From: Chiloscyllium plagiosum
Taxonomy: Eukaryota
DNA: 64,000 bases
Assembly (NCBI RefSeq): GCF_004010195.1
Contig: NC_057755.1
Coordinates: 5,873,474 to 5,937,473, forward strand
Direction: 5' to 3'
In this document: one piece after another, positions 1 to 64,000 of the stretch
How positions within the stretch are numbered: position 1 is the stretch's first letter
How the letters are laid out: each line of letters opens with the position of its first letter
Program-made: the position numbers and the translations under genes
The notes under the pieces: model-generated
What the model was told of the DNA's origin: nothing
Database searches by the model: none
Seen by the model: the letters and a program-made list of their open reading frames with translations, nothing else

Positions 1-330
1 AGTGACTCAGAGATAGAGAGTAGAATAAAGTCTGTGATTTAACTGTTCATAGTATCGGGCAGTTTCATTCTTCTGTGGCTGACGTATGTTGTAGAATTTT
101 TATATTGTAATATGACAGTAACGGACCATAAGGATTACACAGAGTCAGAAAACATTTTTGAAAATGTTGGTGATATGCTTCAGGTTTTGAAGTGCTGCAC
201 AAACACAATTATTTATGGGGTGTCTCAGTCTAAGTTTAGAGAAGAGTTAACAACGTTGGTGAAATTTCCAATTACATTAATCAATGAACTGATTCATGAA
301 CAAAACTGGACCATCTCAGAGGCGTATTGA
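1..330 (+). pseudogene. GPCR copy 1: GPR139-like class A receptor, 3' part (ICL3-TM6-TM7-helix 8); 5' part lies outside the window
   Basis: Frame 1 reads SDSEIESRIKSVI*LFIVSGSFILLWLTYVVEFLYCNMT...MLQVLKCCTNTIIYGVSQSKFREEL. In-frame TAA at 40-42. The same ExESRRKS/SGSFILLW and CCTNTxIY motifs recur in the other copies. Confidence 0.85.
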
Positions 331-469
331 AATTCTTCCACATTATGAATGAGGTATGTAACTCATTCTCAAAAGTGAACCACACCGATAAGTAACAGGC
401 ATTGTTTAATCTACTTTGTGTGGAGATACATTAGAAAGTTAGAAGAACGGAGCTATTTTATGAAGCATT

Positions 470-682
470 CTCTATGTGTGACTGTGTGTTTGTGTGATTG
501 TATGTGTACGTGTGAGAGAGATACTGTGTCTGAAGATGCATCAGGAGAGTATTTTGTGCATCTGTCTGTGTGCATTTCCGCATGTGAATGTATGTGTGGT
601 TATATGTGCATGTATGTCTGTACGTGTGTGTGTGTGTGTTTATAAGTGAGTGTCTGTGTGTGTCTATACACGAGTGTGTGAG
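470..682. repeat. degenerate (TG)n microsatellite region
   Basis: Runs of tgtgtg with interruptions. Confidence 0.8.
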
Positions 683-1129
683 ACAGTGTTTACCTTGTGA
701 TGAGTCATCAAGTTGCAAAATTAGTCACGTTACACAGAACTAAAGGGATAATTGCAGCTGACATCTCACCCATATATAGGGATATATACATATATATATA
801 ATTTTAGACATGCTTTTAAAGACTGTTTTCTTTTTATTTCCAACGAAAAATCATTGCTCTCTGACCATCCATATCCAGATGGTGCTGAGGGCGATTCCTG
901 TGGCACAAGACGATGGTAAGGGCTTCAGTACATTTATGGATCATGATCAACTGATTCCTACAGTTCTGGTGTATGAGTTGGTGATTTCACGGAGCAGGAG
1001 CGATGTTGTCTCTTCAGGCCCTCTCTGTCATTCCCTAATGTCACAGTTAACTGTGGTTTCCCTGATTTTTATGTTTCCATCTGTTGATGATAATATTCGA
1101 TTCCTTAACTTGACAAGACTTTGTGTAAA

Positions 1130-1329
1130 TTTAGATCAGATTGCCTACAGTCAGGAAACAGGTCATTTGGCGCAACAAGTCCATACCGACGCTCTGAATA
1201 GTAACTCACCCAGACCCATTCCCATAGCCTGTGTTCATACCTGACCATTACACCTAAAACTATGGGCAATTTGGCATGACCAATTCACCTGACCTGCATG
1301 TCTTTGGATTGTCAGAGGAAACCGGAGCA
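1130..1329 (-). mobile_element. HE1/V-SINE-like fragment (3' half)
   Basis: Reverse complement matches the SINE at 15661-15958 (ccggtttcct...tccaaagacatgcaggtcaggtgaattgg...ttgccc). Confidence 0.75.
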
Positions 1330-1334
1330 AATAG

Positions 1335-2015
1335 CAAAGAACAAAGAACAAAGAAAATTACAGGACATGAACTGGCCCTTCGGCCCTCCAACCCTGCATT
1401 GATTCACATCCTCTATCTCAACTGCACACTATGTTCGAAAGAACTGTATCCATTTGCTCGCTGCCCATTCATATATCTGCCTGGATATATCCTCAATGAT
1501 GCTATTGTTTGCGCCTCTACTAACTTCGCCCCTACTACCTACTGCATAATGACATTTCTGCATGTATCTCCCCTAAACGTTTCCTCTCTCAGTTTGAACT
1601 CGTGACCCCCAGTAATTGAGTTCCACACTCTGGGAAAACGTTTCTCGCTTTCCACCATATCTAGACCCCTCGTGACTTTGTAGACCTCAATCAGGCACTC
1701 CCCCCTACTGAAAATAATCCTAATATCTTCAACTCTCCTCCCAGTTAGTGCCCTCTATGCCAGGCAGCATCCTCACGAATCTGATCTGCATAGTCTCCAA
1801 AGCATTCATTTGGTAATGTGGTGATCAGAACTGGGCACAATATTGCAAACGCGGCTGAACCAACGTCCGAAACAACTGTAACATGACCTGCCAACTCTTG
1901 TAATCAACACCCCTTCCAATGAAGGAAAACATGCCTTGTGAATTCTTGACCACTTTACTCAACTGCGTTGCCACCTTCAGGGTGCAAAGGACCTGAACAC
2001 CCACATCTCTCTGTA
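1335..2015 (-). mobile_element. CR1 LINE 3' fragment, decayed
   Basis: (AGAACAA)n tail at about 1335-1355 followed by the reverse complement of a CR1 ORF2 C-terminus. Confidence 0.7.
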
Positions 2016-2122
2016 ATCACTCAGGTCTCTCAGTATCTGTCTACTAGCATTTTAGAAATGATCAATGATTCCACAGCCACTGACTTCTGAGACAGAGAGA
2101 AAACCTCAGAGATAAACGAACT

Positions 2123-2394
2123 TGTCTCACACAGTGCGAAGAACCCGTGTTCGATTCCAGCCTCGGGCGACTGTCTACGTGGAGTATGCACATTCTCCCA
2201 GCGTCTGCATGTATTTCCTTTGGGTGCACCGGTTTCCTCCCACAGTCCAAAGATGTGGTCAGGTAAATTGCCCATAGTGTTCGTCAGGTTTAAATGCAGG
2301 GGAATAGTAATCGGTGGGTTACTCCTTGGAGGGTCGTTGTTAACCTGTTGGGCCAATTAGACTGTTATCATACAAGAAGCAATCTAAACTAATC
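2123..2394 (+). mobile_element. HE1/V-SINE-like element
   Basis: B-box gttcgattcc, V-domain ggagtatgcacattctccc...ccggtttcctcccacagtccaaagatgtg, tail aatctaaactaatc. Confidence 0.8.
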
Positions 2395-2507
2395 ACTTGT
2401 TGCATGTGCCTTCCAAGTTAATGTATCGCATACTGGAATACCCTGATCTATCTGTACTGAACAATTTTGCAATATTTATATCGCACTTTTAAATTCTTCC
2501 TCCTGTC

Positions 2508-4545
2508 TTCAGGAACAGTTGTTGCGAGTGATGCACAAATGCGTTCCTCTGAGACAGGCAAGAAGGGGTAAGATAAATGAACCTTGGATGACGAGAGCAG
2601 TGGAGCTTCTTGTCAAACGAGAGAAGGCCACTTACACAAGGTAGAGGAAGCAATGGTCTTGCTCAGCTCTAGAGGATTACAGGCAGGCTAGGAAGGAGCT
2701 CAAAAATGGTCTGAGGAGAGCCAGGAGGGGGCACCAAAAAGGCTTGGCAGGAAGGAGTGGGAGAATCCAAAGGCATTTTACACGTAAGAGAATGATCAAA
2801 GAAAGAGTAGGGGTGATCAGGGAAAGCATAGGGAACTTGTGTATAAAATCTGAGGAGGTAGTGGAAGCCTTAAATCAGTTTTTTTGTTTCTGTCTTTACT
2901 GAAGAAAAAGACCTTGTACTGAATGAAACCATTGAGGAGCAGGTAAGCATGCTGGAACGGCTAAAATTTGAGGAACCTGATGTGCTGAAACCTTTGACAA
3001 ACATTAAGATTGACAAGTCACCAAGACCAGACCAGATTTGTCCTCGGCTGCTTTGGGAAGCGAGACATATGGTTGCTTCATCCCTTGCGAAGATCTTTGC
3101 ATCCTCGCCCTCCACCGGAGTCGTACGTGAGGACTGGAGGGAGGCAAATGTAATTCCTCTCTTCAAGAAAGTAAATAGGGAGGTGCCCGGCAATTACAGA
3201 CCAGTCAGTCTCACATCTGTCATCTGCAACATGTTAAAACGGAATCAGAGGAATTGGATTTATGACCATCTGGAAGAGCATGACTTGATTAAAGGCAGAC
3301 AACACGGCTTTGTGAGGGGCAGGTCATGCCTCACAAATCTTATTGAGTTATTTGAGGATGTTACTAGACAAGTTGGTGAGGGTCGAGCGGTGGATGTGGT
3401 TTATCTGGACTTCAGTAAGGCATTTGATAAGGTTCCCCACGGTAGGCTCGTTCGGAAGGTCAGGAGGAATGGGATACGGCGAAATTTAGCTGTCTGGATA
3501 CAGAATTGGCTGGTCGACAGAAGACAGTGAGTGCTCGTGGAAGGAAGGTATTCTGACTGGAAGTTAGTAGTGAGTGGTGTTCCACAGGGCTCTGATATTG
3601 GGTCTTTACTCTTTGTAATTTTTATTAATGACTTGGATGAGGAGATTGAAGAATGGGTGAGCACGTTTGCATACACACGAAGGTTGGAGGTGTCGTTGAC
3701 AGTATAGAGACTGTTGTAGGCTGCAGCGTGACAGTGACATGATGCAGAGATGGGCTGAGAGGTGGCAGATGAAATTCAACCTGGATAAATGGGAAGTAAT
3801 GCATTTTGGAAGGTCGAATTTGAAAGTTGAGTACAGGATTAAAGACAGGATTCTTGGCAGTGTGGAGGAACAGCGGGATCTTGGTGTGCAGGTACATAGA
3901 TCCCTTAAAATTACCACCCAGGTGGACAGGATTGTTAATAAAGCATATGGTGTTTTGGCTTTCATTAACAAGGGGATTGAGTTTAAGAGCCGTGAGATCT
4001 TGTTGCAGCTCTATAAAACTTTGGTTAGACCGCACTTGGCATACTGTGTCCACTTCTGGTGGCCTTATTATAGGAAAGATGTGGATACTTTGGAGAGGGT
4101 TCAGAGGAGGTTTACCAGGATGCTGCCTGGAATGGAGGGCTTATCTTACGAAGAGAGGTTGACTGTCATTGTAAAAAAGAAGAAAGAGAGGGGACCTAAT
4201 TGAGATGTACAAGATAATGCGAGACATAGATAGAGTTGATAACCAGAAACCTTTCCCAGGCCGGAATTGTTAACACGAGGGCTCATAGTTTTAAGTTGTT
4301 TTGTGGAAAGTATAGAGGGGATGTCAGAGGCGGGTTCTTTACGCAGAGAGTTTTGAGAGTATAGAATGCGTGGCCAGCAGCAGTTGTGGAAGTCATTGGG
4401 GATATTTAAGAGACTACTGGACATGCATATGGTCACAGAAATTTGAGGGTTCGTACATTAGGTTTACCTTAACATGAGGATCAATGGTCGCCACAACATC
4501 ATGGGCTAAAAGGCCTGTTCTGTGCTGTACTGTTCTATGTTCTAT
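2508..4545 (+). mobile_element. CR1 LINE, 5'-truncated, disrupted RT ORF2
   Basis: ORFs 2949-3530 and 3739-4203 carry PGNYRPVSLTS, QHGFVRGRSCLTNL, YLDFSKAFDKVPH and LYKTLVRPHL. Ends in a (TTCTATG)n tail. Confidence 0.95.
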
Positions 4546-5179
4546 ATTTATATTCTCCCAAATTATCCACTGTCTGCCAGATATTTTCCGTCTCACTCTC
4601 TCCATCCCTGCAGCTCTTCATACTTCTTATCATTGCAAAAGGCTTCGTAAGCTATCATCGAGTCATAGAGATGTCCATCACGGAAACAGAACCTTCAGTC
4701 CAACTTGTCCATGCCAAAAGATCATTATCATAATCAGAGAGTCATACAGCAGAGTGGAGACCCTTGACCCCATAGAGTTTGTGTTTATCTAACTGCAGTA
4801 ATCCCACTCTCCAGAACTTGGCCTACAGCCTTCAATGCTGTGACATTCCAAGTGCTCACCAGGTACCTTTTACCGATTATGATGTTTCCTGCTTGTGTTG
4901 CCCTCTAAGACAATCCATATCAGACTCCTACCACCTTTGAGTGGAAACACTCTTTTCAATCTTCTCCAAACCTCCTGAGTTTCACATTAAAACAATGCTG
5001 CTTGTCATTACCCGTTCAACTAACTAGAACAGCTGCTTTCTATCTGCCCTGTCACAGAGTCCGGTAGCACGGAAACAGGCCCTTTGGCTCGAACGTGTCC
5101 ATGCCGCCGAATATGTCCTTCCACACGAACCCCATTTCCCTGAACATGGCAGTACATTGTAGGAGACTAGGGCAGGGTG

Positions 5180-5560
5180 TGTGGATCTTCTACAGGTGCA
5201 TAAGATGACGAGAGGCATGAATAGGGCGAATGTACACAGTATTTTTCTTAAGGGTGGTGATTCGAGGACAAGAGGGCAACATCTTAAGGTTAGAGGGGAA
5301 ACAATGAAAGGGAACCTGAGGAGCAACATTTTTTACACAGAGTGTGGTATGCACATGGAATGAGCAGCCAGTGGAAGTGGCTGAGGCGGGCACTATATCA
5401 ACATTTAAAAGGCATTTGGACAAATGCATGTTTAGGAAAGGATTAGAAGTATGTGGAAAAAGTACAGGGAAATAAGGTCAGTGTGGACTGACATTTTGAT
5501 CGGCATGGATCCGTTTGGGTAGATGGGCTTGTTTCCGCGCTGTAGGACTCTGGCTCGATG
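5180..5560 (+). mobile_element. CR1 3' end, decayed
   Basis: SRTRGQHLKVRGE...RSNIFYT, typical of the CR1 ORF2 C-terminus, plus 3' UTR. Confidence 0.75.
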
Positions 5561-6359
5561 ATACTGACAACGTTAGGCAGCATTGTAGACAGTGCATATA
5601 GTATCATCAAATTATAAAGGGAGATTCATAGACTGGATTTATGGGCAAAAGAATAGGGTTCTCTGACTCTTTATTAATGTCCAAGTCTGTTTGGAAATCC
5701 ACTGCATTTAACTTCATACCATGTAGAAAGTACCTTCATCTATCCTTTCTCAATTGGCGTATGTGTATCCCTACGGATCTGTTGAAAGTCATCCATCCAT
5801 TGACAGCTCTAGATATGTTTAAAGAAGGTCCCTTGGTGTAAACGTGTTGTATCAGTTTGAGGCACTGCAATTGACCGAGCTTCTACGTGGAATGGGACTT
5901 CGAATTGATGTAAAATGTGTTATTGACTGGATGTGGCACAAGATAATCACAGAGAATTCATTTTATTGTGATAAATTCATGCTGATTTTTATACAGTGCA
6001 GTGAAATCCTGGAAGGCTGTGGAGACATGTAGCTGCCTGAAAGTATTGCAATGGTGAAAGTTTCATGTTCATTGAAGCTTTTCACAGAAAGAATATTGGG
6101 AGCACAGGTGGGACTGAGATATGTGAGTCTGTCTGAGATCGAGCGCGCAATTAGCAATGAAATTGAGGGAAGAATGCAATCTCCAATGTACATCAGATCA
6201 TTAACACAGAGCGAGACGTATATAAGACCAAACGTTATAGGAGCAAGTGAGGCCACGCAGCCCATCGAAGCTGATCTGAAATTCCATCATGGCTAATATG
6301 TTTCCAAAGTCCATTCTCCTGCGTCTACCCAAAATCCTTGGTCACCTTTCTAAGGAAGT

Positions 6360-6797
6360 CCGTTACTGGGACTGGAGGGTGTTATTCTTAGCGAGAGGTT
6401 GGACAGGTTGTGGCTATGCATCATGGAGAATAGGAAGTTTATGTAATCATGAGTGGCATTGATAGAGTGAATGGGCAAGAGTACCCTTTTCCCCAGGGTA
6501 GAGGAGACCAAAATGAGAAGGTGTAGTTTTAAGTTGTGAGTGGAAAGACTTAAAAGGGACATGAGGGGCAACATTTTTCTCACAGGGAGTGGTGTGTATA
6601 TGGAACAAACTGCCAGAGGAAGTGATCCAGTTGAGTATAATTCGAGATTTTAGGAGACTTTTGGATTGGTACATGAATAATAAAGTTTAAAGTAATAGTG
6701 GTCCAAATGCAGTCCAAAGGGAATAAGTTAGTTAAGAAAACCTGGTCAGCATGGACGAGGTTTTTTTTTCAATGCTCTATGATTCGATGACTCTATA
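6360..6797 (+). mobile_element. CR1 3' end, decayed
   Basis: Homologous to 4130-4545; tail tctatgattcgatgactctat. Confidence 0.7.
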
Positions 6798-6953
6798 AGT
6801 GCAGTATTTGGAACAATGATTCGAAACCCACAGCAAAATATGTTCGGCCAAGTTTTGGTTTTAATTGGATGTCGTAATCTCTGCGTTAATTACAGGCATG
6901 AAATTGAACTTGCGATGTCGCAACCACTCTGTGCCACTGGCAATTCTACGGGG

Positions 6954-6959
6954 TATAAA
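6954..6959 (+). promoter_or_regulatory. possible TATA box of GPCR copy 2
   Basis: TATAAA about 80 nt upstream of the exon-1 ATG at 7035; positional evidence only. Confidence 0.3.
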
Positions 6960-7034
6960 TCCAACTCTCTGAGAATGTGCTGCCTCAGAGATTACCCCCA
7001 GCAGCAAACGGAATGGAACTGTTGATGGAAAATT

Positions 7035-9221
7035 ATGCCAATATTTTCTGTGGTCAGGAAAGTCTATTACTTGATGCTTGCCATCATTGGTGTTCCCAGT
7101 AAGTGTATGGTATAATGAGTTGCATGATCTTTTCTTTCAGTAAGCCTCTTTGTTTGTATGTGGTGAGGAATAAGATTGACAGGACATGTCAGTAAGGAAG
7201 AGCAAACTGGAAGAAAGGCACCGAGATTTGTTTGCTGGCACAAAAGAGTCCAAAACAAAAAAAAAAGTGTCTGTCCTAATGACAGGGTAACGGAAGTGAA
7301 TAGTATGCAGCAAAGAGAATCTGAGAGGGATAGAATAACTGGGAGAAATCCTCTTCCTTATCAGTATTTCTGATTCGTAGACTGAGGGATGAGATCCTGT
7401 ACAGCGAGGAGTTAGGAGGGGGATAAAATATGAAGTATAAAATACAAGCATAAGAAAGTGTATTTGTATTCATTGTTGGATTGCTGGTGCCATTGGCTGA
7501 ACCCAACATTTATTGTCTGCCCTGAGTTGCCCTTGAGCGGGTGGAAGTGAGCTGTCTTCGTGAGCCACTGCAGTCCATGTGCTGTCTGTAGACCAACAAT
7601 GCCCTCAGCCATGGAAATCCAGGATTTCAACCCAGCGACCATTAAGGAATGACCAATCATTTCTCAGTGGTGGTAGTTTGGACGGAAGGTAGTTTTCCCA
7701 AGTGTCAGATGCTCTCGTCGTTTTCGATTGAAGTGGTCTTGGGCCTGGAAAGTGCTGCCTGAGGATCTTTGGTGAGTTTCTGCCGTGAAAAACAGCCTGG
7801 GTTATGCCAGAATATTTTGTGCAAGATGGAACATGCTGCTGCTAATGAGCCTCCGTGAGGAACGGAACGAAGTTAAAGGTGACAGATGAAGGCCAACAAA
7901 TATTATACTTTGACAGAGATAGGAAAGGATTGTTGTGTGTGTTTGGACCTGCAACAGGAGAGGAATAAATATCTATGGGAACAGCAGTGTGATGATCAAT
8001 CAAATATTCCATGTAATCAAGAGGTCCACATAATCAATGTAAAAATAAGCACTATGTAATTAAAACAGTAATGCGGACAGGATACATACCTCTGATACAT
8101 CATAAATCCCTGAAACGATAATTCGACTTTTTTCTTTACAAAAACACTTCCTGGCAGAGAGCCTGTCAACTATACATTGGACTTTGTGCTATTTGGGGAG
8201 AAATTGATTCAAAACTGAAATAACTTCTGATATTTCGTTGACTATTTAATTGAATATGAAATATATTAACATTGAGGTAATTAAATGAAAAAAGCTACAA
8301 TAATTGGACAGAGTAATGCAGTTCATTTCACTGTATTTAAGGTATATAAGATTTCTGGTTTATCGAGTGCGCTAATTCATAAGGTTCCAGTTACAGCAAG
8401 GTTCGTTATATTGAAATTAGCAGTCCCAGTGATGTTTTACATCCAAACTCAGTAAAATTATGTCATGGGTATTTTGGACTGAACCTGGGCTCCGAGATTT
8501 GATGATTTAAATGTAACTTGTTTGCACCAACCGGACGTTCATGCCTTAAGCGTTGTGATTTGATGTAACATGTATGTTGCACTTGTAGCTTACAGTATAT
8601 TTTTCTTTACTTCTTCCTCACATGCAGTTAATTTATTGGCAATTGCCATTCTATCCCGAGGAAGATGTGGCCTATCTTCATGCACCACACGCTATCTGAT
8701 AGCAATGGCAATAGCCGATCTCCTGGTCGTGGTAAATGAGTTCATACTGACACAAGTCAATCACTATTATTTTCATGTATCTTACCTGAACATCACTCCT
8801 GTGTGCAGTGTTATCTATGTGCTGAGTCGTGCAGCCAGAGACTGTTCAGTCTGGTTCACTGTCACTTTTTCCTTTGATCGATTTGTAGCTATTTGTATCC
8901 AGAAGCTCAAAACAAAATATTGCAAAGCGAAAATTGCCGCTCTGGTTCTGTCAACAACTTGCATTCTGCTCTGCGTCAAGAATATCCCCTTCTATGTGAC
9001 ATTTCAACCTCGAAAGATCATTAACAACGTCCCATGGTTCTGTGAGATAAAGTCGTTCTGTACATATCTTCCTACACGTTGGGCTTATGTTGGTGGGTTT
9101 AAGTTGCTGCACAAACACATTTATTTATGCAGTGACTCAGTCCAAGTTCAGAAACGAGTTCAAAACTGTGTTGAGATATCCAGTTAAATTATTGACACTG
9201 TTCATCAATAAAGAGAACTAG
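7035..9221 (+). pseudogene. GPCR copy 2: two-exon GPR139-like receptor, join(7035..7098, 8628..9221), with TM5-TM6 deleted
   Basis: Exon 1 MPIFSVVRKVYYLMLAIIGVP+A ends at a gtaagt donor (7099). A pyrimidine tract plus cag acceptor (8625-8627) is in matching phase 1. Exon 2 reads (I)NLLAIAILSRGRCGLSSCTTRYLIAMAIADLL...TPVC...FSFDRFVAIC...NVPWFC, then jumps near 9060 into another frame: HIFLHVGLMLVGLSCCTNTFIYAVTQSKFRNEF...KEN* (TAG 9219-9221). Confidence 0.9.
7480..7900 (-). mobile_element. old non-LTR retrotransposon 3' end (CR1/L2-group, distinct from the main CR1 family), in the intron of copy 2
   Basis: Reverse complement resembles the 3' ends at 17790-17895 and 22320-22390 (gcagctcac...tcaagggcaact...aataaatg). 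Confidence 0.55.
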
Positions 9222-10494
9222 GGGCCATACAGAAACAAGAGTCATCTTTTTCTAACACGGGGAAATTCGATTCATTTTCTATCTTGTTCAATTCTCTGCA
9301 TACACTTGAGTCTAGAAGAGCTATTGAACCCTGGAAAGCCCCAGCGCCTGTCGTTAGTGATGGAGTGCAATCTCTTCCCTTTAGACCAGAACACTAAACA
9401 AAGATGGGTGAGTGTTCAAGAATTAAACATATAAAGACTAGAGGTAAAGGACTGATGGAGTGAAGTAGTTATCTGCTTGTCTAATGGTGATCGTTTAACC
9501 ATCATCGTAAAACCCATCTGTTTCACTGATGTTAGTTTGGTAAGGAAGTCTTTAACTGATAAGGTCAATTTACCTTCAGAGATTGGCTTCAATGTGTTTG
9601 ACTGTTCTCTGCTGTCGAAGCTAATGGGGAACCCAAAAAAATATTGACTTGCTCATGACCTCGGTATCCCGTAAATGAAGATTTAAAAAAGGAAAGTACA
9701 GCAAATGACCAGGATGAAATCCTCAATGGTCCGTGGTCAGTTAATGCAGTGGTATAGGATGTCACATCATGTCAAGGCGAGAGTTATTGTTTCCTTTTGA
9801 TTACAACGAAGGGGTCTGGAGTGTTACCAGGTTTCTGAGTATCTGGAGGGATCTGTCAGTCAGAGAAATCCAAGCTATTCCTTCCCTAGTCATAAAATCA
9901 CACAAAACAAAGGAGACCCTTTGGCTCATCGGTTGTGTGACAGCAAAAACTATACTGTGCCTGCATTATCCTATTATCAAGCACATGAACCATCAGTTTT
10001 CCCTATTGAACATTATTCAGAGATACTCCCCCAACAATGGATTTTACTTTTAAGGATACACCATTACTAAGAATAGAATTGCATTACAAATGTTTTACTC
10101 CATGAATCGAATAAACGTAGTAAGTTTTCTATGTTCATTCAGTTTGAATTCGAGCTCCTCGCATCTGCATAGCTGGAAAGAAAACGCTCTGACAATGCAG
10201 TGGACACTGGCCCTCTCCCAGTGTGAACTGAAGACTGTCTATTGCAGCAGAACTGGTCATAAATCCATCTCCAATCCAGAGGCACGCTTGACAACGCCAC
10301 CTCTCTCTCTCTTTCACTCTCCTTCACTTGCTGCAAACCTGAGGTCTGTGTCAGTGCACTCTGGGAATTTGATGAGTCCCTGAATAATTCCCGGGCCTAC
10401 ACTCCCCACTTCCCTAAATGATATATAAAATAATCATGCGCATTCGTAGAAACAGAAGCTATCTTCTCCTCTCTTTCTTACAGCTATCCCATTA

Positions 10495-11219
10495 AGGATT
10501 AAGGATAGGATGCTTGCCAGTGTGGAGGAACAGAGGGGTCTTGAAGTGCAGATACATAGATCCATTCAAATGGCCACCCAAGTGGACAGGGTTGTTCAGA
10601 AAGAATATGGTGTTTTGGCTTTCATTAACAAGGAGATTGAGTTTAAGAGTCGTGAGATCTTGTTGCAGCTCTATAAAACTTTGGTTAGACCGCACTTGGA
10701 ATACTGCGTCTAGTTCTGGTCGCGCTATTATAGGAAAGATGTGGAAGCTTTGGAGAGGGTTCAAATGAGGTTTACCAGGATGCTGCCTGGACTGGAGGGT
10801 TTATCTTATGAAGAGAGTTTGACTGAGCTCGGATATTTTTCATTGGAGAAAAGGAGGAGGAGAGGGGAACTAATTGAGGTATACAAGATGATGAGAAGCA
10901 TAGATAGAGTCGATAGCCAGAGAGTATTTCCCAGGGCAGAAATAGCTAACACGAGGGGTCATAGTTTTAAGATGGTTGGCGGAAAGTATAGAGGGGATGT
11001 CAGAGGCGGGTTCTTTACACAGATAGTTATGAGAGCATGGAATGCGTTGCCAGCAGCAGTTGTAGAAGCAAGGTCATTGGGGACATTTAAGAGACTGCTG
11101 GACATGCATATGGTCACAGACATTTGAGGCCACATACATGAGGATCAATGGTCGGCACAACACCGTTGGCTGAAGCGCCTCTTCTGAGCTGTACTGTCCT
11201 ATGTTCTATGTCTATGTTC
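10495..11219 (+). mobile_element. CR1 3' fragment, same subfamily as 2508-4545
   Basis: Long near-identical stretches shared with 3835-4545 (e.g. tttaagag.cgtgagatcttgttgcagctctataaaactttggttagaccgcacttgg); TTCTATG tail. Confidence 0.93.
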
Positions 11220-11229
11220 AATTATATTT

Positions 11230-11600
11230 GTAAACTGATATTCTACTCGCTGCAAAGTCTATGTATCTTTCCTATCGTGTGGATCCCAGAACTGCTTATC
11301 AGCAGTCAAATGGGGACTAACCACGGTCGTGAAGAACTGCAGTATATCTTCTGCATTCTTGCACCTAAATCGTTTACATATAAATGCTGGAATACCAGAA
11401 ACATCGATGATTTTATTCTGCGCCTATTTGGGGCATTGTTAAGGTCTGTGCACTTGTGGCTTAACGTCTGATTTTGGACATCCACTGTATTTAAATTCAC
11501 GGAAACGAGAAAGTGCCCTGAACTGTCCTTTCTCACTCCAAAATTAATAAACTCACACTCGCTTATATTGAACTCCACCTTTCACTGTTTTGCCCATTCA
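11230..11600 (-). mobile_element. ancient CR1 fragment
   Basis: ORF 11306-11578 MEFNISECEFINFG resembles CR1 MxFNxxKCEVMHFG. Confidence 0.6.
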
Positions 11601-12584
11601 TCTGCTTCCTCAGTTCAGGACGGTAGCTCACCACCTCTTCCTCAAGAGCACCCTCAAGCTAGCAACACCCAAGTCCCAGGCATCAATAATTATTAAAAAT
11701 TACAGCCTGTGTAATGACTGTGGCCTTACTCCCACATTTGTCCCTCCAGAGTATCAACTCATTAATCACTGTTTCTCCTCTTATCTTTGAGACATCTGTA
11801 AAACAGTACATCTGTAATCACAAGTACACTGGGAAGGAAATTCTCCATTTTTTCAGCAACTCTCTGTCGCACTGATCTGTCACTTAGTTATCAGTCCTCC
11901 CCACGTTTGGTCTTGCAGAATTAAAAAGGGAGGAATGAATGGATTCATTCAGCCCAATGCACATGGGTTTGTCAAGAGATTTTCGAATCAGGCTACTTCC
12001 ATTCTGAAGAAGGGTAATTGAAACTGAAACATTAACTCTGATTTCGAGCCACAGATGCTTGCAGAAAAGGTGAGCGTTTCCAGTAGTTTCTGCTCTTATT
12101 CCCATTTTAATCGTTGAGGGTGCTCTTTAACGGAAATGGTTCACTCCTCCCTTCCAGATGAAAGGAATGGACGGAGAATAGAAACTGCGTTCACCACAAA
12201 CCAACAGATTGCTTCACTGTGTTTGATAGAGTAGAGATGTGTCTCATTCTCATCAGAGAAAATGAGACAATTGTGACAGTAACCATGCTTCGTGTAATTT
12301 CCATTCCTGAGGAGCTTTCCCTTGTCCACACCTGCTTGGAGTGCTTCGTTGTATGTTTTCACAAGGAATTGATACAGAAACATGTATCCCATCAAACATT
12401 GTGACATATTGAACTCCCAACTGTTTCCAATCCATTAAAATTTGTTACAATATTCACAATGCTTGCCAATTGTTTCTTGATAATATTCATCAACCTCAAT
12501 AAAGTTATCAAAAACGTGTTGATCATTTATATCACTTGTAATTCTTTCTAAATTCTCATGATCCTTTATACAACACCTTACAAT

Positions 12585-13933
12585 GAACATAGAACATAAA
12601 ACAAAGAACATTACAGCGCAGTGCAGGCCCTTCGGCCGTCGATCTTGCGCCGCCCTGTCATACTAATCTGAAGCCTATCCCACCGACACTATTCCATGTC
12701 CGTCCATATGCCTGTCCAATGATGACTTAAATGCACTTAAAGTTGGCGAATCTACTACCGTCGCACGCAAAGCATTCCATACCCTTACTATTCTCTGAGT
12801 AAAGAAACTACCTCTCACATCTGTCTTATAGCTATCTCCCCTCACTTTTAACTTGTGTGCCCTCGTGTTTGCCGTTGCCATACTTGGAAAAAGGTTCTCC
12901 CTGTCCAGCCAATTTAACCCTCTGATTATCTTGTATGTCTCTATTAAGATACCTCTCAACCTTCTTCTCTCTGACGAGAATAGCCTCAAGGTCCTCAGAC
13001 CTTCCTCGTAAGACATTCCTTTCATACCAGGCAACATCCTAGTAAATCTCCTCTGCACCCTTTCCAAAGTTTCCACATCCTTCTTATAATGCAGTGTATT
13101 ATACTGTACACAATATTCTAAATGTGGCCGTACCAGAGCTTTGTGCAGCTGCAGCATATACTTCTGGTTCCGGAACTCTATCCTTCTATTAATAAAAGCC
13201 AAAACATTCCTTCTTAACAACCCTGTCAATCTGGGTGGCAACTTTCAAGGATCTTTGTACATGGACACCGAGATCTCTCTGCTCATCTGCAATCTCAAGA
13301 ATCTTACCATTAGCTCAGTACTTTGCATTCTGATTACTCCGTCCACAGTGTATCACCTCACACTTGTCCACATTAAACTCCAGTGGCCACCTCTCAGCCC
13401 AGCTCTGCATCCTATCTATGTCTCTCTGCAACCTACTACATCCTTCGTCACTATCCACAACTCCACCGACCTCAGTGCCATCCGCAAATGTACTAACCCA
13501 CCATTCTAAGCCCTCATTATTCTTCTCTAGATGGTTATAAATGCTATCTCTTCTAACCTTTTCCGCACTTTACCAACAACTGAAGTGAGACTCACTGGTC
13601 TGTAATTGCCAGGGTTGTCTCTACTATCCTTTTTGAACAAAGGAACCACATTTGCCATCCTCCAGTCCTCAGGCATTATTCCTGTAGAAAATATTGATTT
13701 GAAGATCAATGCCAAAGGCTCGGCAATCTCTTTCCTTGCTTCCCAGAGGATCCTAGGATAGATCCCATCCTGCTCATGGGACTTGTCTATTTTCACATTC
13801 TGCAGTATTTCTAATACCTCTTCCTTGTGAACCTCAATCTCTTCTTATCTAGATGCAAGTATCTCTGTGCCTTCCTCGCCAACATTTTCATTTTCTATAG
13901 TGAGCACGGTCGAAAAATATTTATTTAGTGCTT
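12585..13933 (-). mobile_element. CR1 LINE, 5'-truncated, with an internal deletion of the RT core
   Basis: (AGAACAT)n tail at 12585; ORFs 13527-13796 (PGNYRPVSLTSVVGK) and 12675-13241; the QHGF...KAFD...LGP region is absent. Confidence 0.92.
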
Positions 13934-14489
13934 ATTTAATGCTTGCAACATTCCAAACATTACACGACATCTTGTTCTGGTTTCCAGTATTATATAAAGA
14001 GTATAAATATTCAATATTTTTGTAACCCCTTTTCAATACATTTCTACATTTTTTTTTACCAAATTGGAGTAACAGTTCGACATACTGAGAAAATTACTGG
14101 GGCTGAGAGTGTGATAGACACTAGTTGCAGGGAGGTGATCTCACCAAAGTTTCAGCCAGATACTTGGTTGAACACCAGGCAGTTACGTCAGAGACTAATG
14201 ACTAAAGACAATCACTTGGCAATCATTCCATTGCACCCATCGAACGGTTTATTTTATGTAGGGTAGGAGTCTGTTGCTGGATGTACCACGTCAATATCCA
14301 CTGAGCAAAGCAGAATGATGCACTTTGTGGGAAGGAGGTTCTGCTTTTGTTGCGAATTGGCTGGACCATGACTGGGTGAATGTGGAATTTTGTTTCTAAA
14401 CCACAAACTTTTAAAGATTGTGCTGGTAGTAACATGATTGAATCGGCAACACTGTAAGTGTCATTTGTAGTGCATGATGTTTGTATACG

Positions 14490-14610
14490 GGGAGAATGCG
14501 GGCAAGTGGAGTTGTAATGCCCATCAGCCATGATTGAATGGCGGAGTGGACTCGATGGGCCAAATGGCCTTACTTACGCTCCTATGTCTTATGGTCTTAT
14601 GGTCTTATGG
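14490..14610 (+). mobile_element. very short CR1 3' end
   Basis: catcagccatgattgaatggcggagtggactcgatg matches the 3' UTR of the CR1 at 18073-19438; (TCTTATGG)n tail. Confidence 0.8.
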
Positions 14611-15660
14611 TGTAGCGTGATTATGCAGGAACGCAACTATAGCATTCTGGAAGAACTGATGGTAGTTTACTTCTGCACATCCTGGCTTCTGCACATTTCT
14701 TTCTCAATGAATCTGAGTAGTCAAGAATTTCCTTTGTCGTATCTGTACACAGTGTTTCTTTCACAGTGAATCTTGTTGCTCAGTATCAGTGTTCAAGGAA
14801 ATGCTCAGAGACAGTGAGCTGTGTGAATATCCATTGTGCCGAGTGCTTAGTGATTCGAATAAAAAGGAAAAGCAAACGTAATGATTAAAAAGTCACAATT
14901 ACACATCGAAACAGAAAACTCAACTGGCAGGTTATTACAGCTTAAACAAAAACAACATTCAAGGCCTTCACAACGAAGAAGGTTTATGGAATGTTGAAAA
15001 TGTGGAAGATTCAAAGTTGGCCGGTGGGTGGTGACATATAACAAGAGGAAAAACCCGGCACGGATTTTTTTTGAAGCGGTGCCAGAAATGGAAGTGAATT
15101 ATGGAAAAAACATTTGAATATTGCGTTATTTGTTGACAGATGCTTATAGCACAGGTCAAACCATTGCCTGAGTGAAATATTTTAATATTTCCATATTGTT
15201 ATGGATGCCATCAGTAACTGAACACATTCACATGAGGAAATAAACTTATTACTGAGAGAATCAAATGCGAAAATGCATTAGAAATTGGAAAACGTTTTGA
15301 AAAGAAACACAAAACAAAGACTCAGGCTTTTGGACAACAACAGCCTTTACAGATACTCAGTCTCAGTGAATTATTATTCGAGTGGCAATGCATTCATTTC
15401 TTGCACAACTAATTACAATCAATTTGAGTGATGAAGTGTTCTGTTTCTAATGCTGAAGACATATTCTTCTTTTCAGTTAATGCAGAAAGGAAAATGCCAC
15501 TAACTCTTTGCGCTTTTTGCATGATCTGTTGCATAAAATTGCAAATCGAGGTCAGATCTGTAGCTTATTTACATAGTTTAAATTTTGATTAATGTGTATT
15601 TTACACCATTGATTAACTCCTCTCTGAACTTAGTTTGTGTTAGAGCATACATGCAGGTGT

Positions 15661-15958
15661 GGGCGGCACGGTGGCACAGTGGTTAACACTGCTGCCTCAC
15701 AGCGCCAGAGACCTGGGTTCAATTCCTGACTCAGGTGACTGACAGTGTGGAGTTTGCACATTCTCCCCGTGTGGGCTTTCTCCGGGTGCTCCGGTTTCCT
15801 CCCACTGTCCAAAGATGTGTAGGTCAGGTGAATTGCCCATGCTAAATTGCCCGTAGTGTGAGGTAAATGTAGGGGAATGGGTGGGTTGCACTTCGGGGGG
15901 TCGGTGTGGACTTGTTGGGCCGAAGGGCCTGATTCACACTGTAAGTAATCGAATCTAA
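15661..15958 (+). mobile_element. full-length HE1/V-SINE-like tRNA-derived SINE
   Basis: A-box tggcacagtgg, B-box ggttcaattcc, V-domain ggagtttgcacattctccccgtg...ccggtttcctcccac, CR1-like 3' end and aatc repeat tail. Confidence 0.92.
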
Positions 15959-17374
15959 TTCAGAAGCTGTAGCATGAATCCAAGTTCTTGAAAGACAAAT
16001 GTTGGATAGTTTGAAGTCTTGTTTTCATAATGATAACTAACTTCAGAGTACGTGAATAAAGAGTGTGTGACATTTGTCACACAGAACACGATAAAATTAA
16101 CAGACACGAAAAGAGTAACGTGATGGATTTTCTCCTGTTTAGCACCTCTGGATCATGACTATTATTTCCAGTTCCCTGGTTCTGAAGGCGAGAGAGAATG
16201 TGGTTGACTCTTATAATATGCGTGAGAGTCAGAGCATTGAAAACCAAAATCAACAGCATTGGAAGAAGTGCTATAATTACAATGCCAATCCATTCATTCA
16301 CTTTCCAAATCACGATGTATAATAGTCGGAAATTATGGCGCAAAGCCATGGCACATTGTCAATAACAATTCCAGGAGCTAATACAAAATACAAAGCAATT
16401 GACTGCACACAGCAAACCACACTCACAATTAGTGTAACCAGACGTGACTTTCTGTTATTGCAATGTCTTGCTCTTAGCTTCTGGCAACAAATCGCTACAA
16501 ACCGATCAAATATGCAAACAGCTGTGAAGCAAACTGAGCAGTCCAGGGCTGCTAGGCGCAGAACAACTCTCAAGATACATGCAGGAGTGATGTACAAGAA
16601 AAGAACTGGGAAATAGAGATTATTGATTCGGTTCAGTTTGACATCAAGGATCACAAAGTAGATATGCTGCAGACATTCCCAACAAATAGTGAGTGATGCA
16701 TTTGGAAAGCCCACAACGGCCTCGATTCAGGATCACAGTTCCTAAAAAGTTAACTGGATGAAAAAAAGTACAGAAACGTACACTTCTTCATGACTGGAGT
16801 CAAAACGAAAACATCAGGTAGATGCATTTGGTAAACCGCACCAATTGCCTCAGATTAATATGTTAAATCATTAAAATGATACATAATGAAAAGGTACAAT
16901 GAACTTTTGACTCAAGTAAACCACAATTAAATAAGTACATGTTGTGAACAAATAGACAAACCGTAGAAATAAATAAATAAGGACCAAAATTCGAAAGGAA
17001 TGAAACATCTTCATGAAAATCTGTCATCCGACAGATTCAGCACAATGATTGTTAGATTCTTCATGCTTAACAGACTGTTATTGGACAAAAACAATTACGT
17101 ACAAATCGGAATAAGGACCCGTTAGGGATCTAGTACATGAGCAGTCACGACACTAAATATTTTTTGAGTTGGAACTGAGATGGCCGAATATTGGGGTTAG
17201 ATTCTTGGACTGGCCTGTCACTGACCGGACTTCCACTCTTTCTCATTTATGATGATCACAAAACTGTAGCCTCTCTTAATCAGTGACGGCGCATCAAGCA
17301 TTGGAATACATGAGGATCATCGTGGAACTCAGTGAATGCGGTACTTTTCCAGAAGAGTAATTTTGTAATTAGAA

Positions 17375-17897
17375 TATTGGATTGCAGCCCGCTTGAGTGG
17401 CACCACATCTACAAAACATACTCATTCCCAATCTGCTCAGTTACAACACTGTGTACAAACTCCAAGATTCTGTGCAAACATTCACCTAAGATTCACAGAC
17501 AGCACTTCCCACATCCACAAATACTTGCATCCAAAAGAGTAAGGGCAACTGATACATAGAAACACCACACATATCCAGTTCCCCTCGAAGGCACTCACTA
17601 TCTTGACATCGACAAATACTTTCTTCCAGAAAAGTAAGGGTAGCCAATACATAGAAATACCACACCCAGCCAGTTCCCCTCAAAGACACTCACCATCCCT
17701 TTGCTTTTGATTGGCGAAAAACCTGAAACTCCCAGCTGACCCCTCCCCCTCAGGGCAGTGTGGGTCACCCCACAGCAGATGAACTGATGCGTTTCAAGAA
17801 AGCAGCTCACCAACACCTTTTCAAGGGGCAGTTAGGGGCCGATAGTAAATGCTGGTCAGCCAGTGATGCTCGCATCCCACGCGTTAATGAAAAACAA
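17375..17897 (+). mobile_element. old non-LTR retrotransposon 3' end containing a 95-bp tandem duplication
   Basis: Homologous to 21890-22390; ends gcagctcaccaacaccttttcaagggg...taaatgctgg...catcccac. Confidence 0.6.
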
Positions 17898-18072
17898 ATG
17901 AGTATATTCAAATGAAAAATGTAAACATTTATACCTTCATTTTAGCGTATTTCAGCAAATAAAGACCAACCTTATTACTAATTCGTTAAATACCCACCCA
18001 AAGCATTTAATCATGTGATTGTGTGATAAGAGATTGACAGGCTTTATGAACGGCCCTGAATGATATAAGTCA

Positions 18073-19438
18073 ATAAGATCATAAGAAATAGGAGTGGAAG
18101 TAAGGCCATTCGGCACATCGAGTCCACTCCGCCATTCAATCATGGCTGATGGATATTTCAACACCACTTATCCGCATTCTCCCCATAGCCCTTAATTCCT
18201 TGTGACATCAAGAATTTATCAATCTCGGCCTTGGAGACATTTAGCGTCCCGCTCCTCCACTGCATTCTGCGGCAATGAATTCAAGAAGCCCACCACTCTC
18301 TGGCTGAAGAAATGTCTGCGCATATCTGTTCTTAATTTACCCCCTCTAATTCTAATGCTGTGTCCACGGGTCCTAGTCTCCTCAGCTAACGGAAACAATT
18401 TCCTAGCGTCCACTCTTTCCAAGCCATGTATTATCTTGTAAGTTTCTATTAGATTTCCCCTTAATCTTCTAAACTCCTCTGAATACAATCCCAGGATCCT
18501 CAGCTGTTCCTCGTATGTTAGACCTATCATTCCAGGGATCATCCGTGTGAATTGCCGCTGGACACGCTCCAGTGCCAGTATGTCCTTCCTGAGGTGTGGG
18601 GACCAAACCTGGACACAGCACTCCAAATAGGGCCTAACCAGAGCTTTATAAAGTCTCAGTAGCACAACGGTGCTTTTGTATTCCAACCCTCTTGAGATAA
18701 TTGACAACATTGCATTCGCTTTCTTAATCACGGACTCAACCTGCATGTTNNNNNNNNNNNNNNNNNNNNNNNNNNNNNNNNNNNNNNNNNNNNNNNNNNN
18801 NNNNNNNNNNNNNNNNNNNNNNNNNNNNNNNNNNNNNNNNNNNNNNNNNNNNNNNNNNNNNNNNNNNNNNNNNNNNNNNNNNNNNNNNNNNNNNNNNNNN
18901 NNNNNNNNNNNNNNNNNNNNNNNNNNNNNNNNNNNNNNNNNNNNNNNNNNNNNNNNNNNNNNNNNNNNNNNNNNNNNNNNNNNNNNNNNNNNNNNNNNNN
19001 NNNNNNNNNNNNNNNNNNNNNNNNNNNNNNNNNNNNNNNNNNNNNNNNNNNNNNNNNNNNNNNNNNNNNNNNNNNNNNNNNNNNNNNNNNNNNNNNNNNN
19101 NNNNNNNNNNNNNNNNNNNNNNNNNNNNNNNNNNNNNNNNNNNNNNNNNNNNNNNNNNNNNNNNNNNNNNNNNNNNNNNNNNNNNNNNNNNNNNNNNNNN
19201 NNNTTGAACAAGGGGGTTACAACAGTGATCTTCCAATCATCCGGGACTTTCCCTGACTCCAGTGACTTTTGAAAGATCTCAACCAACGCCTCCGCTATTT
19301 CCTCAGCCACCTCCCTCAGAACTCTAGGATGTAGCCCATCAGGGCCAGGAGATTTATCAATTTTAAGACCTTTTAGCTTTTCTAGCACTTTCTCTTTTGT
19401 AATGGCAACCATATTCAACTCAGCCCTCTAACTCCCTT
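18073..19438 (-). mobile_element. CR1 LINE, 5'-truncated, spanning an assembly gap
   Basis: KSPGPDGLHPRVLREVA...VPDDWK before the gap; LYKALVRPYLECCVQVWSP...TRGHS after it; ataagatcataag tail. Confidence 0.93.
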
Positions 19439-19946
19439 TGTGCATTGATCTCATAACCTTTCACTGGCACTCTTATCTGAATACTTGTGGCTTTTGCAAC
19501 GCGTGCTGTATATCACCATACTTCAATATTGCTAACGGATGCACCTGTAAATCAATATTCCTTCTGGCGTGGTGTCCGTCCCTGAGTTCAGATCTGGGAA
19601 TTTTCACCAAAGTAAATGTATTTGTGATGAATCTCAGATATCAAGCCAATGGATCTGGGATTCTTCAGTCAGCATAATCAAGTTCCCCTTCACCAAATAT
19701 TTATTATCGTCACTGCCCATGTATTAAGCTTTTGATGGCTTCCATTGATGAAAAAATATCTTATCCAGCTATTTCTGCATAAACATGATACCTGCATTTT
19801 TGGAACAGGACCCTTTGTGTCTGATCTTAATATGTTACCTTGGAAATTTTCTGTAAACAAAACTAGAAGTGCCCTAAAATTTAGCCTTATTCAATACTAC
19901 GTTAAATTCATTTCTCTATCAACTGAAAACCACTTTAAGCCATCTC

Positions 19947-20182
19947 TGTAGCGGTGGGCACGAGGTGAGCCAGTTGGTTTGCACTGAATCTGCGTTCCTT
20001 AAGTGTGGCTGTTAACTTGGTCCAATCAGCGAGCCGTGGCATCCAGGTGTAAACAGGTGTGTCAAAGGTGATGTTCTCCCCGAGCGCTGGCTCTGAGGAA
20101 ACCGCACCAGTTTCATGTAATGTGCACATGTAAATAAAGGGTGATGACGTGATAGGTTGCCGTCCTTTGTGGAGTTATTTCA
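19947..20182 (+). mobile_element. short solo LTR
   Basis: TGTAG...TTTCA termini, internal CCAAT (about 20021) and AATAAA (about 20133); flanks atctc/acctg are at best a decayed TSD. Confidence 0.55.
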
Positions 20183-20264
20183 ACCTGGTTCTACTTTCAG
20201 CCATGGGCAATCCCAACTGCGCTGAGGAGAAAGCAGGAGATTGGGGTTAAGACGTATGCAGACT

Positions 20265-21300
20265 CGTAGAAGCATAGAGAGGTATAGTACAGAAACAAAC
20301 TCTTCCGCCCAACTCGTCTATGCCGACTAAATATCCTAACCTAAGCTAGTCCCAGTTGCCAGCACTTGCCCGATATCGCTCTCAAACCTTCTTATTCATA
20401 TTTCCATTCAGATGCATGTTAAATGTTTCTGTTATATCAGGCTCTACAACTTGCTCTGGCAGCTCATTTCATGCATGCATCATTCTCCGTTTGAAAATGT
20501 TGTCCACAAGTTTCCTTTTAGATATTTCCCCCTTCACCCTATATCTATGCCCTCTACTTGGGGACATGTCTAACACAGTGAAAAAGCCTTAACGATGTAT
20601 CCTAACCATGCCTCTTATGGTTTTATTAACCATGAGGTTATGATGTCAGCCCGCAGCCCCCCGTGCTCAGGGAAAACAGACACAGCCTATTCAGCCTCTC
20701 CCTGTGGCTTGAATCTTCCAACCCTGGCAACATCCTTGTAAATGTTTTCGGAACACTTTCAAATTTCGCAACATCCTTCAAAACATGCAAGAAGCCAGAA
20801 TTTCACAAGTTCCAAATGTGACCTCACCGATGCCATGTACAGCGGCAGCATGACTTCGCAACTTCTATACTCAATGTCAATGTTCTGACCAATACAGAAA
20901 AACATACCAGACGCAATTTTCACTATGCTATGTCCCTGTGACTCTATTTTCAAAGAACTATGAATCTGAACTCCAATGTCTATTTGTTCAGGAACACTTC
21001 CCAGGACCTTACCATTAAGTGTCAATGTCCTGCATGATCTGCCTTTCGAAAATGCAACGCTGGACATTTGTCTAAATCAACCACCATCTGCCATTCTTCA
21101 GCCCATTCGATCGTCTGATCAAGATCACATTGTTTAATGAGGTAATTGTCTTCGCTATCCTATACACCTCCACGTCTGGTGTAATCTGCAAACTCAGTAA
21201 CTTCATATCCAAGTTTATATTTATAAACGACTAAAAGCATTGGACACGGCACTGATCCTCATAACGGACTAATGGTCACACGCCTCCAGTCTGAAAAGCA
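20265..21300 (-). mobile_element. CR1 3' fragment, decayed
   Basis: ORF 20759-21067 LNGKVLGSVPEQIDIGVQIHSSLK. Confidence 0.85.
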
Positions 21301-21454
21301 ATATGAACTTTGATCGAATGGCAGAGCATTTTGATGGGGCCTAATTCTGCTCACCTACCTTAGTTCTTTTTATCTTCTAGACAAATAGCATGTAACATTT
21401 TGTGATACAGAAGAGTCTGGTAATTGCCATTTCTAACAAATGAGATTCAAGACA

Positions 21455-22392
21455 TCACCCTTTGATATTCAACAACATGATAATCATGGAATCCTCCACT
21501 ATCAACATCCTGGAGAATACCATTGACCCAGACCTTCCCTGGATTAGCCATATAAATATTGTTGCCACAACAGTGTGTCAGAGGCTAGGAGCTCTGCAGC
21601 GAAAAACACACCTCCCGATTCTACAAATCTAATCCAACATCTACAACGTGCAAGTCATGAGTGTGTTGGAATGCGCCCCACCTTTCCTGGATAGATGCAA
21701 CTCCAGCAACACTCAAGAACGCAACACCATCCAGGACCATAGAAATGTCTGCAGGAGAGTCACACCAGACTCTAAAACCCAAGTTGTGTTTCTCTCTGCA
21801 TAGAAATAGCTGATATGTTGACGTCATCCCACATTTTCTTTGTTTATTGCAAATATCCAGCATCTACAATGGGTTGCCTTTCTTACAGCGTATATCAGCC
21901 CACTTGATTGCCACCACATTCACAAACCTTTAGTTTGTCCCCGTCCCTCGCTGTCGCTCAGTGACAACAGGGTGTACCATATCCAAGAAACATTGCAGCA
22001 GTTCACCAAATTTCCTCTGATAGCTATTTCACGTCCTCACAACCGCTCCTGTCCAGAAACAAAAGATGGATGGGAATGACACCTCTTGTAAGTTCCCTTC
22101 AAGAGAGTCAACTTGCTAGCTTGGAAACACATAACTGTTACTTCTGTGTTGCTGAGTTATTGGAAAGACATTTGTTCAGCTACACAGAAAGGAAAGATTT
22201 GGCGGGATGTGAGCCTAAAGCAGGCAATGGGAGTAGTTCTGTTTAGAAAACCTCATCAGCATGAACTAATTGGACCGAAGGGTCTGTTTGCATCCTCTCT
22301 GTCAATGCTCTTAAACCAATTGGCCTGCAGTGGTTTGAGAAGGCAGCTCCCTACCACCTTCTGATGTGTAACTCCACATGTGGAATAAATGA
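21455..22392 (+). mobile_element. old non-LTR retrotransposon 3' part with nested short repeats
   Basis: Decayed reading ...SNIYNVQVMSVLECAP...IDATPATLK; Penelope-type short repeat inserted at about 21755-21870. Confidence 0.6.
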
Positions 22393-23697
22393 CGATTCAG
22401 CTTGCTTTGTGTTGGAACTAAATACTCTGCAAAACATGCCTGAGCAAACCTGCTTCAGCAGACGGAGGAAACAATAATTAAAATGAACTACTGGTGAAAC
22501 TATTAGGATTTCATTGGTTGGAAATAACCAAAGCTAGGGAAAGTTTGTCAAATTTCAATAAATAGTTCAGGAGCAGAATTAAATAGGTTTCTACGAACAT
22601 AACTAGATTTAAAGATTTACCAATAATGCCAACAGCTGCAAGTATTGGGTAATGTATTCGTACTACCTGTCAGAGTACTGAGTAACTCATTCTGTCCCAG
22701 TCAGACGTGTCTGTTACTGTCGAGTCAATTATTCTGTCTGCTGAAAAACAATAATATCGCCAACACAATCCCATTTTATTTGTAGGATAAATGCCCAGTG
22801 AGTCAATAAATTTAGCCGAATGACTAATTACTTTAGTTGCATTAATCTGGATAAGCAGCAAATTAACCACGTACCTCTGAGGGTGATTACAATGTAGAAT
22901 CTATTTTGAAAAATGAAATGCCACTAGTTTCCTGAGAATTAGAGTTAGATTTTATTGTCATGTATACTCAAGAACAGAAGTATGTGAGAACAGTGAAAAG
23001 AATGTAATGTCTCTATTTCCAACATCATATGAGGCAGTTGGGTACACAATCTTAGGTACAAAGCTGAAAAGTAAAAAAAACAAAGTTAAAAGTTAAAGAA
23101 ATTACAGTCCTTCTTAGTGTTAATCGAAAAATAACGAAGTTACAAGATAAAACACTGGCTTTGAAATATTTTTGAAAGACAGAACAATGCACTTCAGTTT
23201 GCCACAAAGTTATTCCGTAACAGACTGAGTTGGAGCTTTTCCTTCCTTATTGCCAAAACAATGGGACGCGTTTTCCAACAAACGGCTGTGCCTTTATCTT
23301 TCTGACGCAAGAACAGAGCTCTGTATTTCTAAGAGGAGATTCCATTCAGGGTCACCCTCAGGAACACGGGACCATACTTATATTCTCACAGATATTTCCT
23401 GGCTAAAACTGTCTCATGTTACTTTCAGTAAGTGTAATTAGAGAGCGCTGTGAAGGCAGGTTGCCAAATGGATAGTGAAATAAGGTAACAAGTTAGTAAG
23501 GTCCAAGGTGGTTAAGATGCCAGGTACGTAAGGTGACAAATGTTCAGGGATTTGAACGACCAACAGGAATATGGGTGCCATCCCAACTGGGATGGCAGCA
23601 GAATATCAGCCGGACTACGAGTATGATGTCAATGGGGTAGTCTGCCAGTGTATGTGGGAGGCATTGAATGCCTGTTATAAAACTGAGGAAGGGCAGA

Positions 23698-23699
<2 letters not shown>

Positions 23700-23731
<32 letters not shown>

Positions 23732-23753
23732 TATGTGTGTGTGTGAGAGAGAG
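23700..23753. repeat. (TG)n(GA)n microsatellite
   Basis: Direct observation. Confidence 0.95.
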
Positions 23754-24333
23754 ATAAGTCAGGATGGGCTGATGGAATAGGACCTGCGAGTGGAAATGGA
23801 TTGTCGTTCTGGGGGATTTTGGCCTTGTCTGGTCTTGTGGCAAGAGGGAAATTGTTGTTCAAACAGTGGCAGAGAAATGGTATGAAATGGGGATTGTGCG
23901 GTTCTGATGTGAGGTCACGTCCAGTCAAGGATCTTTATAAAGGAGGACTCAAAGAACGTAGCAATAACGTTGAGGAATCCAGAAGAAGACGGAGCATGAT
24001 GGATAGTGAGAGAGTGAGAGAGATCAGGAGTTGGGAGGCTGGGTGAGGGGACTAAAGAGAGATGGTAAAGATAAATGAGACAGAATGTAGAATAATTCCA
24101 CATAAAACGAGGAGGAATTGATGTTGACATAAAAGATATAGTCTGATCAGAGACTGCTAACATAAAAAATCATCCAAAATCTTGAAATGATAATGAATTG
24201 AAATGTGGAAAAGGAAGATCAATAGGCAACAACCGTTTTGACAGGCAGAAAGACGGCATTAATGACCATTTCGTGAGGATGCATTTCAACAGACGTTGGA
24301 AAAGAGCATGATTCTGACGACTGACCACTAAGA

Positions 24334-24822
24334 TGAGAAATGCTGTTCCTCTTTTCTCAAAGATTGTCTTTTTCTCAAGGATAAAATATTCTTGATTCTT
24401 ATTCAAAGGGCTACAAAACGCTCACAGTGAGGCTGACAACATTGGGCTGAAGTCTCATATAGTCACATGCAAAAACTAAACAGAATAAAGGGTTTTGAGA
24501 GGTCTTTTTGTTCATGTGTAAACAGATTAGACTTCAGGACAAAGTGGTCATGTTTTAGACGTGGCCTGTATAATGAAAGGGCAGTGGTGAGCTTTCTAGC
24601 TGAGCAGTGCAGTCCAAAACTAGTTCGGGTTTCTGCAGTAAGCTGCATGGAAACTTTCTCTTTCTGCCCTTCTGCCGTCAAGCTGAAAGCATCTTTTCCC
24701 ATTTTAAATGCATTTTATGGGGTTTGCATATTGAGACTGTTGTGTATATTTGAAACAGTATAATTAAGTCTGGTTTGGACAGAGTGAGTTCTGCAGAATT
24801 TCTTTATTCTCTTCTTTGTGTT
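24334..24822 (+). mobile_element. truncated Gypsy LTR (same family as LTR 42244-42898)
   Basis: agacttcaggacaaagtggtcatgttttag...cctgtataatgaaaggg...tggaaact...agtataattaag aligns with the reverse complement of 42400-42730; cut off at its 3' side by a Penelope element. Confidence 0.75.
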
Positions 24823-25416
24823 TGTTGTGGTTCTGTTCGCCGAGCTGGAAGTTTTTGTTGCAAACGTTTTGTCCCCTGGCTAGGCAACCTCATCAGTGCT
24901 TAGGAGCCTCCTGCGAAGCGCTTCTTTGATGTTTCCTCCGGTGTTTATAGTGGTCTGTCCCTGCCGCTTCCGGTTGTCAGTTTCAGCTGTCCGGTGTAGT
25001 GGTTGGTATATTAGGTCCAGGTCGATGTGTTTGTTGATGGAGTTTGTGGATGAATGCCATGCCTCTAGGAATTCCCTGGCTGTTCTCTGTCTGGCTTGCC
25101 CTATGATAGTAGTGTTGTCCCAGTCGAATTCATGTTGCTTGTTGTCTGTGTGTGTGGCTACTAAGGATAGTCGGTCGTGTCGTTTCGTGGCTAGTTGATG
25201 TTCATGTATGCGGATTGTTAGCTGTCTTCCTGTTTGGCCTATATAGTGTTTTGTGCAGTCCTTCCATGGTATTTTGTACACTACATTAGTTTTGCTCATG
25301 TTGGGTATCGGGTCCTTCGTCCTGGTGAGTTGTTGTCTGAGCGTGGCTGTTGTTTTGTGTGCCGTTATGAGTCCTAGGGGTCGTAGTAGTACTATAAACA
25401 CGGAGGAAACATCAAA
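24823..25416 (-). mobile_element. Penelope-like element family A, GIY-YIG endonuclease and terminal repeat
   Basis: NVVYKIPWKDCTKHYIGQTGRQLTIRIHEH...WDNTTIIGQ...REFLEAWHS (GIY-YIG); 26-bp inverted copy of the terminal repeat at 25391-25416. Confidence 0.92.
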
Positions 25417-27213
25417 TTTAGCAAGCAGAATAGCGGTAAATCTCAAAGCATTTTATTCTTATATAAGAAACAAGTGGGTAACTAGAGAAAGGTTTGGTCA
25501 ACTAAAAGATAATGAAGGAAGACTGTGCGCTGAGCCTGAGAGAATGGGTGAGATTCTGAATGATTTCTTTGCATCAGTGTTCACTGAGGAGAGGAACATG
25601 ATGAATCTAGAGATTAGAGAGAGCAGTATGATTAGTCTGGATCACGTTGGCAGAAATAGGGAAGATGTGTTGGGTATGTCAGAGGCTATTAAGGTGGAAA
25701 AATCCCACGGACCGGGTGGTATCTATCCCAGGTTGCTGAGGGAGGCGATAGAGGAAATAGCTGGTGCCCTGACAGATATCTTTGTGGAATCCTGAAATAT
25801 AGGTGAGGTACTGGACGACTGGACGGTTGCTTATGTTGACCCCTGTACAAGAAGGGTAGTAGGGATATTCTGGGCAACTACAGACCAGTGAGCCTGACGT
25901 CGCTGGTGGGAAAGTTGCTGGAGAGATAGGATCTATTTGTATTTAGAAAATAATGAGCTTATCTGTGAAAGGCAACATGATTTTTTTGCGGGGGAGACCG
26001 TGCCTTGACGACTGAATAGAGTTCTTCAAGGAAGTGACAAAGTTGTTAAATGAAGGAAGGGCTGTTAATGTCATATACATGGAATTTAGTAAGGCTTTTG
26101 ATCAGGTTCCCCATTGTAGACTAATGGAGATAGTGAAGTCACATGATGTGCAGAGCTTTCTAACTAAATGGATAAAGAACTGGTTGAACATCAGAAGACA
26201 GAGAGTAGTAGTTGAAGGGAGTTTCTCGAAATGGAGAAAGGTGACCAATGGTGTTACGAAATCGTCAGTGTTGGGGCCACTGTTGTTTGTAATATACATA
26301 AACGATCTAGTAGAGGGCACTGTTGGTATTATCAGCACGTTTAGAGATGACACAAAGATTGGTGGAGTTTCAAAATGTGTAAGGGACCGACAGAGAATAC
26401 AGGAGGAGAAAGATCGACTGGAGATTTGGGCTGAAAAGTGGCAGATGGATTTCAATCCAGACAAATGTGGGGTGATGCATTTAGGCAAGTATAATTCTAG
26501 AGCGAATTATACGATGAATGGAAGAACCTTGGGAAATGTTGATGGGCAGAGAGATCTGGGAGTGCAGGTCCATTGTACCCCGAAGGTTGCTGCACAGGTG
26601 GATAGAATGGTCAAGAATTAATATGGTATGCAAGCCTTCATTGGTAGGGTTTTGAGTATAAGAGCTGGCAAGTCATGTCAAAATTGTTCAAAACATTGGT
26701 TTAGCCGCTTTTAGAGTACTGTGTACAGTTCTGGTCGCCACGTTACCAAATTGGTTTGGACGCTTTGGAGAGAGGGCAGAGAAGATTTACAAGGAGGTTG
26801 CCTGGTATGGAAGGTGCTAGCTATGAAGAGAGTTTGAGTCGGTGAGGTTTATTTTCACGAGAAAAACGGAGGTTGAGGGGGGACCTGCTTGAGGTTTACA
26901 AAATCATGAAGGGTACAGACAGAGTGGATAGAGACAATCTTTTTTTCCCCAGGGTGAAGTGTTCTGTAATGAGAGGTCATCTTTTCAAGGTGCAAGTTGG
27001 AAAGTTTAAGGGGGATGCATGCGGCAAGAACTTCAGACAGCGGGTGGTGGGCGTTTGGAGCAATTTGGCCAGCAGAGGTGATAGAGGCAGGCACGGTAGG
27101 TTGATTTAAGTTGCGTCTGGATATATGCATGAGTAGGTGGGGAGCAGAGGGATAGAAATGCTTGGCAATTCACCCACAGGTTTAGTCAGTATATTTGGAT
27201 TGGCTCAGGCTTG
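25417..27213 (+). mobile_element. CR1 LINE, truncated at both ends, decayed
   Basis: KAFYSYIRNK, YMEFSKAFDQVPH, SVLGPLLFVIYINDL, FRDDTKIGG, WQMDFNPDKC. Confidence 0.93.
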
Positions 27214-27815
27214 GAAGTAAAACTTTGATGGATATGGAATGCTCCTTTAGGGCCTTGGATGAAGATGAGAGAGGAGGTGTGGGCGCAGGTTTTGCAGTTC
27301 CTGCGGTGGCAGGGGAACGTGCCAGGATGGGACGATGGGTTGTAGGGGGGCGTGGACCTGACCAGGTAGTCACGGAGGGAACGGTCTTTCCGGAAGGTGA
27401 AAAGGGGTGGGAGGGAAATATATCCCTGTGGTGGGGTCTTATTGGAGGTGGCAGAAATGTCGGCGGATGATTTGGCTTATGCGAAGGTTGGTAGGGTGGA
27501 AGGTGAGCACCAGGGGCATTCTTTCCTTGTTACGATTGGAGGTTTGGGGTCTGAGGGTGGAGATGCGGGATGTGGACGAGATGCGTTGGAGGCCATCTTT
27601 AACCACGTGGGAAGGGAAATTGCAGTCTCTAAAGAAGGAGGCCATCTGGTGTCTTCTGTGGTTGAACTGGTCCTCCTGGGAGCAGATACGGCGGTGGTGG
27701 AGGAATTGGGAATACGGGATCGCACTTTTGCAAGAGGTAGGGTGGGAAGGGGTGTAATCCAGGTAGCTGTGGGAGTCGTGGGTTTGTTAAAAATGTCAGT
27801 GTAAGTCGGTCGTCC
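27214..27815 (-). mobile_element. Penelope-like element family B fragment
   Basis: MASFFRDCNFPSHVV...RMPLVLTFHPTNLRISQIIRRHF, the linker between RT and GIY-YIG. Confidence 0.85.
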
Positions 27816-27844
27816 TCCACCGCATCACTTCCACTTCCCGATCC

Positions 27845-28614
27845 TCCGCCCTTGAGCCCCGCTCCCCCCAACCGCCACCAGGACAGAACACCACTGGTCC
27901 TCACCTACCACCCCACCAACCTCCATGTACACTGTATCATCCGCCGTCATTTCCGCCACCTCCAAACGGACCCCACCACCAGGGATATTTTTCCCTCCCC
28001 TCCCCTATCAGCGTTCCGAAAAGACCACTCCCTCCGTGACTCCCTCGTCAGGTCCACACCCCACACCAACCCAACCTCTACTCCCGGCACCTTCCCCTGC
28101 AACCACAAGAAATGCAAAACTTGCGCCCACACTTCCCCNNNNNNNNNNNNNNNNNNNNNNNNNNNNNNNNNNNNNNNNNNNNNNNNNNNNNNNNNNNNNN
28201 NNNNNNNNNNNNNNNNNNNNNNNNNNNNNNNNNNNNNNNNNNNNNNNNNNNNNNNNNNNNNNNNNNNNNNNNNNNNNNNNNNNNNNNNNNNNNNNNNNNN
28301 NNNNNNNNNNNNNNNNNNNNNNNNNNNNNNNNNNNNGCAATCTTCTTCCTAACCTCTCCGCCCCCACCCCACTCTGGCCTATCACCCTCACCTTAACCTC
28401 CCTCCACCTATCGCATTTCCAAAGCCCCTCCCCCAAGTCCGTCCTCCCTCCCTTTTATCTTAGACTGCTGGACACACTTTCTTCATTCCTGAAGAAGGGC
28501 ATATGCCCGAAACGTCGATTCTCCTGTTCATTGGATGCTGCCTGACCTGCTGCGCTTTTCCAGCAACACATTTTCAGCTCTGATCTCCAGCATCTGCAGC
28601 CCTCACTTTCTCCT
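27845..28614 (+). mobile_element. Penelope-like element family B 3' part with terminal repeat (gap inside)
   Basis: RTPLVLTYHPTNL...AFRKDHSLRDSLVRS...PGTFPCNHKKCKTC; ends in the gatgctgcctgacctgctg...ccagcatctgcag terminal repeat. Confidence 0.88.
28487..28518 (+). ncRNA. minimal type-I hammerhead ribozyme motif in a Penelope terminal repeat
   Basis: CUGAAGA (28489-28495), extra A, stem II GGGCA-UA-UGCCC, GAAA (28509-28512), C, GUC cleavage triplet (28514-28516); stem I is only about 2 bp. Confidence 0.65.
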
Positions 28615-30191
28615 TTAAAATGAAAAAGAACATGTTGAAGCTATACTCTCCACAACGGTGTTGCTAACTCTGTTATAGATTCAACGATACAACACATTGA
28701 AGTTCTCATGTCCTTCACTGAATTAGACTATTTACGTTTTACACTCTGATTTTTTAATTAACTTTTGCAGGGCCTTGTCAGTTTTCTCTTAAGCAAATCT
28801 GCCACAGGCAACTGTGAATAATTGGTTCAATTAATAGAGCCATTATTCACAGTATCACAAAATTGCCACAATTTGGAATGACGGCATTAGGTCAATCGTA
28901 CTCTTTTATTGATCATTATCATCTAATAAAGACAATGACAACACAACACTACGAGGAGAGTCTTCAACAATCCACAATGACTACCAGTGAGTCAAGTGCA
29001 ATAAGAGTGAAGAAGAAAATTAAACTCAACTGAAAGAAAAGAAAACTGGTGTGATTTCTATGTTTACATTCTGTATTCATTAGCTTTATTTCAAACAGAT
29101 ATTTGTATGTAGATACATGATCACTAAGTCATTATGTTCTGTACTGCAGCGTATCAAGAAACGAAAAAGAATTGGACCTTGACATCATCCAACAAAACAA
29201 CCCAAAGGCATTTCTTACATTTCATACTTATGCAAAATGATGTTGGCACAATTATATTTACATTCTGTATTAACTGTATTTCGTAATGGGTTGTAAAGTG
29301 ACATATTCTTATAATTTCATGCATTTGTCAATGGCGACATTTGATAATGGCAACCTTGTCTGAAAATTATATAAATTATCACAACTCGTTTAATTGACAT
29401 TTTCAAGACGTCGCTTCAATATTCATTCTTTGCGTTAAGAGCATATGTCTTTAACTGATTGGCATCTATTTTCCAACCAAATGCTGGCAGGGCAGAGTCA
29501 TGTTCAATCAGGGCAATGCAACGTGGAATTAATATGCCAGTCAGCCAAATTATGTTTTCTTGTTGCAGTGTTGTTGCCTGGTGGAAAGGATTGACAGATA
29601 GACGAGTATCAGAACAGAGGGAGGAGATTGCAATAAATGTGAAGGGATGCTTTCCATGCATCTATTATATCAGATCTGGGTAATATACAGGCAAAGTGTG
29701 CAGTAGAAAGCGTTATGGATGTGTGATTTATTCGTTATAGCTCGTTCCATTAGATGATGGCTAACTTGTCTCACTGAAATCATAGGATTTGAAAGTGCTC
29801 AAGGACAATGAATGAAAATAAACCAATGAAGAGACAGTGAACCGTGTCAAGATAAATGCACTTAAAATTATTTATACTTAAATCACTCACGAACATTTCT
29901 ATAATTTGCGACTTTTCTTCTCCATTTATTATTGATACATTTCTTTGAATCCCATCTGAAAAGGTGAAAGCTGAACTTATGCTGGAATAAATATTTCCAA
30001 TGTTTCTCATCGTGACCAGTACCAGATGCTATCAATTTCCTTCCAACTCAGTAATTTGTATTCGCAAAATTGTCACAAAATTGGCCTTGGTTTACTGCAT
30101 CTCATAAGATGAACGAGCAAATATCTAGCACTTACGGACCAGAAACACTGTAATACAATCTAGTGCACTCTCAGATGAACAAGATTTCCAT

Positions 30192-31069
30192 TCAATGTAT
30201 AAATGAGGAAACCAGATATTTCAAATCCCACTTCATTTTCGCTCTGAACGTAGACTGAGTTGCTGCATGAATAAATGTGTTTGTGCAGCAAATTAAATTC
30301 TGTAACATGATTCCTAAATCTTGAAATATAATTTCCGACTCTGTGTCACATGTCCCGCCAATGGTACAATGAAAGAAATGTGCAACAATCATCAACCACA
30401 GAAGGATAAAACTAGCAGCTATGGTGAAAAGCAAAATGACAGGCTTCCTCCTGCTTTCCATCTCTGCGTCACTGTGTGTCGCGCTATGGCTGTGGGCTTT
30501 CAGATCCGTACAGACTCGGCTCAATGCTGAAATGTGCTTTGCATTCAGAATATTGACCAGCAGAATTCGTGGGAATGAGAGCAGTGGGCTTAAAGCCTGA
30601 TGTATGCTGTCATAACCTACCCATTCAGGATCAGATAAAGCCTCGTTTTAATGTTACAAAACCATCATACATGATAAACTGTTGTCCAAGAGTCATAACA
30701 AAAATAGATGGGAATGTTTTTTGATACAGAGCAGAATGAAGGTTTTTGATAGCACCACAGCTGCAATATTCTTTGTGCAAAATAGTGCTCATAGTTCACG
30801 GCAAATAACAGCTACAAATCGATCAAAAGTGATGGTGAACCAGACAAAACAGTCTGTGACTGCATATCACAAGGCACATTGGAGAGTACACACAGGAGGG
30901 ACTTTGAGTAAGGACACTGGGGCTTCATGAAAATACATAACCTCTGTCACTATGACATGAAATGTCATGGCCAGGTGATCTGCCAATGCCAGAGCTATAA
31001 GTTGGCGAGTGTTGCACTTCAAAATGGCACATTGTCCACGGGAGAGAATCCCAACCTCCTGCATATTAC
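30192..31069 (-). pseudogene. GPCR copy 4: GPR139-like exon 2, multiply disrupted; exon 1 not found
   Basis: Acceptor tcttccttgtttcacagacag (cag at 31072-31070), then NMQEVGILSRGQCAILKCNTRQLIALALADHL...PPVCTLQCAL*YAVTDCFVWFTITFDRFVAVIC...SDAEMESRRKPVILLFTIAASFILLWL...LICCTNTFIHAATQSTFR. Confidence 0.88.
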
Positions 31070-34000
31070 CTGTCTGTGAAACAAGGAAGATATTTTGGAA
31101 TGGACTCAGCAAACTATTTCTATCTCCGATGCAGTCTGTACGAATGGATGGAGTAGGAAATAACGGACAGGAGAGGCAATGGTAGCCAATTTTTCAAACA
31201 AACTTGAAACTTTCTGTTAGCCTGATTCCATGATAGCACCAGTGTGACACCATGAAATTATGACTACTCTTTTGACAACGGGTTTACTTAATTTACTGTT
31301 GGACGAAATGAATGCAATTTCTGAGTTAGATTTCTGCTTCATTGCGGAACAAGCTTGGGCAGTTTTCTGCAAATTGCATAATTAGGCCATGAAAAACTTA
31401 TTGGAAAGATTGGATCAGGTGAAATACACACGATCGGTGCAAGTTCAAGCTTTCTATGTTGGTAGAATGTCTTTGTATTATTCATTATCATCCACCATTA
31501 TTGATGTCTTGTGCATGTAAATGAAATGAAAGGGCTGTCACGATTTATACATTATCGAAAGCCGTGAATTTACATGAAAATCCGCTGTTTATTTTAAATA
31601 ATGGCACAAGAAAATACAAATGAATCAGAAGATGCAGCACAATAAAATAAAAATGCTGTCTGAAATGTAAACTATTTTACAATTGAACCATCTTAAATAA
31701 TTCCAGTGAGAAGCTTATTAAAATTGTACATTGTTGGATAGTCACATTAATAGAACAGCTCTGCAAAAAATATTCCATTCCCAACAGAAAAACTGACTTT
31801 GCACAAATCAACAGAAATAGACATTTTAAATAATGCCTTCCTCCGAAAGTCTACGTTAGCTGATGTTCATTTCAGCACTGCACAACATTACATGTCCGAA
31901 GAAGTGCATTTAAATTGCAGAAACAAATAAACTCAATTGAAACAACAGCTGGCTGCATGATGTAAGGCCTGTGCAGTTGTGATCAGCATGTATATTATCT
32001 GGCATAGTGTTAAATCTGCAAATCTGTGACTATTATTCTGACTTAACAAGCAGATCAACTGCAGGAAGGCTCCTGCAGAACGTTCTCGTAAGGTCGTACA
32101 TTTGAAAAGCCACTTCCACAGTCATGCGTGTTCCTTTGTGCTGAAGTTAATCCCTTTGTTTCTCCGTCTGTAGTGAACAAGAATCCCATGGCCATTGAGT
32201 TATACGTTCTGACTCTTTACTGGCGATTGTAAGCCGCAGGACGCTGACTCTGACTAAGTTTGAAAGATTAATTCGCGTTTTCTTTGCAGGTGAGATAGGT
32301 CATGTGAACATTTCCAAATAAAACGAAATGAACAAATGATGACATTGTGTTGGATTCCCTTCCTTTGAGGGGCGACATTAGAACTGACACACAAGTGCAC
32401 GACTCTGACAAAGATAAAAAGAATGAAATTTCAGAACAACACTGTTGTCTACTCGAGCATCTCAGTTAATGCATTTCTTATTGTTTCTGCTGTGCCCTTC
32501 CCTGACATCTAATTAATACATTTTAATCGGAAATGTGGTCTACTTGAACTATTTGTTATAGAAAATAAACTTAACATTGCTCTATTTCCCTCGAAGTGCT
32601 GCTTCATTATAGATCCAACATGAAGATCAAAGTGGCATGAATTCAAATTTGTTCAGTTGTGAAATTGGTGGAAAAATGTTGATTACATGCGCCATCAATT
32701 CTTTGAACATCTTTACATGTTTCCAAAGCTCTGGTCAATTGGTGCACTATTGTCCCATTTCTCCATCTCCTTCAGGATGTGTTTCATCAGGAATCAGTAC
32801 AGGCGGTAAGTTATAGGAATGAGTAACTCATTACAATGTTGCTAACTATGAATTAGAATTTTACAAAACACAGCCTGTGAACACTTCTGAACGTTTTTCA
32901 TCGTGTGTTTATGAGCAAAGTCTGCACTTTCTGCAAAATATGTAATGACTATCAATCAAACACTTTGTAGTTAACACTCCTGCAAAAAGCTAGTCATTAT
33001 ACAAACGATTAATGCAAGGTTTAGCTGAAGAACTACAGCTAAGCTACAACCAGATCTCACCTTTATTAATAATGCCAAATAAATTTTCCACAAATATTTC
33101 AGCAAAAACAGTTCGAACATCTGTTGAGCTTTCAGACGCTAGGGAAAAAACGTATTACTCTATGTATAGAATCGTTGGTTGTGGAACACACATAATTGAT
33201 GAATGTTGATTTACTAAGAACGCAATAACTCTATGTTTTAAATTACATTTACAAAGTGAGAATTCTGGTATGGATTCCTTCATGTTCCATAACAGGTCAG
33301 GAATGTATTTCAGATGCTAAAATGGTAATAGTGAACTGTTTTAGCGAGCATGTTGGAACAGAGGACTGCGATCAGTTTCAGTTTCTTCAACGGAGGTGCT
33401 ACACTGGAATACACTTCTAGTATTTGTGCACAAACTAAATATTACACCGACTGTGGAAGCATTATCAGAACGCCAATAGAATAACAAGGAATAATTCATC
33501 CCCACATTATTGATTGGAGGACCATATTTACTGGGTTGAAAAAATATTTTTTTTCAAACACTGAATTATTAAGGTTACATTGGAAAATTAACAAACATGA
33601 CATACCCAAACAGATAAACGATCCTGGAAGTTAGGATAGAATGCAAAGTCAGTCTGTTCAGAAAGGAAATTGCAACGCAGCTACCCCCAAAAATATTTTT
33701 CATTGAAATTGAGTTGTGTTATTTGCCAATGATGCAATTTGAATGTGGGTGGCTTAGCAGGTTATTCGAATTTATAACCTTGTAATAATACTACTAACTC
33801 CACTTAAGATTTGTGCTGTAATATTTGAGCAGGAAATTCACAAACATTTGATTAGTAGTTTATCTTTTATTTTATATTTCACTTGCAAAGTACATTACTT
33901 GATATGCCAAAAGAAGTCACTGTCCGAAGTCAGTCGGACAACAAATTTCATATTTTGATTGTGCTCCTTTTGCTTGATGAAATACTTTCTAGGTTGATAC

Positions 34001-37000
34001 TGAAGGCATTGCTTTGCTACAGGTCGGATATTGGAGAGACAACAACCTTAGCGACAGACCCATGGGGCTTACCTGTGACTGGAAATGGAGGTGCTGCCAA
34101 ACATTTTTCATGAGATGCATTTGGTGCTAAAGGGATGAAAGCGTAAGAAGGAAGCGTCGAGCAGATTATTGGCTTGCATGGTCAGCCATGTTCCAACTGA
34201 ATGATTGTGAAGCGTCGATGGGCCGAGAGGGGTACACCTGCTTTTATTTACTGTTTTGCTCTGCAAATCAGAAAACTGACAGAAATGGTAATAATCATTT
34301 TGGATTTCAATGAATGAAAATCGTAGTGACTAAGAATCCAGAGAATGGTTTCAACATTTTACATTCCTGTCATTCAAGGAAATGTACATTCAGATCTGAC
34401 TTGGTTGAATATCAGTAAATGCACTTGCCTCCGAGATAAAAAAAAGTGTCACTGCAAAATTCGTGGATAATATAAAGTTTACAGTACAAAAAGTGCGGTT
34501 CGATGCTCAAGTGTTAATAATAAAATTAACAATTATTACATTGAGTGACCACATTGTTATAACGAGCATTAAATATCTTTAAATAGCTGTCTGCTATCTA
34601 TCCTGCCTGTTACGTATCTTCAGATCTTGAGATGATTGAGTCTTAATTTCAAACTCCACCTGTCCCTTGCTGGAGTTCAATCCAAACTCTTTTTTTTTCA
34701 AATCTAATACTGTTAACACGAAGACTGGCTCACCTGGTCACAAGGGATTCCTTGTAGCATTTCTAAACATATTCCCATGGACAATAACATTCCCCTCCAT
34801 AATTACATATATAACTATTCAGAATTTAAATGCACCTAAGTTTGCAGACCACTGCAATATTCCTTATACCACCATTTTTCAATTGTCAGAGATATAATAC
34901 ACAAGTGGAAATGACGTTCTAATTTTCAGTTGAACTATAACGTCACCGTGGAGCTGTCAGAGCATCGGTTGTCGTCTCAATGGCGGTGAGTAGCGAGGTT
35001 TTATCCTGAGGGTCACCATGCACCAGGTGAAGTGACTGGTTGAGAAGGTCAGTGCTTTATCATTCCCTCAGTGCAGGAATTGAATCCATGCTGTTCGCAT
35101 TTCTCCAAGTGGACAAGCGAGCTATCAACCGTAAGTATTAACAAATGATCCATATGATCATGAACCTTTTCGACTCGCATCTCAGCATGAATTGCAGTTT
35201 CTTATTTCCAAGACACATTTCATGCTCGATTATCAAATTTGCTATAAAAGTGAAGTCTTTGTGGAAATCATATCAATTTTCATTGAAGGGGATGCAATGA
35301 GCCATAAGCAACAAATCTTCTAAAGAATGACACGACTGCTAATTTTGCAGATAAAGGATATTTCATACACTTCACTCGCAGCCTTTGAATGTGCCAGCGT
35401 TTTGATGTAAGTTCTCTGCACTAGAAATGTTCATTGTATTTCTCTCTCCCCACACAGATGCTGCTAGATCTGCTGACTTTCTCCAGCAATTTCTATTTCC
35501 CTTTGTTCATTGTCTCCAGCGTCGACAGTTCTTCATTTTAATGAATTAATGTATCTGGCTCTCTAATAAGTTGCACTCAATCATTTTGTGAAATATTAGT
35601 GCTGACACTGAGTCCTTAAGATATGTGTCTTGACGAGGTGCGATTTCAGAGAGATTCTTGATAAGTACCAAAGGATGTTTGAAGATGTTAAAATAAAATA
35701 CTTGTGAAGCTATTGTTTTTTATCCTGTTAGAGCTCTAACAATAGAAGCATGCAGAATGGGTGTGGCCAATGTTATGAAGATGTGGGTGTACTCTACCTT
35801 TAAGCAAGTTAATATTTACAAATACTACCAAACAGCACCAATCATTCTCAAAAAAAAAGATTCTGCAGCATTTGGTCAACCAACTTGATTAGTGGTTGCC
35901 TGGAGACAAAAATAAATCCAAATTCAGCATATCAGTTTAAATTAAACAATGAAAATATTTCCAAATTCCAATCAAGTTTGAATTTAGTATATTGACAATC
36001 TTAAAAACCAATTACACAATCCGATGCTGGTGCGGCATATGATTGGTGTAAATTGAACAGTTGAGAGGAGAACCGCCAAGCCCGAAACGTTGCTCTCTTA
36101 AATGAACCTTTTATAGATCAGTAACCTGTGAAGCTGAATCCCCAAGAAGAAGAAACGAAAACAAGAATACTGAGAAGAACTGAAAGCTGCCTGGCTTTGA
36201 GATAAGAAGTTGAGTTTTATAAGTCTTAATCGGAATTTTACTGGACGAGTATTGTAGAGGGGAAATTAAAAGATAGGTTCAGGGAAGAAAGTGCAAATAG
36301 TTGTTAGTTAATTATTCTCTGCTGTATTTAAAGAGATAAAGTTGTTATTTTTTATTTTAAGTCATCTTGGTCTCTCGACTGGCATAACTCTTTTCTGTGT
36401 TGCTGGTTCAAGTTAAGCAGGAGGGTTTCCCATGTGTAATAACAGTTTGGTGCTTCGTCGTCCGGGATTTGAACTTGTTTCGACAGATTGAATAGCTTTG
36501 TCGTTACGAAAAATCCCATGATGTTTAAACACTTTCAGGTTAATGTCCTCGTTCTTCAAAAAATAATGTTGGCTAGACAATTTGTTCACTTTCAGTGACG
36601 TGCGGATGATTCACTACAAGTGAGAGAAATGGCTATTAAAATTGCCAAAGCGATTCCGAGATTTAAAGATGATGCTCAAATTTGCCAAGAAATTTAAGAA
36701 GGAAAGATAACAGCCATTCTTTTAGAATTAGAAAAGAAATCAAATTTGTGTTTAACCAAGGACAAAAGTGAAGTCGAAATTCGAATCGATTTACACAAAG
36801 ACGTAGGTATATCAGAAAAACATACAAGTGAAGTAGAGGTAGAAAAACTTAAATTACAATTGATGAAAATGGTGTTAGAAGATAAACAAAGAGAGAATGG
36901 AAAGAAAGAAAGCAAAAGAGAGAGGAAGAAGGAGAAAGAGACAGAGAAGAGGGGGAGAGAAAAGAGAAAGTGGAAGAGAGAGAAGAAAAGGAACAAAGGA

Positions 37001-37579
37001 AGAAAAGAGAGAGAGAGAAGATTCTTATCTGAGCAACAAGAGAGAACAGAAAGGGAAAGGGAAAGAGAGAGGGAGGAAAACGAAAGAGAGAAAAGCTTTT
37101 TAGCTGCGCAAAAATGTGGCAGAATTTGAACTTGGAAGTTGCAACTTAGTAAGCAAAGTCAAGTTAACAGGATGGAGGCTGAAAAAGAAGCTAGTGATCG
37201 ATACAAATATGTCAAAACGCTGCCAACGTTTTGATGAGAAAAATGTAAATGCCTTCTTTATTTCGATTGAACAATTGACTCGGCAGATGGAGTGGTCTGA
37301 GGATTTATGGACAGTGCTAGTTCAGACTAAACTGTTAGGCAGAGCTAGTGAGGTATTTGCTGAGCTGTCAGATGTTACGAAGAGTTTTAACGGGACATTC
37401 TATGTGCTTACCATCTGGTATCAGATGCAAAGAGACAGCAGGTCAGAAATAAAAAGAAGGAACCAGGTCAGACTTATGTTGAGGTCAAAATAATTAAACA
37501 TTGTCATTTTGGTTGTTGGGTAAGTGCTTTGAAAATATAGGATATTTGAGTTTCTAAGAGAGATTATTCTGCTGGAGGA

Positions 37580-40500
37580 GTCTCCTTGATCCAGAGAACA
37601 GTTTTTTAGGAAAACGGGACAACTCTGCCCTTAAAAATAATGAATCATCAATACCAAAAACTGGTTTCTTTTTAACCCTGGCAAACCCTGGTTAGTAGTT
37701 TAAATACATTTTTATACATTATACTAACTACAAACTTGGAAAATGTACAACCACATGCAAATTCAGGCACGGCACACCCATTACCAATGCATATGTATCT
37801 CATTCATTTTTTGAAAACGCATTGGCAATCACATTTTCACGACCTGCCACAAGCACAATTATCAAATTGAATGGCTGCAACAACAAGTTCCATCTAAGTT
37901 GTCTGAATGTTTTCTCCTTAGTTTTTCCCACAAAATATGAATGATTTGTGATCTGAGTATACGATTGTCTCAGATGTATTTCTGGTAATATACATAGTGA
38001 ACTGTTGTAATGCCAATTTCAAGTTTAAAGTATCTTTCTTCACTGTTGAATGTTTTTGTTTATGGACGTTCACCTTCCTGGAAAAATGTACGATGGGTCT
38101 TTCTACACTATTGTCACTCTCCTGCAGGAGCACCACACTGACACCCGCATCACTGGCATTTATAGCCACCTTGAGAGACTTCGTGTAATTCGGTGTGACT
38201 CATACTTTGGCAGTGGGTTGACACAATTTGTACGCTGTCAAATGCCTTTTGAAAGTCCACTGTTCACTGAAACTTCTTGTCCCTTTTTAACAATTTGTTT
38301 TGTGGAGCAGCCACGCTGTGCAAGTTCGGGACAACGTTTCAGTAAAATCCATTCAAACCCAAGAACTGTAGTACTGCTTTCTTTCTTGACCGTGTGGGAA
38401 ATTACCCAATTGCTTTCGTTTCTGCATCTCATGGGACCTTTTGTTTATGTCCAATAATATGCCCAGGAATGTGACTTATGCTTTGGTAAATTCACTTTTA
38501 GCTATGTTTACCATCAAGCCTGCCTTCCAAAGTCGATGAAAGAAGTCAGAGAAATGCTGTAAATGTTCCTTCCATGAGTGACTAAAAATCACAGTTGGGT
38601 AATCCAGCAGTCTCTGAAACGCGACTGGAGCGCTTTGCAAACCGAACGGCATGACTTTGAACTGATATAGTCCATTTGGCATTACAAAAGCCAAAATCAC
38701 CTTTGCTCTCTCTGACAGAGTTACTTCCCAGTGGCGTTTGAGCAAGTCCAACTTAGAAATGTAAGTTGTTTGACCCACGTTTTCGACACATACCTCCAAC
38801 CATGGAATTGGAGATGCTTCAGTCTTTCTAACAGCGTTGACTTTGCGAAAGTCCACACACCACCGTTGGGTACAATCTGGCTTTAGCGCCACGACTATGG
38901 GTGAGCTCCAGTCACTGTAACTCACTTCGATTATGCCATCTTGGAGCTTGTGCTCTACCTCCTTCTGAACCTGTGCCAACCTTACAGGGTTATGCCGACA
39001 AGGATGTTGCTTAATCTGAACAGCATCTCCATATATACATATGCACAATTAGGTTAGTACATCCAAGTTTACTTCCACATATGTCCCCAGGTGATAGTAA
39101 TAACTCTTTCAGGCCATTTCGATTTTCGTGTGGAAGGTAACTCAATAATTTACTCAATTTTTGACAACTTCCTCGTTGTCCAATTTGATTTGAGGAATGT
39201 CCAATTCAGAATCCTCCGAAATTGGTTTTTCCTTTTCTGCTGTAATCATTAACACCTCCTCCTCTTGCTTTCCTTCACCTTAGAAATACCTTTGGAGCAT
39301 ATGTATATGGCACACTCTGTGAGACTTCTTCTTGTCTGGAGTCCTTATCAAGCAGTTCAGCCCATTCAATTTCTTCTCAATTTGCCAAGGTCCCCTAAGC
39401 CTTGCTATTAAGGGCTCTATTGTTTCTGGAAGGAACACCAAATCCGTATCTGAAAATGTGTTGCTGGAAAAGCGCAGCAGGTCAGGCAGCATCCAAGGAA
39501 CAGAAGAATCGACCTTTCGGGCATAAGCCCCGTGCATATATCCGAAACGTCGATTATCCTGTTCCTTGGATGCTGCCTGACCTGCTGCACTTTTCCAGCA
39601 ACACATTTTCAGCTCTGATCTCCAGCATCTGCAGCCCTCACTTTCTCCACCAAATCCGTATCCCCAATTTCAAAATTGCGATTTTGTGATTTCTTACCCG
39701 CTTCTTGTTTGATTGTATGTTGTGAATCTTTTAAATGGTGTCGAGTCAACTCTCCAGCTCGATGTAATCGTTCTCTAAAATTTGACAGAGTCCAAATCGG
39801 TGGTTTCTGAATTCTGACAGATCAATTTATCCTTAGTCATTTTAAACAGGCGTCTTTCTTTCATGCACAAAAACTAAGTCATTTGGTACATCTCTGATCG
39901 CAAAACGTACAAGTGGAACTCCGTTAATCCAATCATCTGTATATTCCTGAACATAAGCGCTCAACGTGGTCTTTCTTGTTTGATGGCATTTCTCTCGCGC
40001 TCCCTGCGATTCCGGATGGTACACAGTCGATTTGAATTGCTTTATTCCCAAGTTATCCATAACCTCCTTGAATCGCTTGGATGTGAAGTTTGATCTTTGA
40101 TCTGACTGGATCTCTATAGATAGTCTGTATCTCATTCAATAATGAACTAAGTAATTCCTCTCGAACCCTTTTAGCTGTGATGTTGCGTAATGGGATTGCC
40201 TCTGCAAATATAGTGGACATATTCATTATTATTAATAAATACTTATTCCCACATTTTTGACGTTGGGGGCCCACGTAAATAATCAGGACTCTTGTGAAGG
40301 ATTGTTCAAATGCTGGATTAGCTAATAAAAGCGTATGTTTTAGTACTGCCTGTGGTTTTCCAATTAGCTGACATCTAAGACACGTGTGTCAAAATTAAAC
40401 TGCAGCTTTGTTTTGACCAGGCCAGTGAAATGTCTTTGTATTTTAGCCTGTGTTTACCTTACCCCTAAATGACCTCCAAATTGCAGCTCATGTGCCACTC

Positions 40501-42898
40501 GCAACCACCTCCTTACTGTACCCTAATGGCAAAGACATTTCATGAAACTCTGTCCATGTCTCATTTGTGTTAATGCGTGATGGCTACACTTTCCTCATTA
40601 AGGCATCATTTATTAAGTCATAATACACAGGAATGCATTCACTTCCTTAATCAATAAATGCTTTTTGATATAACTGTTTTAACTCCTCACCTTTCTGCTG
40701 TAAGTCAATCAGCTTATCAGAATTAAAAATGTTTGCATGTTTGCCTATTTGCTCCTTCGCTGTCCCACTTATCTGATCAAAGTAAGTTTTGGATAACACT
40801 ACATCAGCTTCTTTATCTGTGGCTTTTGATCTCTCCTACTTCAACTTGTGTCTCTGTGATCTTATGATCACAAAATCAGGGAAACGTCCTCGATAAACAT
40901 TCTCCAGGTCTTCAGTTGCCTGCATCTCCTCTGTTTCCTTTTAACTGGAGAAGGCAGCACACCACCCAGTGAATCAGCTATATCATTTTTAAGGATAAAT
41001 TGTATTCCTGAAGCACAGTCCGTCGACCACGAATCCTCCACTCTTCTCTGGACTCACTAGCCTCACTCTACATAACCGAGCACTTTTTTTTTATCTCACC
41101 ATGGATTCCTGTAACCAGTACCTTCTCTGGCAATATTCTCTCAGGAGTGGACATTTCCTCATCATTCAGCATTACAGACTGAGAGGATCCTCTGTCCCTT
41201 AATCTTGTCAACTTCTTAACTGCTGCTCCTGGCAATTCAGTATGGAATTTAAACTTATATGAATATTTTTTAGCAAACTCCCTTTAACCAACCTATGGTC
41301 ATCTTCTGCATTCTGAGGCAATTGTCTACCTTCCCTTGTGCTTTTTTCCTACTTGTGCAGCAAAATTTCCAGACGTGGTTGGATTTCATAAATCTGGCTA
41401 TCTCCTGGCCCACCAACTCTGTGACTTCGTGTGGCCAGCTTTATTAAAATGAAAACACTGGAGCTTTTTAAATTCTTTGCCGCTTCAAGGGTTATTTTCA
41501 CACTGTCGTAAATTATCCTTATGATCATCATTGAGATCTATCTTTCCTTTTACACTTCAGGATTTCTCTTTCCACAATTTATATCGCCCATGGACTGAAA
41601 TTGATTTTGGAAGTCAAACCGTGTTTAACAGACCAGATCATTTTCATCAGTAACTTCAGCTGCTAGATCTGTTGTTTTAAGTCTCTGCACTTCCAGGTGA
41701 GTTTGCACTACTTCCTCACTGAGCTTATCTCCAGCCTTTTAAGATGACTTTATTTTTAAGTGTCAGTTTTCGAAGTTCAAGCACTCTGTTTTTTCTTTCT
41801 CTGCTCTCTCTTTTTCCCTCTCTTCTGTTTCTCTCTCTTATTCTCACTGTTCTGCTGCTCTGTCTTTCTCCCTATCTTCTGCTTCTAATCGTAACACGAA
41901 GTATTTCATTCCTTCTGCCCTTTCCTTATCTCTCGCCTATAACTTGAACTGTTTCATTTGCAATTGTATTCTTGCCATCACAATAGGTTCCAACGGTCTG
42001 TCCAGCTGAGTTTCTGCTGTAATTGCATCTCCCTTCCTAACAGAAGCAATCATTCCAATTCCTGCTTTTCTGCAAAATCTTGCAACTTTGTCTTGCAACA
42101 TTCCAATCTCACCACATCCGCATCCAGAAAACCTTTAGCGACTGAAAGAACCATTGCTTTGTCTACACAACCTAACCAACACGTGTAAAAAAGACATGAC
42201 GCTTACCACTCGCTGTTTAGAATCGAGCAAAGAATCCCCAATCTGTTAAGGATGCTTCCAGACCACTCAAAATATTCTTAAGCAGGCAGCACGAGAACTA
42301 ACTTTTCAATTTGTTTCGGTAAGTGTACGGTGAAAGTTACCCGGATTAAAATAGCTAGGTAGACTACTAGATTTTAAAGCAGACAAATAAAAGCCACAGA
42401 ATTATGCAATAAAACACAAATAACAGAGTAAATTAGACTTGACAGAATAAAGTGTAACCTAACCTGGCTTAATTATACTTTTCCGAATATACTCAAAGTC
42501 CCAATTAGTAAACTCCCTTTAGAAACCATGATAAATTGAAATCATGCTTACGGGTTGAACTTGAAGGGCAGAAGAGAGGTAGAGTTTCCACACAGCTCCC
42601 TGTTGAACTTCCCCGTTCAAGACTGAGCTAAATCTGCTCACCTCAGGTCAGCTAAAGAGCTGCCCACACCCCTTTCATTATACAGGTCATTTCTAAATCA
42701 TGACCACTTTGGCCCGAAGTCTCATCTTTAGTTTATCTTCATATAAACTAAAGATGAAGATCCTTTCTATCTCCATACCAAATCAGACTGATTGGAGTCC
42801 AGCCAGGTTTATTGCTCCTCTGAAAAAAATCAAGGACAGAGCTTATTTGAGCCAAGCAACAGCTTTTATAGAAAAAGAACAATCATTGGGACACGACA
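37580..42898 (-). mobile_element. Gmr1-type Gypsy LTR retrotransposon 2, nested antisense in the gag of element 1
   Basis: 5' LTR 42898-42244 (TGTCGT...TTAACA); degenerate PBS gattggggattc; gag; protease LRDRGSSQSVML at about 41200; integrase 40500-39842 (IQSDQRSNFTSK, YHPESQGA); RT 39048-38476 (WSSPIVV, VDFRKVNA, FKVMPFGL); RNase H 38169-37808 (NASDAGVSVVLLQ); PPT then a 3' LTR stub of about 42 bp at 37621-37580. Confidence 0.9.
39450..39648. mobile_element. hairpin (inverted) Penelope-B terminal-repeat insertion with TSD
   Basis: Arms of about 75 bp (39450-39524 and 39537-39612) are near-perfect reverse complements; direct repeat caccaaatccgtatc at 39436-39450 and 39648-39662. Confidence 0.9.
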
Positions 42899-43939
42899 AT
42901 GGAGTGGGAAACAGAATATTATAGCGACGGTGGTTTCAGAAAGGTACTGGGAAAAGGTGTTTTCAGTGCCAGAAGGTCACGTAAAGTCACAGTGAGGATC
43001 ATTAAAGAATGGCGCTGTGGGAAAAGATTTGGAAGAAGAAGCTGAACCAGTGGCATTAGTGCAAACAGTAAGGAGACCCCAAGAAGTGCCGAGCTGTCAC
43101 AGGTGAATGCACAGTCCAGTCAAGGTCTCGGTATGGAAGGAGTAACTGATCTCGACAAAGAATTCGCCTCTGTGTGTAAAGTTTATTCAGAAAGAACAGG
43201 GACAAAAGGACAAGAAGTTATCATTTTGAGAGGCTGAGGTGCATCAGATTGTTTTGCTGGTAGCATAAACACAGAAGGTGTTACAAGTAGCACATCAGCT
43301 ACCTCTAGGATGTCACTTAGGGGTACGAAATACTCAGGCTAAGGCATTAAAAAAAAAAACATTTTTATTGGCCTGGAACGCAAAAAGACGTGGTTAACAT
43401 TTGCCGTCCGTGTCATACATGCCAAATGATCGGTATGCCACAGGGGGTAAAAATACCATAGCGTTTGTTGCCAATTCCCAAATTTTGAAAAACTTTTTAC
43501 GCAGGTTGTATGTGATTGTTTAGCTTGCCTCCCAAGATCGAAATGTGGGAACCAGTACTTGTTAAACATAAACGATGTGTCTAGCAGATTTCCAGAGGCA
43601 ATTCCATTATCGAGTATCAAGGAAAACAATATGGTAGAGCAGTTAGTAGCTTTCATAACATGGTATGGTATGGGCTATCCACAGAGATTTAGTCGGACCA
43701 AGATTCAAATTTTATTGCTTGGCTGTTTAACGAGGTCATGGGTAGTTTAATTATTCAGCACTTTTAATCATGTGCATATCATCCTGAATCCCTTTAGAAA
43801 GGTGGCATCAAACTTCGAAAACCATGTTGAGAGCACTGCCTGCATTACACTAATGATTGGAGTAAAGGTATTCCATTCCTCGTGCTTGCCATTGGAAATG
43901 GTTCACACGAATCCTTCCCTTCGAGTTAATATTCAGTCA

Positions 43940-44065
43940 TAGAACATAGAACATAGAAACCTACCCCCCCTTAATTTAAAGCTATGCCCCCTTGTAATAG
44001 CTGACTCCATACGTGGAAAAAGATTCTCACGGTCGACCCTATCTAAACCCCTAATCATCTTGTAA
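43940..44065 (-). mobile_element. tiny CR1 insertion in the integrase region of LTR element 1
   Basis: (TAGAACA)n tail and CR1 C-terminal sequence, flanked by agtca (43935-43939 and 44066-44070). Confidence 0.8.
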
Positions 44066-46934
44066 AGTCAGGAAGTGAGAGGCCCTTTAAAATTAAATGA
44101 AGAAAGATTGACAGGACGAAAGTCAGAGATCTCAGACTTGGGTTGTGTGTCGGTTGTGATGGAGAGACCAAATGGAGTCGGTGAGTTAGCTGAGTGGCAC
44201 CTAAACAGGGCACGTTGTAGAATGAAGCACGTGATAGATAAACGCACTGAGATTCGGACGTTTTCCTGAGGAGATGACGTGTGAATACTGTTACCAGTAA
44301 TAGGAGATTCATTCAAAGCCAGATTTTGTGGTCCCTATCAATTTGATAAAAACGTTGTCAGGTGAATTACCGAGTAAAAATGCTACAGAGTAAAATTACG
44401 ATGTCAGATATGTCATGTGAACATGCTAAAAAAGTGTTATACTCGAGAGAAAAACAGGAGGAAACATATCCAGGTGATTCGAATATTGATGTGCCTCAAA
44501 AGAGATTTTAAAAATGAACAAGTAATTCAAGTGTGGGATAGGTGAGTAAGGTATATGTTTCAGGAGCATAGAAGGCAGTTAAAAGATTAAAAGTTAAACA
44601 GTATAATAAAATATGTAAGAATTCAATGGGGTAGACTATTGCTATTGTACATGAAGTAGACGAAAGGAATTCTGCTCTGGTAAAACAACACGCCTATTTG
44701 CTTAATCCTTTCTGAGCCAGACAGGTCCAGATAGAGGTGGAGGGCCATGCTCGAAGAGGATATCATCGAACCAAGCCAGAGCGAATGGAGTTCACCGTTC
44801 TTCGAAGTTCCCAAAGCACTTGGGACTCAATGATTCAGCATGAGTTATTGGAATGCCAATGCTACGACAAAATCGGACTCATCCAATTCTAGATTGCGCG
44901 ACTGTATTGGGAAAGTCAGAGAAATCAATTACATTGCCAAGTTGGACTTGATCCATGGTTATTGGCAGGTACCTTTATCAGAGTCAGTGAAAGAAATTTC
45001 TGCTTTTGTAACATTAAATGGACTACATCCATTTAAAAGGGACATATCCACGCAGCGTACCCACCAAATTTCAAAGACTCATGAACAGAGTTGTGGCTGG
45101 ATTAACGAACTGTGCAGTCTATTTTGAAAAAAATAGTGATCTTTCGTAAGTCCTGGAAAGAACACATTGTAAATTTCGCAGAGCTCTTTGAATGGCAACG
45201 AGAAGCAAAACTGATGACAAACATAAATAAAATGGAATTTAGTAAAGCGGAAGTGATGGTCTTGGGACACGACATCGGTCATGGAAGGTTGACTCCAAGG
45301 AATGCAAAGACGAAGACCACTGAGGAATTTCCATCACCAAGAGGTGCTTCGGTTCTTTGGATGACGCAGATTCTACCTGAAGTTTGTTCCACATTTCAGC
45401 AGTGTAGTGGTAATGTTGACCAATTTGCTGAAGGAGAACATTAAGTTTCGATGCACAGAAACATATCAGGAGAGAATCGAATTTTTGAAAGCAATAATAA
45501 CTCCAAACAAGTTTTCGCTGCACAAACTTTTCAAAACCTTTTAAAGTCGCCATCCATACTAGTGATATTGAAGTTGGAGCTGTACTCCTACAGGAAGATG
45601 AGGATACGCTTCAACTGCCAGTTTACTATTAGAAGAAGATCACCATTCACCAAAGGATGTAGTCCATGACCGAAAAAGAAATATTGTGTTGGGTACTGGC
45701 CTTACAACATTTTAATGTGCATATCATGAACAATGTATTGGAGATGGTTGGTTTTGAGATTAGCAGTATTGTTTTGATAATCTTAATCGGGGGTTTATCG
45801 GACTAGTATTGTAGAGGGAAAAGTAAAAGATAGGTTAGAGGAAGGGGGTGTAAGTAGTTCTTAGTCAATTATTCGCTGTAATACTTTACGAAATAACTAT
45901 GTTAATTTACTGCATGGGTTAAATCCTTTCTGCGTTGCTGGTTTAAATTAAGCAGGAGGCTTTACCCCGTGTCATAACAGTTAACTTCAAACCTACAGAA
46001 ACAGAATATCTAGTTTAGCTCTCAGCAGAAGATGTTGACGTTGAGAAAAACTATTACATCTCGCTGGAGTGCAGTTGGAATATGGAAATCTCTGTCTATC
46101 TTCCAGAATTGCCTTTTGATGTTCATTCCTCCTGGATTGGAAAAGTGCAAGTGAAACAATCTGTGCTTTTTTAAATAATTGCCTTTTTTCAAGGGTTTCG
46201 ACCGTGTTCTGAATACTTTGAGGCGGTTTATGCTGGACCACATTTCACTATGAAACAGTGCACGTAAGAACAGCAACAGGCCATTAAGTCCCATGACCCT
46301 GTTCTGCCTCTCTCTCGATTTGCCTTTGTCCCTGATGGCTTAGTGCCTTGTTTGTCTGACGAATTGTCAATTTTCAATGTAAATTGAAAAAACGTTGGAG
46401 CTCCAATTACAGATTGTGGAACAGATTTCCAAACCTCTTCCACTTCTTGTGTGGAAAAGGGATTCCTGGTGTCTTTTTTCACTGCTTTAAAGTTGGACTC
46501 ACTTTTTGAGAAGAAAATGGGAGAGGTTTGCTCTCTCCCTCTGTGTGTCGTACGAATGTGTATTCCACTGCTCAGTGGTTGGTGGAGGCAGAATCCTTGA
46601 AAATGTTCAAGAAATATACTGATAGATTCTTGTTCGGATGCGAATTGGTTTTAATGTTTGTTGTCAAATATAGGTAAGAGCGGGGAAAGACAACAGCTTC
46701 CTTCCTTAAAGACACTAGGGCCAGATGGGGTTTGCATGAAAATGGACAGTGATTCCATCTTAATCATGAGAGTCTTAGTTCTAGATTGTTAGTGAATTCA
46801 ATTTGAAATTAATAATTCATATTTGAAATCCGATCACTGGAATACTACTTGGGATTCTGGATTAGTCGCCTTTTGAAAATGCTACTGGCTCATCACCCTC
46901 TCTAACTTACATATAACTTCTCCCTTTCCCGCAG

Positions 46935-47842
46935 AAAACCTGGTGGCAACTGTGATTTTCTCAGGAGGAAGTTGAGCTTTTTCAAAGTGTATTTCAGTGT
47001 ACATGCTGGCCACGTAACAGCAAATCTGCTATTCATGCACGTTAAAGTCACAGTGTTTCAAATTTTGTACAAAGAATTCCCACATTCATTCCTTTCTTAT
47101 ACTGTGGTTATCAAGTTTATATTGTACATGAGCTGTCGCAATGTCTGTCAGTGTGGAATACTGTGTGTTTCACCATTGACCGATTTATGACTCCATGCTG
47201 TGGTAAACGGAAAACCAGTATGGCTAAAAGAGAACTGCGGCCACGTTCATAATACTTATAGCATTTCTGCTATAATTATCGTATGTTCTCTTTTGCCTTG
47301 CATGTGAATATCATCACTGAAATCTCAATTGTCATGAGGAAGTCTGTCCAAGTGTGTTCTGTCGCAAATCGACTGTAGGTGGAGCCTATGAGACAATACA
47401 ATTTCTTTAAGTTACATTAATTCCTTTATTTTTGATAATACTAATCAAAGATTTGATGGCCATCACATTATAATATGCAACATTAGTCACAGCAGACTCC
47501 GGGCACAGAAGCCTGAAAACCATGAGCGACATAGAGATGAACAGCCGAAGGATGTTGATTGTTTTACTTTTGATGTTGTCAGGTAGTATTATACTGCTAA
47601 ATATGACATCTGCAATGTTTTCTCAGATCAATACCTTGGCTGCGCTTCATCGAACATATTTGACTAACCCTAGCCACTTTGGCACTCAGGGTGGGTATCT
47701 GTTCATTTACCTTGGTTCTTGTACAAACCAATGTATCTATGCAATGACTCAAACCAAATTTAAGGCAGAGTTAAAAAAAAAGGTTTTGCAATCCCCTTGG
47801 ACATTTTCCTTGATAATTGTCAACGAATTCAAAAATCACTGA
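46935..47842 (+). pseudogene. GPCR copy 5: GPR139-like exon 2, multiply disrupted
   Basis: Acceptor tccctttcccgcag (ends 46934), then NLVATVIFSGGS*AFSKCISVYMLA, frameshift, TANLLFMHV...FPHSFLSYTVVIKFILYM, decayed ttgaccgattt (DRF), SDIEMNSRRMLIVLLLMLSGSIILL...LGSCTNQCIYAMTQTKFKAEL. Confidence 0.87.
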
Positions 47843-48318
47843 AAGTTTTTGTGACCAGTTAGGAATTCAATTTCTGCCAGTGCTCTTGTTTGCAATGAGC
47901 ATCTTATACAATTTGAAGAAGGTTGATACAAGATTGGAAACGTTAACTCTATTTCTCCATCCATCTCTATCTTTTTTCTCTGTCTCTCTCTCTTTCTCTG
48001 CCTCTCTCTTTCTCCCCCCCCCCCCCCCCCCCACTCTCTCACTGTCTCTCTCTCTGCAGATGTTACCAGGACTGCAGAGTTTCTGCAGTACTCCCTGGTT
48101 ACTATTTCCGGTGCAAAGTTGAAGCATTCTGTGTTCCTGCATCCGGGTTAGCATTGCACTATTTAATTTATATTGCCTTCTTTAATCGAACAAACAAATG
48201 TCGTATGATATTTGGAAAGCAGCATTTAATGTTTATGGAGTAAAATGACACTAACTCAGGGAAGCATTACGAAAGTTTGGAAAAAATTAGCTAAATGAAG
48301 TTTTCCAGGGAGTAATTG

Positions 48319-48404
48319 AAACGACTGGGTTTGAAGGAGATAAGGCTGCTCTGGATCAGAGAGTAGACGTTGTCTTAAAATCGAATTATACTCTGAAACT
48401 CTTT
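48319..48404 (+). repeat. 86-bp segment duplicated at 49041-49125
   Basis: aaacgactgggtttgaagg...tatactctgaa(a)ctcttt, identical apart from a 1-nt indel. Confidence 0.97.
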
Positions 48405-49125
48405 CCAGACAGAAGTGAAGGGACAAAGCCTCAGATTCACTAAATCATGTTGCAGAGACGTCTTCCTTGTCGACTCACTCACTGAAACTATCCAATCACC
48501 TGTTAAGCCGTTCTCTTTCCCCTTTGCAATTTACTGTAACACTAACTTCTTGTTATTCCCGAAAATAACACTTTATCCTCATCTCTCACATTGTTACGGT
48601 TTATAAAAAGCTTGATCACCAGCCATGGTTCTTGTCATAATCACTATTGTCAGCGTGACAATATGAAAATGAACTGTTTATTTCCACTCTCAGTTTTCTG
48701 TTGTTTATCAATCCTCACACGAAATCCTGTTTCATCACTACTGCGCATGTGTGTTAAATCCTAGTTCAGCAGCAACTGTTTTTGTCAATTAGTTATTTCA
48801 TTTTCACTTTTAGAATGTACAAAAAAAAGTTATTTTCTTTAAGTAGTGGAATTTGGCATGTCTCTGTCACTCAAATATTAACAGATTACGAAGCGAGGCG
48901 AATTTGTCTGGATGTTTTAATTTAGGTAGCAGAGATTTTCCCCTCTGTATCATAAAAGTTTGGGGCTCGTGTCTACGATGTGGACAGGTTTAGAGAGATC
49001 TAATCTGGGATTTTGTCAGAGTTGGACAGATTCGGTGTTCAAACGACTGGGTTTGAAGGAGATAAGGCTGCTCTGGATCAGAGAGTAGACGTTGTCTTAA
49101 AATCGAATTATACTCTGAACTCTTT

Positions 49126-50660
49126 GAAAGTAGACTCCAAGGCAAGAGTGTAAATGATATGTGGAGCTTGTTCAAGGAGCAACTATTGAGTGTCCTTGAT
49201 AATTATGTACATGTCAGGCAGGGAGGAAAGGGTCGTGCGAGGGAGCCGTGGTTTAATAAGGAATTGGAATCCCTTGTTAAATGGAAGAGGGCGGCCTATC
49301 TCAAGATGAGACGTGAAGGTTCAATTGGGGCGATTGAGAGTTATAGGGTAGCCAGGAAGGACCTGAAGAGAGAGCTAAGAGCAGCAAGGAGGGGACATGA
49401 AAGGTCCTTAGTCGGTAGGATTAGGGAAAACCCTAAGGCTTTCTATAGGTATGTTAGGAATAAAAGAATGACTAGGGTAGGAATAGGTCCAGTCAAGGAT
49501 AGTAGTGGGAAGTTGCGTGTGGAGGCGGAAGAGATTGGGGAGACACTGAATGAATACTTTTCTTCAGTATTTACTCAGGAACAGGGCATTGTCGTCGATG
49601 TGAATACTGAGTCACAAATAAGTAGAATGGATGGCTTTGAGGTATGTAGAGAAGAGGTGCTGGAAACCCTGGAAAAGGTGAAAATAGATAAGTCCCCTGA
49701 GCCTGATGGCATTTATCCTAGGATTCTCGGGGAAGCAAGGGAGGAGATTGCAGAGCCATTGGCCTTGATCTTTATGNNNNNNNNNNNNNNNNNNNNNNNN
49801 NNNNNNNNNNNNNNNNNNNNNNNNNNNNNNNNNNNNNNNNNNNNNNNNNNNNNNNNNNNNNNNNNNNNNNNNNNNNNNNNNNNNNNNNNNNNNNNNNNNN
49901 NNNNNNNNNNNNNNNNNNNNNNNNNNNNNNNNNNNNNNNNNNNNNNNNNNNNNNNNNNNNNNNNNNNNNNNNNNNNNNNNNNNNNNNNNNNNNNNNNNNN
50001 NNNNNNNNNNNNNNNNNNNNNNNNNNNNNNNNNNNNNNNNNNNNNNNNNNNNNNNNNNNNNNNNNNNNNNNNNNNNNNNNNNNNNNNNNNNNNNNNNNNN
50101 NNNNNNNNNNNNNNNNNNNNNNNNNNNNNNNNNNNNNNNNNNNNNNNNNNNNNNNNNNNNNNNNNNNNNNNNNNNNNNNNNNNNNNNNNNNNNNNNNNNN
50201 NNNNNNNNNNNNNNNNNNNNNNNNNNNNNNNNNNNNNNNNNNNNNNNNNNNNNNNNNNNNNNNNNNNNNNNNNNNNNNNNNNNNNNNNNNNNNNNNNNNN
50301 NNNNNNNNNNNNNNNNNNNNNNNNNNNNNNNNNNNNNNNNNNNNNNNNNNNNNNNNNNNNNNNNNNNNNNNNNNNNNNNNNNNNNNNNNNNNNNNNNNNN
50401 NNNNNNNNNNNNNNNNNNNNNNNNNNNNNNNNNNNNNNNNNNNNNNNNNNNNNNNNNNNNNNNNNNNNNNNNNNAGTTCATGGAATGCCTTGCCAGTAGC
50501 AGTGGTGGACTCTCCCTCTTTGTGGGCATTTAAGCGGGCATTGGATAGGCATATGGAGGATAGTGGTCTCGTGTAGGTTAGGTGGGCTTGGATCGGCGCA
50601 ACATCGAGGGCCAAAGGGCCTGTACTGCGCTGTATTCTTCTATGTTCTTCTATGTTCTAT
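49126..50660 (+). mobile_element. CR1 LINE, 5'-truncated, young-looking, spanning a gap
   Basis: Open frame MWSLFKEQLL...PWFNKE...ENPKAFYRYVRNKR...DKSPEPDGIYPRIL; (TTCTATG)n tail to 50660. Confidence 0.95.
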
Positions 50661-51807
50661 AAACGATCCCAGTTGATGTAAACACTTGGTGATTACTATC
50701 CTAGATTTTGAAATAAAACGTATGCGCGCAAATGTGTTTAATTTTGGGTACTGTTGAGGAAAATGGCTGTTAAGATTGATAAAGATATTCTGGGGTTTGA
50801 AGATAAATCCCATACTTGAAAAACAGTCCATAAAGTAAGATGAAGAAAGTACTTATCAAATTAGCAAGCAGGTGCGAATGGGGTTCAACCAGGTTCAAAA
50901 AGAAAGCTGAAGTTGGAATGGAGATAGCCAAGCATTTAGGTGTGTCAGAGAAACAGACAAATGCAGTAGAGTTAGAAAAAGCCTAAAGTGCAATTGAGGC
51001 AAATGACCTTAGAATATGAAGTAACGGACAGAAGAGCCGTGTTAATGGAAAAGAAAGGGAAAGATGGTTCAGAGCTGAGCAAATTAAAGAGAGAAGGAGA
51101 AACATGAAGGGAGAGTCAAATGTACTTTCCAAATTGCGGAGTAGACAGAAAAGTCAAGTCAATTGGATTGGGATGAAGAGAGAATGCAGTGGAGTACGCA
51201 AATATGTTAAAACGTTGCTACATCTTTTTGAGAAAGATGCTGCAACCTTCCTTATTTCATTTGAAAAATTCGCTAACAGTATGAAGTGGCCTGAAAACTT
51301 GTGGTGAAGAATAGTCCCGACAAAGCTGGTAGGCAGAGCTCGTGAGGTATTTGCAGCGCTATCAGATGAGAGGTCAACAGACAATGCAGATGTTATAAAA
51401 TTCTAGTTTGAGTGCCTATGAAATGGAAGCTCAATCGTACATACAGCGATTCAGAAACATAAAGAAGGAGCCAGGTCAGACTTACGTTGTGTTTAAAAGA
51501 ATTAGGCATAGATATTTTGATAGATGTGCGTGGGCCTTAAAATAGGTAGGGCATGTGTGACTAAGAGAAATTATTCTACTGGAAGAGGTTAAAACCTGAC
51601 TTCCAGGCATTATTAGAATTCATCTGGATGAAGGAAAATGCAAGAAGTTAGAAGAGCGGCAGAAATAGCAGCTGAATATGAAATGGTGCATAAGGGTGTA
51701 ATTCCTGGCAGGAATTTCATCCTGTGCGTTATAGAAATTTGGAGAATGCGAGATTCTTCACTACAACCAAAGTGTAGAGCACACGTCTGAGAAGATTTGT
51801 GGCTCAT

Positions 51808-52025
51808 GTTGAGGTTCTGGATGTGGGTTTGCTCGCTGGGCTAGAAGGTACATTTTCAAATGTTTCATCACGATACTAGGTTACGTCATCAATGAACCTC
51901 CGGATAAAGCACTGGTAGTATGGCAGACTTTTTATTGATGCATTTAGGTTTCCTTTGGGCTGATGACATCATTTCTAAATGTGATGTCATTTCCGGTTGT
52001 GGTGTCTTTTTCTCGCGGGTGGTAA
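51808..52025 (-). mobile_element. Penelope-A-type terminal repeat fragment inside the gag of element 3
   Basis: Resembles 24823-24960; carries a decayed hammerhead-like core at 51855-51896. Confidence 0.6.
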
Positions 52026-53009
52026 ATCAATCGAGAAAACTGGCAATAGTTTACAACAGGTAAAAAAAAATAAGAAAATGAGTCATCGGGGTGAAAAGGA
52101 GTTGAAACGCCACAGTTGTTTTCACTGTGATAAGCACGGGCAAAAAATGCCTTGTTGTTAGCCGTTGAAGAAGGGCACTGTGGAAAAAATGTGGTGAAAG
52201 ACGCTAAGACAGTGGGATTGTTGCTGTGGAAACAAAGTCTTCCCAGACCATAGCGGCCACTCTCTCATGATAGGAAGCGACTGGTGGTGATAAACCTGAG
52301 GGCGACACCCAGACTTCAAGTGAAGGAAGAGGCTGAAAAGGAGAGTCCTTCATTACAAACTGCAACCGGTGATTGAAATTGAAGTCAGGTGTCATTGGGA
52401 AGGTTGAAGTTAACAAAACCTTGAATTAATTTAATGGTGAACGCCAATGTAAGGGATAATGCATTGAATTCAATTGTTCAAGTCTTTAAATATAAGGTCT
52501 TCCAAAATTCTGCACACCATGTCTTAATTGGCAACAAATTCTGTTTCCTATAAGCACGTCCTGTGCTTGCTGACCCACAACTGTTCCTGATGTGGTTTCA
52601 TGGGTAAAACACTACTGTTGCTGATATAAGGCTTATACATTAGACTGTAAAATATTTGCTGTTAAGATTCATGCCAAGATAGCTGTCTTAGAGTTTATTA
52701 ACATCACTAAAAATAATAATTATTTACACTGTTACAATATGTCAGACTGCACAGTCTTGGTTCCGCACCTGCTCTCTGCATAGAACAAAGAGACAGAAGC
52801 TGCAAATAGGCAATTACTATTCTAACCGCTATAATGGCAAGCACAAAGAAAAAGGCATAACTTTCCACTGCAATTTCTTTTAAATGCCTGGAATCTATGT
52901 AGTCATGCAAAAGCTGCGAGTTAAGTGATGTCTTGCGTTTAAAATTCACCTATTGGACTTCAAATCCCATGGCATTGCTCTCAACCACCAGCCATTAACC
53001 CTCCCACAC

Positions 53010-53290
53010 CACTACAACTTCTCAATCCTCTGAGAGGATCGTCTTCGTCTGATGTTGGCCTGTTGTGCATTGTTACTTGCACCATTGCTTTCGGCCATTT
53101 CTTCATTCACACAATTTTCAAACTCTCGAATTCCCTGCCACCCTGTCAGTTTCTTTCCTTTAGACACTTCTTCAAATTTATGTCTTTAGCCAAGCATTTA
53201 GTATTCTGTCCCTATATCTCCTTACACGACTTGAGCCATGAAGATTATTTTATAAAATCTTGCAAGGCATTGTACAAGTTGCTGTTGAAC
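53010..53290 (+). mobile_element. ancient L2-like LINE 3' end
   Basis: tctcgaattccctgcc...tcctttagacacttcttcaaa...ttagccaagcattt...aaggcattgtacaagttgctgttg resembles vertebrate L2 3' ends (recognised from memory). Confidence 0.5.
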
Positions 53291-56174
53291 CAAGTCGATT
53301 GCCAACTATGCAAAGACGGTGGTTATTTCAGTTTCAGAACAGAATGGACATATTCATTCGAACAGGTATTTGCATTCGTGATATGTATTGTCACATTCAT
53401 ATACTATCTACTACTATGATTCATACATTTGAAAAAAAATTCCGAAAGAGCAACGTTCGTTAATTGCTAATTTATCTTCTTTAGGAATCCAACTAATCAC
53501 TGCAAAGCTGTGGTATATTTTGACATCTCCGAATGTATGCTTGGGATCAAGGGCATATATTTTAATTCTGAATTCTAGCTTAGTTCCCAATCAGCTTTGC
53601 TACTTGATTTATAATACGCAAATTCTTTTACAGGCTACTGTTCAATTTATTCAAGAAATTTGGTACAAGTCTCCCTCGTTGCAATTTACAGTAATCAAAA
53701 GGAGGAAATTGACGAGTGTGGCGAACAAAATAGAACCATGACACTTATAGTACAGCTCGTAGAATCGTGGAGCTTGATTACAAGTGTGTTAGCCCAAGCA
53801 GAGCTAATACAATGAAAATAAATTCATTTCCACTACGTCTTAGCACCAAAATCAAAATGGGACTCCCACTGCAGATGTTGCATTTCTACTTCCAATACAA
53901 TATGTTAATTGAGTGTCAAACACGGTTCAGTTTTGTTTTATAAGTAAAATGAAATCTATTCTAGAATCCTCTAAGTAAAGATCTTTTCAGTAGTCATAAC
54001 AGGGTTGAAAGTGAACCCTACTTATGCCTGCTTTCTCTGATTCCTACTCAGGTGTCTTCACTTAACCTTTTGTTAAACAAATTCGAACAAACAATTATTT
54101 TTTTAAAGTAAAAATGAAAAGTATAATGAAAGTACGTGTCAAAATTAAAGGCTGTAATGTTAAACGCGTTCACAACAAAGCATTTTGTTTGTGATTCAAT
54201 AAAATACTGAACTGGTGAGGATGTGGATGATTATCTTAGCCAATTTTCAATGTTTTGTCTTACCTGCTTATATCAAATCAAGCACAGGAATTACAACACA
54301 ACAAATATTATTTGGATCAACTCAGTAAGAGTGGTGCAAGCTTATTATAAGCCTTGGAACAAACAAGAGCTTGGGTCTTTTTTCATCAACGTTGATATTA
54401 GTTTTTTCACTCCAATCAGTACTTGCGAACCAGTATGAATGTGACTACTGGAATTCCAAAGGCAATTCTGTTGTGGACTAGTAAGGCAAAAAAGAATGGT
54501 GGACGATTTAGTTGATTTCTTTAATTGGTATTGTCGACCCAGAGAGATCCAGTCAGACGAAGTTTCGAATTGTACTGCTAATCTGTTTAACAAAACTTTG
54601 TGTCGCTCAGGCAGACAACACTTGAAGTCAAGTGAGTACACTGAATCCCACGGAATCTTGGGAAGGAGGCATATGACCACGAAGATCATGTTGAATGTGG
54701 ACTATAAGTATTACATGAATGATTGGGAGAAAGAAACAAATGTTCATGATTGTCCTGCATAGTGAAGCATCAAGTCCAGATGTTGTGGAGTTTCAATGTG
54801 CTTCAAAATAAATTACATACTGACGAAGTCATTGTGGAGATTAATAGGTGAGTGAGATGCCCACCTCAGGCGCAAATAACCAATTGAAAGATTCGTTGCA
54901 GCAGAATGAGGACATAGGCAGGAATAGCATGGGGAGGACAGATACTCTTGTGCATGAGGATACAGTAGGGAATGTTGTTCCGATAAAACAGCAGCCCTAC
55001 AGGCCTAATGATCTCAAAGCCAAACAGGAAGTAGATGGAATGCTCAACGAAGATATCATCGAACCGAGTCAGAGTGAGTGTAGTTTGCTGATTGTTGTAG
55101 TCCCAAACCTCAAGGGATGAATTGATTTCATGAGGAATATCGAAGTCAATGCCATAAGAGAATCAGACGCCTATCCAATAGTACTGCATCCAGAAAGATA
55201 GACAAGCCACTTCCATCACAAATTTGGACATAATGCATGGCTGCTCGCAGGGACCTTCATCAGAGAGAGTGAAAGACGTTTCTTTATTTGTTACCGTATA
55301 TGGTTTATATTAATTCAACGTGATGCACTTTGCAATGATGAACAAACAATATTCCAAACACTCTTGCACAGAGCTGTAACAGGATTAACAAATTGTGCAT
55401 TTTATTTGGATGATGTACTGATTTTCAGCGAATTATAGAAAGATCACATGACACAGATGTCATCGCTCTTTGAGCAAGCAAACCTGTTAGTAAAGTTATG
55501 CAGAAACAGAATTCGGGAAGGCAGAGGTGACGTTCATGGGGCATAACATCAGGTACGGAATGTTGATTCCAAGGAAAGCAAAGACAAATTCCATCGATGA
55601 CATTCCGCGACCACCCAAAGTAAAAAAAGTGCTTTATGTTTTGGGATGAAGGGAATTCTGCTGGAATTCTGTTCCAAATGTCAGCAGTGTGGCAGCTGAG
55701 CTTACTAAAGAAGAACACAAATTAGATGGACAGAACAACGCCAGGAGGAACCTAAGAATTTAAAAGCAGTATTAACCACTGCATCAGATTTAGCTGTACA
55801 AAGCTGTTTGAAACACTTCAAAGTTGCAATCGATGCTAGCAATACAGAAGTTGGAGCTGCACTGCTACAGGAAGATGATGATGGAATTGATCGGTCAATG
55901 GGCTACCATTGAAAGAAACTCAAACGCATAATTGAGTTTGGTACTGGCCTTATAACATGTTCATGTGTATGTGCCAAACAATGTGTTGGAGATGATTGCG
56001 TACCCGAGTTCCAATCCTCTTACATTCTTGGAAAATAAATAAGGAGCAAATGTGAGACAATTTCAGTGGAGTATTGTGTTACAGACTTCTAATTTATAAA
56101 TTTAACGTGTTGTGCACTGTAAAATTGTGATAGCAAATGCGTTATCAAGGATTTAAACAAAATTTGTGGATAAG

Positions 56175-56706
56175 TGCAATGATGCTGCTTCTTTCACAAG
56201 GTGCTGTGGTCCTTGTTTTTTTTTTCCAGAGAGATTATAGAAGGCACTGACTTGAAAGTCTGGGGTTGAAAGCATTTAGGACAATTTTGATTATTGCCAA
56301 TGTATACTGTCTCCAGCAAAAATGTTTATAGATCTATAACAATGTATAATGAGAGAGGAATGGTCAGCTTTCCTCTGGAATGATTTGGTCTTGGCAGTCC
56401 AGCAATTCATGGAATTCAATCAATAGGTGTATGTGGTGTTTGTTGCAAGTATTTAGAACAGCATCATTAAGGTAGAATTATTTGTTGGGCTTTTGGACAG
56501 GGTGAATTATTCGCTACTCCGTTCTCTTTTGTTTGTGTCTCATTCAGTAATCTTGCAAATAAACTCTGTTTTGCTGAAACTAACTGAGTTGGCCAGCTGC
56601 ATTACTCCTGGAATATCAGTATTACATTTGCTTAAACCAACCAATAAGCTTACACTCTGGGCCACTTTCTTGAAATGTTTTGAAGGTTGTGACCTGATCC
56701 ATAACA
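56175..56706 (+). mobile_element. solo LTR with 4-bp TSD, inserted in the 3' UTR of element 3
   Basis: TG...CATAACA termini; TAAG at 56171-56174 and 56707-56710; internal AATAAA; resembles the 42244-42898/24334-24822 LTR family. Confidence 0.8.
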
Positions 56707-57157
56707 TAAGGTTGGACAGATTCCAATGATATATATGTGTTCAGTAATTATGCAGAAAAGTATAACTTAGATAAATGGCCAATGCATTTTATCGAAATAA
56801 AATGAAGAGTTAACAAGAAAACCGATCTTTTCGTTATGAATTTCTGTATTTTTTTAACCTATGGGGAAGTGTTATGAAGTTGAAGGCAAGTAATGTACTT
56901 TTAAGAGAGAGGAACTGTCACTGGGACAGAAACGCATGGAATACGAACATCTTGCTCGTCCAAAAAAAAATTAGGAAGCACTCTCCACCAAGGATACCTT
57001 TTCATATGAAACACATTCATTGTTAAAAGAAAGACAGGGAAATGTTCAGCCGGAAGAGGGAAGACGGAAGAAGACAGCGGCTGTGTCATTTTGAAATTAA
57101 ATTTATGTAATTTTAATGTGTCTGAACGGAGCAGAGTATTGCTGCAGAGTTTTCTTT

Positions 57158-57461
57158 TTAGATTACTGAAAGAGTAGAATCAGGTCCTTCGGGCCAACAA
57201 GTCCACACCGATCCTCCAAAGTGTAACCCACCCAGAGCCATTTCCCTCTGAACTACGCACCTAACACTGTGGGCAATTTAGCATGGCCAATCTACCTGCA
57301 CATCTTTGGACTATGGGAGGAAACCGAAGCACCCGATGGAAACCCAGGCAGACACGGGAAGAATGTGCAAACACGACACAGACAGTCACCCGAGTCTGGA
57401 ATTAAATCTATGCCCCTGGTGCTGTGAGGCAGCAGTGCTAACCACTGAGCCACCATGCCGC
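57158..57461 (-). mobile_element. full-length HE1/V-SINE-like element inside the 3' LTR of element 3
   Basis: Reverse complement begins gcggcatggtggctcagtggttagcactgctgcctcacagcaccagg. Confidence 0.9.
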
Positions 57462-58364
57462 TCTTGGATGCAGACTGTAAGCAATTAAGGGAAGGGGGGG
57501 GCGTAGACCTGCGAATACTTGTTGTCTAGTGCTCACTTTTAGAGTTAAAAATAAATTAAGCGTTTTTCCTTTAAATACTGGAATTTTGATGTTTTCTGTC
57601 AGTCATATTTTAACATTACCTGGCGAGACGAGCTTTTCTGGGTGTCTGGGTTAAGTAACAAAGGGTTTCACCTCCGTGTCTGAACACTACAATCATATCA
57701 AAAATTGCACAACTTGTTGAGAGTTTATGTTGACATCAGAAACAAAATTTCTAACCTCACATTGGGGACTCTTGTTAGTTTTGTCTCTTCTGTGACATAC
57801 AGAGTCCTAGACAGCACCTTTTCTTGCCTTTAACGAGGCATAAACAGTGAACAGATTCAAATGGAAAAATTGGGAGCATAATATTCAAACTAGGATTGCT
57901 TCGAAGATAGGGACAGAAGGAAACTATTCAGCCCGTAGAGATAAACACTTGCCTTTAGCTCACATTCCCTAATATATTTCTTCCGCTGAAATCTATCTTT
58001 CTCAGCTTTAAAACTAGCAACTGATGCGACATCCACTGCCATTTGAGGAAGGTAGCTTGAAATCTCTCATACCATTTGTGTGCAGAAGTGCTTCCCAACA
58101 TCTCTCTTGAATGGTCCGGCCCGAACGCCGAGGTTATATGTCCCATAATTGTAGAAGCCCCAAACAATACAAATAGTTTATCTTTATGTACCCTACCATT
58201 TTTCCTGTAAATAGGTTGGAGACACTAAATGACGAATCTATCCAGTAATCATTCACTGAAACACTATATTGCTGAAAGACGTTAGTTGCCTATCAGGTCA
58301 GCACAAGCCTTCAGTGGAGCATTCTGATCAGAAACATCCACTCATCAACTCCTAACACTTATCT

Positions 58365-58580
58365 TAGCCCATCAACCTACGTATACATCGCTGCTCACTA
58401 CAGTTTAATTTAACATGTCCTCAGCTGCGCATCTTTGGAGTATTGGTGGGAACAGAAGCTCTCTGACAAAACCCAAACAGACATGGGGGAGAACGTGTGA
58501 AAGTCACACACACAGTCCATTGATGCTGGGATCGATCCCAGGTCCTTTGTGCTGCGAGACAACAGGACTAACCACTGGGA
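58365..58580 (-). mobile_element. decayed V-SINE
   Basis: Reverse complement has cagtggttagt...gacctgggatcgatccc and a V-domain remnant. Confidence 0.65.
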
Positions 58581-59543
58581 TACTATGATTTTTGCATGCA
58601 CCCTAATTCTCTTCTGACATATCTTGTGCCACTTGCACCAGTATCCTAGTCAACTTGTAATTCCTTACTCCCACCCCTATGACTCTGCAGTTTCAGATCT
58701 AAAATCATTTCTTTGTGATCATACATATTCCACCTCAAATTCAAACTAACTAACAACATGTTCCTTCCTGAAATCCGTCCTAAGATCTGTTCTGAAGAAG
58801 TGTCACCAGACCCGACACGTTAACTCTAATTTCTCTGCATAGACGTGCTGAGATTTTCCAGCAATTTCTGTTCTTGTTTTGGATTTACAGCATTTGTATT
58901 TTTTTTCAGGTTTAACAATTCCTGCCTGCTTGTTTTTCTTTTTTATCAGTCTGTAGGAGTCCAGACACTGAAGAGCAAAGAAACAGTTGCTGACATCCAC
59001 GTGGTCATGGTCAACTGTCACGTATAAAACGTATGTTCTCTGCTTGTGTCCTGAATGCAAAGTGATGGGTTTCAAAAGGAGACACGCCCCACACTCGCCG
59101 CACGCAGGTTAAATAACATTTCCAGCTGCTTTCTGTTCTGAGGAAGGATCACTCGAATCGAAATGTCACTCGGTTTCTCAATCTGCGAATGCTGAGAGGG
59201 CTTTAGACTTTATCCAGCGCATTCTGCATGTTTTATGCAGAAGCAGCCTCTTAGATACGGCTTGGTACAAAATCACTCACCAGCTCATCAGACACGAACT
59301 GATTTCTGGTGACAAATCTTTTTGACGAGAAGAACCAATTTTTGTCCCGGCGTGAGAGATAGAAACAGAGCTCTCTGGATGGTGGAAATATGAAACAACA
59401 AGAGAAGTGTACTGAAGAAACTCAGCAGCCATAGCAGCATCTGCAGAGAAAAAGAAACACCTAAAGCTGCAAGTGCAGCGTTCCTCTTCATCAGAATCGA
59501 AACGGCAAACATTATACACAGAAGCACGGGCAGAAGTTGAGTT

Positions 59544-60434
59544 TTAAGTAGGATTCGTAACTTCTCGTTGCATTCTGAATGCTTTGACCATAAGAAAGAG
59601 TAGTATCAAAGAATATTTCCATACCTTACGTAACTCTGTGTATGTAGAAGAACTCAAGGAGGTGAACAGATGTCCAGTATCAGTGGTATTGTAGGTAGGG
59701 CTAGTATAGTGCATTTGATCAAGCACAGTCAAACTTTTGCTCAAAGAACTCACTGCAGATATCATATGCAGCAGTAAAAAAAAAAACTGCCAGACACCAT
59801 AACGAGTAAAATCATGTGTTTTCTTCGGCTTTTCATCCCTGGATCACTCTGATTTTCAACATTCTGTGCCCCGAAGCCTCCTGTAAGCATTCCTGCTCAT
59901 TAAAATGTGCCCGGCTGTCAAACTATTTCAAGGCAATATCAAAATGAAAGTAATCCATTTAACTAAAATACTTTGCAACCTGAAGTGCGTTACACCTACA
60001 GGTATTGTGAGAAACATGACATTGGGAAGATATCCCCATTGAATATTATTAATTGCATATTTATATTAATAAGCAGAACAAAAGTGGATGATCTCTACAT
60101 ATACCACAACTGAGATAAATATTGTAACCGTGTTTAGCAGTTCTCACTGTGCCATGCTTGGTTTTAAGTTTGCAACAACTCAGAGCCATAAATCGGTCAA
60201 AGGTATACCACACTGACAGATAGACATTCGTTCAGCCGAAGTACAAAATAAGTTTGATGACTACAGTGTGGGAGAGGAATGATTGTGGAAATTGTTTGTT
60301 CAAAAGTTGAAGCAAAATGACATGAATGAGCATGATCACGTGATCTGCTGTTACCAATGCAAGCATGTGGGGTGAAGTGCATTCAGAAAGACTGGAAGTT
60401 CTTGTCAAGAGAATCACAGTTGCGAGGAGATTTG
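59544..60434 (-). pseudogene. GPCR copy 6: GPR139-like exon 2, disrupted; closest to copy 5; exon 1 not found
   Basis: Acceptor tcttcctttcttacag (cag at 60437-60435), then NLLATVILLTRTSSLSECTSPHMLALVTADHVIM...FPQSFLSHTVVIKLILYFG*TNVYLSVWYTFDRFMALSCCKLKTKHG...DPGMKSRRKHMILLVMVSGSF...TGHLFTSLSSSTYTELRK; the NxxIY segment is missing. Confidence 0.86.
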
Positions 60435-60569
60435 CTGTAAGAAAGGAAGAAAATTTAGATAGGACAGAGAACACATAAAATATTGTCAGTTGATGATCCA
60501 CGAGTATTATCACCAGGTTATTAGTCCAGAAACCCAGGGATCTGGCTATCGATCTGAACTCAAAATTTA

Positions 60570-60710
60570 GCGTGGCATGGTGCTACAGTGATTCGCACCG
60601 CGACTTCACAACGCCATGTTCTCGAGCTCAGTTCCACCCTCGGATGACTGCCAGTTCAGAGTTTGCATAGGTAGCCTGTGTCTGCGTGGACTTGTTTCTC
60701 ACAATGCTCT
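60570..60710 (+). mobile_element. decayed V-SINE 5' part
   Basis: gtggcatggtgctacagtg...gagtttgcat...gtgtctgcgtgg. Confidence 0.55.
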
Positions 60711-62463
60711 GAATTATTGTTAGGGAAACACCAATCGCCAAGCAGCTGTCCCAACCTCCTTTTATCTACATATGACTACAGACCCCAGCAAAATGGTTGT
60801 GTCTCAACTCTCTCGATGCAGGAAGGGATGTGCAAAAAGTTCTGGTTGTTCAGCCACACGCAAAAAAATGAATATTAGATGCTTAATGACGTGCCAGTGC
60901 ACAGATGGTGCTCTGCAAACTGCACAAATTGTTCTGATTTATTTGATTCGATTTATTTATTGTCACATGCCCCAAATAAGCGGTTTCCCATTTCTACAAA
61001 CAAAATATTAAGGTAATCCTTTTGAAGGCAGTCATTGTTTGTGCACTTACATTGAATATTTCAACGATTCAAAAAGGTGACTGACCATCACCTTCTCAAG
61101 GCCAGTGCAAGATGAACGCCAAAGACTGACTGGCGTCCTGTGAAGCCAGAAGGAAATTATTTGAACTGACTAGTAAATTCTGAAAAGCTAGTCTTGTCTG
61201 GGGAGTTATGTTTTCCCAGGTGAATCAATAAACAGGTTCCACAGCCGAATGCACATCTTGCTGCTGTGTATGATTCTACAGAACAGGAACACAAACAGTG
61301 TATTCGCCCCTCGAGCCTGTTGTACCATTCAATAAGATCATCATGTTCTGTTTGCAATTTGAATTCCACATTTCTATTGACTCCAAATAACCCGCGATTT
61401 CCTGGTCGAACAAAATAATTTTCATCATTGTTCTGGAAAATGTTTCAAGATTATGCCTCCCCCACCTTCTGATGAAGTGAAATCTAAATACGTACAACTC
61501 TCAGAGAGAGACCAAAAAGAAAGTACCAATCTCTGTCTCAAATGGGAGATCCAAACTTAAGAACGTGCAAACAGACATTTGGAAGTACGTCACCACACAA
61601 TGTGTAGGTAAGTTTATATTGCTCATTCCAAAGTTCAGTTTAAATCAGAAATCGTCAAATATATGAATCAAGGGCATGCAGAGATAGATGCCAAAGGCAA
61701 TTCGATACATTTACTTCAAATGTTAGCCATGATGACACTGTAACACGCTCGAGGGGCTGAATTACCACTTGTTTAGGGGTTTGTCTGTTTACTATTACGC
61801 AACGATTCACAGTGCATTCGACTGCAAACTATTAGACAACAGAATATATTGATAAAGAAAATGAAGCCTTGTGGAGGCTGGAGATCTGAAATAAACGGAA
61901 ACACAATAGCTGGAGAAACTCAGCCGATCTGGCAACATCTGTGACGAAGTGGAGAAACACAGTTAACACTTCTATTCCAGTGATCTTTCTTCAATGCATA
62001 CATGGTACATCAAAGGCAACGAGCACTGAGTAGAATATATCCTTTACCTGTACAATTGTCGGCTGCATCATTCTTGAGAAGAATGTTCACGCTATCAATC
62101 GTTGTGTCTTTTCAATGTGCGTGGATTGGAAATGTACAGGGGCTTCACATTTGTCACACAGTGATGAGTAAACGAGAATTGAGTTCGCACAATGTTAGTC
62201 CTTATTTACTCAACTAAAAATCAGTGCCGGTGGAAACATTGCCCATGTCACAATTGCAGACAAAATTCAGCGCAAGGAACCGAGAGAACCAAGGTTCGAA
62301 AGAGGCAGGGTGAGTGAGAGCGCGAAAGGTGAGTGAGAGAGAGAAAGAGAGAGAGACAGAGGTCATCATAATTAAGTAAGCAGAAACAAAATCGGTAAAC
62401 TGCTAGCAATAACTCTGTCACATTGTGAACCAATCCCAAGATCGCAAATTATTTTCACTGACA

Positions 62464-62720
62464 TATCACTGACCACACTCTTCTTGTCACTATTCATTCA
62501 GAGACATCACTGATCTCAATCTTATTGCTATTGTCCATCCAAATACATCCCTGATATCACTCTGACTGTCACTCCTCATTGGGAAACAACATTGACCTCA
62601 CTCCTTTTGTCACTATCCATTCTGATACGTCCATGACCTCTTTCATATAGTCACTGTTGATTCAGATACCTCACTGACCTCATATTTGTTGTCACTGCCC
62701 TGCTGAATACAACACTGAAC
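62464..62720 (+). repeat. 41-bp minisatellite, about 6.3 diverged copies
   Basis: Units start at 62464, 62505, 62546, 62587, 62628, 62669 and 62710; consensus about catcactgacctcactcttattgtcactattcattcagata. Confidence 0.9.
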
Positions 62721-62879
62721 ATGAAATAAAATCCATCACGAAATGTTTGCGTTCAATGATGACAATACATTTGCACATTAATAGCAAAATATTAAGGAGA
62801 GTAACGAGAGGTACAGAAGGTACATGCATAATAAGGTACTCAATTAAGCAAAGGATATGACAGACACTACAAAAATCCT

Positions 62880-63850
62880 TTTGAAATTTTTGCTGCCATG
62901 GATTAAAATTTGATTAAGGTAGAGGCAATAGATAGTTGATATATACCGGGATTTCTCAAACTGGCGACAAGTTGAAAGTGGTGTTCTCCAAGAATCCTTG
63001 TTTTGACCCTTTATTTTCTCATTTTGGCTAATGATTTGGAGATGAGTGCTGAGGGTAAAATTTCGAAATTTTCAAATGACACCAAGCAGGGAGAACGGCA
63101 AATTATGAGGATGATGCTGATCGACTTCAGAGGGACAGTGACAAGTTGGCAAATGGGCAAACACTTGGCACATGAAATTCAGTGCAGAGAAATGTGGGGT
63201 ATTATACTTAGAAGAAGAAACTTGAAGAGACAATGTAGATGGAAAGGTAAAACATTTGAGAAGTAGAGTGGACTTGCTGAGTTTCTCCAGATTTTGTGTT
63301 TCCGTTTGTTTCAGATCTCCAGCCTCCAAAAGCCTTCATACATGATTCTCAGAGAATGGCCCGGCAAGGCCAAGTTCACAAGTGAAACACACATTAAGAA
63401 GACCTCTAAGTTCGCTGAATGTGGAAGAAATGCAACGCACATAAAAAAGCAAGGAAGTGATGCCACACCTCAAAAAGTCATTGGCCACCCCACGGTTGGA
63501 GTGTTGTGTTGTGTTCTGGACACATTATTTAAGGAAGGATGTTAAAGTCCTGCAGCTATCTCAAATGACATTCAACAGAATTAAGTCAGAAATTAGGGAA
63601 TTCAGATACGTGGGGCGATCGGCTAGATTAGACTTATTTTTTCTTGGAACCGAGAAGATTAAGAACAACCTTTATTGAGTTGTTCAACATTGCAAACATT
63701 TTTTACAGATAAAGTAGTATAATCTGTTTCCAACAGTAAGTATGTTAGTAAGTAGGAATCACAATTTTAAGAATATAAGCAAGAAAGCTGGGATTGAGAT
63801 GAGGAGAAATTTCTTTAATCAGTGTTTTTAGAATTTGGAATGTGCTGCCT
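62880..63850 (+). mobile_element. ancient CR1 fragment
   Basis: LANDLEMSAEGKISKFSNDTK and PRLECCVVFWTHYLRKDV. Confidence 0.75.
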
Positions 63851-64000
63851 TCCAAAGCCACAATCACCTCCACCTGGAAGGGCAAGAGTTCCTGGTAGTT
63901 GGGAAAGTGCCACCTTCATGTCCCTCTGCCAACCACTCACCATTCTGACAAGATTATATACCATCGTTCCGACAGTGTTGCTTGGTCAAAATTCTGTAAT

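What the first reader, a model, noticed from the sequence alone, without database searches (positions are those of the whole stretch)
1..60434. Tandem cluster of six divergent orphan GPR139-like GPCR genes, all disabled: a candidate lineage-specific birth-and-death receptor repertoire
Seen: six paralogues in 60 kb (+,+,-,-,+,-) share, where the region survives, ILSRGxCGLS, DRF at the end of TM3, NVPWxC, DxEMxSRRKS, SGSFILLW and CTNxxIY-xTQxKFR. Each has its own private lesions. Established: mammalian GPR139 and GPR142 are single-copy aromatic amino-acid-sensing receptors, and cartilaginous fishes have few classical olfactory receptors. Inference: clustering, high divergence and frequent pseudogenisation are the signature of chemosensory or immune repertoires. 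This window may be a slice of a large, functionally uncharacterised receptor family acting as an alternative ligand-sensing system. No intact member is visible here, so function cannot be shown from this window.
Basis: partly seen in the sequence, partly recalled or inferred. Interest (0 to 1): 0.8.

Follow-up and report, generated by a model that had tools for sequence, protein, structure and literature searches.

The report
Huge undescribed shark receptor gene family
These six damaged receptor genes belong to a very large shark-and-ray gene family whose members keep the same predicted signalling face but differ widely in the predicted ligand pocket, so the family likely acts as a set of chemical sensors that is missing from current counts of shark smell and taste receptors.

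Summary
The six copies are real, in the stated orientations, and all are disrupted in this assembly. Two corrections. Copy 2 is broken only by a 314-nt deletion that three other DNA runs of the species appear to lack, so it may be intact in the population. The copies fall in three old subfamilies rather than one recent tandem burst. Intact relatives are abundant: 702 database proteins; the best 120 all come from sharks and rays, 69 from horn shark alone. They are not GPR139 orthologues: human GPR139 scores 56 bits against the family profile, while an apparently single-copy amphibian and sturgeon receptor scores 176 bits and is the sister clade (100/99 support). That places the family near the unstudied 'GPR210' receptors. 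Horn shark paralogues vary in the predicted pocket (identity 0.56) and keep their intracellular loops (0.89); the amphibian orthologues show the reverse (0.98 versus 0.69). This is the pattern of a ligand-diversified birth-and-death repertoire. Tissue, ligands and G protein are untested; chemosensation is the best guess (about 50%). Databases list the genes, but eight literature searches found no paper describing the family.

The parts
1..330 (+). Copy 1, 3' part of exon 2 (ICL3 to C-terminus); premature stop at nt 40-42; the rest lies outside the window
   Evidence: 67% identity over 99 aa to catshark P0041
7035..7098 (+). Copy 2, exon 1 (start codon to the end of TM1's G-x-P), GT donor, phase-1 intron; TATA-like box about 80 nt upstream
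   Evidence: Exon-1 profile hit E=5e-6; open frame of 163 codons when spliced to exon 2; TATA-like box
8628..9221 (+). Copy 2, exon 2; single 314-nt deletion at 9054/9055 removes the end of ECL2, TM5, ICL3, TM6 and ECL3 and shifts the frame
   Evidence: 82% identity to intact whale shark P0001; deletion size; junction not seen in the displayed contigs of three other runs
15578..16753 (-). Copy 3, exon 2; frameshifts and a repeat insertion in TM7
   Evidence: 48% identity over 290 aa to P0045; groups with ray and horn shark P0133/P0159, 98/95
15670..15957 (-). SINE-like repeat inserted in TM7 of copy 3
   Evidence: Insertion in the frameshift-aware alignment; three related copies in the window at 69-78% identity
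22621..22690 (-). Copy 3, probable exon 1, with an in-frame stop and a GT donor (intron about 5.9 kb)
   Evidence: Exon-1 profile hit E=7e-7
30192..31069 (-). Copy 4, exon 2; 3 stops, 2 frameshifts; exon 1 not found
   Evidence: 55% identity over 282 aa to P0080; exon-1 searches blank upstream
35327..35398 (+). Copy 5, probable exon 1, decayed; intron about 11.5 kb filled with retroelement fragments
   Evidence: 70% identity over 266 nt to the exon-1 region of copy 6
46935..47842 (+). Copy 5, exon 2; 2 stops, about 6 frameshifts
   Evidence: 42% identity over 297 aa to P0171; sister to copy 6, 100/98
59544..60434 (-). Copy 6, exon 2; 3 stops, several frameshifts
   Evidence: 42% identity over 305 aa to P0171; 66% DNA identity to copy 5 over 824 nt
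62002..62071 (-).
   Evidence: Exon-1 profile hit E=6e-6

Best explanation
The six genes are damaged members of a class A GPCR family with many copies in sharks and rays, whose sister lineage in amphibians and sturgeon appears single-copy, and the family likely works as a repertoire of chemical sensors in which each paralogue is predicted to bind a different ligand and signal through a shared G protein. Shown: family size, clustering, tree position, pseudogenes beside intact relatives, variable pocket positions with conserved intracellular loops. Inferred: the ancestor had a GPR139-like pocket for amino acids or short peptides, because the amphibian sister keeps F3.33, W6.48, N7.39 and a basic 6.51. 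After duplication the pocket diversified. In the largest subfamily it became acidic (D3.37, D5.39, D5.42), which would favour amines or basic peptides. Copies are gained by duplication and lost by point mutation, deletion and repeat insertion; copy 2 looks like a loss that may still be segregating. Untested: the tissue (nose, skin, taste buds or gut assumed), the ligands and the G protein. My odds: ligand-diversified repertoire about 0.8; sensing of external or food-derived chemicals about 0.5.
For: Size: 702 of 866 candidate proteins at E<=1e-5; all of the best 120 are from 15 shark and ray species, 69 from Heterodontus francisci. 49 of those 69 lie on three contigs (31+10+8). For comparison, cartilaginous fishes have 43.8 (20-62) complete OR+TAAR+V1R+V2R genes (PMC10869828). 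Tree: family plus window copies form one clade (100/98), sister to the amphibian+sturgeon clade (100/99). That clade gave one cluster for each of 20 amphibian genera plus one sturgeon among 25 hits. Pocket versus intracellular-loop identity: 67 horn shark paralogues 0.56 vs 0.89; 48 divergent representatives 0.30 vs 0.54; 19 amphibian orthologues 0.98 vs 0.69; 46 members of a second apparently single-copy relative 0.78 vs 0.54 (permutation p<=0.0003 in the stated direction for each). 67 of 67 horn shark paralogues differ in a 13-residue core-pocket string, against 3 strings in 19 amphibians. In five cross-species pairs of nearest relatives the pocket is kept at least as well as the rest (116 of 126 vs 850 of 974). 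Mean pocket charge is -2 in horn shark paralogues and +3 in amphibians. Asp5.42 is an amine contact in teleost TAARs (PMC4695389 abstract).
Against: No expression evidence: a single-cell RNA run gave 7 partial reads at 90-95% likeness from about 2% of the run, which shows nothing. Pocket positions are only slightly more variable than other outer-membrane positions (0.56 vs 0.65; p=0.056 by identity, 0.023 by residue class; 48 representatives p=0.149 and 0.011), so relaxed constraint on the outer half is not excluded. dN/dS on intact genes could not be computed. c5-c6 look neutral (dN/dS 0.85, pN/pS interval 0.73-1.10), and the c1-c2 interval spans 1. Catshark olfactory neurons are reported to be Go/TRPC2 microvillous cells with robust V2R expression (PMC10116579 passages), so the nose does not obviously need another family. 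The coding intron is unlike ORs, TAARs and V1Rs (recalled). Pocket positions come from recalled generic class A numbering, not from a ligand-bound structure. Three of the five cross-species pairs were drawn from 90%-identity clusters.
Confidence: 0.5

Rival explanations
1. The repertoire senses danger or microbial and tissue peptides on immune cells, skin or somatosensory neurons, working like mammalian MRGPRs or formyl peptide receptors rather than like odorant receptors.
For: The same sequence signature (variable pocket, conserved inner face, clusters, pseudogenes). An acidic pocket suits cationic peptides, as in MRGPRX2 (recalled). Cartilaginous fishes are reported to lack MAS1 and related receptors (PMC8455134 passage). 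The closest solved structures are peptide receptors.
Against: No sequence kinship to MRGPRs or FPRs: the nearest relatives are the GPR139/GPR210 group. No expression data either way.
Confidence: 0.25
2. Copy number grew mostly by drift in repeat-rich shark genomes; the outer half of the receptor is under relaxed constraint, and most copies are redundant or on their way to loss.
For: 6 of 6 copies here are disrupted in the assembly. The region is rich in retroelement fragments. Pocket versus other outer-membrane positions is only borderline different. c5-c6 evolve nearly neutrally.
Against: Dozens of full-length paralogues per species keep intracellular loops at 0.89 identity. Subfamilies are shared by sharks and rays. 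pN/pS is below 1 in 5 of 7 copy pairs. Pockets are conserved in cross-species pairs.
Confidence: 0.12
3. The receptors serve internal signalling: either a set of receptors for endogenous peptides or metabolites in brain, pituitary or gut (like GPR139 and GPR142), or a ligand-independent identity code in neurons.
For: GPR139 is a brain receptor and GPR142 a pancreas and gut receptor for L-Trp and L-Phe (PMC7318219 passages). The wider group includes invertebrate MIP/sex peptide, FMRFamide, proctolin and myosuppressin receptors (PMC8514136 passages).
Against: Receptors for endogenous ligands tend to stay low-copy with conserved pockets, as both apparently single-copy relatives do here. 67 different pocket strings in one species would need an implausibly large set of endogenous ligands.
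Confidence: 0.13

Closest known systems
RefSeq/GenBank models named 'probable G-protein coupled receptor 139' (some 'neuropeptides capa receptor-like', 'vasopressin V2 receptor-like') in sharks and rays
   Same: Same family: copy 2 is 82-83% identical to a whale shark model; all six copies nest among these proteins.
   Different: These are automatic best-hit names. My searches found no paper that delimits, counts or studies the family.
'GPR210' orphan receptors (Rinne et al. 2019, PMC6504862; passages read)
   Same: Described as three sets of coelacanth, gar and fish genes near GPR139/GPR142. I find three such bony-vertebrate lineages (P0230, P0233, P0257), which group with the shark family at 95/92.
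   Different: That survey had no cartilaginous fish (0 mentions of shark) and described low-copy genes. I could not map its Ensembl ids onto my lineages, and its taxon lists do not include amphibians, so the A/B labels are provisional. The P0233 lineage has its own separate shark members (P0283, P0286).
Human GPR139 (and GPR142), L-Trp/L-Phe receptors
   Same: Best hit among solved structures by sequence; two exons; W6.48 and the N7.49-x-x-x-Y7.53 motif without proline (alignment).
   Different: Only 55.6 bits against the family profile, below amphioxus and unnamed invertebrate-type receptors at about 100-118. 24% identity in the structure alignment, against 70% between human and zebrafish GPR139. 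60 of 67 horn shark paralogues match only 1 of the 4 residues needed for Trp/Phe activation.
Vertebrate chemoreceptor repertoires (OR, TAAR, V1R, V2R, T1R, T2R)
   Same: Works-like resemblance: clusters, many paralogues, pseudogenes, variable pocket with conserved inner face. Asp5.42 as in clade III TAARs.
   Different: Not a member by sequence: only PF00001 is hit, there is a coding intron in TM1, and the nearest kin are peptide and amino-acid receptors. Sensory expression is not shown.

Membership tests
Class A (rhodopsin-like) GPCR | 7tm_1 domain and seven-helix fold | tested here: met
   PF00001 above the curated cut-off for 3 of 3 intact family members scanned; AlphaFold model with seven long helices, mean pLDDT 70; TM-score about 0.7 to peptide GPCRs
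Class A (rhodopsin-like) GPCR | Conserved N1.50, D2.50, C3.25 plus ECL2 cysteine, D-R-Y/F, P5.50, W6.48, N-x-x-x-Y | tested here: met
   Invariant or nearly invariant columns in alignment A1; positions checked; numbering recalled
GPR139 / GPR142 orthologues | High sequence conservation with human GPR139 (70% human-zebrafish) | tested here: not met
   24% identity to 7vug_R; 55.6 bits versus 176 and 168 bits for other vertebrate lineages with the same profile
GPR139 / GPR142 orthologues | Trp/Phe site F3x33, H5x43, W6x48, N7x38 | tested here: not met
   Horn shark paralogues: 1 of 4 in 60, 2 of 4 in 6, 3 of 4 in 1 of 67; amphibian sister 3 of 4 in 19 of 19 (site from PMC5430874 abstract; mapped through the alignment)
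GPR139 / GPR142 orthologues | Two coding exons | tested here: met
   First exons with a phase-1 intron at the end of TM1 found for c2, c3, c5, c6; GPR139 has two exons; identity of the intron position with GPR139 was not tested
GPR139 / GPR142 orthologues | Groups with GPR139/GPR142 in a tree | not tested
   No GPR139 or GPR142 sequence was returned as a stored protein, so neither is in the trees
'GPR210' group (Rinne et al. 2019) | Clusters with the coelacanth/gar/fish orphan sets near GPR139/142 | tested here: inconclusive
   Shark family groups with three bony-vertebrate lineages including a coelacanth protein (95/92), but the paper's Ensembl ids could not be matched
Known chemoreceptor families (OR, TAAR, V1R, V2R, T1R, T2R) | Family-specific sequence signature | tested here: not met
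   Only PF00001 hit at E<=0.001; no odorant, vomeronasal or taste receptor among the 60 structures listed
Known chemoreceptor families (OR, TAAR, V1R, V2R, T1R, T2R) | Sparse expression in sensory neurons or taste cells | not testable with these tools
   One RNA run laid, 7 partial reads, tissue not given
Birth-and-death multigene family | Many intact paralogues in clusters together with pseudogenes | tested here: met
   69 horn shark clusters, 49 on three contigs; six disrupted copies here; no genome-wide count was possible
Birth-and-death multigene family | Neighbouring copies closer to genes of other species than to each other (no concerted evolution) | tested here: met
   c2 with whale shark P0001 (100/100), c3 with P0133/P0159 (98/95), c5+c6 with P0171 (100/99); AU p=1.3e-43
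Birth-and-death multigene family | Positive selection at ligand-contact codons | not testable with these tools
   No DNA of intact members was available; only protein-level variability was measured

The most novel reading that the evidence does not exclude
Sharks and rays have a seventh, overlooked family of vertebrate chemoreceptors, born from a single orphan amino-acid/peptide receptor and larger than all their known odorant and vomeronasal receptors together. It would resolve why animals with large noses seem to have only about 44 olfactory receptor genes.
Probability: 0.33. Interest if true: 0.92.

Novelty: new variant of a known kind. Interest (0 to 1): 0.68.

Why it matters
Cartilaginous fishes are described as poor in GPCRs and in olfactory receptors (PMC8455134, PMC10869828) despite large olfactory organs. 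One subfamily search already gave 69 distinct proteins in one shark, more than the highest reported total (62) for the four known olfactory families. If these genes are sensory, the textbook picture of shark chemosensation is incomplete and a new receptor family was recruited independently. If they are immune or somatosensory, they could fill the role of the MRGPR-type receptors that sharks are reported to lack. The question is directly testable with existing tissue RNA-seq. The apparently single-copy Xenopus sister gene gives a tractable route to the ancestral ligand. The six copies in this window are themselves mostly dead, so their value is as a pointer to the family.

Tried and rejected
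Whole-genome count: no genome is held for this window. Run search: no RNA holder listed, which is no evidence on expression. RNA lay: 7 partial reads, uninformative. Summed contig depth on conserved motifs is high (1,253-1,490 contigs laid per run), but it is not a copy number and some of it falls on intron repeats. Shared promoter among c2, c3 and c6: no similarity in 700 nt upstream, a TATA-like box only in c2, and O/E-like or homeodomain-like matches at no common position. Rfam: 0 matches. Exon 1 of c4: not found. Recent local tandem origin: rejected. GPR139 orthology: rejected. Foldseek did not separate class A subfamilies (GPR139 ranked 42nd). ESM Atlas returned clusters of the same name, then FMRFamide-receptor-like clusters, as leads only. 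Literature: searches found no description of the family. The whale shark genome supplements (24 files, one cut when stored) hold no 'GPR139' and only a 70-protein, 35-taxon GPR142 orthogroup. The catshark sensory paper's supplement could not be read; it may hold tissue expression for these genes.
Full report
Observation. The window is 64 kb of repeat-rich DNA with three N gaps; no whole genome is held. tblastn with 120 relatives finds six receptor loci with orientations +,+,-,-,+,-, and 282 queries add no seventh. Frameshift-aware alignment to the best templates gives 67, 82, 48, 55, 42 and 42% identity for copies 1-6 and shows lesions in each. The copies are 25-52% identical to each other. 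The closest intact protein is from whale shark (83%), so the host is inferred to be a carpet shark.

Gene structure. The genes have a short first exon ending in TM1 at G-x-P and a phase-1 intron. First exons were found for c2, c3, c5 and c6; that of c4 was not found, and that of c1 lies outside the window. Copy 2 has canonical splice sites and an open frame of 163 codons up to its deletion. Copies 5 and 6 are an inverted pair, 66% identical over exon 2 and 70% around exon 1. Copy 3 carries a SINE-like insert in TM7 with three relatives elsewhere in the window.

Copy 2 may not be dead in the species. Its only visible lesion is a 314-nt deletion. I laid three DNA runs (three samples, two studies) and one RNA run on 6800-9500. 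In each DNA run the contig reaching the breakpoint matches up to 9054 and then has 92 letters that do not fit. None of the 24 pieces displayed (3,992 were not shown) bridges the junction. In X1 and X2 the depth of that bin equals that contig alone (6.54 and 5.50); in X3 it is higher (37.2 against 12.6), so other contigs lie there. The 92 letters were not displayed, so an undeleted allele is likely but not shown, and whether it is fully open is unknown. Six substitutions checked in the coding part create no stop. A private allele and an assembly error are both possible.

The family. A search with residues 20-175 of the copy 2 frame gave 702 of 866 candidates at E<=1e-5; only the best 120 were listed, and all are from 15 shark and ray species, nearly all named 'probable GPR139'. 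Horn shark supplies 69 clusters at 90% identity, spread over 20 contig lengths, with 31, 10 and 8 on three of them (contig length used as a stand-in for chromosome). A profile search of 1.84 billion representatives gave 132 hits at E<=1e-30. Of 19 high-scoring hits looked up, 18 are named from sharks or rays and one (P0200) shows no species; I recall its accession series as elephant shark.

Not GPR139. With one profile, scores are: amphibian P0230 176 bits, coelacanth P0233 168, amphioxus 118, anchovy P0257 110, unnamed invertebrate-type proteins about 100 and human GPR139 55.6. The P0230 lineage gave one cluster for each of 20 amphibian genera and one sturgeon among 25 hits of 1,675 candidates, with no teleost or amniote; this search is word-limited. 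The P0233 lineage appears as about one cluster per species across sharks, bony fishes, amphibians and reptiles (120 of 145 hits listed). An IQ-TREE analysis of 33 rows (17 family proteins chosen for diversity, copies 2-6, 11 outgroups; copy 1 left out as too short) gives one clade for the family (100/98), sister to the amphibian and sturgeon lineage (100/99). A 64-row FastTree agrees, with weaker support for the sister link (88). True GPR139 and GPR142 are not in these trees. Rinne et al. 2019 named such bony-vertebrate orphans GPR210 without sampling sharks (passages); the match of my lineages to their sets is provisional. The window's copies fall in three subfamilies (c1, c2, c4; c3; c5, c6), and one clade for c2-c6 is rejected. 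The cluster is therefore old and mixed.

Signature of ligand diversification. I assigned 33 pocket positions by recalled generic numbering anchored on conserved residues, consistent with the predicted helices. Mean pairwise identity, pocket versus intracellular loops plus helix 8: horn shark paralogues (67 of 69, full-length only) 0.56 vs 0.89; 48 divergent representatives 0.30 vs 0.54; amphibian orthologues (19 of 20) 0.98 vs 0.69; P0233 lineage (46) 0.78 vs 0.54. Each difference has permutation p<=0.0003 by identity; sites and sequences are not independent, so these values are approximate. Against the reading: pocket sites are only marginally more variable than other outer-membrane sites (p=0.056 by identity, 0.023 by class in horn shark; 0.149 and 0.011 in representatives), and the gap is large in TM2-4 (0.50 vs 0.76) but small in TM5-7 (0.61 vs 0.66). 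All 67 paralogues have different 13-residue core strings. In five cross-species pairs the pocket is 116 of 126 identical against 850 of 974 elsewhere; three pairs were preselected for similarity. Among the window's own copies, pN/pS intervals lie below 1 in 5 of 7 pairs; c1-c2 is inconclusive and c5-c6 looks neutral.

Likely chemistry. The amphibian sister keeps three of the four GPR139 residues needed for Trp/Phe activation (PMC5430874 abstract) and has lysine where GPR139 has R6.51. Most horn shark paralogues keep only W6.48 and have aspartate at 3.37 (59 of 67), 5.39 (56) and 5.42 (57), with mean pocket charge -2 against +3. Asp5.42 binds amines in teleost TAARs (PMC4695389 abstract). This suggests cationic ligands for the main subfamily; other subfamilies vary at these sites (5.42 is Asp in 14 of 48 representatives). 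This step is inference.

Mechanism and rivals. Best reading: a repertoire of chemical sensors with diverse inputs and a common G-protein output, turning over by birth and death (0.5). Rivals: an immune or somatosensory repertoire like MRGPRs or FPRs (0.25), internal peptide or metabolite signalling (0.13), drift with relaxed constraint (0.12). No expression or ligand evidence separates the first two. In catshark, olfactory neurons are reported as microvillous with V2R expression (PMC10116579 passages), and the 50 top genes of a brain plus olfactory library held no GPCR (PMC11979771 passage), which is expected for sparsely expressed receptors and so says little.

Novelty. The genes are in public annotation under a misleading name. 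Eight searches of the open-access library found no paper on the family; subscription papers and unread supplements are not covered. Papers seen: passages of PMC6504862, PMC7318219, PMC8514136, PMC8455134 (plus supplement searches), PMC10869828, PMC10116579, PMC11979771 and PMC12294341 (nothing relevant); abstracts of PMC5430874 and PMC4695389. Earlier AI notes of this scan describe the same family in other windows, with about a thousand copies claimed; I could not check that number. Verdict: real, a new variant of a known kind (a large lineage-specific GPCR repertoire from an orphan lineage), interest 0.68.

Noticed in passing
window 9054/9055: The 314-nt deletion in copy 2 seems absent from three other DNA runs of the species: a segregating pseudogene or an assembly error.
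   Followed up: partly
proteins P0230, P0416-P0435: An orphan receptor found as one cluster per genus in 20 amphibians and in sturgeon, with an almost invariant predicted pocket (0.98) that resembles the GPR139 Trp/Phe site; no teleost or amniote hit in a word-limited search. A good de-orphaning target (Xenopus).
   Followed up: partly
proteins P0233, P0283-P0400: A second GPR139-named lineage, about one per species from sharks to reptiles, has Ser/Cys instead of W6.48; two models are named as TMEM183A isoforms, which hints that the gene lies beside TMEM183A.
   Followed up: no
window 15670-15957, 57158-57461, 2130-2393, 1131-1329: SINE-like repeat family at 69-78% identity, one copy inserted in TM7 of copy 3; resembles the shark HE1 SINE (recalled, not tested).
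   Followed up: partly
window 36000-46000 and 51000-56000: Decayed LTR-retrotransposon-like fragments (reverse transcriptase hit at 38479-39048, integrase-like and gag-like frames by eye), partly inside the 11.5-kb intron of copy 5.
   Followed up: no
window 2874-4555, 10495-11219, 12585-13844, 18219-19427, 25400-27000, 49066-50660: Many CR1-like LINE fragments (reverse transcriptase hit at 2874-3527; family name recalled); two of the three N gaps lie inside them.
   Followed up: no
window 24880-25452 and 27180-28550: Frames resembling Penelope-like retroelements by eye; no Pfam hit at E<=0.001 for the two pieces scanned.
   Followed up: partly
window 7528-7618, 7710-7800, 7983-8073: Three short stretches in the intron of copy 2 attract very high contig depth in all three DNA runs; an unidentified high-copy repeat with no second copy in the window.
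   Followed up: no
proteins P0086, P0121, P0133, P0139: Several database models of the family contain partial tandem repeats of TM1-TM4 or foreign N-termini; some may be gene-model fusions of neighbouring copies or repeats, which would distort counts.
   Followed up: no
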